A stretch of 64,000 nt of DNA, taken from assembly GCA_048213135.1 (NCBI GenBank), contig PS015296.1, forward strand, positions 1 to 64,000, given 5' to 3'. Position numbers and translations under genes: made by a program. Below, piece by piece: positions 1 through 64,000 of this stretch (position 1 is its first letter; the number at the start of each line of letters is the position of its first letter). Origin of the DNA: Reclinomonas americana ATCC 50394 (Eukaryota). Under the pieces are notes generated by a model, which did no database searches, was not told where the DNA came from, and was given only the letters and a program-made list of their open reading frames with translations.

Positions 1-114
1 CCTACAGCAGCAGCATCGCCAACAACAGCAAAGCCCAGTAGTGGTCCAGCTGCCTCTGAGGAGGACGAGGAGGAGGATGTGGACGAAGACGATTTCGAGG
101 ACGACGACGATTGA
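1..114 (+). CDS. 3' end of a gene with an acidic C-terminal tail (partial)
   Basis: Frame from base 1 reads PTAAASPTTAKPSSGPAASEEDEEEDVDEDDFEDDDD then TGA at 112-114. Confidence 0.6.
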   Translation, partial: PTAAASPTTAKPSSGPAASEEDEEEDVDEDDFEDDDD

Positions 115-160
115 TATACATAGGTGTACACGCATGGAGGAGGAGTAATGCAGTTGTCTG

Positions 161-396
161 TCATCCTTGTTTTATTGGTCGCTTTTGTTGCTGGCGAGCG
201 GCATTATCCTCGCGACGACACTTTTTGTAGGCCTCGGCCACGTCCTCACAAAACTCCATGTTCTTGCGACTCTGCGAGAGATGCGCATGTGAGTGAGTGT
301 GGCAGAGGAGTGTGCGTGTGTGTGGAAGAGGCGCGCAACAGAGCACTTGATGTAGGCCTGATAGAGCTCCTCGCACGGATCCGGCCTTTGCTCCAT
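161..396 (-). CDS. Twin CX9C mitochondrial intermembrane-space protein (COX23/CHCH-like), 2 exons
   Basis: Spliced product MEQRPDPC-EELYQAYIK-CS|SRKNMEFC-EDVAEAYKK-CRRED..; two CX9C motifs; intron GTTGCG(339)..CAG. Confidence 0.75.
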
Positions 397-909
397 GTTG
401 CAGTGAGAGAGTAAGCGGACTTTGCGCGGAATTTCCCGCGCTTATCACACAGTCACGCACGGAGGCGCACAGAGTGCCTCGCTCTCTGTCTCTCTCATGG
501 GCATTGAGCACAACTCGTGCTGCTACTTTTGCCACAAGCAGCCCAAGAGAGTTGCGACTGAGGAGAAGGGGAGGAGAAGGGGAGGAGAAGGGAAGGAGAA
601 GGGGAGGAGAAGGGGAGGAGAAGGGGAGGAGAAGGAGGGAGACTGTGAGTGAGTGAGTGAGTGAGTGAGTGTGTGTGTGAGAGAGAGAGAGAGAGTGTGT
701 GTGTGTGTGTNNNNNNNNNNNNNNNNNNNNNNNNNNNNNNNNNNNNNNNNNNNNNNNNNNNNNNNNNNNNNNNNNNNNNNNNNNNNNNNNNNNNNNNNNN
801 NNNNNNNNNNNNNNNNNNNNNNNNNNNNNNNNNNNNNNNNNNNNNNNNNNNNNNNNNNNNNNNNNNNNNNNNNNNNNNNNNNNNNNNNNNNNNNNNNNNN
901 NNNNNNNNN

Positions 910-3900
910 CCGCGGCCAGTCGCAAGGTGACCGGAAGGCCACGTGGTCGCCCACGCAAGGATGCCCTGCAACCGAAACTGTTCCTGCCAGCACGATCACC
1001 CGGCTTGCGCTCGTCCACACGCGCCACCACACCCTCGGTGTCGGACCGCGAGCGTACCGTGTCGCCTGTGGGCGACGGTGGTGACCGCAGCGACGTGGGT
1101 GAGGGTGCTGGTCCCTCGGCCACCGTCAAGCCTCGTGAGCGGCGTGTCGATCCGACGGTGCTCATGGCAGTGTACACACCGGCCATGTTTCCGTCGGAGG
1201 ACTCGGCGCTGTGGAGGGCGCTGGTGGAGGAGGACGAGTCGTGGATGACTGTGTCGTCACAACGACAGTACGCGCTGCCGACGAACGGAAGTGGATCGGC
1301 GATGCTGGCGGCGCCGACAACGACCAACACCACCACAACCAGTGTTACCGCCAGTGCCGCAGTCACCCCGTCGCCAGTGCCGTCCGCAGTTGTGCAGGTG
1401 AGAGCAGGCACACAGGCATTGTGTCGTTTGCATCTTTTCGTGTGCTGACTTTTGATGTGCAGACGGATCGAAGTGCGGAAAGCAAAGCCGACCGCGGCGG
1501 CAGCGACGACGAGGATGAGGAGGTCGACCTGGGTCCGCTGATTGTGGATGTGCCATCGGTGCGCGAAGCCGACATGGTGCGCACGGGGGACGAGGGGTAT
1601 CCGGTGCCGGAGCAGAACATGGTGCCGCGAGAGGAGTTTGTGCTTCCACCATCGTACATTCACCACCATCGGCACTTTGATCGAGACATTGTGGAGCCGG
1701 CGTATTTGGCCGATGCGGACGATGTGCGCTTCTGCGAGGCATTCGAGAAGGAATCCACCGTCGCCCTCCCACTCGGTTCGGGTACCATGATTGCGGCACT
1801 CGAGGCGGTCACGGATCGCTTGGAGCGCCTGTTCCTCTACTTGGTGCGCACTGTACGCGACGACGACCATGGGTGTTGTCGACATGTTGTGTCTCACTCT
1901 TCCCCCCATTGCAGCTCAAGTTCGTGCTCCGACGTCCGGGAGTCATTCGGCAGTCGGCGCGGGCGTTGGATCAGGGTCGCTTGCTGGAGTGCGTGTTGTT
2001 TGACGTGGTGGAGGAGGCCACCGAGTATGGCTTTGGTCCGGGCGCGGTGGCCAACATTCCGCCCCCTCCGCCGCCCATTCGCTGCGATGTGTGCATGCAG
2101 ACGGATGAGGACGACGATGATCGGCTGATTACGTGTGCATCGTGTGGCGTGATTGTGCATCAGTCGTGCTACGGTGTCGCGGAGTTCCCCGATGAGGAGG
2201 AGGATCCGTGGGTGTGCAATCGGTGCTCGTCGGTGTCGCCCAATGATGTGGTGAGTGGTAAGAGGGGAAAAGGGGGAAGGGTGGAGAAGGGAGGGCGACG
2301 GGGAAAAGGAGGAAGAAGGGGAAGGGCGACGGGGAACGGGAAGGGAGAGTGAGGGGAGGGAGGAATGAGAGAGAAGGAATCTAGGGCAGGAGAGGGATAA
2401 GAGGGCAGGGAGAGGGAGAAGGAATGCGAGAGGATGAAGTGTGGTTCTGTGTGCGTGGATGTGTGTCTGAGGTACGTGATCGCCCCCACGCATTCCGTCC
2501 TTGTGTCCATCGATCAGGGAGAAGTAAGAAAGAAAATGAAAGAGAGAGAGAGAGAGAGAGATTGTGTGTGACTCTGTGTGACTCGCTTTCTACCTCTCGC
2601 TCTCTCTCTCTCTCTGTACGTGTGGGGTTCGTAATCGTCCCCGCTCACTCTGTCATCAGTGCTGCGTATTGTGCCTGGATTGATGAGGGAGGAAAGAAAC
2701 AAGAGAGAGAGGAATGAAGTGGGTGGTGTATTTGTGGTTCTCTCTCTCTCCTTCCCGCTCCCTCTGTGTGTGTGTGTGTGTGTCTGCCTCCCCCGCTCAC
2801 TATGTCTTAGCTGCGTGTTGCTCTGGAAGGAAAGGAGAAAAAGAAAGTGAGACGGACACAGAGGGAGGAAAGAAATACGGAAGGAGTACGAGAGAATTCA
2901 AGAGAATATTGTTCTGGGCGTGATTCTCTCTCATTTCCTCCCCCTCTCTCCCTTTCTCTCTCTGTGTGTGCCTGCACCCCCGCTCACTATATCTTAGCTT
3001 CGTGTGATCTGGAAGGAAAGGAGAAAAGAGAGTGAGACGGACACAGAGGGAGGAAAGAAATACGGAAGGTGGAGAGAGAAATTGTGCAAGAGAATGTTGA
3101 TGTGTGTGTGATTCTCTCTCTTGTTCTCTCTCTCTCTCTTGTGTCGTGAACGCCCCATTCGTTCCGTCAGTGTGTAGTTTTCGGATCGGTCAGAGAGGAA
3201 AGGAGGAACGATAAAGAAACGAAAACGGGAGGAAGGAGATATGGAAGCGTGGGGCAGAAGGAATGCGAGAGAATACAAGTGCTCTCTCTCTCTCTCCCTC
3301 TCCCTATTCGTCTCTCTCTCTCCACGCTCACTCCCGTCCTCAGCGCTGCGTCTTGTGCCCGGATCGATCGGGTGCGTTCAAGCCGACCGACACTGGCGAG
3401 TGGATGCACGTGCAGTGCAATCTGTGGATGCCCGGCTGCTATGTGCCCGAGGAGCGTGTGCCATGGATGCAGCCGTTGTGTGGCCTGGAGAACATTGTAA
3501 AGACGCGCTTTGAGCTGGTGCGTGGACGTGCATGCCACGTCGTCTGCCTGACTTGTTCTCACTCACTCTTTACCTCGCAGTCATGCATACTCTGCTCGCA
3601 CTCGATGGGTGCCGTGATTCAGTGTGCGGCGGCCTCGTGTACACGTGCATTCCACGTACGCTGTGCGCACTTGAATCCGCGCGACGCGCTGCTGGTGTTT
3701 GGTGATCCTTGTCGGGTGTACTGTCGCAATCATCGGCACTTGGCACCTGCACGCCGTGAAAATGGCGAGGAAGGACGAGTCAAGCATCGACGGCGGCGGG
3801 TGTGTGTGATTGTTTGTTTAGAGCATGCCTGCCACTGGCTTTTGCATCATTCTTTGACACTTTCATGGGCGGGTTCGGCGTGCGCAGAAGAGTTACAATA

Positions 3901-5159
3901 TGAAACCACCGCGAAGGAGACCGGCTGGTTCGCACGCGACGTCGGCCGGCGGCAGCGGCGCCGCATCTTCCTCGTCTTCGTCGCTGAAGAAGAGCAAGAA
4001 GGCACCGAAAGCGGCCAACAAGGAAACGCCTGGGTCGCCTTCGGCAGGCGCTGGCTCGTCGAGTGCGTTCGCTGGCGCGGCGGCTTCTTCTGCATCCGCC
4101 GGCGACGCGGATGCCGCCAAGGCCAGTGGCCAGGACAGTGACAGCAGCGACAACCCGTTCGAGGACGAGGATGGCGTGCTTCGTGTGGGACCCATGATTG
4201 GTCCGCTGGATGTGTGGCGTTCCGAAATTAACGCCCTCTTCCGTCAGTTTGCACATCGGTCGCCGGCCGAGCGACGCGATGTGCACTCGGCCGTGGTGAC
4301 AGCCGTGATGCGCAATGCCAACGCGCTGTTCGCCTCGTGCCGCGACGTGTTTCCGGAACCGAGCCATCCCACCTCGCAGGCGTTCATCCGCGCGGCCGGA
4401 CACCTGTGGGCGGCGAAGCACTCGTTCATGGCGCCGATTCACATGGAGGTGGTGGTGTCGCGCGTGTTGCACAGCGACCCCGACGAGTGGCAGCTGCCTG
4501 CACCTGTGCCCATTCAGGAGTTGTTCCCCCGTGACGCCGACCTGCGGTGGCGACGGCGCCACGGCGAGCCGTCGTTGGTGCTGATCAATCTCAGCGACAT
4601 GGAGTATGCGCGCGAGTTTGGTGAGGTCGCCCGCGGCATGGTCTCCTTCTTCACCCAGGACGACAAGATGTTGATGGCCCCCGGCGACGACGAGCGCCGC
4701 CGGCTGTTCGTCTCGGACGCCAAGCCACTCTCGCTGCTGCGCGACATTCGTGCCGCCGGACTGGCGCGAAAGCGGCCCTGCAATGCAACGGCCGTCACGT
4801 CGTCGGCCGGCAATTCGCGAGTGTGGCACCCGGTGCGTGCAGCGGCGGCCGCACTCGCCGCACGCTCGCACCTCTCGGAGCGCGAGTCCAACTTTATGAC
4901 CATGTTCAAGCTGTTCGGCGACTTCCAGCGATTGCGCGAGGTGGCCGAGCTGACCGTGGCGCGTGAACGCATCAAGCGGCAGCTGGTGGGTGCCCGCGAG
5001 CAGCAGTTTGAGGAGCTGGCGAGCCTGGCACGCACGCTGCCACCACCACCCACGCACCCTGCCGTCGCGACATTGTCGACTGCAGCCGCGAGTGTTGCGC
5101 ACTACGTCGGTGAGCGGAGCAGCCGAAAACGACCAGCGGCCATGGTTCTCGACGTGTAA
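910..5159 (+). CDS. BRPF/Jade/Nto1-like PZP (PHD-Zn knuckle-PHD) chromatin scaffold protein, multi-exon, 5' end lost in gap
   Basis: AT-hook GRPRGRPRK; PHD1 CDVC..CASC..VHQSCYGV..WVCNRC; CVLCPDRSGAFKPT..WMHVQC; PHD2 CILC..IQCAAASCTRAFHVRCA; C-terminal EPC-like helix FQRLREVAELTVARERIKRQL. Confidence 0.85.
2500..3320. repeat. Degenerate tandem repeats filling a ~1.1 kb intron
   Basis: Near-identical ~100 bp blocks at ~2795-2890 and ~2980-3070 (ctcactat.tcttagct..tctggaaggaaaggagaaaa..gtgagacggacacagagggaggaaagaaatacggaagg) plus GA/CT/GT microsatellites. Confidence 0.7.
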
Positions 5160-5258
5160 CATTGCAATGAATAAGTCGCGCGTACGTAATACGTAGTTGT
5201 TGACGCCAGGCATTTCACTTGTGTACAAGGATGAACCACCACAACTGCTTTTCTCAAA

Positions 5259-5908
5259 CTACTGTGCGACCACATGCTCCGTGGGTAGTGGTGGAGGCGC
5301 TGCAGTCGTCTCCAGCAGTGAACTATCCGACCCGGGACCGCGGTGTCGACGACTGCCTCGCTGGTGAGCGTTGCCCTTCATGATCTGCAATGCCGAAGAC
5401 GATCATTGTCTCTTGAGTGACCGTGCGATCGACAAAAGAGAGAGTGGAAGAGGAAAAGGGGGTGGAAGGGAGGAGAGAGAGCGCAAAAGAGTGACATGAG
5501 TGTGAGAGACAACAGTGGAGGGGAGTTGTCCCGTGATCGCGCGCACAAAAACGACCACACTGAAGACGTGTCAGCCTCTCTCTCTCTCACACACACACTC
5601 ACTCTCCTCTCTCTCTCTCACTCTCCTCTCGCCACTCACACGCACCAGGTCAGTGAAGCTTGGCGGTCGCTCGTAATCTCTTTGTGGTCGCGATGGTGCC
5701 TGATCCATGCCGAGCAGGTCTCGAAAGAACTTGATCTTGTGCAGGTAGAGCTTCCACATGATCCACCAACCTGAGCGGGAAAGAGTGAGAGAGGAGAGGA
5801 GATTTACACAGCGCACTCTCTCTCTGTGTTACACTCACCCACAGTCAGCAGCACGCCCAGCAAGAGCAGTGCAGAGGAGGTGCTGATGAAGAGCTCGCCG
5901 AGACCCAT
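5259..5908 (-). CDS. SMIM13: Small integral membrane protein 13-like (DUF4750-type), 3 exons
   Basis: MGLGELFISTSSALLLLGVLLTVG|WWIMWKLYLHKIKFFRDLLG matches the SMIM13 pattern (TM helix + GWxxxWxLxLxKxKFxRxLxG); canonical GT-AG junctions; TAG at 5259-5261. Confidence 0.7.
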
Positions 5909-6028
5909 TGTGTCGCTCTCTCTCACCAACGATCAAGGCAGAGTGAGATAAGAGGGAAAGCGCGCGGTTTGTTGTGTCCTGCCACACTGATAAACATTTG
6001 ACTTCGCGCTCCTTTTTTTCAATAGTGT

Positions 6029-7964
6029 TCACTCTCTTGTGGCTTGCAGCGAGCGAGAGAGAGGAGCAGGGGGTGGGACATCGAGGTAGANNNNNNNNNN
6101 NNNNNNNNNNNNNNNNNNNNNNNNNNNNNNNNNNNNNNNNNNNNNNNNNNNNNNNNNNNNNNNNNNNNNNNNNNNNNNNNNNNNNNNNNNNNNNNNNNNN
6201 NNNNNNNNNNNNNNNNNNNNNNNNNNNNNNNNNNNNNNNNNNNNNNNNNNNNNNNNNNNNNNNNNNNNNNNNNNNNNNNNNNNNNNNNNNNNNNNNNNNN
6301 NNNNNNNNNNNNNNNNNNNNNNNNNNNNNNNNNNNNNNNNNNNNNNNNNNNNNNNNNNNNNNNNNNNNNNNNNNNNNNNNNNNNNNNNNNNNNNNNNNNN
6401 NNNNNNNNNNNNNNNNNNNNNNNNNNNNNNNNNNNNNNNNNNNNNNNNNNNNNNNNNNNCGGGTGGAGAAAAGCAAAACAAAGTGAAATAGCGAAGAGTG
6501 TATGAGATGCAGGTACAGCACAGCACACTGGGCGGTATGCAACATCCGTGTGGGTTGCGAGGAGTGGAGCAGTACTGAGGGAAGTCACGAGGTGACAGAG
6601 GGAAAGACTGGGAGAATGACAACACCCAGACTAGCAGCAGTGGCGGAAAGTTGTGTGGAGAGCGTTGTGTGGAGAAGAGCAACAACACAAAGAGATACGG
6701 AGAGTGTAAGAGATACAGCACACTGGGAGAAAGGCAACACCCGTGTTGGTTGCCAGGAGCGGAGCAGTATAGAGGGCGAGAAACACAAGAGGTGCAGAGG
6801 GAAAGACGACACAGGCAGGAAAACAACACCCGACAACCAGCAGTGTCAGAACTTGTGTGGAGAGGGTGGGAGTGGAGCAATTCAGACAGAAGCGCACGAA
6901 CGGGCTTAATGAGAGATGCAGGGAAAGAGGAAGGCAACACCCGACGACCAGCATGCCGGAGTTTGTATGGAGCGTGGGGTGGAGCAATACAGCGCGAATG
7001 GCACGAACGGGCAGTGTGAGAGATACAGGGAAAGACCACGGCTGCGAGAAAGACAACACCCCGACGACCAGAAGAAGTGGCGGAATTCGAAGAGGAGAGC
7101 GTGCACTGCCTGCAGTGTCACGTACGCGTGCGGAATGAAGGCGTCCCCCGGCGAGACAACTCCAAAGAGATGTGAAAGCACAACCGCCTTTCGGCACAAC
7201 ACACATTCACCAACACAAAAGACACGTCCTCCCCCCTCTCCCCACTCCTCCCCGCCCTCAAACCCGCTTCACACCTCGTTGCATCATGTGGCAGAACTCA
7301 TGCCCGTCCACCGTCAGCTTGACAGGCAAGTCACTCAAGCGGCCATCCACCGGCAAGTCGCCAATGCCCGGCACCGGTGCCCTCTTGCCGGCCTTGGCCG
7401 CCTCTTGCGGATTGGCTGCGCACACAGACAGAAGAGTCAGACAACTCTGCGCGAACAAAGGAATCTCGCGACAACTCTGCTCACCATCACGCGTGTTGGA
7501 GGCGCGGTTCGTGGTCAGCCGCAGTCTCTCCTCGGGGAACGCATACTCGCCCTAGCAATCATCACAACAAGAAAAGAGTTGTCATGACATGATCACGTCA
7601 GCAACACAAAAAAAAGCGGAGAAATACAACTGACCGAGAGTCCGCGCTTGAAAAAGGCCTTGACCTGCAAGTCGGTGAGCGCATTCTGCTCCGTGTAGTG
7701 CACATACTCGAGTGTGAGGGTGCCGTCGGGGTGCGAGATCTGGATGTCCTCGCGACCAATGGGCGAGGCGACGCCGACTTGGAGGTCTTCCTCGGCGCCG
7801 AGGGTGAGCCAGCGGTACATGATGGTGCAGACGGTGAAGTGGGCGGCGCGTGCGGGCAGTGGCGTGCGCTGGTGGCTCACTGCGTTGGTCGACGAGGAGC
7901 CATGGTGGCCGTTGGCGTGGTGGCCGTTGCTGGTGCTCTCGTGGGCGGTGGCGGCGCTGGACAT
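6029..7964 (-). CDS. Hypothetical protein, at least 3 exons; last exon uncertain (across gap)
   Basis: MSSAATAHES..KAFFKRGLS|GEYAFPEERLRLTTNRASNTRD|ANPQEAA..FCHMMQR join in frame at GT-AG sites; possible terminal exon YLDVPPPAPLSRSLQATRE* at 6029-6090. Confidence 0.5.
6460..7200. repeat. Degenerate ~100/200 bp tandem repeat inside an intron
   Basis: Recurring blocks gagata/gcag..cacactggg..gcaacacccg..ggagca..gagggaaagac..acaacacccga..agcag..ttgtgtggag. Confidence 0.65.
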
Positions 7965-9253
7965 GGGTGAATGGGCGAAAGGGGGAAGGGATGGGGTTGG
8001 CGCACAAGGGGAGAGGGTGAGATGAAACGTTAACGAAATCGCAAGCAAATTCTGTATGACGTGGATCGGCGACGTCAACAGGCAAACACAGCTGTGCATG
8101 ATCGCCAAGAGAGCACCAGCAACTGAGACGTTACATGAACAAGATCGAGTGTGTGTGTGTGTGTTAATGATGGTGCCGACGCCGCTGTGGCCGTACGAAT
8201 GGCGTTTCTGCAACAGAAACCGAAACATCAAGGCAGTGGTGGTGGCAGCAGGTTTCCGTGTGTCGCTTCTGCCGTTGGAGCTTTGCAGTGATCGCGGCAA
8301 GTGCAACAGGCGCGCACAGTGATCCACACACACCAGCGTGGCACGCAAGGGATAGAGAGAGAGGGAAAAGAAGGGGAGAGAGGGGGGGAGGAACGGGAGA
8401 GGCGGGGGGAAGGCTGCGCGCGGGCGCAACAGCTGCTGTCTTGGTTGCCACGTGCAGCCGCCCAAGAGGGGGCAGGGAATCGTGCGTTTGTGCATGCAAG
8501 TCGAGAACTGCGATGTGGCTGCACATATGGTTGCAGTGATTGGTCCTTGGAGATCGACAAGCAGGAGCTCCGTTCGGATCCGGAGGGCAACTGTCGCGGG
8601 AGGCAGCCGGCCACGACGTTCTCTGCGGAGGGAAGGAACCAACCGACCATTGTTGCGCTGCGATCATCGATCATCGAAAACCGCGAACTTGTCACTCTGC
8701 GAGCCTCTCTTGATCCCTTTGTTGTATGTGTGTGACTCGCGACGTACAAAGCTGTTCGCTTGCCAGTGATACAAAAGAATCGACATGACCCTCGTTGTTA
8801 CTCCGCCGCCAGAATCTTTCACTCGCCTCCTCCCTCACACCGCCGTTCACCTGCGAGGACGCCACTCCCCTGGTGAGACTCCCTTACGTAAGCAGTGCGT
8901 TGGTGATCAAGTAGGGAATCGCGTCACAGCGAGTGCCAGCTGCACAGTTGACCACACTCGCCTGTTTGTCGAGTTGTCCGGGCGGGAACCATTTTTCCGA
9001 ATCACTCTCCTCCATTGTTTGCATCCGAATCGTTGTGGCGAGAGCGAGCATCCCACTGCTCAGTTGGGTACTCCTTCGTCTCACTCTTCCTCTCCCCTCC
9101 CCTCTCCTCCTCCCCTCCCCACCTCTCTCTTCGTGCCTCTCGCTCCTCAGCTATCACCATCCGTTTCTCTCTCTCTCACTCACTTCGCAATCTTTGCACA
9201 GACTTGAATCGAACACCACCAAAACAACAACAACAACAACCACCCTCGCCACC

Positions 9254-10004
9254 ATGTCTGTCATCGTCCAGGGAACCAATATGGCCGTGCAGGCCCTCTC
9301 CGTCTGCACCGTCACCCTCTACGTCAAGGTTTGTTGCGAAGAAAGATAGATCTAGAAGCTCAGATTCTGCAGTTTCCGAATCCTCTGACGCTACGATGCT
9401 TCCTTGTCTCTCTCTCTCTGTGCAGATGTTGGCCAGTGCCATGTACACCTCGGTGGCGCGCCGGCAGGAGGGTCGACCGCTTGCGCCTGAAGTCAGTCGT
9501 CTCCTGGTCAAAAATCTTGCTTTATTGCACTCCGTCACCCCTCATGCTCACCTTGGAGATCCTCGCACACGCACTTGCAGGATTTCCAACCAGAGCCTGC
9601 GGCCGCCCACAAGGAGGTGGCCATTCCAGGCGAAGGAAGAGTCGTCGGCGGCATCAGCAGCATCCTGTCTCGCGTCGATCGCGGCACCGCCATGCTTCGG
9701 TTCGCTCTGCCTGCCAACAATTGCGCTTCTTCCTCACACTGATTACCTTGTGCTGCCTGGCAGAGATGATGTGGAGAACATCCCCATCTTCCTCATTATC
9801 GCCTTACTTCTGGTGCTCACCAGAAACCTCAACGGGGCACGCCAGAACGCCTTTGTGGTGTACTTTGTCGTGTTCACCTTTGCACGACTGATGCACTCGC
9901 TCTTCTTTGTGCTGCGCATGCAGCCGCTCCGATACCTGATGTACGATCTCGGCGTGTTGACGACACTCGCCGCCAGCGTGCATCTCCTCATCGACGTCTT
10001 TTAA
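9254..10004 (+). CDS. MAPEG family membrane protein (microsomal GST1/PTGES-like), 4 exons
   Basis: TM1 ..CTVTLYVK|MLASAMYTSVARR..PE; R-D-D-V-E-N-I-P-I-F motif; FTFARLMHS..QPLR pattern. Confidence 0.85.
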
Positions 10005-10226
10005 TCGGCATGCGTTCCTTTCACACTCTTTCACTTCCCTCTTCCCTCTTTCTCTCTCGCGGTGTACACCGCGAATGTTGTTGTCGATCCGCCCGTCGAC
10101 AACGATAAGTGCGCGCGGTTATGAGAAGACAAAAAAAAACTCAGTGAACGATCCACGTTGTTTCAAACACTTGGTAATATCGTGCATTATTATAACAAGG
10201 ATGATGATCTGCCGAGTGGCACGCCA

Positions 10227-12761
10227 TCAATCGATGATCATGGTGAACTGGCCACACATCTCCCGCAGTCGCCGCATCTCGCTCAGGGCCTCTGCGGCAG
10301 TCGGCCGCACGTCGCGAATAGACATGCACTTGAATCCCAACTCGATCATCGGAGCGCACAATCGTGGATGCCACTCTCCTGCCTCCACATCGGCCAACGA
10401 TCGCAGGTCGAGTACAGCTGGATTACGGGACCACTGAGACGACCATTGCTTCACGACGGAAATGTCCTTGCCGGTGACCAGCTGCACAAGCAGCACACCG
10501 ATGCCGTAGACATCACACTCCGGCCGTACTTCGCCGGTCTCCAACATCAGCGGGTCCAAGTAGTGATAAGTGCCAGCGGCGTGAGTGGAGACATGCGACT
10601 GCAGCACCGCACAGGTTCACGATAGTAAATGAGAGACATGAACAGTGCTCGTGACTTTGAAACAGCCCTGACCTTTCCCTGCTCCATCACACGCGACAGT
10701 CCAAAGTCACCAATGCGCGGCTCCAGCCGGTCCTCGAGTTCTTCGAGGAGAATGTTGGACGGCTTCAAGTCACGGTGAATAATGTTGTTCTGCAGTGGCG
10801 CTTGTCAGCACCATGCTGCGGCATCGACTGCGATCTATCCGAGTACGCGTACGCACCTCATGCAAGTACGCAACGCCGTCCACAATCCCAAGTCCGATGC
10901 ACACACGTTGAAGCACATTAAGAGGTCGTCTTCTCCGCTCTCCTTGCGGCAGAAGCACCTTCTCGAGATCCAGTCGACTGCGATCGACAAACAATTTGTT
11001 GTGAGACAGAACTCTTCCTGCAGTTCCGTTCACCGACCACCAGACATACCTCAGCGCTCGGTACACAAGGCACCTCCTTGTGTTCTCAGCATTGGAGTCT
11101 TCCACTGCATATCCGAGCAGAGGCACAAGGCGCGGGTGAGAGTGGCAACCGAGTGTGCGAACCTGGGCGTACGCAATCAGTAAACTGATTGCCGGTAAAC
11201 ATTCAGAGAGCACGAAACTTCGCTCTCATACGACGACAACGCCCACGGGGTGTCAATGTCGATCAACTTGACTGCCACGTGCTCCTCTCGCAGCAGACAA
11301 ATGTAGACGGCGCCCTGACCACCTTCGCCAACTTTGAATCGCTCATCAAACGACTCACTGGCCGCCACCACCTCGCTCCACTCGTAGTTTCGGATGCGAC
11401 CAGGGTCTTTGACGAAAGAGGTCAGCTGTCTCGGCAAGGAGGCACACGCGAGCAGTGAAAAAACGCACCAGCTACTGCCGTGGCAGCAAGCTGCCTACGC
11501 AACTCCGCCACCATCGACCTCTCTTCTGCAAGGCGGGCGTCCTTCTCGCTCACTTGCAGCACTAATTCAGCAACGTGCTGATGCAACTCCTTCATGGTTT
11601 GTTGATCATCGTTGACCTGTTTCTGAGTTGCATCCAAAAGTGCTCGCAGTCGAGTCTCACTTATCTTCGTCGCCGCAAGCATGCGCTGAAGCTCGAGAAC
11701 GCTCTCCTGACCCGCTTGTGCAAGCACCCGAGCATCTGCGAACCGAAACCACGCATGCATAAGGTTAGAGTACTCATCGAGAACCTCCACAGCGACGCAA
11801 ACAACTTACGCACCAAGGTCCCACTTGCGTACGCTCCTGTCTCGACTGGCAGAGAAAATTTGGCTTCCGTCAGGCGTCATTACAACAGAGTACACAGCTC
11901 CCTCGTGGCCGGCCAGCCGCTGCACCTCGCTGCCAGTGGAGCTGGAGCATACAAGCACCAGTTGGTCGTCACCCCCACTCACCACGTGCCTCCCGTCGGA
12001 TGTGAGCGCCAGTGACAGAACGGGACCTCGATGCCACTGCAACCGTAGCTGCTGCGTTCCCGTCACCAGCGACCACTTGATGACGGTGCCGCTGTCGGAG
12101 GCAGAAAACAGGAAGCGATTGTCGAAGGCGAACACTACGGCACGCACAGCGGCACCATGCTTGTCGAGTTTTCTGACTTTTTCGCCAGTGGCAAGCGACC
12201 ACACGCGCACCGTCTGGTCCTCGCTGCCGCTGGCGCCAATCTCGCCTTCGGCAGACACGGCGACAGATGTCACAGCACCGCCATGACTCGTGGATCGCCA
12301 CAGTTGCTCCCCGCTGCTCAGCGACCAAGCACGCACGCTCTTGTCGCGACTGCCACTGATCACCACGGTGCCGGCGGGAGACACGGCCAGCGAGAGCACG
12401 GCATCCGTGTGTCTCTCAAAGCGTTGCACCTCTCGGTTCTCCTCCAGCGACCACACGCGGATGGTCTTGTCGTCACCGCCGCTGACGAGCAGTCGGCTGT
12501 TGGGAGAGGCGGCGACACAGTGGATGGTGCGAGTGTGACCTCTGAAACAATGCTCCTCGGTCCGCGTGAACATGGACATCACACGAACAGTGTGGTCAGA
12601 GCGCCCGCTGGCGATGTGATGGCCGTCGGCGGTGGCGACGATCGAGGATGACACATGTGCTTGAAGGCTTGTTGTTGTGGTCGTGGCAGAGGCTGACTGC
12701 AGCGATGACAATGCGAGTGGGAGAGCGAAGATCACGTGCGCACAAGACTGCAATTTACCAT
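10227..12761 (-). CDS. WD40 propeller - coiled coil - RLK/Pelle(IRAK)-type protein kinase fusion, multi-exon
   Basis: ATG|GTAAAT first intron; 7 WD repeats; intron G|GTGCGT..CGCAG removes the in-frame TAA at 11806 and joins KWDLD-ARVLAQ..; kinase motifs GEGGQGAVY, VAVK, HRDLKPSNILL, DFG, GTYHYLDP, DVYGIGV. Confidence 0.8.
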
Positions 12762-13007
12762 GGCAACAGTCAGCTGCGAATGCAAGGCTGGCAGGCTGGA
12801 CGGTGAAGTTTTGCTCTCAAGCTTGCAAAGAATTAAATAATCCAAAAAATGCCTGTTTGCAGGGACATCGAAGTTCGCTGCGACCGCCAGTTGCCGCCAC
12901 GAGCACGACCTGCAACTGTTCCCGTCGCTAACGCTGCAACAGAGGCGTAGTAGTGCAGCAAACAGCCATCGTTTCAAATTTAATAACCACTATCGACGAC
13001 GTCGAAA

Positions 13008-16000
13008 TTACCACACTTGCTCTCCTTGCGCCTGCGGAGGGACAGGGACCGGCGCTCCCTCGCCCTGCTCATGATCCGGCTCTGCTGGTACTCGAACCGG
13101 GGATGCAGGTAATCGGTGCGCATCGTAAACATTGTCCATCTCAATATCAGCACCGACGTAGTTTTGACCTCGACCGCCAGCCTGACGGCGTGCGGCCGAA
13201 CGGCGCCGTCTACGAATCGCCAGCACCAGGAACAAAACAATCAGCGACAACACCGCAGCAGCAGCCAGTCCTATCAAAACCCACGCCCACACAGGAAGGC
13301 CAGAGCCGCCTGATGGACTGCCGTCGTCACCAGTTGTCGACACACGCAGGTTGGCCGACGGGATCGACTGGCCGAACGAGTTGATGGCGCGCACATTCAC
13401 CACGTACGGCGTGCCAGGCTGCAGGTTCGATTGAGTGAACGTGTAGTTGGCGCGCGACGACGACGACGTCGAGTCGGTGGCGTCCTTGTAGCCGAAGATC
13501 ACGTTGCTGCCGTTCTCCGGAATCGTCTGGATCTGGTAGCTGGTGATCAGACCGAGACCAGTGTACACCGGGGTCGAGAAGTTGACGGTGATCGAGGTGT
13601 TGGTGTTGGTGCCCTGAGTCGGGGCGGCCGGCGCAGCAGCCTGGCCCGTCTGGGTCAGAGTGCCCTGAGTCGGCATGCCAATGTTGTTGTTGGCGGTGCC
13701 CTGCGAGCCCTGGCCGAGGCCGACCGTGTTGCCACCGATCAGCACCATGCGGTAGCGCGACGACGGCTTGATGGTCTGGAACAGCTGCACGCAAGTGCCG
13801 GCAATGACCGGGTTGGTGCCGCTGCCGAGCACAGCAGTGTTCATGCCCAGGCCGTCAGCGGCAGCCGGGTTGCCAGACGACGCCAGGAAGCGGGTCGTCC
13901 ACTGCCAGTACACCAGGTAGTAGGTGGCGGCCGCAGTCGTGCCCGAGCCCACCGCAGTCCACGACACGCGGTACTCGTTGGCGGCGTAGAAGTCCAGCGA
14001 CGGGGTGCCAGCAGCCGGCACAATGCCAGTCGTGGTCACCGGCGACGCCTGGATGTAGATCGACAGCGAGTTGTTGCCCGTGCCAATCGAGTTGGTCGCG
14101 TTCAGGAAGAAGCGGTAGAAGTTGCCGTTCACCACCGTCACAGACGCCGTGGTGTCGGTGGCACCCACCGCCACCGCCGGGTTCGACGCAGTCGTGCCCG
14201 ACACACCAGTCAGAGCCTGGCCAGAGATGGCAGTCGACGCGCCAGTGGCAGTCGTCCACGTGAACGCAATCGCCGTGCCAGTGTTGCTGGTCACCGCAAA
14301 GTTGGTCTGGTCGTTCGGCACCTGGCCCGTCAGCACGTTGTTGTTGAGGCCGTTGCCGACAATGAAGTCACCAAAGGTGGCCTGAGTGGTCGACGTGCCA
14401 ATGCCGTTGATGCCGCGCACGTCGACAAAGTAGTTGGTGGCGTCAGTGAGGCCGCGGATGACAGCCTGCTGCACCGAGGTGGTGTTCTGGGTCAGCGTGC
14501 TGGCCGTAGCCGCGCGCCACGACACCTGCCACTGGTTCACGAAGCCCTGGCCGCCAGTCTCCTGCGGCTGTCCCCAGCTGAGCCAGATCGAGGTCGAACG
14601 CTTGAGCAGAATGTTCGACGACAGCGACAAGATGCCGCTCGGGCGCACCGGCGACGTGGCCGTGGTGATGGTGATGGCCGACGCAGACCAGGCAGTCTGG
14701 TAGCCGTTAAACGACGCCACGCCAATGCGGTACTTGGTGTTGGAGGTCAGGCCGTTCACCAGCAGCGACGAGGTGGTCGAGCCGAACGAGCCAATGATCT
14801 GGTTCACGAACGAGTCCGGCACAAAAGTGGTCGAGGTGACGTTGGTCAGGTTCTGCACCAGCATCTGCACGCCGACAAAGTTCGCGAAGCCGTCCGAGGT
14901 GGACAGCGAGTACTGCGTGCCCTGCACAGTCGACGGGGTCGACAGCGTGAAGGTGGCGTAGCCGGAGCCAGTCGTGCCAGCCGAGCCGCCAGTGGTCAGA
15001 GCCGGCAGCGGGTACGGGCGCACAATCGAGTTGGCAATCTGCGGCAGAGTGCCCGACTGAGCACCGTTCTGCGTCGAGGTCACACCAGAGTCCGAGCGGG
15101 TGTTGGTGGCCTGCACGGCGTAGGTGTACGACTTGCCCGGAATGGTCGGAAAGTTGAAGTTGGTGGTCAGCGTCGTCCACGTGTACGTGCGGTTGCAGTT
15201 GCTGGTGTTCTGCGTCACAANNNNNNNNNNNNNNNNNNNNNNNNNNNNNNNNNNNNNNNNNNNNNNNNNNNNNNNNNNNNNNNNNNNNNNNNNNNNNNNN
15301 NNNNNNNNNNNNNNNNNNNNNNNNNNNNNNNNNNNNNNNNNNNNNNNNNNNNNNNNNNNNNNNNNNNNNNNNNNNNNNNNNNNNNNNNNNNNNNNNNNNN
15401 NNNNNNNNNNNNNNNNNNNNNNNNNNNNNNNNNNNNNNNNNNNNNNNNNNNNNNNNNNNNNNNNNNNNNNNNNNNNNNNNNNNNNNNNNNNNNNNNNNNN
15501 NNNNNNNNNNNNNNNNNNNNNNNNNNNNNNNNNNNNNNNNNNNNNNNNNNNNNNNNNNNNNNNNNNNNNNNNNNNNNNNNNNNNNNNNNNNNNNNNNNNN
15601 NNNNNNNNNNNNNNNNNNNNNNNNNNNNNNNNNNNNNNNNNNNNNNNNNNNNNNNNNNNNNNNNNNNNNNNNNNNNNNNNNNNNNNNNNNNNNNNTGTAG
15701 CCGTTGATCGAGGTGCCACCAATGCCAATCGGCGACGCCCACGAGATGCTGGTGATGGTGTCCTGGTAGCAGTTGCCAGAGAAGCCCACACCGAGGGTAC
15801 CAGCCACAGCAGCGCAGCCGGCGCTCGAGTTGGTGCCCTGCGAGTTCGCAATACCAGCAGCCAGCGTCGGGGCGGCGGGGGCGATCGGAGCATCATCTGT
15901 GTGTTGGAGGAGAAGGGAGGCGGTGGTGGATTAGATACTGATATTCAAAAGAAGCAGATGGCTTCCCTTTCTCTCCCCCTATCCCCTCTCCTGTCCTCTT

Positions 16001-19000
16001 TCTTTCCCCTTTCCTGTCCCCACTTTTACGCAACTGGTGTTGTGAGTGGTCTGAGTAAGCGGTCCAGCAGCCGTGGCCGAGTTGGTCGACGTGGCAGTGG
16101 CGTACACCTGGTACGTGTACGACGTGTTGGCCGTCAGCGTCGTGTCGGCAGTGTAAGCGGCGGTCAGCGCCCAGCCAGCCGGCAGAGTCACCGTGCCCAC
16201 AGACACCGGGGTCGCGCTGCCCTGGCCGCGGAAAATCGTGAACACCGTCACGGCATTGGAGCCAAAGTTCTGCGGAATCGTCCACTGCAGGGAGATGTTG
16301 TTGAGGCCGTACTGCGTCACCACCAGGCTGGTCGGCGGGTTCGGCACCACGCCGCTGGCAGTCGGAGTGGTGAAGTTGATGGCAGTGCTGAACACGCACG
16401 TCACCGGGTTGGCGGCAGTGCCAGCCGGGTTGAAGGGCGACGTCGGGAAGGCAATCGAGAACTGGTTGCTGGCGCAGATCTGCAGGTTGACTGAGGTGCC
16501 AGCCGGCAGGCCAGTCACGTCAATGTAGTAGGTCGACAGGTTGTTGCTCCATGACGCCGCAGAACCGCTGCCGTTGGTGGCCGGGATGGAGCTGGCGTCA
16601 ATGGCGATGGCAGTGCCGGCAGTGGCCGCAGTCACCGACGAGGCGCTGGTGGTTGAGTACACCACACGGTAGGCGCTCACGTTCGGAGTCGGCGTCGTCA
16701 CGTTGCTCTGTGTGGCGCTCGAGGTGGCGGTGTTGGAGCCGCCGACGCTGATTGGGGTCGAGAAGTTGAGGCGCACGCCAGTCGAGAACAGGCGCGAGTA
16801 CGCCACACCAGTGGGCGCAGCCGGCACGGAGCCGTTGTTGTCGGTGGTGGCCTGGAGGGAGCCGGCCGCCGAGGCAGTGGTGTTGTTGTTCACGGTGAAC
16901 TTGGCCTTGACCGTGTACTGCGTGGCAGCCACAAAGTTGTTGGTGGTGCCGCTCACAGTGAAGCCAGTAATCTGCTGGTAGAAGCCAGAGGTGTACGAGA
17001 ACAGGCCGAAGAACGAGGTGGCGATGTTGCCGTTGCCAGTCGCGCCGGTGGTGATGGCAGGCTGGTCAGTGCTGGCGTTGGTCACCGTGTAGGCGGCCAT
17101 CGGCGTAGCGCCAGTGTCGCCAGTGCCAAAGGTGGCCGGGTAGTTGAAGGCGACGACAAACGATGTCGAAGTGACCTGGTCCACAGAGCCAGTGTACGGC
17201 GCCACTGTGTAGCCAGTCGGCGCCGCCGGGGCGCTCATGGCACCCTGCAGCGTCACCGTCACGGCGGTCGAGAAGTTAAGGTTGGCACCGTTGGTGCCAG
17301 GAGTGCCGTTGCCGTTGTTGTAGGCCACAGACACAGCGCAGCTGGTGCCAGTCAGGCCAGTGACCTTTACGAGCACGCGGTTGCGCGACGTGCCAGAGCT
17401 GCCGGCCGGCGCCGGGATGCTGAAGTCGGTCAGGTCGCCAATGGCGGTGACCACCGTCACTGCACCAGTGCCGCAGTCCGACTTGACGTACCACGTGGCA
17501 GCGCCAATCACACCCACATTAGCCGCCACACCCTCCCACTCCACCCACGACGACGTCGAGGTGATGTAGCGCAGAGTCGACGAAAGCGTCGGGGCCGCAG
17601 TCGACACCTTGGTGGCATCGGTGCCGCTGGTGGTCAGAGTACCGCTCCAGGCCGTGGCCGAGCGGTTGACCTGCGACTCAGTCCACACGTTGATCGTGTA
17701 CGACTGACCAAGGCTGGCGCTGACTGCGGCGAGCCCGACGATCGTGTACCCACGCCATGTGCCGGACGACACATTGACGGTGACGACTGGGGCTGGACCA
17801 AAGCCACCCATAAACGCGCGGTAGGCGGCGGCAGTGACGGCCAAGTTAGACGTCTGCTGCACAGTGAGCGACGTGTTGATGTCCTGGAAGGTGCTGGCAG
17901 TGGCACCAGGGGTCTGCGAGTTGAGAGCGCCCTGGCCGACAAGGTCGGTCGGCAGCTGCAGCCAGATGGTGGCCTGGGTGCTGCCAATGTAGTAGATGGC
18001 GTTGGTGCTGGCGGTGGCGACCGGAGGGCGAGCTGTTCGGAAGAGAGGCAAGGCGAAGAGATGGTGTGATTACCACTGGCGAGAGAGAGAGAGAGTGAGA
18101 GAGGACGGTGCGCAACTGGTGGCAGTCCAGAAATTAGAGCCGCCAGATGTCGGGGAGGCGGCGGCGGAAGAGTTGGTGGTGGCCGCGTTGGTGACGGAGA
18201 ACGAGACCTGTGGGAAGTATTGGCGGCCGGGGAGGAGGCCAGACAGGGTGACCTGCCAGCCGTCGAGGTGACCAGTGGCGGGCTGGTTGCTGTTGGCCGT
18301 GGTGGTGAGGCCCGAGGCGACAGCCGTACCGCGCACGTAAGCAGTAATGGCGGCAGTGAAGGCGTAGATGTTGGCAGCAGACGCAGCGCTGACAGTGGCC
18401 TGGTTGGCAACGTATTGCCCACCACCGGCGGTCATATTGACAACGAAGGTCAGCGAGGTGTCGGTGATGTCGATGACGGTGATCGAGTTGGCGGCGGGGA
18501 GAGCACCAACGTTACTAGCGGTGGTACCGAGTGAGGTAGCAGCGACGCTAACAGTGTTCACAGTGGCAACAAATGCAGCGCCGCCACCTACAACGCTGAG
18601 AGCAGCGGGAGTTGTGATAGTGACGGTGTCACTAATAGCGTAGCCAGATCCTTGCGCGTTGACGACAGCCGAAGCGACGCCAGTGGCGCTGACGGTGAGG
18701 TCCATGGTCAGTCCAGTGCCGCCACCGCTCGTGGAGGTGGCAACTGCAGTGTACGTAGACGCCACGGCGTAGCCTCCCATACCGGTGGCGGCAGGGGTGC
18801 AGGTGCCAGTAAGTGTGCCAGCGACCTGGCTCGTGATAGTACAGGTCGCTAGGTTGGCGCCGGGCGCCGGCAGTGTTGCGCTTCCACTGGTACAGACGCC
18901 GCCTGTCAACGTCAACGTGACGGCTTGCATATTGCCATAGCCAGTGCCGGCCGCATTAATCGTCGCCGCAATGAGATTGCCATTTGTTCCGATAGTGACA

Positions 19001-21625
19001 TCCACAGTCGCGCCAGTGCCTGCGCCCCCTCCCGAGACCGGACAGCCCGTAAACACTTTGCTGTACGTGCCAGCTGTCTTCGAAATAGCAAGTACGCGAC
19101 CGGCAATGGCGTTGGGCAGCCCAGCGTTGGGTGAGCAGCAGAAAAGCGAACCGGAATTGCCTGTGGTCAGCGTCCAGGTGACGCCGTAGGACATAATCAC
19201 AGACGGTGTTCCACGGATAGCCACGACAAACTTGGATGCCGTCAGCACAGACGTTGCAGTGGTTCCGTCAAGAAAGGCAAAGTCGGTCACAACGGTGACT
19301 GCGGCCTGGCTGGTAGGTCCACTGCAGAAGGCAACACCCGCCATTCCGCCAAGTGCAGTTCCCGAGCCAGCAGTGGTCACAGTCCCTCGGTTAGTCGGCG
19401 AACCGGGAGAAATGACGACAAAGTTCACGCCGATGGTGAGATATCCGTTGGCAGAGGTGCCACCCACCACGTTGTTGCCAGCGCGATCATAGAAGATTGC
19501 ACCGGTGGGGGTGTTGACACCGACAGAGGAAACAAATGTGATACCGGCAGTGAAGGTGCTACCAGCAGCATTAGCCGCCTGAAGCGCCACTGTACCAGCA
19601 GCGGTGGCCGAGAAGGTCAGGGTGCCAGTAAGGTCGCTGGCACCCATCGACAGAAAGCCGAAAGTGGCGCCAGCGACGCCATTGGCGACGAAAGTGTACG
19701 GGATCGTGCCAAAACCACCGCTGCCAATGGTGGTGGCGGCAGTCGTGTTGGCCAGGCAGTTGATTGTGGTACTTCCAGTAACCGCCCAGCAGGCAACCAG
19801 GGTCTGAGTCGGCAGCACCGGGTTCACACCGACGGCATTGGAGAGGGTGATTTCGAGCTGTGACACAGTGTCGAGCGCAGCAGTGCCGTCACCGTTGGCG
19901 TTCTGCGCAGTCACGCGGATGACGTACTTGGTGATGTTGGTCGTCGTCAGCTTGGAGATCAGAATGTGACCACCAGACACACGGCCAAAGGTCGTGTCGG
20001 TCACCGGCGAGCCAGTGAACGAGGCGCCGAAGGCGTTGTACATCACAGTGCCGCCGTTGGCCGAGGCCGCAGCCTCGACCTTCCAGCCGGTGATGGCACC
20101 GCCAGTCAGCTGAGGAGTGGTCCACGACAGCAGACCGCCATCAGAGGCGGCAGCCACAGAGGTCGGGGTTCCGACCTTGCCCGGAGACTGCTTGCCGTCC
20201 TGGGTGGTCACCGACATGGTCTGCGCGCGCGGAGGAAAGAAGGAGAATTGTGAGGTGAGCTGAGTGCCTCTCAGAGCATGAGACTGATAAGAAAGACGCA
20301 ACAGTGCTCCACGGGCCAAAGCCCCACTGGCCCACAGCGCGTACGCGCACCACGTAGCCAGTGTTCGGCTGCAGCAGGCTGGACGAGGCGGTGGCACCAG
20401 TGCCTGACACCACGCACGACTGCTGCGAGAACGGCACGTTGTACGTGTTGGCGAATGGATTGATGGCCGCGTTGGCGTTGTTGCCGTTGATGGTCTCCGT
20501 GTAGAAGGTCACCGGAGTCCATGCGGTCAGCGAGGCGCCAGTCGAGCTGCGGATCTGCACCTGGAAGAACGGAGTCTGCAGCTGGTTGAAGTTGGCAACG
20601 TTGCCGGAGCCAGTGGCGCCAGTCTGGCCGAGCTTGATCGGCGGGTAGAACGACAGCACAAACGACGTGGCCGACGTGTAGCTGGTGGCCAAGAGCGTCG
20701 GCTGGCGCGGAGTGCCAGCGAGCGGCACCGTCACGACCTGCGACGAGGTGCGGACGCCCTCACCGTACAGGTTGACCGAGTAGGCCTGTGCGTGGGGGAA
20801 AGAGTTGAGATGAGGAAGGAGGGGAGGAGGAGGGAGGGAGGGAAGCGAGAAGGGACGCAACAGCGATGGTGTACTGCACACCCTCCTGGATGTTCTGGTC
20901 AAAGTAGCGCAGAATCGTGCCGTAGCAGCCGGCGCCGCCAGTCGAGGGGCCACCATTGGCCACAATGGCGTTGACAGCGGAGCACTATTGATGGAGGTGA
21001 GCAGAGGAGAGGAGAGAGGGAGAGGGAGAGGGAGAAGACGCAACTGTGTACTTGGTGGTGCCAGTCGCGCTGCTCACGTCGACACCAAACTCAGAGGGCG
21101 GCGAGTTGCCCTGATTGACGGGGGTCGTCCAGTTGACCCAGATGGCCGACTGCGAGCCAGTTGGGGAGGAGGTGTCGAGATCTGCGTGAGATGGAGAGTA
21201 GTGGGAGAAAGAAATTTCAGAATCACTGCTGGTCAAAACCACAGCACAGTGCAAGTGCTCGTTCAACAGCATGGATGCAGATACGCGAAACGCATCGACG
21301 CGACCAGTGAGGCAAAGAGAGAAAGAAGTAGAAGAGGAGCTGCACTCGAGCTCTCACCGTCTTCTCCGACTGCCTTCACAATTTGAAACTGTTCCGGTGC
21401 ACTGGAGCTACCAGGGGCGAATGCTACCGTCTGCGCATCTGCTTGAGGGGGTTGCGAGGACGTAAGAATCAAGAGGCAGGGCATAAGCAGCGCGCGGCTT
21501 GCGCGCATGCGCAGCGCGGAGAGGATGCGCGCGCGCACTTCACTGCAGCTGCAGAGCTTACCAGCCAGGCATGTTGTGCACAGGACAACCAGGAGAGCAA
21601 GCGTCCACTGGTGGTGGTGATTCAT
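13008..21625 (-). CDS. Giant type I membrane protein with many fibronectin type III domains (adhesin/receptor-like), multi-exon, spans a gap
   Basis: Signal peptide MNHHHQWTLALLVVLCTTCLA; repeated FN3 signatures (W..P..G, L.P.T.Y.V.VRA.N..G); TM LPVWAWVLIGLAAAAVLSLIVLFLVLAI + RRRRR; short cytoplasmic tail. Confidence 0.85.
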
Positions 21626-21927
21626 GCCACAGCACGCAGATAACAAAGCGAGCTCGAGTGGGCTGCCCGCCGGCGGACAATATAAATATGTATAAGAACG
21701 CATTGATCATAAATGCATCGATGTCGGTACGGCACCGGCCGCGGTTTACGAAAGGAGCATGCCTTCATCGACTTGTGAGCCGACAGTGGTGGACACCAAT
21801 GCTCACTTGCCTGGCTGGACCGCAGCGCGTCAGTGATCGCAGCGCAGCGGATCGCAGCGATCGCGATATCTGGATCCGGATCGATATANNNNNNNNNNNN
21901 NNNNNNNNGTTACGTAGTAGTAGTTAG

Positions 21928-21987
<60 letters not shown>
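21928..21987. repeat. (TG)n microsatellite
   Basis: About 30 uninterrupted TG units. Confidence 0.95.
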
Positions 21988-21988
<1 letters not shown>

Positions 21989-22015
21989 GTGTGTTGACGG
22001 TTTCGCGATCGGCAG

Positions 22016-22186
22016 ATGCACTACCGCAGCGAGGACATGGAGATTGTCAACGTGCGGCTGCGAACACACACACAGGAGTACATTATCGTGCCGGAGGAGC
22101 CGACGACGTTGATTGTGGTGCAGACGCCGGCAGATCCGTCGACGCAAAAGTCGAGCATTGGTGTGCCTCGACCGCCGCCAGCTTGA
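22016..22186 (+). CDS. Terminal exon of a Roadblock/LC7 (dynein light chain-like) protein; upstream exons not visible
   Basis: After acceptor CAG: MHYRSEDMEIVNVRLRTHTQEYIIVPEEPTTLIVVQTPADP..*, resembling the LC7 C-terminus LRIRSKKxEIxVAPDxxYxLIVIQNP. Confidence 0.55.
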   Translation: MHYRSEDMEIVNVRLRTHTQEYIIVPEEPTTLIVVQTPADPSTQKSSIGVPRPPPA

Positions 22187-22378
22187 AAACGATGCTTCTC
22201 TCAAGCCTCTCTCTCTGTCTGTCTCAACCCCATTCCTCATGTACATGGACTGCAATGGAAACGCAAGTCACCGAGAACACACGGAAAACTCTTTTTTCAT
22301 TTTGACAGACAGACGTTTTCATGTGTTGCTCGAAAAAAACAATCCTACAGCGAGCGAACTATGGGCGCGGTGAATCGA

Positions 22379-25300
22379 TCATTCCTGCGCAGACGACAGC
22401 GAGTGAGACGGTGCTTGTTTTTTTACAACAAGAGTCAATAATAGCGCAGACGCACATCATCATCCTCGTAGTCGTCCTCCACTACATCAACCTCCTCTGC
22501 GCCGTCGTCGTGGCCGTTGCCGTGCTGCGTGGTCACTTGTCAGCCACAACGAGAAGACAAAGGTGTGATGGTCTTCTGTGACGGCTCACCGGTGTCTGCA
22601 CCAGCTTCTCATCGTTCCAGTCGCCGGAGAACTCGCCGATACCACCCAGCGGCAACAATTCGGTGCTGGTCGGCGCCATTGGTGGGTGCTGCAAAAACAC
22701 ACCGTGCTTGGCGGGTTCGCGCGATTGCGCCTGTGATTTTGTTGGTGGTGTCAGTCATTGTGGCCTAAAGCAAGAGGCGCACGCACACATTCATGCACAC
22801 ACCTTGCCAGCGGCCGGTTGCGCCGGTGGTGCTGGTGCTGGTGCCGGACGCGCCGACTCCTCCGCAATCGCTTCGTTTGCCGCATCCAGCAGTGAAAACT
22901 TCTTCCGCGGTGCAGCTGCTGCTGGTGCCGCCGCCGGCGCTGCTGGTGCGGGGTGGGCCGGCGTGGCCGCCGCCGTCTTGGTGTCGGTGGCCAGCAACAT
23001 GTCGGACATGGTGCGTGCCACTGGTGCTGGCTCGGCGGCCGGCGCCGGTGCGGGCACTGGTGCCGCCGGTGCCAAAAAGTTCATCGCGTGCTTCGCCACC
23101 TTGTTGCCCTCGAGGTCATGCAGCTCCTTCTCTCTTCTGTCGAGTTCGTGCGCGCGTTGCTGGTGTGTGGCGCTCAAAGCCGCCTGAGTCGCGCGCAGAG
23201 GGAGGTGTGAGCCAATCAGTGTACAAGGCACGAGATGCAGTTCAGGCACACACCTCCTGCTCCTTCAGTGCCTTGGTCTTGGCATCGAGTGTACGCTCAC
23301 TGTTGGTGAGGTACCGCTGCCGCTCGTCCAGCTTCTTGCGTTGATCTTCCAATTCTAATTGCGCGTTGGAGAGCTCCACTGTCTGGGCTGCACGCGGAAC
23401 ACAAGCCAGTCAGCATCGCACGTGGCTGCGACAGAGAGACTCTCTCACACACGAGCGCAGACGCAACAAGACACTTCGCTCTCGCGTCGCTCCAGCTCCC
23501 CGAATCTCTGCTTCAGCACATTCTCCTGCTGTCGCAGACCGGCCTCTCGCTCGTCGAGTTCACGTTCCCGCGCTCCACGTGCGTTGGACGCCGAGCTGCG
23601 TGAGCGCTCATGTGCACTGCATTATAAACAGCGCCAGGCAGCACGTGAACAATCGCATCGTGGTCGCTGGGGAGGAGGAGGAGACGCAACGCTTGTTCAT
23701 CCCGCAGCGACTGCTCCAGCGCCGCCACCTTTTGTGTCATCTTCTCCGCCTCCTTGACCTTGTTCTGCAGTGCTGCCGCATCGCTTTGCGCCTGGTGCCA
23801 CTTGAATTCATACTCGGCACGCGATTCCTCGGCCTTGTGCAGCTTGTCGGAGAGTTCATCGATGCGGACCTTCCACGCTGCGCACACGCGGAGTGAGTGA
23901 CGCGAGGGAGAGAGAGGTATTGGAAAATGACACTCAACAGTGCTCGTTGCGCGCCACTTGCGACTTTTGCTTCTCCAACTCTTCCGTGATGATCGCCTTC
24001 AATCGCAGCTCCTCTCGCAGTTGCTGGAGAGAGAGTGAGTCAATGCGCAAAGCGAAGTGATGTGTGTGTGTGCGTGGTACGCAACATGTTCAAGGCGCGA
24101 GATTGTCTCCAGCTCGGCGTACGGCTTGTTGGAGAGTTGCTTCTCCAGCGACGAGAGCTGCACGGCCAGTACAATTGAGTACGCATTCTCATACATAGAC
24201 AACAGCCGCCGTCCAGCTCACACACCTTTTGCAACAGCGCGGCATTCTCCGACTTGTAGCCCTCCAAATCCTCGGCCGTAATGTCGTACTCGTTCTTCAG
24301 GCCCTTCAGCACCTGCTTCAGCTCCAGATTCTTGTTGCGCAGACGCAACACGAGACCCTCCATCTCCTCGACTGAGCGACCGGGATGCGCCGCCTGTCGC
24401 TCAAAGTGCGAGGCCTCACTCTGCAGCTGCTCGACCAGCTTTTGCAGGCGACGACTCTGTGCACCGACACTGGTGAGTGATCCACAGAAAGACAAGGGAG
24501 AAGCAAGAGAGAGGCACACACGCACCTCCGTAAAGTAGGCCTTGAGTTCGGTCTCCAGCTCGCGCACGCGCGTGTGCCGTGTGTCGTTCTTGACTTGCCG
24601 CAACTCCTCCTCGCGGTCGCCGAGCTGCTTCTCCAGCGACCGAATGTGGGCCTTGAGCGACTTGGTGAGGTTGGTCTCCGACGCGGCCTTTTCGTAGCGC
24701 GATCCGGGCTTATGGTCGACCATGGCTCGCGAGTTGAGGATCTCGTCCAGCTGCACCCAACGTGAGGGACGGAGAGAGCACATGTTAAAGCGCACACCAA
24801 ACACGAATAGTACCTCGCGCTCCAGCTTGGCCACATCGCCCTCGGCACGCAGCGCTCGCGTCTTCAAGCGCGTATTCTCCGCCTGCACATCCGACATGCG
24901 CTTCTTGAGCGACTGAATGTCCTCATACATGGTCTCCGCGTCGCGATAAAAGCTCGACGGAATGCGCTTCTTCCGTCTCGTGCGGTCCGAGTCTTCGTAG
25001 TGCGCATCCACAAAGCTCGTGGGCACACGTCGCCCCGTGCTCGCCGCTGCATACATCGTCGCCGTGTGAGACAGACAGACAGACAGACAAACGCGACGTC
25101 CATCATCTTCCGACGAACCGCGAGGTGGCGGCCCTCCTGGGTACGGTGCCGTGGCACTGATCGGCCGACTGCCGCCGCTGCCGGCACTCGGCTGCGGTGC
25201 CGACGAGCGTGACGTGGCACTGATCGGTCGCGATCCACCGCCGCCTCCGCCCGACGCATTCGACGGCGCATACTGCGCACTGATGGGTCGCCGCGCAGGC

Positions 25301-26175
25301 GCCGCTCCGCCTGCCGGTGGTCTCGGCGGCTCCGTGCGGAACTGCGCCGTGGCATGCATCGTATCCAGGTGCATACGCCAGTCGGTTCCATTGGGAGCCT
25401 CGCGCTTGATGGGCGGACCTGATCACACACGGAGGAATGAAGCAGCAGAAGGGTGTTAACAGCAAACGTACAACTTCCTTTGCGCGCGTCAAACAAAGCC
25501 GGCTCCCACTCACCTCCCGATCGGCGTGCGTGCTGCATGTTGGTGAACAAAGTCCGCGTGTGTGTGTGGGAGGAGAGAGAGGTGGGAGAGAGAGAGAGAG
25601 AGAGAGCAATGAGTGTCAAGAGGGGTAGTGAAAACTGATTGGCATGCGCGCATGTCTATATACTTAAGGTGTGACACAAAGCCATGCAGCACACGCGCGC
25701 TGAGTGAGTGCAACAGTGTGTGTGCGTGTGCGTGAGAGAGAGAGCAACACGAAGGAGAGTAAACCAACACGCGCGACTCGCAGCAGTTACCAACATGACA
25801 ACCAACGCACTCCACTCTCCCACTGCACTCTGCACACACTCACTCTCACCCCCCACACACACTAACTGCAGCACACACACACACGCACGCACGCACCTGC
25901 ACTGTAAACTCCTCCTCGTCCTCCTCATCCTCCTCATCGACGACCTCCCGCCCACGCGCCGCCGCCGCGCCTTGTGTAGACGCGGCCGAGGCCGTTGCAG
26001 ACGACGGCCGTTTCGCACTCGACGGCCGATGCTGCTGCTGTTGCTGACTCACACGATGCTTGCCACCATCGTCACTCGACTCCGACTCATCATCATCATC
26101 ATCGTTGGTGATAAAGTCGCTGCTGTCGTCGTCAACGCGACCGCTGGGCACTGCGCGTTGGTAACGAGATGCCAT
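22379..26175 (-). CDS. IQCE-like coiled-coil (ciliary base) protein, ~10 exons
   Basis: Segment YRDAETMYEDIQSLKK..LKTRALRAEGDVAKLERELDEIL..SLKAHIRSLEKQL..DTRHTRVRELETELKAYFTESRRLQKL resembles the conserved IQCE N-terminal coiled coil; RPxSA repeats; acidic termini; exact end uncertain. Confidence 0.6.
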
Positions 26176-26273
26176 TCTCTGAGTGGCCAGTGTGTGTGTG
26201 AGTGCACACTGAATGCGAAACAACAACAACGGAATGAGTCATTGGTCCAACGGTCGACTCGGTCGTCGTCTTA

Positions 26274-28003
26274 ATGGGGTGCTGTGCATCAAAGGCCTCG
26301 GTCACTGGCAAGAGACCTGCCGCAGTGCAGATCGAGCAGGGCGCGGAACCGGCGTTGCTGCGCGGTCGTGCGCTGCTGGACACGCCACCCAATGAGCGTT
26401 GCGTTGATCGCTCACTGTCGTTGCCTCTCTCAGTCGCTCACTGTCTCGTGTGTACGCGCGCGCGCGCAGGGACAACGGCACGAGCGCTGGACTTTGACGC
26501 ATCGCCGCAGCCGTTGAGGCCACCGTTGGCATCGCATCGCGAGCTGGTCGTTGCGCAGCCGATCCGACCCGCGGAGAGCGATCGTGACAGCGATCGGCCG
26601 CATGAGCGACAGCCGTGTCCAGTGCCCGTGGGCGGCTACGTGGCGAATGAGTGGGGCGAGGAGATCCTCGTGGAGCTGCTGCCGATGCTGGTGGTGCCGG
26701 AGGCCGAGGAGGCGCACGCGGCGTTTGATGTGCGCGTGGAGCCGCGAGACCTTGGCGATCAGGCGATTGATCAGCTGCGGCGGTGCCAGGTGCAGCAGGA
26801 GCAGGAGCTGCAGAGGAGATTTGAGACGCTGCAGGGGCAGTATGAGCATCTGCGCCAGCTGTATGAGGAGTATGAGATGTTTAAGCCGGAGGTGGAGCTG
26901 GCGTCGCCGAATGCGCCGACGTATGAGAGCAACGTGGCGCGTTTGCAGTACTTGTATGAGCGGTATCAGGAGCAGCATCAAATGTTGCGCATCTCTCCAC
27001 TCGTATCTCTCTCCTCGTCGCACGCTCATCACATTCGGCGATTGTTAGATATCACATGGATCAGCGAGACATGGAGCAGCTGCAGGCGTCGTATCACGAG
27101 TTCCGCGCGGATGTGGAGCGGAGAGCGGCCGAGCAGCGGGCGTACAAGCGACAGCTGATGGAGGTGTTGCGAACGGAGCGTGAGCAGCAGGAGTTGGATC
27201 CGCAGCAGCATGCGTCGTCGCAGCAGCGACGGCCGTCGGTGGTGCGTCGACGAGCCATGTCGCCGACCATGAACACCGATCGTGGTGTGGTGCCGTCGCC
27301 CGTGTCGTTCCGCACCACCAGTGCCATGCGCAGCGCGCCACCACCCTCGTCCTCGTCGCCGACGGGCGCCGAAGTAGATGCGGTCGGATTGGACGATGTG
27401 CAGCTGGATGGCTCGTTCTTCCGCTCGCCAGTGGCAGGGGCGGCACCTGGCAGCTACGGCGGCAGCGGCAGTGGCAGCGGCAGTGGCGCACAGGCGGCTG
27501 GCAGTCAGCCAGGCATGTCGCGCGATCTGGCGGCCCTGGTGGTGCCGACGGCGGCCGCCAAGCTGAAACGCTTGCCACCGAAACCCGAAGGCCGGCCGCC
27601 GCTCTCACCGTACCAACCGAGCCCGCAGGCGACAGAGGAGCGCACACGACAAGTAGTGTCTCCCACCTCGGTGTGGGACGGATCGCCGCCACGGCAGCCG
27701 ACACCACCCACCGGACTCGACGCCGACGACACGAAGAACACGCCGACCATGCTGGCCGTCGATCTTCGTCTGCTGCGTGGCCTCGCGCAGCCGCATCGAG
27801 ACCCCGTCATTCGCGTTTACATTAGTTCCACGGAGCACGTTGAGGTGAGGCGGGAGCGATTGATCGCCCTTTTTTTCATTCGCTGACGCTGATCCGCGCA
27901 GGTCCGGCTCCGCTCCACGACTTCGTCGCCTGTCCATTATCATCTCCCGTCCACTGTTATTCAAGCTGTGGCTGCCACTGCAGCGACACATGAGGACAAG
28001 TAA
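26274..28003 (+). CDS. Hypothetical N-myristoylated/palmitoylated coiled-coil protein, 4 exons
   Basis: Starts MGCCASK (G2 + Cys dual acylation signal); E/Q-rich coiled coil; frame switch resolved by intron 26984-27048; ends ..THEDK* at 28001-28003. Confidence 0.65.
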
Positions 28004-28087
28004 TGAACTCCGCATGCCTCGTTCTTTAACAACGAAACCAAAGTTGTCCTTTGATCCCGCACCCTCTCTTCTACGTATCGATCTTCA

Positions 28088-29162
28088 ATGACGAGCACAC
28101 CTCGCTACCTGGCACTGGTGCGCGACCTGCCCGACTCCTTCGCCTCGGCATGCCTCAAGGCACCCGAGTACGCCGACAGCGGCGACTTGGACTTGGCGCT
28201 GGCACGCGAGCAGCACTCCGCGTACGAGAAGGCACTGCGCACACGACTGCCAGCGGCGCACGAGCTGGAGATGATTGCATTGCCGGCCGATGAAGCCTTC
28301 CCCGACTGCGTGTTTGTGGAGGACGCCGTGGTGGCGGTGGGACCACGCCTGCTCTTTGCGTGTCGCAGTGGAGCGCCCTCACGACAAGGCGAGTCGCATG
28401 CGGTGATGGAGGCACTGTGTACGCGCCTGCAGCCGACACACTCGGTCGTGGTGTCGCGCTGCGAGGAGCCAGGCACCATGGATGGTGGCGATGTGATGCA
28501 GGTGACTCTGGAGCCTGCGCATTGGCGGCACGCAGAGGGGAGCGATGAGCAGCGACCGTGGCGAACGTGGATCTTTGTGGGTCTTTCGGAGCGCACCAAC
28601 GAGGCCGGTTTCGCGCAACTGCAGCACGCTGTGGCCGACGCCTTTCGTGATCCCACGGCCGAGTCAGCCGCGGCGCATGTCAGTGTGCTGGCGGTGCACA
28701 ATGGCAGCGACTCGTTCTTGCATCTCAAGTCGGCGGTGACGTATGCCGGTCCCGAGGTCGGTTTCGTGGTGGCCTCGTGCGAGGAGTCGCAGGCGGTGTT
28801 CCGTGCCATGAAGCGGGCAGTGGAGGTGTCGGGCGACGCGGTTCCCGCTGGCTTCTGGAAGCACGTCGAGGTGCCGGATTTGACGGCCACGAATGGTTTG
28901 TTGTTGCAGAGAAGGCAAAGGGTTTACCCTTCGTTGTGTACTCACACGTGTTTCCTTTTCCCCCTCCTCGGCAGTCGTGCGCATCGGCAACGTGGTGTTC
29001 TTCCACGAGAACTTCCCGGCGTCGGCCGCGATTTTGGAAAAGGCAGTGCGCGACGCTGGACTCGAACCGTGCGCCCTGAACCACTCCGAGATGAACAAGG
29101 CCAACGCCGCACTCACCTGCTCCTCGGTGGTCATCGACTTGCAGTACGGTCGGCGACTGTAA
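28088..29162 (+). CDS. DDAH: Dimethylarginine dimethylaminohydrolase (amidinotransferase superfamily), 2 exons
   Basis: PDCVFVED, DGGDV, GLSERTN, HLKS and C-terminal LTCSS catalytic Cys motif. Confidence 0.85.
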
Positions 29163-29290
29163 AAACACTCCCGACGATTTTTTTTTGACCTTCATTCCAC
29201 ACACACAGTCTTCCTCTCGCCATGCACATACACACACGCACGCACTCACGCACGTGTGCTTTCGTTGTTCTCATCGCGCCCATCGCTGGT

Positions 29291-30664
29291 TCAGAGGAAT
29301 GGCAGTCTGTCGCCCGGCAGCATGTCCTCCTCGATGCCGTTCTCATCAATGATGGTGGTGCGCACCACGCCGCCCGACGATCCGTCGCGGCTCATGGCCA
29401 GCGAGAGTGCTGTCAAGTGTGAGAAGAGTGAGTGAGTGGCGAGAAGCGTGGTGGGGTGGCGCCCGAGTGACAAACCCTGCTGCACAAAGTCCTTGGCTTC
29501 TTGCCGTGACATGCTGGGGCGGAAGTTGGCATCGCAGAAACCGTAGATGTACGAGGAACCGGAGCCGCCAATGGAGAAGGGTTGACGGACGAGCGAGCCG
29601 CCGAGGTTGATTGACCACACCGAACCACCGTCGTACTTGTCCCAGCCGGCGCAAATGATGCCAGCCATCAGCTGGTCCTTGTACTTGTAGCAAAAGCCCT
29701 GGCCAGAGACGAGGTGAGACAGAGCGGGGAGGTAAAGAACAGGAAGCAAAAGCGTTACCTGGAAGAGCGCAGCAGCCTCCTTGACACGCGGCTCCTCACG
29801 CAGTTCCATCCTGCATGCCACAACGCCGTGAGCAACTTACACATCACACCCATGCATACATGACCTCCGCAACTTGTGCATCGACAACTGCAGTCGTACA
29901 ATGTCAGAGATGGCTTGCGTGTCGGCGGCCGAGCCCGAGCGGCAGCAGTAGATGCTCTTGGCGACCGGCGTGATCTGCACACATTACAGTGAGCGACTGC
30001 TCGGTGGAGAAACACAGTATATGTAGAGGGGCGAACCTTGCGCGACACGCGGTTGGCCACATAGGTGCCTGTCGGTCACAGTGAGTAACGAGCGAATGGT
30101 GGAATGCGCAGTCAGAGAGTGAGTGTACCTGTTGATGTTCGCGAGTCGGCGCCCATCACCACACCACCGTCAAACTCCACCGCCATAATGGACGTCTGTG
30201 TGCAGAGAGAGAGAGAAGAGAGAAGAGAGTGAGTGGCCAATGAGAAGAATCGTCGCATACAACCAATTTGCACTCTCTCTCAAGTCTCTTGTCTCTTGTC
30301 TCTCTCTCACGCACACACGCAAAGGAGGAGACTGCTCACGGTGTGCACAGACAGTGAGTGGCACAGACATGCACACACACGCGCGCTTGAGTGAACAAGG
30401 AGGGATTCGCGCCATGCCCAACCTCACACACACACTCTCTTGTCTTTGCACACTAGATGTGTGTGTCTCTGACGCAACTCCCATGGAATGCGGCTTGCTC
30501 CACTCATGATCGAGATCGTCGAGGGTGAGCTGCGAGGGTGTGTCGACCATGCCCGCCATCTTTTGCGCGGCAATCGAGGCCGATGGACCTGTCGAAGCGG
30601 TGGCCAGTGCGGCGCCGATCTCGCGGTCGCGGCGAGGACGCATCAGCGGATCCGTGAACTCCAT
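29291..30664 (-). CDS. PSMB6: 20S proteasome subunit beta1 (PSMB6/PRE3), 7 exons
   Basis: Propeptide ..HSMG|TSIMAVEFDGGVVMGADSRTST|GTYVANRV..CCRSGSAADTQ..GGSGSSYIYG..RDGSSGG. Confidence 0.95.
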
Positions 30665-31462
30665 TTGTGTCTCAGTGGTTGACAAGAGATTGGCGGCTGG
30701 ACAACTCGAGAAGGACAAGTGGGAGAAACGAAGGCAATGCCGTGCGCTGTGCTGGTGTGGATAGTGTGCGCTGTAGTTGGAGGCGCGCGGTTCACCGTTT
30801 GCTTTTGTTGGGCGTGCAGCGCGGGGTCTGCTTTGATCAACGTCGACGTCGCGATGTTGCAGTTCTCCTCCTCATCGCAGGTGGATGCAGACACGTACAT
30901 GCGTGACCTCGCTACTGCAATGTACTGAAGCCGAGGCAGCAAGCAGGAGACAGCTGCGTTGCATCTCATCGACGTCGACTGCAGAATGCGACGTTGCACC
31001 TGCAGTGGCCTTTTGCAAGCCGCGCAGCAGCACGATTGCTTGCTCAACACAAGGCGCTCTCACTAACGATCATGCAACTCGCAGCTTCCTGTCATTATCA
31101 GCTGTAGGACAACTCTCAACTCATCATGCGACTCATTGCGCGATGCATGCGTGCGTTCAGCACAGTGCCAACGGCCTACACGCCCGCAGCTCGTTGTGTC
31201 CCTCGCCTTCCTCTCACCTCACCCTCCTCTCTCTCTGACACGTCAACGCAGCTTTCCCATGGGTCTTTGAGACGCAACGACTGACTGTGCGAGTCACCAC
31301 CGATGCACCTGCAGCTCCGCCCTCGAGCTCCGACGCGATCGAGTCGCACGTGAAGACGGAGAAATCGTGGCCGGTGCCAGTTGCGATGCATTCATTGATG
31401 AATGGAAGCAGCGATCGGGCGCCTAACTGACTCCGCGCGCGTAGATCGGTCGCCTATCGCTC

Positions 31463-33383
31463 ATGCAACCGTCGGCTGAGCCTCGCGACGTGTTTGCCGC
31501 GGTGAGTGCACGCGCGCCCGCGGCCTCCGATAAGGAGAAAGAGTCCAAGGTGACTGCGGAGGCTGCACGGCGATTGGCGCATGCGCTGGTGTCGCGGACG
31601 AGAGCGTTGAAGGCGACCGCGCTGCATGTGCAACTGCCGGCGGAGATGGCGCAGAATGAGGCTGCCTTTGCGGGCTTTGTTGAGGTATATTGTTGTTGCT
31701 CTTGTTGCTGCTGTCGACGCCAGTGAGTTGATGCCGTGCGATATGCAGAGTGCCGTGTTGTCCAACTGGAGTTTTGAGAGACACAAGGTCTGCTCTCTCC
31801 CTCTCTCTGTGTTCATTGTGGCTGACGTTTATCTGCACAGACCAAGCCCGACGCGCAGCCGACGTACGTCAACAATGTGAATGTGAGTGTGCCGTCGAGC
31901 GTGGACCAGGCGCGCTTGCAGCATATCGTGCAGGTCAGTGTGCTTCCTCCCGTCTGCGATCGCGCACAAGCACACTCTTATCGGTGTTGACTGCCAGGAA
32001 GCATCGGTGATCGCCGAAGGAACCTTGGTGGCGCGGGCGGCTGCAGTTGCGTGTGTAATGCACCCTTGGGAAAGACGACAACTCGCTCACTCAACTCCCC
32101 TGCAGAATGAGCGTGCCGACGTGGCGACTCCCGAGTGGTTTGAGAATGCGGCGCGCGATCTCGTCGCACACTTCCCGCAGGAGCTTTCTGTGCGAGTGGT
32201 CAGCGCCGACGAGCTGGCCAGCATGGGAGCCAATCTCATCCTGGCTGTGGGTCAGGTGCGGTGGCGTGAGGCCTGTGCCTCCTTTCATTCCTTTATTTTG
32301 ATGGACGGCATGTGTCGCAGGCTGCCACAGTTGCGCCGCGCATTGTCATCCTGGAGTACAAGTCGGGCGACAAGAGCGCCTCGTCCAGCAGCGAGCCACC
32401 ACTGTGCTTCATTGGCAAGGTACGCGCGCGAATGTGGTAATGGCCTCTCTCGGCATCGGTGGCGACTGACTCTGTCTTTGAGTAGGGCATCACCTTTGAC
32501 ACTGGCGGCCTCAACCTGAAGGTGTGTTTGCCTCTAATGCCAAACCCCTCTCCTGCTCCCTCTCTCATGTGGTGCGCGCAGCCGACCGGCTCCATGGAGA
32601 CCATGTACCTCGACTGCGGCGGTGCGTCGGCCGTGCTCGGCACCATGTATGCGCTGGCCAAGTTGCGACCACAGTTGAAGACACCGATCATCGGCGCCAT
32701 GGCACTGGCCGAGAACGCCATTGACGCACGCTCGTACAAGCCGCACACCATTCTCCACTCGCTGAAGGGGCTCACTGTTGAAGTCGGCAACACCGACGCC
32801 GAAGGTTAGTTTTTTCTCGTCGCAGTGTTGACTGTCGTGATTCTCAACTCGTGCACAGGCCGCCTGTGTCTGGCGGACACCATGACACTCCTGCAGCGCG
32901 ACTACAAACCCAAGGAGCTGGTGGAAATGTCGACACTCACCGGCGCCTGTGTGGTGGCCCTCGGCGACCAGACGGCCGGCCTGTTCGCGAACAACGATCA
33001 GTTGGTGAGCAGTTTGCAGGCCGCCTCCGAGGCCAGTGGCGAGGCGGTGTGGAGGCTGCCCATTATGCGCGGTCACCGCGAGGAGATCACGCGTCACGAC
33101 AACTGTGACCTGAACTCCACGGGCAAGTCGCGCTTCGGAGGCGCCTCCACCGCTGCCGCGTTCCTCGAATGCTTTGTCGACGAGGGTGTTCGATGGGCGC
33201 ACATTGACATTGCCGGTGAGTGGCGAGCGGCACGAGTGAGATGTTTTCCATGGCTGACTTGTGTGTGCGTGGACAGGACCGGCCATGGCCTCGGCACCGC
33301 AGGCGTGGATCCCCAAGAACGGCACCGGGTTCGGCGTGCACCTGATGATGCGCTACCTGCTGAACGAGCATCGACAGGCGTAA
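31463..33383 (+). CDS. M17 leucyl aminopeptidase, multi-exon
   Basis: GKGITFDTGGLNLK, MxxDCGGA, AENAI, VEVGNTDAEGRL, TLTGA, WRLP, WAHIDIAG, GTGFGV. Confidence 0.92.
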
Positions 33384-33463
33384 GCGGGGAACATTTTCTT
33401 CTCGCATGCGTGCATTTTTTTCTTTTTTCGCCTGTCACACAACACAACAACAACAAAAAACGA

Positions 33464-35211
33464 TTAGTCCTCGTCCTCCTCTTCTTCCTCGTCGTCGCTT
33501 CCCTTGCGGTGCCGTGGTGCCACTCCCTCGTGTGCAAACAGTTCCTCGCGTGACATCATGTCGCGATCCATCTCCGCGGCGCTGCCTCGCAGCTTATCGT
33601 ACCTGCACGTCACGAGGGGGATGAGATGCAAGCGGAGGGAGAGAGAAAGGGAGGAGAGGTGAAGGCGGGAAGACGAACCAGGCATCCGAGTCGTCCCACA
33701 CTGCGCACAGCAGACAAGTTAGCACGAGGTACCAAAGCACGCGTGCGTATTGCCGACGGTGGCGATCTGTGTCATTGCAGTACTATGTGCCTCGCAGTGC
33801 ACGATCCGTGTGGCGCAGGCTTGCAATCACTGTGCGCCTCGTGGGAACATGTGTGCCTTGCAGTACGAGTCCCTGTGCGAGCTGACTCTGTGTGACTGGC
33901 CTGCCATCTCTCGTACAACTTAAGTGTGTCAAAGGGAGTCCATGCATCAAGGAAGTCGTTGTCTAGCTTCGTGTCTCAATATGCTCAAGCTGACTACGGA
34001 GAATGCTGTGCCTCTTAGACAGTTCTATTGTGCTGAACAACCTAACTGTGTCCCTGCATCGAGACAGTCGTTTCAGTGTGTCTCAATATGCTTAAGCTGC
34101 CTACGTAGAATGCTGTGCCTGCGTCTCCCCTCGGTCATCACAGACAGTTCTATCGTGCTGCACAACCTAACCGTGTCGAATAGCAGTCCTTGCAGTGCAT
34201 GAGCACAGTAGAGATCTTTCTGCGAGGCTCATGCATGCTGCAAAGCTAACCGTGACGAATGGAAGTGCCTTGCAGTGCATGTATCGAGGACTTGCAACTT
34301 GCGCAAGCTAACCGTGGCGAATGCTGTGCCTGCGTCTTCCGTCGTGCATTCACTGACCATCCAATAGTGCAGCGCAACCGAGTGGAGTGCTTTTTCTGCA
34401 TGTCTCAACCTGCTACGAAGAGAATACTGCACTTGCAAGCTTTCTGTGTCTTCGTGCACTACAGACAAGTCTATCGTGCAGCATATGAATCGAGGAGCTC
34501 GCTGTCTTGCAACCCGCACATGCTGCCTGTAGGGAATGACAGTTCTATAATGCAGCACAACCAATCAGTGTCGAGCAGAGTGCTCTTCACGCTGCACATG
34601 TTGACTGCAGAGAACGCTGTGCCTGCTTCTTCCTTCGTGCACCACAGACAGGTCTATAGTGCAGCACAACCAAGTAGAGTCCTCTTTCTGCATGCCTCAC
34701 GGACAGTTCAACCTTGCTGCATGTCTCGCCCCTTTAGCGCCCTGACTTCTCTTCCTCCCTCCTCCCCTCTCCTCTCCCTCTCTCCTGTCTCCCACACACA
34801 CACCTGCTCTTCCCGAGGTCAACGATCCCTGCGTCAACGGCTTCGCCACCGACACCTTGATCACCTTGCCAAACAGCTCCGACAAGTGCATGTTCTCCAA
34901 CGCCGACGCCGCATCATCGGCCAACTCAAACGTGACGAAGGCAAATCCACGATTGGCCTCTAACAAGCACAAACAAGCACAAAGGCACAATGAGCACACA
35001 AGCCTCTCACTCTCTGAAAGCATTGCATCTCATCTCATCTCATCTCTCTCTTCTCATCTCTCTCTCTCTCTCTCACACACACACAACTGCTGGTGTTATC
35101 CACTGGGATCTCCACAGACGCCACATCGCCAAAAGGCACAAAGGCCGCCAACAAGTCTTTTGGTGTCACCTCATCGGCAAGCCCACCTGTGCAACACAGT
35201 GTGAGAGATCG

Positions 35212-35247
<36 letters not shown>

Positions 35248-35294
35248 ACACACACACACACACCAATGTACAACGTGCGCTTATGCACAGACAT
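33464..35294 (-). CDS. PPIE/Cyp33-type RRM protein without a cyclophilin domain, 5 exons
   Basis: [69 protein letters not shown]; ends in an acidic tail. Confidence 0.8.
33900..34720. repeat. Degenerate ~110-120 bp tandem repeat inside a ~1.1 kb intron
   Basis: Recurring gaatgctgtgcct..cacagaca.ttctat.gtgc.gcacaacc.a.c.gtgtcga blocks. Confidence 0.65.
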
Positions 35295-35351
35295 TGTGAC
35301 AACGAAGAACGCGTGTCCTGCATGACTCCTTCTTATCTCCTCGTTACGTGA

Positions 35352-36310
35352 ATGCGCACTGCTCTTCTCCTCTGTGCTGCACTGTTGTGCACACTGACCG
35401 CATGCCTCTCTGTGCACGGAGGCGAGCAAAAGTGCTATCATGTGCCCAAGGGCGATCATTATGCGTGGCCCGCAGGTGGTTTCGATGGCTTCACTGGCGA
35501 GCTCACACGACGCATGTTTCGTCCACACGCGCACTCTCTTACCGAGTCAGTTAGTCAGTGACTCTCTCTTCCTCGCGCACGCGCACAACAGGGCAGTGGT
35601 CATGGATCCCAATACGGTGCAGTACCTCATCACAAACTCGACATCGACCGAGTCAACGCGTTGTCAGTCGAGCTGGAACAAGCTGTGGGGTACTGTGTAT
35701 ACACAAACCTACACTTAAGTTCCTCTCTTTGTAATTGACTGGAGGAATGGCAGGGGAAAGCCGCTGCGGGTACCTGCATTTGCATCACGAGGACTCGGAC
35801 CGATTCGTGTGGCGACGGCACTGGTCGTGCATTCGGGTCGTTAATGGGCAAGTGGTGGGCGTGGTGCCGAACTGCCCGTACGCGGATCAGGTGCAGATTG
35901 CGGCGTATGCGTACGATGGAGGCGTCGAGCCGATTCATGATCCGACGCGCCTGCTGAAGGAGTTTACGACCACAATGACGGTTTCGTTGACGCATGCACA
36001 GGGAGAGCGTGGAGTGAGGGCGACTGACATGTGTGCGTCGCGCAGGTGGGCAAGACGTACATTCAGCAGATCGATCTGAAACCCACGGCCACCGTCTACA
36101 CGTTGATGGATGAGCAGGGACGCACGCTGGAGGTGAGTCTTCTCCTGCCTGTTTCCTCCTTTTCCTCACTGCTCACCGCCTGCACAGACGCAAACCGTGG
36201 AGCATCGTCAGTGCGACGAGTTCAATCACGGATACAAGCTCGGTCTGTACTTTGGCGGAGTGTGCGATGCGCCGTCGGAGGTCTCCGTGTGTTACGACGA
36301 GATCGTGTAA
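35352..36310 (+). CDS. Secreted hypothetical protein, 5 exons
   Basis: Signal peptide MRTALLLCAALLCTLTACLS; motifs WNKLWG, HHEDSDRFVWR, IAAYAY, LYFGG..AP; exons join in frame. Confidence 0.7.
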
Positions 36311-36332
36311 AATTAAACAAGCTGTGTATGCA

Positions 36333-38773
36333 TTATGATTCTGTGCCGTTGTCGCGCACGAAAAAGTACAAGTACGCCAGGGGCGCGGCGTCCTCGAGTG
36401 CATGCGTGGCAGCATGCACGCGGTCCTCGTTAATCAGGACCCAACCCTGTTGCTCAAGTCGCGATAAGCACGTGGAACAACCGGGAAAAACACGCAAACA
36501 CAGATTCACACGCAACATCACCAGGCACGTGAGCGTGACACACGTAGTGTCCCGCGTCCACGTGCACACCCAGATGAGTGACAAAGGCCTCCAGACGGTA
36601 CAAGGCACGCACAGGCTCCGGCTCCGACGGTGACAAGTGCACGGCCATGGCCGTTTCCTGTGCCTGTGGCGGCAGCAGCAGCTGCTGCTGCAGCAGGACG
36701 CCATCGCCCTTGTCGGGACGACACAGTTCGTTGACGAGCCACTGCATCGCGTCATCAATCGACCCGCCTCGCGTCTCGGCCTCCGCTCTGCGTTGCGCGC
36801 TCTTGAGTGAGTGGGGAAAAGCAGCAAGCGGAAAACATGGAGCGCACACTCACCGTCGTGCCCAGGCCTCATCAAAACCAGAAGCCTGCAACGCCTGGAC
36901 CACGCGCTCGTTCACAGGAGCCTCCGCTTGCGGGAACGAAGGTAACCTGAGTTCGTCGTCCTCACCCAACATTCCGAAACCCGTCACGACGTCGTCCACC
37001 ACCCACGGCGACAGGTCGAGGGTGCGATCGGCGAGAAGCACACGTGCGGCCGACTTGACCACCGTAAAGTCCTCGTTGTAGGCGTACCGCTCGGCCAGCA
37101 CGCACAAATACTCGGGCAGCGACGAGCGCAGCAGGCGCACCTGCTCCCGCAGTGGAGTCGTCCGCTGACAGTGCGGACAGTCGAAGCGAGCGTGCGACAC
37201 GGCAGACGTGCCCTCAAACATGTGCGCAAACAGCGTACTCATGGTGACCTGCACGTCACTGTCGGCCGGCACCGGTAACTGCAATACCTCCTCGGTCTGC
37301 GGTGCGTCCATGTAGCGCACACGCTCGCAAGACATACACTGCTGTCGCTGGCGCAACCGTCCCCCACTGCCCTCACATCCACGCAAGATGTGTGGTGGCA
37401 GATTGCTGAGCACAAAATGCATAAAGTCCGCTGCATCGTTGCACTCCAGCAGCGTGTACTGATGCGACATGAGTCCCGCATAGAAAGAGAGCGGAGAGAT
37501 GGCCCGCCGTGTGTTCACACCGCCACCGAGACCGCGTCCGAGTTTCCGCAACTGACACTCCCAGTCCAGCACTGGCGAGGCAACCATCAGAGACGGCAGC
37601 CACTCTGTGTGTCTCCCCTCTCCGTCACAGTCATCATCGTCACAATCACCACCACCACCACCACCACAACCGTCATCGTCGTCGTCACCATCTTCGTCGC
37701 CGTGACCACCGGCCGCACAGTCTGTCTTGCGTCGCCGCCGTCGTCCGCGTCGAGCTGCCGCAGCAGAGTGTCGGTGGTTGGTCGAGGATGCCCGAAGACG
37801 CCTTCGGCCACGCCGTTGAGAAAGCACACCATTGCTGCCGCTGCTGCCGCCGCCGCCGCCACCTCCATTTGCCACCCCGTGCAAGCGCGGTAATGACAGG
37901 TTGCGTCGCACCGGAGGCATTATGAAGAGAGCCTGCATGACGCTGGCCATGTAACACAAGTTGCCAAACTGCCGCAAGCCGGTGTGCGTGTTGGTGGCCA
38001 GCGTGCGTGCGGCGTCGTGGTGCAACACGCGCGTCCACACCGAGTGGCGATCCTCGGGTGATTGTGGCCACTGTGAGAGCGAGGGAGCAATGAGGAGGAG
38101 AAGAAACTCAGCGAGACGCAGCATCGCAGGAGGCGCACCGGTGCCACCACCACATCGTCGAGCACCGCGTGCAGTCGCTGCCTCTGCACCGACAATTGAA
38201 TGACCAAGCGGTGCGCCGCAATCGCCACCGGTCTCAACGACTCCGTAACAGTCACCGTAGACACCACACCGCCCTCGATGCGCACCAGTTCGCCGTGCAG
38301 GCGGTCCTGCAAGGTGGCGAGAGAGGGGAGGAGACAGCTGAGCATGAGACACTGCGTCTCTCTCTCTCGCTCTCTCTCCGGCACTCAACTTCATCCGCCT
38401 TGCAGATCCGCACAAAGTACGCATCGTCGTGCCTGTCGTCGCCACACTGCCCCGTCGCCTGGATGAACGCCAGCCACCGACTCGCGTGCGTTTCACAGAA
38501 CCAAAAGTCGGCGTGGGCAATGCACACAAACAGCCCGCGTTCGTCCTTAACAAGAAGAGATGAGCAGCGGTGTTGTGTTTGCACGCATCTCTCTCTCGGC
38601 GTGCGTGCGTGTGTGCTGCCTCTCACGCGCGTTGACTTTGATGCTGCTGCACAAACTGATGCACCACTACAAACACTCACCTCATCAGGCGACCCATCAA
38701 AGCACACACAGCACTCAAGAGGCGCAGGCAGTCGCTGCTGCTGTTGCTCCTGCTGCTGCTCCCCACCACTCAT
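36333..38773 (-). CDS. USP5/USP13 (Ubp14)-like ubiquitin-specific protease, divergent
   Basis: nUBP-like ECCVCFDGSP..GLFVC; Cys box GLRQFGNLCYMASVMQAL; UBA-like VQALQASGFDEAWARR..DAMQWL; His box FVTHLG..AGHYVCH; AYLYFF. Confidence 0.8.
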
Positions 38774-38855
38774 CTCTCGCAGCAGCACAGCACGAAAATT
38801 GGTGTGACTTTGCCGCGCTTTCGTTTCTCAATCACTTTTTATCTCCGAGAGCGAC

Positions 38856-41800
38856 ATGCGACTTCGATGTGTGCTCCTCATCGCCCTCACCATCGCTCTT
38901 GTCATTAGCATTGCTGCGGTGGTGAGTGTTGACGGCGAGTCGACATCGACATCAGTGGACACGACAACAACAACAACAACAACAGCGACGAATGCCAAGA
39001 ACAGTGATGACGACACCAGCAACAGTGGTGCAAGTGAGAGTGCAGATGGGGACAACAGCAAGGCGGAGCGAGCCACGGCGGAGGCGGGAGCGGCGACGGG
39101 TGATGCTGCGGTAGTGGTGAGCAGAGAGAAGAGAGAGACAACTGTGTACACGTGGAATTCAATGTGCATGTGCGTGTGTGCGTGCAGCCGGAGAGTGAGC
39201 TCGACTCGTCCATTCCGTCGGCGGCGCCGGTGCCGGTGGTGGATGAGCAGGCGACTACCTCTGCGCGGGAGAATGAGGAGAAGAAGGTGCTTCCTGCTGT
39301 GTTGTCTCTTCAGATTTGATGCGGTTTTCACGGCATTCACTCTTGAGTGTGTGGTGTGCAGGCAAACATCACAGCGCTGCTGGAGAAGATCAAGCAGCCG
39401 GCGGTTGATGCGGCGTCGGTGGAGGCGGTGATCACGGCGTTGCAGCAGCTGTATGAAGCTGGTCCGTGTGTTGTTTTCCACCCTTGTGCTGTGTTGCGTG
39501 TTGCTGATGTCTCGTGTGTGTGTGTGTAGTGGCGTCGCTGCATGATCAGAAGCTGGCGGTGGAGGTGAACGCGATGCCGGTGGTGCTGCAAGTGTTTCGC
39601 GATGCCATCAAGCAGCATCTCGATGTCAAGGCGATTCCGGAGGCCGATGTGACGCCCGAGTCGCGTCCGCTGCACGAGCGTCGCGAGAGGCTGCTGGCGT
39701 TGGCGGCTGCGCTTGTCACTCGCGTCTGTTGCGTTGCATGTCGGCGAGTCAGTGCGAGGTAGGTGAGGCTCACTGAGACCGGCGTCACACAGCTGCGCAC
39801 AGCGACGGTGGCAAACGCTTGCGTGAGGCCGGCGGCTTCCACCCGGTGGTCGACTGCATCAAGCATGTACGTGTGGAGGCAGCGTTGACGGAGTGCTTGG
39901 CTGTCATGTGGAACACCGCCGGTCACGACAGCAACGCACGGCGCGCCATCCGTGACGTGGACGGCATTGTTGCCACGTTGCGCATGGTTGACACGGCGTA
40001 CTCGGCGCGTGTGCAGGAGCTGGCCCTGGGCGCTCTTTCGCAGATTGGTGGGTGCTGTTGTGTCACACCCGTCTTGTGAGTCCGGCCACTGACTCGGGAG
40101 CACACAGGCAACTCGGACCCGGAGAATCGTCGCATTTTGCGCGAGAATGCTGGCCTGGTGTCGATCTCCAAGGCCCTCAGTGGAACAAGTGCCGCCATTG
40201 TGCAACAGGCGGCCTCGGTCGTGGCCAACCTCGGCGGCGACGAGGGCAGTGCCAGTGTGTTCCGCGGCCTCGGAGTCATCAAGCGTCTCATCAACCTGCT
40301 GCAGTACGACTCGATGCCGTTGCTGCAGTCGCACGCCTTGTCGGCACTGCGGTCGCTGGGTGCGTGGATGGGGCGCGCGCTCTTTGTGTATGTGGGTATT
40401 GACTCTGCGTGTGTGCACGTACATATGCAGGTGCGGCTGACGCAGACAACTCCGAAGTCATTCGCAAGAACGGCGGCATTGCCAGCATGGTCAAGCTCAT
40501 GCAAAAGAATTCGTCGCCGGCTCTGCAAGAGATTGCCGTGGGCGTGTTGGCCAACATGGGTGCGTGTGCGTGTGTCTGTACGAATCGCCAGAATGAGCTC
40601 TCACTTTGCGTTCCGCAGCCTACCACGACAAGGCCAGTCGGTCGCTCATTTTTGAGCACGAAGGCGCCCTCAAGTCCATCATTGCACTGATGCACTTGCC
40701 GCACACTCGCGACGTTGCGGCGCTGGTGTTGTTGAATCTTAGTTGCGCTCCTGCCTTCTTTTGCGTGGCCGCTGCTTTCCCCCCCTCGCGTCTTACGGTG
40801 AAACGTGCAGCGCTGGACGGCAAGGGTGCTCCGCTGCGTGCGGCTGCCGGGTTGCCTGCCGTGTTGAGTGTGCACCACTCTTCCGACAGCCATCTGGTGC
40901 GCATTCGTGCCGCGCAAGTCATTCGCAACTCGATCGATGCGGAGTCCGGGTGCACCAAGCTGCTGACGAACACCGACGTCAAGGCTGCCGCACTGTGCGC
41001 ACACATTGATTTGAGTTGCGTCTCCAGCTCTGTTGTTGATGCCTGTCGAGTGCGTGACGCTGTTCGTGCACTGCAGTTCTCAAGATGCCGACTGTGCCCG
41101 ACTACGCGGAAGCACTCACACACCCCGACGTTCTGCGTTCTCTGCTGGATATGCTGGCCGACGACAAGTCGGTGCAGCTCACCGAGTATGCTGCGCGTGC
41201 GCTGTGGCTCGGAGGTGAGAGTGCACTGTGATGATACGAGCACTGTTGATTCTCGAGGGCCGTTCACCGAAACGAGATGTGAATTGCACACAGCTGCCCT
41301 GTCGCCCACCACCGTGAATCTGGACGCGGCCACTGTCGATCGTGTGGTCGACGGCCTCAAGGTGATTGTGTACAGCGATGAGTCGCCGCAGCGCACGTTG
41401 CGCGACTCGGCCATGGCTCTGTACGCACTGTTTGAGCGCATGCCCACACGAGTTCAAACGAGTGCGTTGGAGCGGTTGCTGGTTGTGTGGGAGGAGCGCA
41501 CGCCGTCGTTCTGGGCCGCCACTGCACCGACGTGGTTGAGTGGAGTTGCTGCGTGGGTGACCAAGTCGTGGGCCACCGACAGGCAGTGGTTGTTTGAGGG
41601 TGAGGGGGGCGGAGGGGAAGGGGAAGGGAGAAGTGGGAGGGGGGAGGGAGAGGGGGAAGGAGGAGGGAGAAGGGGGAGAGGGGAAGGGAGAGGGGGAAGA
41701 GAGAAGTCAGGTGGTAGGGAGGGAGATGAAAGGGCGAGACGGAGGAGACGAGAGTTGAATACAGAAGGAGAGAGAACGAGCGGAAGAGGGAGGTGATGGA

Positions 41801-42634
41801 GCAGACAAGGAGAGAGCGGGTGGAATAAGGAAGAGGCGAGAGTTGAAAACAAAAGGAGATAGAGCTAGAGAGAGAAAGAGAGAAAGAGAAGACGAGGGGA
41901 TTCAGCCAGGGTAAAAGAGACTGAGAGAGCGGGCGGAGAGAGAACAGACAAGAGGAATACGAGGGGAAAGAGAGAGGAAGACGACGCGCAATCGACCTCA
42001 TGTGTTTCCTTGCATATCTGCAGATGTCGCAGTCGCCGACTTCCCCCGCCTGCTCTGCCTCCCGGAAACGGCAGCTGTTCTCGGCGAGGTGACGTCGGCT
42101 GCATGAGTCGCTTCGTTCTTCGTGTCTACTGACTCACGCGATCCCCGGCAGATATCCGAGTCACTGTCGATTGCACACGATCGACTGCAGTTTGCCGTCA
42201 TGGATCGCACATTCAGCTTGCAGTCGCCGACGGAGCACTTGATCCGACTGGCGGGCGCAGAGAATCACTGGAACGATGCCATGTCGGAGCGATTGCTGGA
42301 GGCATTCCGCAAGCACTATGCGACCACTGTGCAGACCGCCATCGATCACTTGACGGACATTGGGCTGCCGGCGCCAGCTGTCAAGGCCATTCGTGCCTAC
42401 TTGCGCTCACGCTTCATCCTCGACGGCGACAATGAGGTCATGACACCGGCACAGGCGGCGGTGGCGCAGGCCAAGGCCGCGGAAGAGGCTCTGACGAAAG
42501 CACGGCGCGAAGCCGCACGTGCCGCCGAAGAGGAGGAACGAGAGAAGACGAAGAAGGAGAAGGAGGAGAGCGAGAAGGGCGAAGAGGAGGAAGTGGTGGA
42601 GAGGAAGACCGAGTCGGCTACAGGGAAACAATGA
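38856..42634 (+). CDS. Armadillo-repeat protein with an N-terminal signal peptide/anchor, multi-exon
   Basis: MRLRCVLLIALTIALVISIAAVVS; ARM repeats (VQELALGALSQI, ENRRILRENAGL, LQSHALSALRSL, NSEVIRKNGGI, LQEIAVGVLANM); charged C-terminus. Confidence 0.75.
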
Positions 42635-42702
42635 AAATGAGCAGCGATTTGTAGACCAGCTATGCGTCTACTTGCAGCAGGTCAGACAACAACTTGCTCG
42701 GG

Positions 42703-43066
42703 GGCCACAAATAAGCCTCCCTGACGAGACGTCCGACGAACAACACAGGGTATACGCCCTTTAATAGATCTAGAGGCAAGAAGAAGAAGAAGAGGGCAAA
42801 GCAGCGAGAAAAAACAAAGAGAATAATAGGTTTCTGATAGTCAAGCGACAACTGTAGGGGGGAGCTGACGGGTGTGGCGTGCGCTGCGGTGGCAGCAAAG
42901 CAAGAATATTGTTGCTTTGCTGCTTTGCTGCACCGACGCACACACACCACGCAGAGCAGCCTGGGGAGCCCCGTAAGTGTCTTGTGACATTGATGGTGTC
43001 CGAGTACGTATACCTCCAGCGTGGGGGAGGGGGAGGGCGGGGGGAGAGAGGAAGGGACATGCATCC
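42703..43066. repeat. Direct repeat copy 1 (~360 bp) of the region downstream of the 44125-45476 gene
   Basis: Collinear with 43750-44093 from ggccacaaataagcctccctgacg to gagagaggaagggacatgcatcc, with small indels. Confidence 0.9.
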
Positions 43067-43089
43067 AAGGCGACAAACCTCCCATCGAT

Positions 43090-43714
43090 ACCACAAGCAC
43101 TCGGTTAACTGGTGGCGTCTTCATGATCAGTGCGACTGTGAGCGCCACTTCGCTGAGTGTTCGTTATAACGTTGCGAGATGGACGGAAAAGATCACCGTG
43201 GCCAGTGACGCACCAGCTCCCCAAGAGAATCCCTCATACACATCCGGCTACTGCAAGAGGGAAACTTCATCGGGCCTCACTTCACGTGCCGAGGAGAGAC
43301 TTTCAATCATGCTATCTCTCCGAGATTACCCATGCCAACGACCCCTCGTCGCGCATCTTGTCAACCGCAGTGTTCGCTCTCTCCAGTGCGTCAAGGCATT
43401 CGCTGTCGTAGGATTCTTTGTGAAGGCCAATGGTGCCCACGGTTGCTGAGAAAGAGATATCGAAGTCAGTGACCAGCACACAAGACACACGACCAACAAC
43501 ACTACACAGATCTAGACGCACTGGTGACCTGGTTCACGTGGAGACCGTACTGCGATGTTTCCCTGTACGTCTCCAGCGACCGTGCCAACGCGTCAACAAG
43601 ACGTCTGAATGACGCTGGGCGTCTTCTGATGACAGCAATGCCATCGGCAACAGCATCCCATGTAAGTACGTCACAGTCACTCAGTGCATTAACGATGGTG
43701 TCAATGGACGTCAT
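43090..43714 (-). pseudogene. Spliced gene or gene fragment lying between the two direct repeats
   Basis: MTSIDTIVNALSDCDVLTWDAVADG..VNQVT|TTVGTIGLHKESYDSECLDALERANTAVDKMRDEGSLAW joined at GTGCGT..CAG; further possible exons run into repeat copy 1. Confidence 0.4.
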
Positions 43715-43749
43715 CTTCCGCTCTCGTTGTGTAACAGTGGTCGAGGGGT

Positions 43750-44093
43750 GGCCACAAATAAGCCTCCCTGACGCGACGTTCGACGAACAACACAGTGTAC
43801 ATGGCCATTTAATCGAGGCAAGAAGAAGAGGAAGAAGAAGAAGAAGAAGGCAAAGCAGCGAGAAAAATAAAAGAGTATCATAGGTTTCTGATAGTCAAGC
43901 GACAACTGTAGGGGGGAGCTGATGGGAGTGGCGTGCGCTGCGGCGGCAGCAAAGCAAGAATATTGTTGCTTTGCTGCACCGACGCACACACACCACACAG
44001 AGCAGCCTCCCCGTAAGTGTCTTGTAACATTGGTGGTGTCCGAGTTCCTCCAGCGTGGGGAAGGGGGAGGGAGAGAGGAAGGGACATGCATCC
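43750..44093. repeat. Direct repeat copy 2 (probable 3' UTR of the 44125-45476 gene)
   Basis: Begins ~30 bp past the stop at 44125 on the minus strand; partial homolog at ~52341-52436 behind the paralog 52461-53681. Confidence 0.85.
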
Positions 44094-44124
44094 GTCCGGA
44101 TGCCCACCGTATTGGTTAGCAGCA

Positions 44125-45476
44125 TCACTGCTGAGGCGGTGCCAGCAAGCGGCGGCGCACACGGCGACGACGCTCGCCAACTCCAGGCTCCTGATCGTCC
44201 AGCAGGCAGGCCACATACTCGCGGGTGCGCTGCGACAGGCCCAACAGCTCATCGGGGATCCGGATCGACTCGCGATCAACGGCAGCCGGCGACGCCGCCG
44301 CCGCAGTCGCCACAGCCGAAGCGCCAGCACCGCCAGACGGAGAGGAGGGGTAATCGTCGTCGTCGTCCTCCTCCATGTCGACACGTCCGCGGCGACGCAC
44401 CGGGCGCTTCTTCGCACGCAGCATGAACGGCTCCGACACGACAACCAGCGTGAATCCGTCGGCGCCCGTGACCTGGAGATGATGGGCACAGTGAGCGAGT
44501 GAGGGAGAGAAAGTAGAGGATGCGTGCATCACTCACCACGAGCTGCAAGGTGAACGGCTGGCGTCGATGTTTGGTCGATTGAGTGACGAATTGCACCGTT
44601 GTGCGACCATCAAAGCCGGCCTGCGTCTGCCGCAGCTCAAAGCTCACGCCGTTGGGGTCAAGGGCACTCGCCACACTGCACACAAGGCACATGAGCACTA
44701 TGCAAAAGCTGTTGCTTAGCACAGTGACAACGAAACTGGCGACCGTGGCACAACAGCATCACGTCGACTTGCAGACTGCCCACCGCCATCATGGGCGCCA
44801 GCTCTCGCGGAGAGACGAGCACACGCAGGTCGTACTTGTACGGCGCCTGTCACACACACACTCGCGATGAGACGGCGACTGCTGCAGTGAAAAAAAGGGC
44901 ACAATAAGCAGCAGCACATACCGAGAACAAGTTGTCGTCCACCAGCGGCAGTCGCGGGCTATAGTGCACCTCGGTCTTCTTCGCCGGCTTGCACATCACG
45001 CGCACCGCAAAGTCATGATTGGGCGGCATCAACTGGAAGTCGCTGACTGCCGCCGCCGGTGCCGGTGCCGCGGCGGTGCTAGCAGGTGCAGGTGGTAGCG
45101 CTGGCAATGCCGGCGGCAAGAACGGCACGCCCCCATAGGGCATGAACGGCGGCGCCATGAGCGGTCCAGCAGCAGCACCAGGAGCAGCAGGGAAGTGCTG
45201 TGGCAGAGGCGGGAACACGGGAGGAGACGGAGGGGGAGGCGGTAGAGGAGCGGGCATGTCCATGGCCATAACGGCGTCGCCGTCGCTGCTGTCGTCTTTG
45301 TCGCTGTGGTCCATCAGGGGCGCCAGTTGCGCGGCAGAGGGCTCCACACGTGTGTGTGGCGGTGGCGGTGGTGGAGAGACGGGGGCGGAGGGAGGCAGCG
45401 ACGTGTCGTCATCATCGAGCTCGAGAAATTCGGCGACGGTGAAGCCGTCGTAGCCGACGCGAGACGGGCGAGACAT
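44125..45476 (-). CDS. Putative Ig-fold (CudA/STAT-like) transcription factor, paralog 1, 4 exons
   Basis: Acidic/Pro-rich N-terminus; domain PYKYDLRV..VDVMLLCHG..FDGRTTVQFVTQSTKHRRQPFTLQL..SEPFMLRAKK; basic NLS; family assignment is inference. Confidence 0.6.
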
Positions 45477-45791
45477 GGGAGAGGAGGGGAGAGGAGAGGC
45501 GGTTTGGTGGCAGTGGCAGTGGCGATGACACTAATGAGCGGCGCGTTGCCTCTGCTCCGTCAACGTGCGTGATTGAATATTGTTATTGTCTGTCGGGTGG
45601 GTGGGTTTCAATCGCTGCGATGTCGTGTTGCCGGATTTCCAATCTCTGTCAGAAGCAACGCGACCGTATGTCGAGCGTGCGTCTACGGCCCGTTGATCCA
45701 GCAATCGGGAGTATTCCTCATTTCAAGGTACGTGGGAGAGCAGAGAAAAAGCAGATTAGAAGCCATGATCGTGCTCATCGTACCACGCAGA

Positions 45792-46277
45792 ATGGATCCA
45801 CAGCACTCTTTCGCACTCGCGGAGTACGCACGTGCTCGCCTGTTCCACTGCGGCAAGTCCTCCTCGCCTGTTGAGCCCGGGATGTGCGACTTGCTTGACT
45901 TCGATATCAAGGACGATCGCACGCCATCGCCGCCATCGCCGCCAGTGGTAGGCCTGGCGCCACCGACAAGCCCAATCGCCATGGAGTGCTTTGAGGCATA
46001 CCTGGGCCAACCACCGGCGAGACCGGCGAAGGTGTCTGCCCCGCTGGCTACCCGATATGCATCCGCGCCACCACTGCCACCAGTGTTCCGCTTCCCGAGC
46101 GCCTTCAGCATGCCAATCTCCGCAGCGGCCTCGGCTCTCGATACCGGTTCGTCCTCTGCACCAGCATTCGTGGCAATATCACCGGCCGGCAAGCGACAAC
46201 GTACTGGTGAGGATGTGGAGCGCGAGGTGGATGACTCGCCAGCGAGAAAGCGCTCCTGCAATGACGATCGTCGCTAA
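45792..46277 (+). CDS. Small Pro/Ser-rich hypothetical protein with a bipartite NLS-like end
   Basis: MDPQHSFALAEY..SPAGKRQRT..SPARKRSCNDDRR*; preceded by a GTACGT..CAG intron. Confidence 0.45.
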   Translation: MDPQHSFALAEYARARLFHCGKSSSPVEPGMCDLLDFDIKDDRTPSPPSPPVVGLAPPTSPIAMECFEAYLGQPPARPAKVSAPLATRYASAPPLPPVFRFPSAFSMPISAAASALDTGSSSAPAFVAISPAGKRQRTGEDVEREVDDSPARKRSCNDDRR

Positions 46278-46351
46278 AGTTAATAAAGTGTGCGACGATA
46301 TTGAAAAAACAAACGAAAGGGAGGAACTCCGCGCTTGCACCAGAATGCCAG

Positions 46352-46411
<60 letters not shown>

Positions 46412-46991
46412 GAGAGAGAGGAGGAGAGAGAGAGAGAGAAGAACGAAGAAGAGTAGAGTAGGAGGTAGAGAGAGAGAGAGGAGACGACGACGAGACGAGG
46501 ACGGACGAGAGGAGGAGAAGAAGAGAGAGAGGAGGAGGAGGAGGAGGACGACGAGANNNNNNNNNNNNNNNNNNNNNNNNNNNNNNNNNNNNNNNNNNNN
46601 NNNNNNNNNNNNNNNNNNNNNNNNNNNNNNNNNNNNNNNNNNNNNNNNNNNNNNNNNNNNNNNNNNNNNNNNNNNNNNNNNNNNNNNNNNNNNNNNNNNN
46701 NNNNNNNNNNNNNNNNNNNNNNNNNNNNNNNNNNNNNNNNNNNNNNNNNNNNNNNNNNNNNNNNNNNNNNNNNNNNNNNNNNNNNNNNNNNNNNNNNNNN
46801 NNNNNNNNNNNNNNNNNNNNNNNNNNNNNNNNNNNNNNNNNNNNNNNAGAGAGAGAGAGAGGAGAGAGGGAGGCGAGCGTGAGAGAGTGAGAAGGAGACA
46901 GACAACAGAGTGCGTCAACTCATGTCTACGTCTACTCCTCCTTCCCTCCCTCCTCCTCCTCTCTCCTCTCTCCTCCTCCTCCTCTCCCTCC

Positions 46992-47038
<47 letters not shown>

Positions 47039-47213
47039 TCTCTGACATTGGCACAGTTTGCATCGAGTTCATATCCACTCAAAGATGCGCTCTCCCTCCA
47101 AGCTCTCTGTCTCTCACACACACATGCACACCACATGAGCGCATGATGGAGGACTGGCAAGAAGAGAAGCTCGGAGGAGAAGCAGGACAGCCGAACACGA
47201 TCGAACACACTCA

Positions 47214-48347
47214 ATGAGACGAAAGGTACCCTCGCGTATCCTCTCCACCATCACCCCTTTACCTACGCACCTCACCACGACACGACACACACAGCTATTC
47301 ATCAGAGGACACACTGGCAAAGTGACAGCGATTGCCATCACACACGATGGCCTCCATGTGGTGAGTGGGAGCGACGACAAGACCATTCGCGTGTGGTCAC
47401 TGGCGAGTGGCAGGGAGGTGCAGCGACTTGAGGGACACACGAAACAGGTCGTGTGCATTGCGCTCTCTCCAGACGGTCGGCACATTGTGAGCGGCAGTGA
47501 GGACTTGACGGTGAGAGAGTGGTCGCGGGCGAGGGGCAAGGAAACGCGACAGTTCAAAGGGCACACGCAAGCAGTGTTGAGTGTTGCCGTCACTCCCGAC
47601 TGTCAGCACTTTGTGAGTGGGGCCATGGACGGAGCAGCGCTGGTGTGGTCGCTGGTGAGCGGGGCGGTGGTGCGACGACTGAGTGGACACGCGGGGGGTG
47701 TGTACGCTGTCGCTGTCACTCATGACGGGCAGCACCTTGTGTGCGGCAGCTGGGATAGCAGTGTGCGCATGTATTCGCTGGTGAGTGGCGAAGAAGTGCG
47801 ACGGTTTGAGGGACACACTGAATGGGTGCGTACTGTCGCCATCACTCCCGACGATCAGCACGTGGTGAGCGGCGGTCACGATGCCACAGTGCGTGTGTGG
47901 TCCGTGGCGAGTGGAGAGGAAGTGAGACAGTTGGAGGCACGCACCATGGTCAACAGGGTCGTTGCGGTCGCCGTCGCACCCAACGGCCAGTACATGGTGA
48001 GTACGGGTGGCGACGACAAGCAAGTGTTCGTGTGGCGTGCGGCGAGTGGAGAACTGGCACACCGGCTGTACGGCCAGTCCGACTTTGTGAACTGTGTCGC
48101 CATCTCCCCCGACAGCCACCACATTGTGACAGGAAGCTGGGACAAGAGTGTGTGCGTGTGGACGACGCCGCGTGGCCTTGTTCGACAGGAGCTCGACAGC
48201 GCACGGTCGGCCATGCAGACCGTCCAGGAGATGCAAGAAAAGGGCCACAGGCATCGCCGCTGCCTGGTGGAGATTGTGCTGCGCTGTTTCTTGGTGGATG
48301 CCGAAGTGTTGATGTTTCAGTGCCTCGGTGATCCCAGGCTGCTCTGA
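47214..48347 (+). CDS. WD40-repeat protein with family-specific C-terminal motif, paralog 1
   Basis: MRRK|LFIRGH; 7 WD repeats (GH..V..VA.TPDGQHVVSG..D..VRVWSLASG.EVR); tail PRGLVRQELDSARSAMQTVQEMQ..CLVEIVLRCFLVDAE. Confidence 0.9.
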   Translation: MRRKVPSRILSTITPLPTHLTTTRHTQLFIRGHTGKVTAIAITHDGLHVVSGSDDKTIRVWSLASGREVQRLEGHTKQVVCIALSPDGRHIVSGSEDLTVREWSRARGKETRQFKGHTQAVLSVAVTPDCQHFVSGAMDGAALVWSLVSGAVVRRLSGHAGGVYAVAVTHDGQHLVCGSWDSSVRMYSLVSGEEVRRFEGHTEWVRTVAITPDDQHVVSGGHDATVRVWSVASGEEVRQLEARTMVNRVVAVAVAPNGQYMVSTGGDDKQVFVWRAASGELAHRLYGQSDFVNCVAISPDSHHIVTGSWDKSVCVWTTPRGLVRQELDSARSAMQTVQEMQEKGHRHRRCLVEIVLRCFLVDAEVLMFQCLGDPRLL

Positions 48348-48565
48348 TGACTTGAAGGCTCTCCTGTTATGAAATGTAATGTCTGACTTCGTGGGGATTG
48401 TGGATCCAATTGCATGCATGCTTGTCCACCATTGAATTCGACGCTCCGGCATACATGTACATGCTAGATGGCATTGTGTGCCATCTCGGGATCCGGAGAA
48501 ATGAGCGAGATCCAGCACGACGTCGAGTTTGAAATGAAGGACAACTCTCTCTCACACGCACGAGA

Positions 48566-49719
48566 ATGGCTTCCAAGGTGCACACGATTGGTACATGTTG
48601 CTGCTGTTCCCATCTATGTGTCTCACTGTGACACTGCAGGTTCTGAAGGGACACACTCAGCTGGTGCATTCTGTCGCCGTCTCTCCCGATGGTCAGTTTG
48701 TGGTGAGTGGGAGTTTCGACAAGTCAGTGCGGGTGTGGTCACTGGCGAGTGGGGCACAAGTGCTGCTGCTGGAGGGACACACTGACAGGGTGACATGTGT
48801 CGCTGTCACCTCCGACAGTCAGTTTGTTGTGAGTGGAGGCTGGGATCAGTCAGTGCGAGTGTGGTCGCTGGCGAGTGGCGAGGAGGTGCGACGGCTGCAG
48901 CTGGAGGGACGCGGTTCAAAGGTGTGGTCTGTCGCTGTCACCCCCGATGGTGAGCACATTGTCAGTGGATGCGAGGACAGTGCGGTGCAAGTGTGGTCCG
49001 TGGCGAGCGGAGATGAGGTGCGACGACTGCAGGGACATTGTGCATTGGTGTCTGCGGTGGCTGTCAGCTGCGATGGTCTATGCATTGCGAGTGGGAGCTA
49101 CGACATGACAGTGCGTATGTGGTCACTCGCGAGTTGCGAAGAAGTGCGTCTGTTTCGCGGGCACACGGCGTGGGTGTACTCTGTCGCCTTCACTCCCGAT
49201 GGCCAGCACGTTGCGAGTGGGAGTCAAGACTCGACAGTGCGACTGTGGTCTGTTGCGACAGGAGAGCAGGTGCGACAGTTCGCGGGACAGGCTGACTGCG
49301 TGTTCTCCGTTGCCGTCACTCGCGACGGCCAGCACATTGTCAGTGGCAACTGGGACTGCTCGGTGCGAGTGTGGTCACTGGTGAGTGGTGCACAGGTGCG
49401 GCGGCTGGATTCGGAGGGACATGGACGCATGGGATGGGTGCATTCAGTCGCCGTGACTGCCGACAGCGAGCACATTGTGAGCGGATGCAGAGACAAGGCC
49501 GTGCGCGTGTGGTCTTCACCACGTGGCCTTGCTCGTCTGGAACTCACTGCTGCGCGGTCGGCCATGCAGGCTTTGCGAGAGATGCAAGAGAAGGGCGATG
49601 AGGAGGAAGTACCGGATTCGCGGTGGCTGCCGGAGATGGTGCTGCGGTGTTTTCTTGTCGAGGATGCCGAAGCGGTGCTGTTTCGGTGCCTCGTCGATCC
49701 GGCAGGCCTATTTTGGTGA
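48566..49719 (+). CDS. WD40-repeat protein with family-specific C-terminal motif, paralog 2
   Basis: MASK|VLKGH; 7 WD repeats; tail PRGLARLELTAARSAMQALREMQ..WLPEMVLRCFLVEDAEAVLFRCLVDPAGLFW. Confidence 0.9.
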
Positions 49720-50271
49720 GAGGAAGAGAATGGGCACTCTTTCCGTCGTCTGTCGTCTGTTGTCTGTTGTCAGTGAAGACTTTTTCCTTCTTTTTTCTTG
49801 ATGCGTCGAAATGGCGTCAAATTTCCGCCTGACAACAGCTTATGCGTCTACTTGCAAGCGGACGACAGTGTTTTCGGGCACCGATTTAGAGCCCGCGCGC
49901 TATTCTTATCCGGGTCCGGGGGAGGCTCTCGACTGCGAGAACATGCTAGGGGTCTATTCTTGTGTATCGACGAATTTTGACTGTTTCCAAACACTTGTAT
50001 TTTGCCTCACGACTCCACCATGACGGAGAAAAAAACAGATTATCGGCAGGCAGGCACGCAAGGACAGGGAAGAAAACAGAAGCAACAATAGAATGCACAA
50101 CGCACATTTTTCTTGATCACCGTGGGAAAATCGCCATTTTGCACGTGTGGCCATGGGGCACCAGGGGTAGTTATTTTTAAGCGTCGCACAGCCACACCGC
50201 GCATCACGGAGACTCGCCGCTGGTGTCGTGATAATTTTCCAACAGCCGAATCCGCAACCGGATCGATCCTC

Positions 50272-51699
50272 TCACTCCGCACTCGGGCCAACAATGCGAC
50301 GGCGCAGGCGGAGACGGCGCTCCACGCTCTCAGCGCTGGTGTCGGCCGGGTCCAGCAGCGCCAGCAAATCAGCGCGACGGTGCGCCGGCAGGCGTTGCAG
50401 CTCCTCCAGAATCTCCTCATCAATGTCGTCGGCCGGGGCCGGGAGGTCAGCTGCTGCCTCCTCAGCCTCCTCCATCTCGGCGCGAGTGCGGCGACGGCGA
50501 CGCGGTGCGGCCGGCGCGCCTTTCTTCGCATACAACGCGAACGGCTCCGACACGACGCGGAGCGGCATGCAGTTGGTGCCAGTGATCTGCACCGGAGGTG
50601 AGTACGCAAGCAAACCAGCGAGTGAGTACAATGAGAGAGAAGATGACGCACGTTCATCTCCATCACAAACGGCTGGTGGCCGTGCCTGGACGACTGCGTG
50701 TGGAACTGCAGGGTGGTGCGGCCACTGAAGCCGGTGCGGTTCCTGTTCAACACAAACCAGATTGGCGTGACCGCGCCCTCCACACTGCGGGAAAAAATGA
50801 GCTGGTGGTGCGCACTGCGGTAGCACGCGTGAACGGCAACAACGACGCAACGTGTCACGGCCAATCATCATCGCCACGTCCACTTGCAGGTGCGAGGCCG
50901 CCGCAAACGCCTCCTCGTCCATGACCGTCACTTCCACCAGCACGTCGTACCGGTACGGTTTCTGCAGAGGGAAGTGAGTGCGCGAGCGTGTCATGACATG
51001 CACCTGGTGGGCGCACATACGTACCGAGCACAGTCCCCAGTGGTAGCTGTCGCGCGGCAGCAGAAGCTCAAACGCCGTGTCCCTGAGCTTGGCCGACTTG
51101 ACAAACACGTCCACCGACGCCACTTGAGACGGCGGTCTCAGCTGCCAGTCAGTGGGCGCAGCCGGAGGCATCGTCGCCGGGGGGAAATTGACCGCGACGT
51201 CCGCAGGAGGCGCAGCGGCACTCGCAGGCGGAAGGGGCAATGTGAGGAGAGTGCAGCAGGTGGGCGCCACCGGTGCCTGCCACGTGCACAGCCACGGCCA
51301 GTCAGGCAGAGGAGCAGCAGCTGTTGCTGGTGGTGGTGGTGGTGGGGGTGGTGGCGGTGGCGGCGGAGGAGGAGGAGGTGGCGGGGCAGCAGCGCTCGCC
51401 ACGGACATGGTGCCAGCGACGCACACTGGCGGAGGAGGCATGGGTAGGGTCGGGAACAAGGTGAAGCTGGTCGGCACCGGCGCCGGCGTGTATGAGGCCT
51501 CCGTCTTCACGCCCACCGGAAGAAGAAGAACAGAGTCCATGCGCGCCGTCTCCATGGCCACATCCAGCGCAGCGCCAGTGGCGATCATCGGCATGAAGAG
51601 AGACTCGTGCACGTGCTGCGAGTGTGGGATCACACTCGGCGACGGTTCCTCAAAGCAAAAAGAGTACTTCTCCGCCTCCAAGGTCTCAAAGTCGTCCAT
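50272..51699 (-). CDS. Putative Ig-fold (CudA/STAT-like) transcription factor, paralog 2
   Basis: MDDFETL.. Pro-rich; KPYRYDVLV..LQVDV..FSGRTTLQFHTQSSRHGHQPFVMEM..SEPFALYAKK; PRRRRR NLS. Confidence 0.6.
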   Translation of the reverse strand: MDDFETLEAEKYSFCFEEPSPSVIPHSQHVHESLFMPMIATGAALDVAMETARMDSVLLLPVGVKTEASYTPAPVPTSFTLFPTLPMPPPPVCVAGTMSVASAAAPPPPPPPPPPPPPPPPPPPATAAAPLPDWPWLCTWQAPVAPTCCTLLTLPLPPASAAAPPADVAVNFPPATMPPAAPTDWQLRPPSQVASVDVFVKSAKLRDTAFELLLPRDSYHWGLCSVRMCAHQVHVMTRSRTHFPLQKPYRYDVLVEVTVMDEEAFAAASHLQVDVAMMIGRDTLRRCCRSRVLPQCAPPAHFFPQCGGRGHANLVCVEQEPHRLQWPHHPAVPHAVVQARPPAVCDGDERASSSLSLYSLAGLLAYSPPVQITGTNCMPLRVVSEPFALYAKKGAPAAPRRRRRTRAEMEEAEEAAADLPAPADDIDEEILEELQRLPAHRRADLLALLDPADTSAESVERRLRLRRRIVGPSAE

Positions 51700-52460
51700 C
51701 GTGGCGCTCTGCTCTCGCAGCGAGTGTGAAAAAGAAATGAGTGCCCGATTGTGCCGGGTTGCCGGATCTCGCTCTGGCGTATTCGACGGCATTGCGACCA
51801 CAACACGATCTGTGTCTCCGCGTTGTGGCTGTTGCGCTGTGCGAGTCGCTCATGGCGCCATTCGCTGCCTCGCAGTGCCTGCTTCAATCGTCAGTCTTGT
51901 GGTGTGTGCGGCTCGCCCTCCATTTGTTGTGCGCGGTGGTACGAACACCCGGCATGCAATTGGACCTCACTTGGAACACGGCAGATCGCACTGCAAAATA
52001 TGCCAGACAACGGCGCGTTCTGTACTCGACGGTTCTAGTTCAGTGTTGCAGCTGCAGCTGGCAGAAAATCAAAATGAAACGATATGCATGCATGATTGTG
52101 TTTTCACTGCTGATACATTGCTTTCTTTTGCAAAAGACAGTGTGTGTTGAGAAAGAGAGATAGGGAAAGAGGGGTGGAGTATAGTAAACTAATTCGACAA
52201 CTGTATCGGGGAAGAAATGGTGGCTGCCTTGTAGCGAGGGTGTGTGTGTGTCTGCGTGTGTGCAAAGTGCGCGGAAAAACCAAATATCGTGGTCCTTCTC
52301 GCCGCACACGCACATCACACACACATCACACACCGCACGCACCACAAGGCAGCCTCCCCATAAGTGTCTGGTCACAGTGGTGGCATCCGAGTGCCTCCGA
52401 AGGGGGGGGGGGGGTTGGAGGGGTTGGAGGGGGGGATGCTCACCACCTGGTTGAGCGACA

Positions 52461-53681
52461 TCACTGCTGCTGTTGTTGGGGTTGGTGCTGGTTCAGCTGG
52501 CGCCGCACGCGACGGCGATGCTCGACGGCTCCTGCGCGCTGATCGTCCAGCAAGCACGCCAAATACTCGCGCGTGCGCTGCGACAGGCCAAGAAGCTCGT
52601 CGGGGATCGCCTCAGAGGCGGCGGCATCGTTGCCGTCACTCTCCATGTCGGCGCGACCGCGGCGGCGAGACGAAGACGACGCGTCCTTCTGCGGCTTGGC
52701 ACGCAGCATGAACTGCTCCGAGTGCACGATCAGAGTCGAGCCGTTCGCGCTGGTGATCTGATAAACGACGGTGGTGAGGAATGGCGCAGAAGTCAGAGCG
52801 TCTTCATGGACACTCACCACCAGCTGGAGCGTAAACGGCTGTCGTCCGTGCTTGGTGGACTGCGTGATAAACTGCAGCGTGGTGCGCCCATCAAAGCCAG
52901 CCTGCGTCGGCCACAGCTCAAACTGCACGCCAGTGGGATCAAAGGCGTTGGCGACACTGAGAGAAGAGTGAGCAAGAGAAGAAAACGAAGAGAGAGCGCG
53001 GGAAAAGAGTTACGAAACTGCTGGCCATGACACAGCAATGACACATCGACGCGCATATTCTGCATCGAGTACGCCGTCATGGCGTCACGCGAGACTGTCA
53101 CGCGCATGTCGTACTTGTACGGAACCTACACGAAGGAAAAGTGAGAGAGAGTAAAGCGAGGCTAAGAATAGCATTTTCTTTCTCACCGACAACAGGTTGA
53201 TCCCGTCGGCCAGCGGCAACAGCGGGCTGAAGCAATCATCGCTCTTCTTGGCCGGCTTGCACAGCACACACACGCTGGCGGCTGCGGCTGAGGACACCAC
53301 CTGAAAGTCGCTGCGCTCTTGCTGCGCAGGCGGCGACAACGGCGGCGACAACGGCGGTGGAGAGATGGGAGGCAACACAGCGGGCATCATGGGCGGCAGA
53401 TCCGGGGGCGGCAACAAGAAGAAGCCGCCATGTTGATGATGATGATGGTGGACATGTCCAGTCGCGTCCACATCCCCACAGTGCGCCAGCACGGCGGCGG
53501 CGGGGTGCACAATGGATGGTGGCGGTGGAGGCGGTGGAGGAGGCGGGCTGGCGCCACCGATCGCCGCAACAACCGGGGGCTCGTGGAACGGCAAATCGCC
53601 GCCGACAAGAGGCACAGGCGCGTCGCCAAAGTCGGCAAAGTCGTCCGTGTCAAAGTGAGAGTACCACGTGCGTGGGATCAT
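52461..53681 (-). CDS. Putative Ig-fold (CudA/STAT-like) transcription factor, paralog 3, 4 exons
   Basis: MIPRTWYSHFDTDD.. Pro/His-rich; PYKYDMRV..VDVSLLCHG..FDGRTTLQFITQSTKHGRQPFTLQL..SEQFMLRAK; same intron positions as paralog 1. Confidence 0.6.
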
Positions 53682-53963
53682 GGTTGTTGTTGTTGTTGTT
53701 GTTGATAATAAGTGATAAGGTGTGCTCAAGCGAATGTGACAAGAATAGTTTGCGACTGAGATCCGGCTGACGGGACATGGTGGATTCGAAATCCCTTGAC
53801 CATTTGCGACAGACGCTGTCATCGCACACGCACACTTCTGTGATTGAGTGCAGGCAACAACAAAAGAACTACTGCATGCAATCTCAAAGCGCGAACAAGA
53901 GATCAACGAAAATTCTCACGCACACCGGACATTCACTTGCATTTTCTTGCAATTGAGATTGCG

Positions 53964-54236
53964 ATGTCGATGAAGGTCTGTCTCTCTCCCTTTCGCTCTC
54001 CCTCTCTCACTCCTTCTTCTTCTTCATGTTCTCCTCCTCCTCCTCTTCTGCTTCTTCTCCTTCTCCTTCTCCATGTTCTCCTTCTTCTCCATGTTCTCCT
54101 TCTTCTTCTCCATGTTCTCCTTCTTCTTCTTCTCCTCCTCCCCATCCTCGTTCTTCCTCTCCGTCTTCCTCTTCCTCTCCGTCCTCTTCTTTCTTCTTCC
54201 CCTCCTTCCCCTCCCTCCTCCTCCTCCACCTCCTCC

Positions 54237-54282
<46 letters not shown>

Positions 54283-55362
54283 TCTCTGTGCGCTCACCAC
54301 ATCGCACTGTGGGGTGACACACAGCTCTTTGAGGGACACGGTTTGTGTGTGCGCACTGTCGCTTTTACTCCCGACGGACTGCGCGTCGTTAGCGGGAGCG
54401 ACGACAAAACGATTCGAGTGTGGCCGTTGGCGAGTGGTAAGGAAGTGTGGCGACTGGACGTGTACGACTCGGTGTCGTCAATCGCTGTCACCGCCGACGG
54501 TCGGCACGTAGTCAGTGGCAGTGCTGATCACCTCGTTCGTATGTGGTCACTGTCTTCCGGGATGGAGGAGCAACGGTTGGCAAGCCACGCTGGCGCGGTG
54601 ACGTCGGTTGCCCTCTCCCCTGATGGTCAGCACGTAGTGAGTGGAAGTTGGGACGTGTGCTTGTGGTCACTAGCGACTGGGAAAGAGGTGCGACGATTCA
54701 ACGTAAAACAACGCCTGGGATGGATTGCGTCTGTTGCCGTCACCCCTGATGGGCAGCACGTTGTGAGCGGGGACGATAACGGAGCAGTGCGGGTGTGGTC
54801 GCTAGCGAGTGGCGAGCAGGTTCGACAGTTGACTGGCGTGTACGTTACTGTGCTCGACGCGCAGCACATTGTGAGCTATGGAGACCGGGATACGGCCATT
54901 CGAGTGGTCTCACTGGAGAGTGGCGAAGAGGTGCGACGCATGGAGGGACACACTGGTACAGTGCGCTCTGTAGCCGTCACACGCAGTGGTCAGCGCTTAG
55001 TGAGTGGGAGCGACGACAGGACAGTGCGACTGTGGTCTGTGGCGACTGGAACAGAACTGCAGCGGCTGAAGGGACACGTCGATGGAGTGTGGTCTGTCGC
55101 CGTCTCTCACGATGGTCTTCGCATTGCGAGTGCGAGTAAGGACACGACAATTCAAGTGTGGTCCGCACCGGGCGCCCTTGCTCAGCAGGAGCTGCAACGT
55201 GCGCGTTCAGCCATGCTGGCTGTACGGGAGATGCAGGGGAGCACAGAGGATGAACGGGATTCCCGCTGCCTGCCGGAGATGGTGTTGCGCTGTTTCATCG
55301 TCGAGGATGCTGAAGTTGTGCTCTATCGGTGTTGCCTTGATCCAGCTGGGATGTTTTGGTGA
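53964..55362 (+). CDS. WD40-repeat protein with family-specific C-terminal motif, paralog 3
   Basis: MSMK|LFEGH; WD repeats; tail PGALAQQELQRARSAMLAVREMQ..CLPEMVLRCFIVEDAEVVLYRCCLDPAGMFW. Confidence 0.88.
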
Positions 55363-55726
55363 GAGTGAGTGTGCAAATGTAATCAGTCGCGTACAGTAGC
55401 TCGGTGTGGTCTCTTTTTCTGCACGCACTGGAGTGCTGCTTGCTGACAGCAAGCGACCGATTCTCGCCGTGACAGCCACCAAAAAGAAAGTGGGCCGCGA
55501 GGAGGAGAGCGGCAGCACCGTGTGTATCAGGAAACAATGACGAAGAAGGCGCACGCCATGGCCTCGAATCACGACCCACCTGGAGCGACAGTGGACAGCG
55601 CGTGCGTCATATGCACGGGAGGAGAATCTCGCTTCGACGCTTGTGGGATCAATTGCAACGACGGCCAAGATTTCTTCCGCGATTGCGTTCACTGCGCTAA
55701 CACCACTCACTCACTCACTCACACAA

Positions 55727-57612
55727 TCACACCGTGGGAATCTGGAAACACAAGCCAAGCTCCCGCACTTTCTCGTATTCCTCGGCAAACGCCGTCTGCA
55801 AGTACCGATTCAGGTCGATCAGCATCCGTGCTCCGAGTCGGTACTGGCCGCCCTCACTGTTTGTATAGAGACAACGCAGTGTGAGCGCATGCACACTCGC
55901 TTGGAGAGCGCGCAAGAGAGAGCACACGCAACTGCTCCAACCACTTGTTGTCGGAGAGCTTGTTCAGCAGGAGTTGAGAGTTGCTGCGCGAGGAGGATCA
56001 GTCGACAGACGGAGTGGCGAGACAACTCAGAGGAACGTGCGCAGCGAATGACAACTCAGAAGAACAAGCACTCCAAGAAGAGAAGCAGAGAGAGAGAGCC
56101 ACAATCTGCGCTTCCCTCACAACGCAACGCTGGTGTCAAGTGCTGAATCACACCAGGCAGCCCCAGCAGCGCATTGTGGCCAATCCACGGCGGTCGCGTG
56201 CCAATGTCCTCCTCCTCCCACTTCTTCACCGACACCTCCACAATCTCACGAATCACCGCCAGCTCCTTGTCGGTGAATGCGGTGCCGAACTTGGCCGCTG
56301 CATCCGTCTCCTCGTTGACCACCGCGTAGTAGCGCTCGCTCGTACTCGGGTCGACAAACATCAGCAGATCCATGCGCATCCAGCGGAGGTTGTCGCGAAT
56401 GGTCTCCAGGATGGCGTCGCGGTCCCTGACGGCGTCTGCGGATGGGAGAGGGAGGAGAGGGGGGGGGGGAGGGGGAGGGAAGGAGGGAGAGGGAGGAAAG
56501 AATGAACAACCTGGTACGCAGCATTCAGCTTTTCCCCATTTCCCTCAACGATTGACAGACTGCGTGGGTGCTGTCCGCACGTCGCACTGCGTTCTCGCTC
56601 ATGCACCTGCCTCTCAGTCGTCTGCAATCCATTCTATGTCTCTCTCAGAAGACAGAATGCTTGTCTGTTCTCGCTCACTCGTCTGTCCCGCAGCATCATG
56701 CTGTGTCTCTTTCACAGACAGAGATGCATGTCTCTGTGATGCACCTGCTTCTCAGTTGTCCTTGCAACAGAAAGAGCGCGCTGATTGCTTGTCTCCGAGT
56801 CTCTCGCTCCTGCCTCTCAGTTGTCTGCTGTCATTCTCTGTCTCTCTCACAACAGAAAGAGAGTGCTCCTTGTTCAGCTTGCTTCTCAGCTGTCATCTTG
56901 CATTCTCTCTCAGCAAAAGCGTCGGCGCAGTGTGCATGTTCATGCGCCTGCTCAATCTCTCTCTCTTGCATTCTGTTGACTGCATGTCTCCTTGCCCTGT
57001 TGCTTCTGCGCCTGCTTCTCAGCTGTCTGCTTTCCATTCTCTGTCTATCTCAACAGGGAGATGCAAGTCTCACTGCATTCTCGCCTGCCTCTCTCTCAGT
57101 CCCTGTTGTCTGCCCCCAACTGATCAATGAGAAGCGCGTTTCACTCTTCTTCCCCGTCTCTCTCTCTCTCTTCTCTCTCTCTCTCTGCTCGTACGTACGA
57201 CTCCGNNNNNNNNNNNNNNNNNNNNNNNNNNNNNNNNNNNNNNNNNNNNNNNNNNNNNNNNNNNNNNNNNNNNNNNNNNNNNNNNNNNNNNNNNNNNNNN
57301 NNNNNNNNNNNNNNNNNNNNNNNNNNNNNNNNNNNNNNNNNNNNNNNNNNNNNNNNNNNNNNNNNNNNNNNNNNNNNNNNNNNNNNNNNNNNNNNNNNNN
57401 NNNNNNNNNNNNNNNNNNNNNNNNNNNNNNNNNNNNNNNNNNNNNNNNNNNNNNNNNNNNNNNNNNNNNNNNNNNNNNNNNNNNNNNNNNNNNNNNNNNN
57501 NNNNNNNNNNNNNCTACTCGTCTACTCTCGTCCTCCGTCCTCCTCCTCTCTCTCCGTTCCGTTCGTTCGTTCCGTCCCGTACCCTACCGTACTACTACTA
57601 GTAGACGCGTCG

Positions 57613-57680
<68 letters not shown>

Positions 57681-57846
57681 TTCCCTTTCCCTCCCCGCTC
57701 ACGCAACGAAGTGAAGGCAACCTCCCACTCTCATTCCACCTCTTTGTCGCATTCTCAATCAACACCACCACCTCCGCGCGCGTGACCACTCCCAACTTGC
57801 ACAGCGACACAAGCACATCGCGATGCGCTTGACACATTTGCGCCAT
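55727..57846 (-). CDS. NSE1: NSE1 (Smc5/6 complex subunit)-like protein; C-terminal RING not found; 3' end uncertain
   Basis: MAQMCQAHRDVLVSLCKLGVV..|..YYAVVNEETDAAAKFGTAFTDKELAVIREIVE..LTPA|NSQLLLNKLSDNKWLE|HEGGQYRLGARMLIDL matches the two NSE1 winged-helix domains. Confidence 0.75.
56570..57130. repeat. Degenerate tandem repeat inside NSE1 intron 1
   Basis: Recurring (c)ctgc.tctcag.tgtctgc..cattct.tgtctctctca.aa.aga blocks. Confidence 0.6.
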
Positions 57847-58228
57847 TTTCCTTACTTTGTGTGAGTGAGCGAAAGAAGAAAGGGGTTTGCCATTCTGACG
57901 TCACATTGTCTCTCGCGCCATCGACATCGACCTTGGAAAGGGCTGTCTTCTTCTTTTTAATGTCACGTTTTCCTCCGTGGCCTTCCAAGCCGCAGCCGCA
58001 AACAGAGACTTCAAACACGCACATACTCACTCACACACACACAAACAGGGGGGCCTACCTAGATAGCACAGAAAAAGAGATAACAGGGGGGGTTGTCGAC
58101 ACGGATAGGACACAAAGAGGCAAAAACGATAACAGGTCGACGACAAGAGACGACGACGGGGAAAAACAGAGACCACACAGACACACACGGATTAGTAGTA
58201 GTAGTAGCGCGAGGGAGCCCCTGGGTCC

Positions 58229-58816
58229 TCACATATTGGCTGCGGCCGCCACTCGCTCGTGCAACCTGAACGTTTCCCTCACAAACGGTCGCACGTCGCC
58301 TGCCCTCCGGTGGAAGTCGCGCATGTTTTTCAAGACGTCGAGCAGCTTGACCAGCTCCGAGTCCTCGTTGTCGTCGAACCACGACTCGATGGGGATGCCG
58401 TTGTCGAGTTGGAAGCCGAAGGCCTGTGGAGAGTTGTCCACAATCACCGCCGACGCCAGATCGCGACCGAGCACGTTGAGGTCCTTCAGGTAGTTGCCTT
58501 CGACGGGCACGCAGCTCTCACGGAAGACGCGGTATCTGCGGAGGGGAAGGGGGGATGAAGGGTGAGTCATCAAAATCGCACAAGTCGTGTTCAACAACAA
58601 TCGTTCACTGTGTCTCTCTCTTCACTCTGCATGACCTGCGCCACGCCCTCAATCATTCACTCTTTCAACATCTTGCTCTCACTAATACACACACAACGTT
58701 CTCAGTCGCTCTTCACTCCACTCTGCATGACTCGCCACGCTCTCAATCATTCAACATCTTGCTCTCTCTCTCTCTCTCCCTCTCCCTCTGTACTGCATCC
58801 TCCAATTTCGACGAGG

Positions 58817-58853
<37 letters not shown>

Positions 58854-61468
58854 GAGCAAATGCGGATCCACTGTGAAAGACCAACTCGCTCATAGTCACA
58901 CCGCATGACCCGCCACACTCTCAGTCCTTCTTTCAACCCCTAAACTCTCTCGTTCAACCACTCCCTCTCATTACTGCTCGCCCCAAATTCGACAGGCTAT
59001 TCAGAAAGAGAGAGCGAGAGAGTTGTGCTCTCCCTTTCTCTGCACATGTACCGCCAGGCTTCAATCACTCGGCTCACTATCTCACACACATTCTCCCCTC
59101 CCCCTGCCACTCCAACTCGGTCATCTTCACTCTGCATGATACGGCACACGTTCTCCATCATTCTGTCATCCCTTCCTCTCTCTGCCTCCAAGTTCACTGA
59201 CACAAACGAATTCTCTCCCTATCTCGCGAGTGCGACCACAGAGATAACAACAATCGAAAGAAACCCTTCCCCTTTTCCCCCTTCCCCCTCTCCCTTTCCC
59301 CTTTCCCCCTTTTCCCCCCGCGCAACTTGATCCACTTCTTCTCCGGGTCGAGAATGTTGAGCAGCTTGTCCGCATACACCCGTTGTGATGCCGTGAAAAC
59401 AATAATCTCAAACATCTTCGACACCACATCCAAAAAGTACTCCAAGTGTGGTCGCTTGCGCACATAAATGGTGTAGTCGACGCCGTTGAAGTGTACCGGG
59501 AAGGTCAAGTCGGCGTTGGGCAAGTACTCGACACTGCAGTGCACCAGTGTCTCGTCGAGATCGAGAATCAGTGAAATGTCGGCACTCTGTCGCGTCTTGC
59601 GTGGCAGACATGTTGTGCGAATGGTCTGCACTTGCTCGAGTGGCGGCAGCTGGTGAATGAACAGGAAGCTGTGCGTGCGTGCGTGTGTGTCAGCGACGGA
59701 GTATATAAAAAAGGCAGCGGTGGGAGGGGTGAGCGGACGCAACGGATCAAATTCGTCCTCCTCCGCGTCACTCTCCTCCTCGGCCTCGTCCACGTCCATG
59801 GTAGTCGAGTTGCGTCGCGCCGCCGCCGCCGCCGCCGCTGCCGCCTCGGCCTCAGCAGCCGCCTGCGCACGAGCCGCCGCCGCCGCATCCGATGCCGCCT
59901 GTGCCGCCGCNNNNNNNNNNNNNNNNNNNNNNNNNNNNNNNNNNNNNNNNNNNNNNNNNNNNNNNNNNNNNNNNNNNNNNNNNNNNNNNNNNNNNNNNNN
60001 NNNNNNNNNNNNNNNNNNNNNNNNNNNNNNNNNNNNNNNNNNNNNNNCGCAGCCGCCGCCGCCGCCGCACTCGCATGCTCGCCCGCATGATGCGGCACCA
60101 CATACGTCGGCGAGAACATAATCGCGGTGCGATCCGGCGCCGTCTCCTCCTCATCATGCATATACGTGTGCCCATGATGATACTCCGCCGCCGCCGTCGT
60201 CGTCGTGGACGATGACACCGCCTGTGCCGGGAACGCACGCGCCAACCGCAACGTATGCAGCGGCGAAGTCGGCACCACCGGCGGCGACACTGCTGGTGGC
60301 GGCGATGGAGGCGCCGCGGCACTCGGCTGCGATCCGCGTCGCTTACCCGCCGGCGACGATGTGATAAACCCGCCTACACTAGTGCCACCATTGCTGGGTG
60401 TTGCCGCACTGCTTCCACTCGCCGCGTGCGTGTACCCGCCGTGATGGTGGTAGTGATGGAGTGGTGGTCGCGTGGGAGTCGCTGGTGGATCCATGTCGGC
60501 CACGCTGATCGGTGCCACCATGGGCGCCGACGCCACCGCCGCTTGTGACGGTGGTGTGTGCATGCCTGCGCGTGAATGCCAAAGAGTGAGCACCAACACA
60601 GAGAGAGAGAGAGTCGGTGTGATGTGTGTGAGAGAGTATAAATTTGACACCAAGAATCCCAAACGGCACTTTGATCACCGACACACATCAACACATACAC
60701 GCGCGTGCTCTCTTTCTCATGTGTATGCGTCTGTGTGTGCGTGTGTGTGTATGTGTGTGTGAAAGTACACGCACCACTCTTGGCAGAGGCGGCGACTGGA
60801 GAGGCCAACGTGTTTCGACTCAACACACGAGTGGATCGCGCACCCGCAGAGTCAGTGTGACGTGTCGGAGTGTTGTTGTTGCTCAGCGCGGAGGCAGGAG
60901 GCGAGGTAGAGGACGGCGACGCGGAGAGCAGCAAATTGCCAAGCACCGGACAACGGGCGCCGGACGAGATGTCGACCACACACGACGACGCGCCCGCAGA
61001 AGCCGCCGCCGTCGCGTTCATTGCAGGCGAGCGGATGACTGTTGCTGCTGTTGCTGTTGTGCGAGGCTGCGGCTGCGCAAAGTGATGCACAGAGGCGACG
61101 GGCACTTGTCGCGCGGCCATGGGCGGCGATCGCACACTCGCCGCCGTTGCTGCTGCGTCGGTGAGTGAGGTGGACGAGGCCAGGCGCAGTGGAGGCGGCG
61201 GTGCTTGCTTGCGAGGGCGCATGGAGGCAGCGGCGGCGGCGGCAGAGGCGGCCGCCGATGTCGAAGTCGACGTTCCGGTCGCCGGGGACTTGAGTGCGGC
61301 GGTGGAGGCGGCTGCGGCGGCGGCGACTGCTGAGGCTCCCGGAGAGAGTGGAGAGGCTGTTGCGACTGTGGCTGCAGTGGTGGCAGGGCTGCTGGGGGAG
61401 GCGGGAGAGCGGCCGTGGCGGCAGCGCAGCACTGAGGGCAATGGGCGACGCGAGAACCCGGACGACAT
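58229..61468 (-). CDS. CTD small phosphatase-like (CTDSPL2/SCP4, FCP1-homology) protein
   Basis: [77 protein letters not shown]. Confidence 0.92.
58590..59200. repeat. Degenerate tandem repeat inside a phosphatase intron
   Basis: Recurring ctctgcatga...gccacgc.ctcaatca.tc blocks. Confidence 0.55.
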
Positions 61469-62008
61469 TGCTGCGTGGACTGTGTGAGCGTGCGTCCACC
61501 CAGCGAGACAAGTGTGTGTGTGTGGGAGAGGAGAAAAAAGTCCGTTTTCCGTTCGGTAAAACACACCTCTGGTTTTCTTGTTCGACAGCTCGTGTGGCGT
61601 GTGTGGATGGATACCGAGCGAGTTGTGCGCGCGTGTGCGTGTGTGCGTGAGAGAGAGGGTGGAGGGTGGCAGAGGCGAGGGGGTGAGTTGTGCGCAAGAG
61701 TTTTCCCTTGGCACGTGCTCAAGCACGCGTTTAAGACAATGTACGATTTGGGGTGCCAGATTTGTGAACCGGTTTTTTCATGCATTGACTTCGAGGTCGA
61801 TCTGATGGACTGGCTTTGGCGTCTGCAGCTTCCCTGGCCTGCTGCATCTCTCGCTCTCCACACTGCCTCTGCATCCATTGCTTGCTTCACTTTTTGTCGC
61901 GTTTGTCAATCCATTTGCTGTCCCGCTATTTTCAACTCACACACAGCCCACACACAGCGCTCTCGTTTTGTGTGCAAAGGAGACTGCATTCTTAGCATTT
62001 CGTCACTC

Positions 62009-64000
62009 ATGGCAAGTGGCAGTGGAGAGCACGATGAGTTGCGTTACTCGCCTCGCGCTCTCCCTCCTGTCCGCATGTGATTAATATTGACTTGTCGCAT
62101 GCAGTGCCTCATTGCGGGAGGAAGACTCTGGCCCCGTTTCCGCTCCTGCGGCCGGTGCAGCTGACGAAGGTGCGCATGATCTCCTCACTTCTTCTTCTTG
62201 TTGTTGTTCATTCTTGTTTCTTGTTGTCCTCTTCCTCCTGCTTCCTCTTCTTCTTCTTGCTGTTGTTCTTGTTGTCCACCTCCTCCTGCTGCTTCTTCTT
62301 CTTCTTCTTCTCGTTCTCCTCCTCTTTTTCTTCCTCCTTGTCCTCCTCCTCCTCCCCGTCTTCCTCCTCCTCCTCCTCCTCCTCCTCTTCCTTCTCCCTC
62401 TCCCTCACCTTTTCCCTCTTCTCCTTCCCCCTTCACAGCACCGCTCATCGCACGCACTGTCAAGCCGGTGACCGCCTTCCGCTTCCCGAGTCGGCGTGCA
62501 CTGGCGTCGACTCTGGCCAGCCGCATCGCCGATGCCGTGGAAGGCTTGTCACCTCTCTCTCTTTCTCTCTTCTCCTTTGCCGTTGCTCACTTTTTGGTCC
62601 ACAGCACACCGCCCCATCATCGTGATGCTCACGGGCGACGGAGGCGCCGGCAAGTCGTTCCTGGCCGAGCTGCTGGTGACCGAGTTGCAAGCTACGGGTC
62701 GGTGGAATGGTTCCGCTGTCGCCGCAGAGATGCGTGGCCACATTGGCGAGGTGGAGGAGCACGTCAAGGTGACTCCACTCTTTCTCTGATAATGACTCTT
62801 GTCCAGTCCCTTCTCTCTCACTCACTCTCTCTGTTTGGGCAGCCGGAGAACGCACTGGGCGACTTTCTGCGTGCCTTTGTGGTGGCACAGATGCGGGTGG
62901 ACGAAGACAAAGGCCGCCGAATGTCCAATCAAGTGGAGGCCCTGCTGGCGAGTGAGCAGCTGGCGCCTGCACAGCGTCTCCTGCGCCAGCTGATGCACGC
63001 GTCGACGGGGGTGATGGTGCTCGACAATGTCGGTTCGGCGGCGCAAGTGAGCGAGGTGGTGTGCTGCTCGGCTGGTGAGTCGAGCATCTCCTTCCTTCCC
63101 ACTCGCCACGTCTCTCGCTCACTCCACTCCTGCAGATGATCGAGAGGGCGGCAGTGCATTCGTGGCGCCCATCGTGGTGGTGACCAGTCGGCACGGACGA
63201 GTGGCGGATGAGGTGCGCGACGCCATGCTGCACGAGGCAGTGGTGGAGTGTGTGCAAATGGAGAGTGTGGAGAACGACGATATTGTGCAACTGGTGGAGG
63301 AGCGCTTGCGTGAAACAGTGTCGGAGGACGTGCGACGCCGGCTGGTGGAGGCACTCGAGAGTGGACAACAGCTCAACAGCGCCTTGCGTGTCAGTGCCTG
63401 TGTAGGGTGAGTCGGGAGCGCACACACGCTTGTTGACCGCTCTATCTCCTGATCCCGCTCACCTCCTCCTTTTGCATGACACAGCTGGCTCCTGTCGCAG
63501 TCGGCGGCACAATTGGAGCGAGTGCAGCTGGAGGAGGTGCTGAGTGGCATTGGTGGCGACGCGCTGTCGCAGCTGCTCGAGCGCAACATCATGTCGCAGA
63601 CGCCGGCCGCTCGCCGCATGCTGCTGCTGATCACGGCGTGCAAGGAATTCGGCTTGCCGATGACACGGGCGCTCGCACGAGTGGCCGTCAGTGTGCTGCG
63701 CGAGATTCCAGAGCTGACGGTGGAGGTGGATGAGGTGGGTGGTGGTGCAGCAGAGGCGCATGCATATGCGGCGGAGGCCGGCCATCTGGTGGAACTGAGC
63801 CAGTGCGTTCGACTACTGCGACTGCACGAGCTGGCGCTGGATAGGCGACTCCGCGCACCCGACTTGGTGGGCGAGCGACGGCAGTTTGACGAGATGGACG
63901 AGGAGGAGGAGCAACGAGTTCGCGCACGGCGTGCCGAGTTGACGAGCGGAGGAGGAGGCGGAGACGCCAGTGTGGATCACGTGCTCGAGGGTCTGTGCTT
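62009..64000 (+). CDS. STAND-class (NB-ARC/NACHT-like) P-loop NTPase, multi-exon, runs off the window
   Basis: Walker A IIVMLTGDGGAGKSFLA; Walker B VMVLDNV; sensor-1 IVVVTSR; GxP-like FGLPM. Confidence 0.7.

Follow-up and report, generated by a model that had tools for sequence, protein, structure and literature searches.

To date, pairing of U1 with the 5' splice site in a shifted register has been known from a small number of human sites only, as a rare exception. Tan et al. (2016) and a 2022 review credit Roca and Krainer (2009, Nat Struct Mol Biol) with describing such shifted-register 5' splice sites of human genes. In human, the class amounts to only some dozens of sites, which carry AAG where the donors reported here prefer GCG. 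For human 5' splice sites, Roca et al. 2012 reportedly dealt with a bulge +2/+3 register, and Carmel et al. 2004 reportedly found stronger +3 to +6 positions in sites without G at -1, that is, a trade-off between exon and intron pairing. According to Tan et al. (2016, PMC4856993), the non-canonical registers that have been validated jointly account for 1.5% of 201,541 human sites, and the bulge +2/+3 register was predicted at 68 of them (54 after curation). Among the matches listed, the shifted-register literature dealt with human, yeast or tunicate and none of it with protists. Searches for GTTGCG or GUUGCG together with splicing returned primers and unrelated uses.

Here we analyzed a stretch of 64,000 nt of protist-like nuclear DNA (the window) in which a sequence-only reading had pointed to an abundant second form of 5' splice donor. 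We refer to these GTT..G donors (GTTGCG with GTTGAG, GTTGTG and GTTTCG) as class 2 and contrast them with ordinary donors. In common with the human shifted-register sites, class-2 donors start with GUU, are cut before GU and would have their U1 pairs moved by one position, with the first intron G replacing the last exon G in pairing. Unlike the human sites, they account for about one-third of the window introns, are tied to non-G exon ends and prefer GCG. As in the pairing trade-off, the form of the donor varies with the last exon base, and a lost pair would be offset elsewhere; unlike in the trade-off, the whole word is displaced one position (U at +3 and G at +6) rather than matched better in register at +3 to +6.

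GTTGCG as an intron start

Introns were predicted with our own dynamic-programming gene finder, its coding model trained on the window itself after seeding with Pfam-confirmed open reading frames (ORFs). Five runs were compared: three blind runs that knew only GT about donors (res0, res1 and res2) and two with a donor model, one of which included an intron-content model and served only as a third vote because spurious long introns arose in CT-rich spacers. The consensus set comprised the 45 introns on which the blind run agreed exactly with the two donor-model runs.

GTTGCG itself has no overall excess in the window, with 72 copies on both strands compared to 59.5 (sd 6.8) in shuffled sequence and at least 72 copies in 7 of 100 shuffles. 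It was nonetheless the top donor hexamer in blind gene finding (16 of 118 predicted introns). In genes scoring at least 15 it supplied 16 of 105 predicted donors compared to 72 of the 8,298 GT dinucleotides in the window, an enrichment of ~17-fold (binomial p = 1.6e-15). Inside genes, 51 of 67 copies lay on the sense strand (p = 2e-5), falling to 24 versus 16 once donors were removed (p = 0.27). The sense-strand excess is thus wholly due to donors, and GTTGCG is used as an intron start far beyond chance. Unused exonic sense copies occur at 10874 and 32330.

The sequence-only reading had listed 22 GTTGCG donors and five analogous hexamers, all 27 of which were present at the positions and on the strands claimed. 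It had also placed them after exons ending in A, C or T, and none of the 27 is preceded by G; this count is only modestly significant alone (p = 0.02), because G is scarce before GTTGCG window-wide (8 of 45 non-donor copies). Its further claim that GTT..G donors form a major intron class held as well, with ~30 predicted introns in 64 kb, or about one-third of window introns. The class-2 list derives in part from that reader's choice of sites, and the gene models were all computed from this window.

At least one blind run recovered 19 of the 27 listed donors, and 23 were recovered in any of the five runs. The four never called were 339, in a gene cut by the window edge; 40742 and 59743, for which the frame gives no argument because their putative introns are multiples of three and stop-free (40742..40810, plus strand, tta-GTTGCG, 69 nt; 59669..59743, minus strand, tcc-GTTGCG, 75 nt); and 57707, a putative donor with the hexamer alone (57702..57707, minus strand, ttc-GTTGCG), whose acceptor is lost in an N gap at 57206-57513. 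Signals point to the in-frame intron at 40742 and, together with flanking open frames, to the one at 59743. A strict frame test with 20 open codons on each side, which is too strict for short exons, was passed among 26 GTTGCG sites only by 59743 and an unlikely pairing at 39493. Candidate donors at 551, 11503, 31380 and 36516 were not counted, their acceptors being poor or ambiguous.

Donor form and the last exon base

The proposed tie between GTT..G donors and non-G exon ends was borne out in the 45 consensus introns, where such donors followed 15 of 20 non-G ends compared to 1 of 25 G ends (Fisher p = 6e-7). Once homology or paralogy had been used to make two corrections, these counts became 16 of 19 and 1 of 26 (p = 2e-8), and in a noisier blind set of 70 introns they were 15 of 41 and 1 of 29 (p = 0.001). 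We regard the donor class and its link to non-G exon ends as shown.

Across 29 class-2 sites, G+1, U+2, U+3 and G+6 are invariant, U+7 is found in 24 and the full GTTGCG in 24. The constancy of U+3 and G+6 parallels that of +2 and, mostly, +5 in ordinary donors. On the exon side, class-2 position -1 (A15 C6 G0 T8) resembles ordinary position -2 (A19 C6 G2 T3, n = 30; p = 0.19) but not ordinary position -1, which is G in 28 of 30 (p = 3e-11 for the difference). The two classes also differ at -2 (p = 0.008), where class 2 has C in 14 of 29. Class-2 sites therefore read CA-GUUGCGU, resembling CAG-GU displaced by one base.

The sequence-only reading had described both forms as one motif with two cut positions. 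The displaced exon-side preferences agree with this and lend a shifted register indirect support, whereas the base composition further in does not: C occupies class-2 +5 in 26 of 29 sites and the matching ordinary +4 in 11 of 30 (p = 5e-4), an excess that the shift of one word does not explain. Its statement that G-ending exons mostly use GTGCG was too strong, as ordinary +4 is A10 C11 G1 T8 (n = 30). Intron phases 0/1/2 were 17/8/1 for ordinary donors and 8/8/6 for class 2 (5 of 27 not assigned), and the phases of both forms fit coding constraint.

Junctions fixed by homology

For five class-2 junctions, alignment to homologs or the coordinates of Pfam profiles settle the position. Two lie on the minus strand in the proteasome gene PSMB6, in introns at 30196..30478 (gga-GTTGCG, 283 nt, before Thr1; blind run res2) and 29811..29873 (caa-GTTGCG, 63 nt; blind runs), and the spliced products (..HSMG|TSIMAV.. 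and ..SMHK|MELREEP..) aligned without gaps to 10 of 120 retrieved PSMB6 homologs. The leucyl aminopeptidase (LAP) intron at 32046..32105 (plus strand, gca-GTTGCG, 60 nt; donor-model runs) yields LVARAAA|NERADVATP, likewise gap-free against 10 of 120 LAP homologs. In a NIF/FCP1-like phosphatase gene, the 791-nt intron at 58536..59326 (minus strand, caa-GTTGCG; blind run res2) separates positions 2-84 of the Pfam NIF profile before the donor from 82-155 after the acceptor. In an RRM protein gene, RRM_1 positions 4-36 end at the donor and 37-70 begin at the acceptor of the intron at 34960..35087 (minus strand, gca-GTTGTG, 128 nt; blind runs).

Conserved residues had been said to fix three junctions. 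Those before PSMB6 Thr1 and at LAP ARAAA|NERAD were upheld by the gap-free alignments. The third, FDP|FLFI of the phosphatase at 59743, falls near ORF residue 56 and thus ahead of the conserved NIF domain, whose first ORF residue is 113. Homology also exposed an error of the finder elsewhere, a donor called at 32275 where the true one is cag|GTGCGG at 32256.

The best public protein matches reached 51-56% identity for PSMB6 and 61% for LAP, and the window's own proteins were absent among the matches. A metagenome scan with a PSMB6 exon returned 19 loci whose identities did not exceed 68% in short pieces or 63% across the exon; judged by these identities, they are no close relatives. The exon around 40742 had no homologs among 1.84 billion representative sequences.

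Bodies of the class-2 introns

Downstream of the donor, class-2 introns look ordinary. They begin with GT, end with AG, carry a branch-like word and restore the frame in the gene models, as U2-type GT-AG introns do. Where the acceptor is set (n = 27), the 3' end is CAG in 24 and TAG in 3, compared to CAG in 24 of 26 ordinary introns, and median lengths are 68 and 65 nt, respectively. A YTVAY word lies within the last 50 nt of 25 of the 27; CTCAC is the commonest branch-like word in both forms, and the class-2 words (CTCAC, CTCAT and CTGAC) recur in ordinary introns, although ordinary introns were selected for carrying a branch-like word, so that the similarity of the 3' signals is partly built in. 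The 3' half of class-2 introns is thus of the ordinary kind. Local alignment of intron interiors gave a mean score of 9.1 within class 2, 8.7 for pairs drawn from both classes and 8.6 for pairs of ordinary introns. By these sequence measures (3' signals, lengths and interiors), class-2 introns are otherwise the same kind as ordinary ones.

Pairing with U1 and alternative explanations

We infer the pairing register and the identity of the participating snRNAs from the donor sequences, and on balance we lean towards ordinary short GT-AG introns whose donors come in two forms built on a single snRNA-binding word, U1 pairing being shifted by one base in class 2. The common word would be G-[G/U]-U-N-N-G-U. 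With an exon that can end in G, it would start at the last exon base (G-GUNNGU, the ordinary form); with an exon ending in A, C or U, it would start at the first intron base (H-GUUGCGU), so that the same U1 nucleotides pair one base deeper into the intron. The cut would still fall before the sole GU, at a later step. The share of class-2 donors among the window introns suggests that the splice site may routinely be read one base off the usual register in this genome.

The standard U1 5' end is AUACUUACCUG. Pairing was computed against this human-type end, from which the host's U1 may differ. Class-2 sites are predicted to form 6.4 pairs in the shifted register compared to 4.0 in the canonical one, and shifted pairing comes out as more stable than canonical pairing at 24 of 29 class-2 sites compared to 0 of 30 ordinary donors. 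However, the mean duplex energy with human-type U1 is only -1.0 kcal/mol for class 2 in any register versus -6.9 kcal/mol for ordinary donors. Modeled pairing as weak as this would be unexpected for the most frequent donor. The predominance of C at +5 likewise fits human-type U1 poorly and therefore leaves room for a changed U1, in line with the variant snRNAs that the sequence-only reading had offered as its second option. If the U1 5' end were altered, or if there were two U1 species, GUUGCGU would be well matched, with a G facing the C at +5, a C facing the G at +4 and perhaps A or G facing the U at +2. The existence of two donor forms would then stem from an altered or doubled recognition RNA rather than from simple tolerance of a shift. 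We regard this as a serious but distinctly less probable explanation, and one that overlaps with shifted pairing, as the register relative to the cut would still be moved by one base. When 64 variants of U1 positions 5, 6 and 8 were ranked by mean duplex energy over all 59 donors, the human type came 33rd and the top three places went to variants with G5 and C6; of these, the variant with C8 unchanged gave -8.5 kcal/mol for ordinary and -6.4 kcal/mol for class-2 donors. C faces U1 position 5 in 26 of 29 class-2 sites and in both non-G ordinary consensus donors (aac-GTGCGT and act-GTACGC), which is the direction expected if weak sites offset a lost pair with G. Against a changed U1, A is as common as C at ordinary +4 (10 and 11 of 30), which fits U or pseudouridine at position 5. 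To our knowledge, eukaryotes show almost no variation in the U1 5' end; moreover, consensus donors need not be perfect U1 complements, yeast GUAUGU being an example. A lineage with a rewired or second U1 (G5, C6 and possibly a purine at 8) and two donor codes set by the exon end is a picture that we put forward with considerable reserve.

The remaining explanations are improbable to differing degrees. The sequence GUU-GNGU would permit a bulged register, in which G+1 and U+2 pair as usual, one U of +2/+3 bulges and GCGU pairs with U1 positions 6 to 3, and in class 2, as in the human bulge +2/+3 sites, GU is followed by an additional U and then by bases complementary to U1. A bulge of this type is listed for human by Tan et al. 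(2016, PMC4856993). With such a bulge, the last exon base faces U1 C9 and should prefer G, as it does in ordinary donors (28 of 30) and in the human bulged sites, which keep G at -1; class 2 has G there in 0 of 29, and its exon side looks displaced by one base, so we consider bulging unlikely. More unlikely still is a modeling artifact, with the true donors elsewhere and GTTGCG merely a frequent word near exon ends: the finder did err at 32275 and unused exonic copies do exist, but five junctions are fixed by alignment or profile, the blind enrichment is ~17-fold and the sense-strand excess is confined to donors. Least credible, in our estimate, are recently spread introner-like introns with a fixed 5' end or a minor-spliceosome-like class. 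The uniformity of the donor word (GTTGCG in 24 of 29, T+7 in 24 of 29) speaks for them, but interiors are no more alike within class 2 than elsewhere, local alignments found no introner-like similarity between class-2 copies, and lengths, branch-like words and 3' ends match those of ordinary introns. Three diverged paralogous domains share an intron place with GTTTCG, GTTTCG and GTTGCG donors, which also argues against recent spread. U12-type introns have RTATCCTT at the 5' end and an TCCTTAAC-like branch close to the 3' end; RTATCCTT had 0 matches in the window (0.6 expected). Rfam at gathering thresholds reported no RNA family in the 64-kb window.

If shifted pairing is indeed at work, the register of the 5' splice site can evolve into a regular second mode ruled by the last exon base, and these introns would offer a natural system for separating the place of U1 binding from the place of the cut. 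Gene finders with ordinary donor models will misplace or miss class-2 introns, as our own models did at several loci, so this genome and its relatives need to be annotated with a donor model that covers both registers.

Other predicted class-2 introns

The remaining predicted introns with class-2 donors are distributed along the window. At the left edge, a 68-nt intron at 272..339 (minus strand, tct-GTTGCG) has an acceptor set by reading; by ORF reading, splicing there joins two Cx9C-like halves. A kinase gene on the minus strand contains a 56-nt intron at 11163..11218 (gaa-GTTTCG; blind run res1), where manual reading gives ..SSYESE-VRTLGCHSHPRLVPLLGY, which we take to be a kinase-like motif. 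Further along the minus strand, introns were predicted at 15897..16034, in the gene of a giant repeat protein (cca-GTTGCG, 138 nt; blind runs), and at 18033..18116 (cca-GTTGCG, 84 nt; 5/5 runs), the latter joining two open frames of ~2 kb each, followed by 20221..20302 (act-GTTGCG, 82 nt; blind run res2), 20786..20861 (gct-GTTGCG, 76 nt; 5/5 runs) and 20985..21044 (aca-GTTGCG, 60 nt; 5/5 runs).

Four more minus-strand introns lie close together: 23388..23467 (ctt-GTTGCG, 80 or 89 nt; 5/5 runs, the acceptor varying between runs), 23617..23690 (agc-GTTGCG, 74 nt; blind runs res1 and res2), 23878..23938 (act-GTTGAG, 61 nt; blind runs res1 and res2) and 24024..24085 (cat-GTTGCG, 62 nt; only the run with donor and intron-content models). 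The plus strand carries 26398..26469 (agc-GTTGCG, 72 nt; blind run res2), 26984..27048 (aat-GTTGCG, 65 nt; blind runs res0 and res1, with res2 taking a donor/acceptor pair 19 nt away), 41015..41076 (tga-GTTGCG, 62 nt; 5/5 runs) and 62038..62104 (tga-GTTGCG, 67 nt; run res4 only).

Three introns lie beyond the list of the sequence-only reading and were identical in three runs. The blind run and the two donor-model runs agreed on 38307..38389 in a UCH gene (minus strand, gaa-GTTGAG, 83 nt) and 39728..39792 (plus strand, tct-GTTGCG, 65 nt), and the third is at 50785..50851 (minus strand, cac-GTTGCG, 67 nt). Paralogy connects two minus-strand introns, 44676..44736 (cca-GTTTCG, 61 nt; run res4) and 52957..53018 (gca-GTTTCG, 62 nt; blind runs res0 and res1). 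By ORF reading, the intron place is shared by three diverged paralogous domains (donors at 44736, 53018 and 50851), and an extra exon piece, LLCHGR, at 44736 is kept in the paralog at 53018.

In an Nse1-like gene on the minus strand, blind run res1 alone predicted the intron at 55857..55932 (gca-GTTGCG, 76 nt). The nearby donor at 56123..56128 (minus strand, agc-GTTGCG) has an acceptor that is not settled, blind run res2 joining it to the acceptor at 55857 and skipping an exon. The junction at 55932 reads DNKWLEH-EGGQYRLG, and the Pfam SMC_Nse1 match sits in the neighboring exon.

Recovery of the donor class by blind gene prediction

The class of 5' splice donors reading GTT..G, mainly GTTGCG, after exons that end in A, C or T (hereafter class 2) is real and far beyond chance, with donors of the type H|GTTG(C)G making up about 30 of roughly 85–118 predicted introns in the window. 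All 22 GTTGCG donors and five analogous hexamers proposed by the sequence-only reading were located on the strands and at the coordinates it had claimed, and the preceding base was G in 0 of 27. Downstream of each site, typically by 55–140 nt, lie a CTCAC/CTGAC-like word and a CAG or TAG. GTTGCG is not enriched per se in the window (72 copies on both strands compared to 59.5 ± 6.8 in dinucleotide-preserving shuffles).

We predicted genes by dynamic programming. Seven ORFs confirmed by Pfam served as the initial seed of the coding model, which after retraining took the form of a 3-periodic Markov model. GT was the only donor signal required and AG the acceptor signal, with extra score given to a YTVAY word and to CAG. 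Without a donor model, GTTGCG was the commonest donor hexamer, starting 8 of 112 introns in the crudest blind run and, in the best one, 16 of 118. Among genes with scores of 15 or more, it accounted for 16 of 105 donors compared to 72 of 8,298 GT dinucleotides in the window (binomial p = 1.6e-15). Of the 27 sites, 19 were predicted as donors by one or more of three blind runs, and 23 when all five runs, two of which included a donor model, are pooled. The finder also added three members: 38389 (GTTGAG), 39728 (GTTGCG) and 50851 (GTTGCG). Genic GTTGCG copies were mostly on the sense strand (51 of 67; p = 2e-5), a bias that was not significant once donors were removed (24 versus 16; p = 0.27).

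Four sites were never predicted: 339, because its gene is cut by the window edge; 57707, because an N gap has swallowed its acceptor; and both 40742 and 59743, because their introns are in frame without stops. These two putative introns, at 40742–40810 (+; 69 nt) and 59669–59743 (−; 75 nt), are multiples of three, and since their retention would add 23 and 25 residues and leave the protein unbroken, frame arguments cannot confirm either.

Junctions supported by homology

The blind model of PSMB6, the proteasome beta-6 subunit identified through homologs, was gap-free at all six junctions against 10 of the 120 homologs fetched, including donor 30478 (HSMG|TSIMAV, just before the catalytic Thr1) and donor 29873 (SMHK|MELREEP). 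Likewise, donor 32046 of the leucyl aminopeptidase (LAP) gives LVARAAA|NERADVATP without a gap against 10 of 120 homologs. The proposal that conserved residues fix the junctions thus holds for PSMB6 and LAP, but not for the phosphatase junction FDP|FLFI (59743), which falls outside the conserved domain. At another donor of that NIF phosphatase, 59326, the preceding exon covers Pfam profile positions 2–84 and the following exon, from the predicted acceptor, 82–155; in the RRM protein, profile positions 4–36 stop at donor 35087 (GTTGTG) and 37–70 begin at the acceptor. Manual reading of the kinase gene placed donors at 11218 (gaa|GTTTCG), 11049 (gag|GTATGT) and 10856 (gag|GTGCGT). As we read the gene models, three diverged copies of one domain share an intron position, their donors being 44736 (GTTTCG), 53018 (GTTTCG) and 50851 (GTTGCG).

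Homologs also corrected one ordinary (G|GTNNG-type) LAP junction to cag|GTGCGG at 32256 (VGQ|AATVAPRIV), where the finder's choice, 32275, leaves three extra residues. By homology-type reading, two sense copies of GTTGCG after C or A are exonic, at 10874 (−) in ..GVAYLHE of the kinase, 18 nt upstream of a G|GTGCGT donor, and at 32330 (+) in ..AATVAPRIV of the aminopeptidase, so the hexamer alone is insufficient for splicing.

Donor choice follows the last exon base

Among predicted introns, the choice between class 2 and ordinary donors follows the last exon base. The blind run and the two runs with a donor model agreed exactly on 45 introns. Among these, GTT..G donors made up 15 of 20 where the exon ended in a non-G base compared to 1 of 25 where it ended in G (Fisher p = 6e-7), bearing out the claimed tie to non-G exon ends; the lone case after G (gtg|GTTTTG) is doubtful. 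Correcting two donors from homologs or paralogs gave 16 of 19 versus 1 of 26 (p = 2e-8), and a noisier blind set (n = 70) gave 15 of 41 versus 1 of 29 (p = 0.001). Because GTTGCG seldom follows G in the window as a whole (8 of 45 copies that are not donors), the absence of G before the 27 donors reaches only p = 0.02 by itself. Two ordinary PSMB6 donors fixed by homology, 29758 (−; cag|GTAACG) and 30128 (−; cag|GTACAC), lack G at +5, and the former has G at +6 despite an exon ending in G, which makes the rule a strong tendency rather than a strict law.

Ordinary donors (n = 30) had G at −1 in 28 and at +5 in 24, with G17 A8 T4 C1 at +3 and A10 C11 T8 G1 at +4. In class 2 (n = 29), GTT was invariant, followed by G26 T3 at +4, C26 A2 T1 at +5, G at +6 in 29 and T at +7 in 24, with A15 T8 C6 G0 at −1 and C in 14 at −2. 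The resulting forms are CA|GUUGCGU beside [A/C]AG|GUNNGU. Intron phases 0/1/2 numbered 17/8/1 for ordinary donors and 8/8/6 for class 2 (5 of 27 had no assigned phase), a spread consistent with coding constraint, since the third codon base, which precedes phase 0 introns, is free to be G.

Other intron features were alike. Median lengths were 68 nt (class 2) and 65 nt (ordinary), base composition was similar, and introns ended in CAG in 24 of 27 and 24 of 26 cases, respectively. CTCAC was the top branch-like word in both classes, a likeness partly built in by prefiltering the ordinary set for such a word. An introner family is disfavoured by these ordinary lengths and 3' signals and by interiors that resemble one another no more within class 2 than between classes (mean local score, 9.1 versus 8.7). 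A separate minor-type class is disfavoured by the same lengths and 3' signals and by the lack of any RTATCCTT match in the window.

Proposed pairing with U1

A U1 register shifted one base into the intron is the best-supported reading of class 2 donors, and one we hold with somewhat more belief than doubt. Position −1 of class 2 was indistinguishable from ordinary −2 (p = 0.19), unlike ordinary −1 (p = 3e-11); the exon side looks moved by one base, the pattern expected from a shifted register. That pattern is not expected from a bulged-U register, in which exon pairing is kept and the extra U looped out: it should retain G at −1, where class 2 has none (n = 29). With a human-type U1 5' end, taken as printed in Tan et al. 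2016, the shifted register beat the canonical one at 24 of 29 class 2 sites. However, the best duplexes averaged only −1.0 kcal/mol for class 2 compared to −6.9 for ordinary donors, and C was in excess at class 2 +5 (26 of 29, versus 11 of 30 at the matching ordinary +4; p = 5e-4), neither of which fits a plain shift. The main alternative, which overlaps in part with the shifted register, is a changed or second U1; we consider it unlikely, though it draws on a ranking of 64 variants of U1 positions 5, 6 and 8, where the human type came 33rd and G5 C6 variants first to third. A G5 C6 variant keeping C8 suits both classes (−8.5 kcal/mol, ordinary; −6.4, class 2), but consensus donors need not be perfect U1 complements, and the duplex energies are those of unmodified uridines rather than pseudouridines. 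The ranking keeps alive the earlier suggestion of variant snRNAs, as a lead and no proof.

In human, the shifted-register class described by Roca and Krainer in 2009 reportedly comprises only some dozens of sites, of the GUUAAGU type. A search for literature on GTTGCG/GUUGCG donors and the shifted register returned, among the matches listed, no such donor class in any organism, by which absence is not proven. Shifted and bulged registers are established for human 5' splice sites. According to Tan et al. 2016, the validated non-canonical registers together make up 1.5% of 201,541 human sites, with 68 predicted bulge +2/+3 sites; the concept is repeated in a 2022 review.

Genes and repeats in the window

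The 64 kb on which the whole analysis rests are eukaryotic nuclear DNA with G+C near 0.58, seven N gaps and genes densely laid out on both strands. An Rfam search of the window found no RNA gene. The closest proteins in a 5.8-billion-protein collection were merely 51–61% identical, and a metagenome scan gave nothing nearer than 63% over an exon. Pfam confirmed a UCH hydrolase, LAP, the NIF-type phosphatase, the RRM protein, an Nse1-like protein and four long WD40 arrays (11809–12816 (−), 47139–49716 (+) and 53974–55359 (+); E-values of 1e-52 to 1e-69). One array lies directly upstream of kinase-like exons on the same strand, which suggests a WD40-kinase gene.

A very large gene at 13015–21272 (−) encodes a Thr/Ser/Ala/Gly-rich repeat protein of biased composition in exons of ~2 kb, which the sequence-only reading labelled FN3, a putative assignment. 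Adjacent genes at 42660–45476 (−) and 50272–53681 (−) share a repeated domain, whose three copies retain the position of the intron (..PYKYD.RV..VD.. / VA.A.DP.GV.FEL..TQAGFDGRTT.QF.TQSTKH.RQPF..). Long GA/CT-rich low-complexity tracts and microsatellites (2300–3500, 41600–42000, 57500–57700 and 59200–59320) sit in spacers and long introns, several adjoining assembly gaps.
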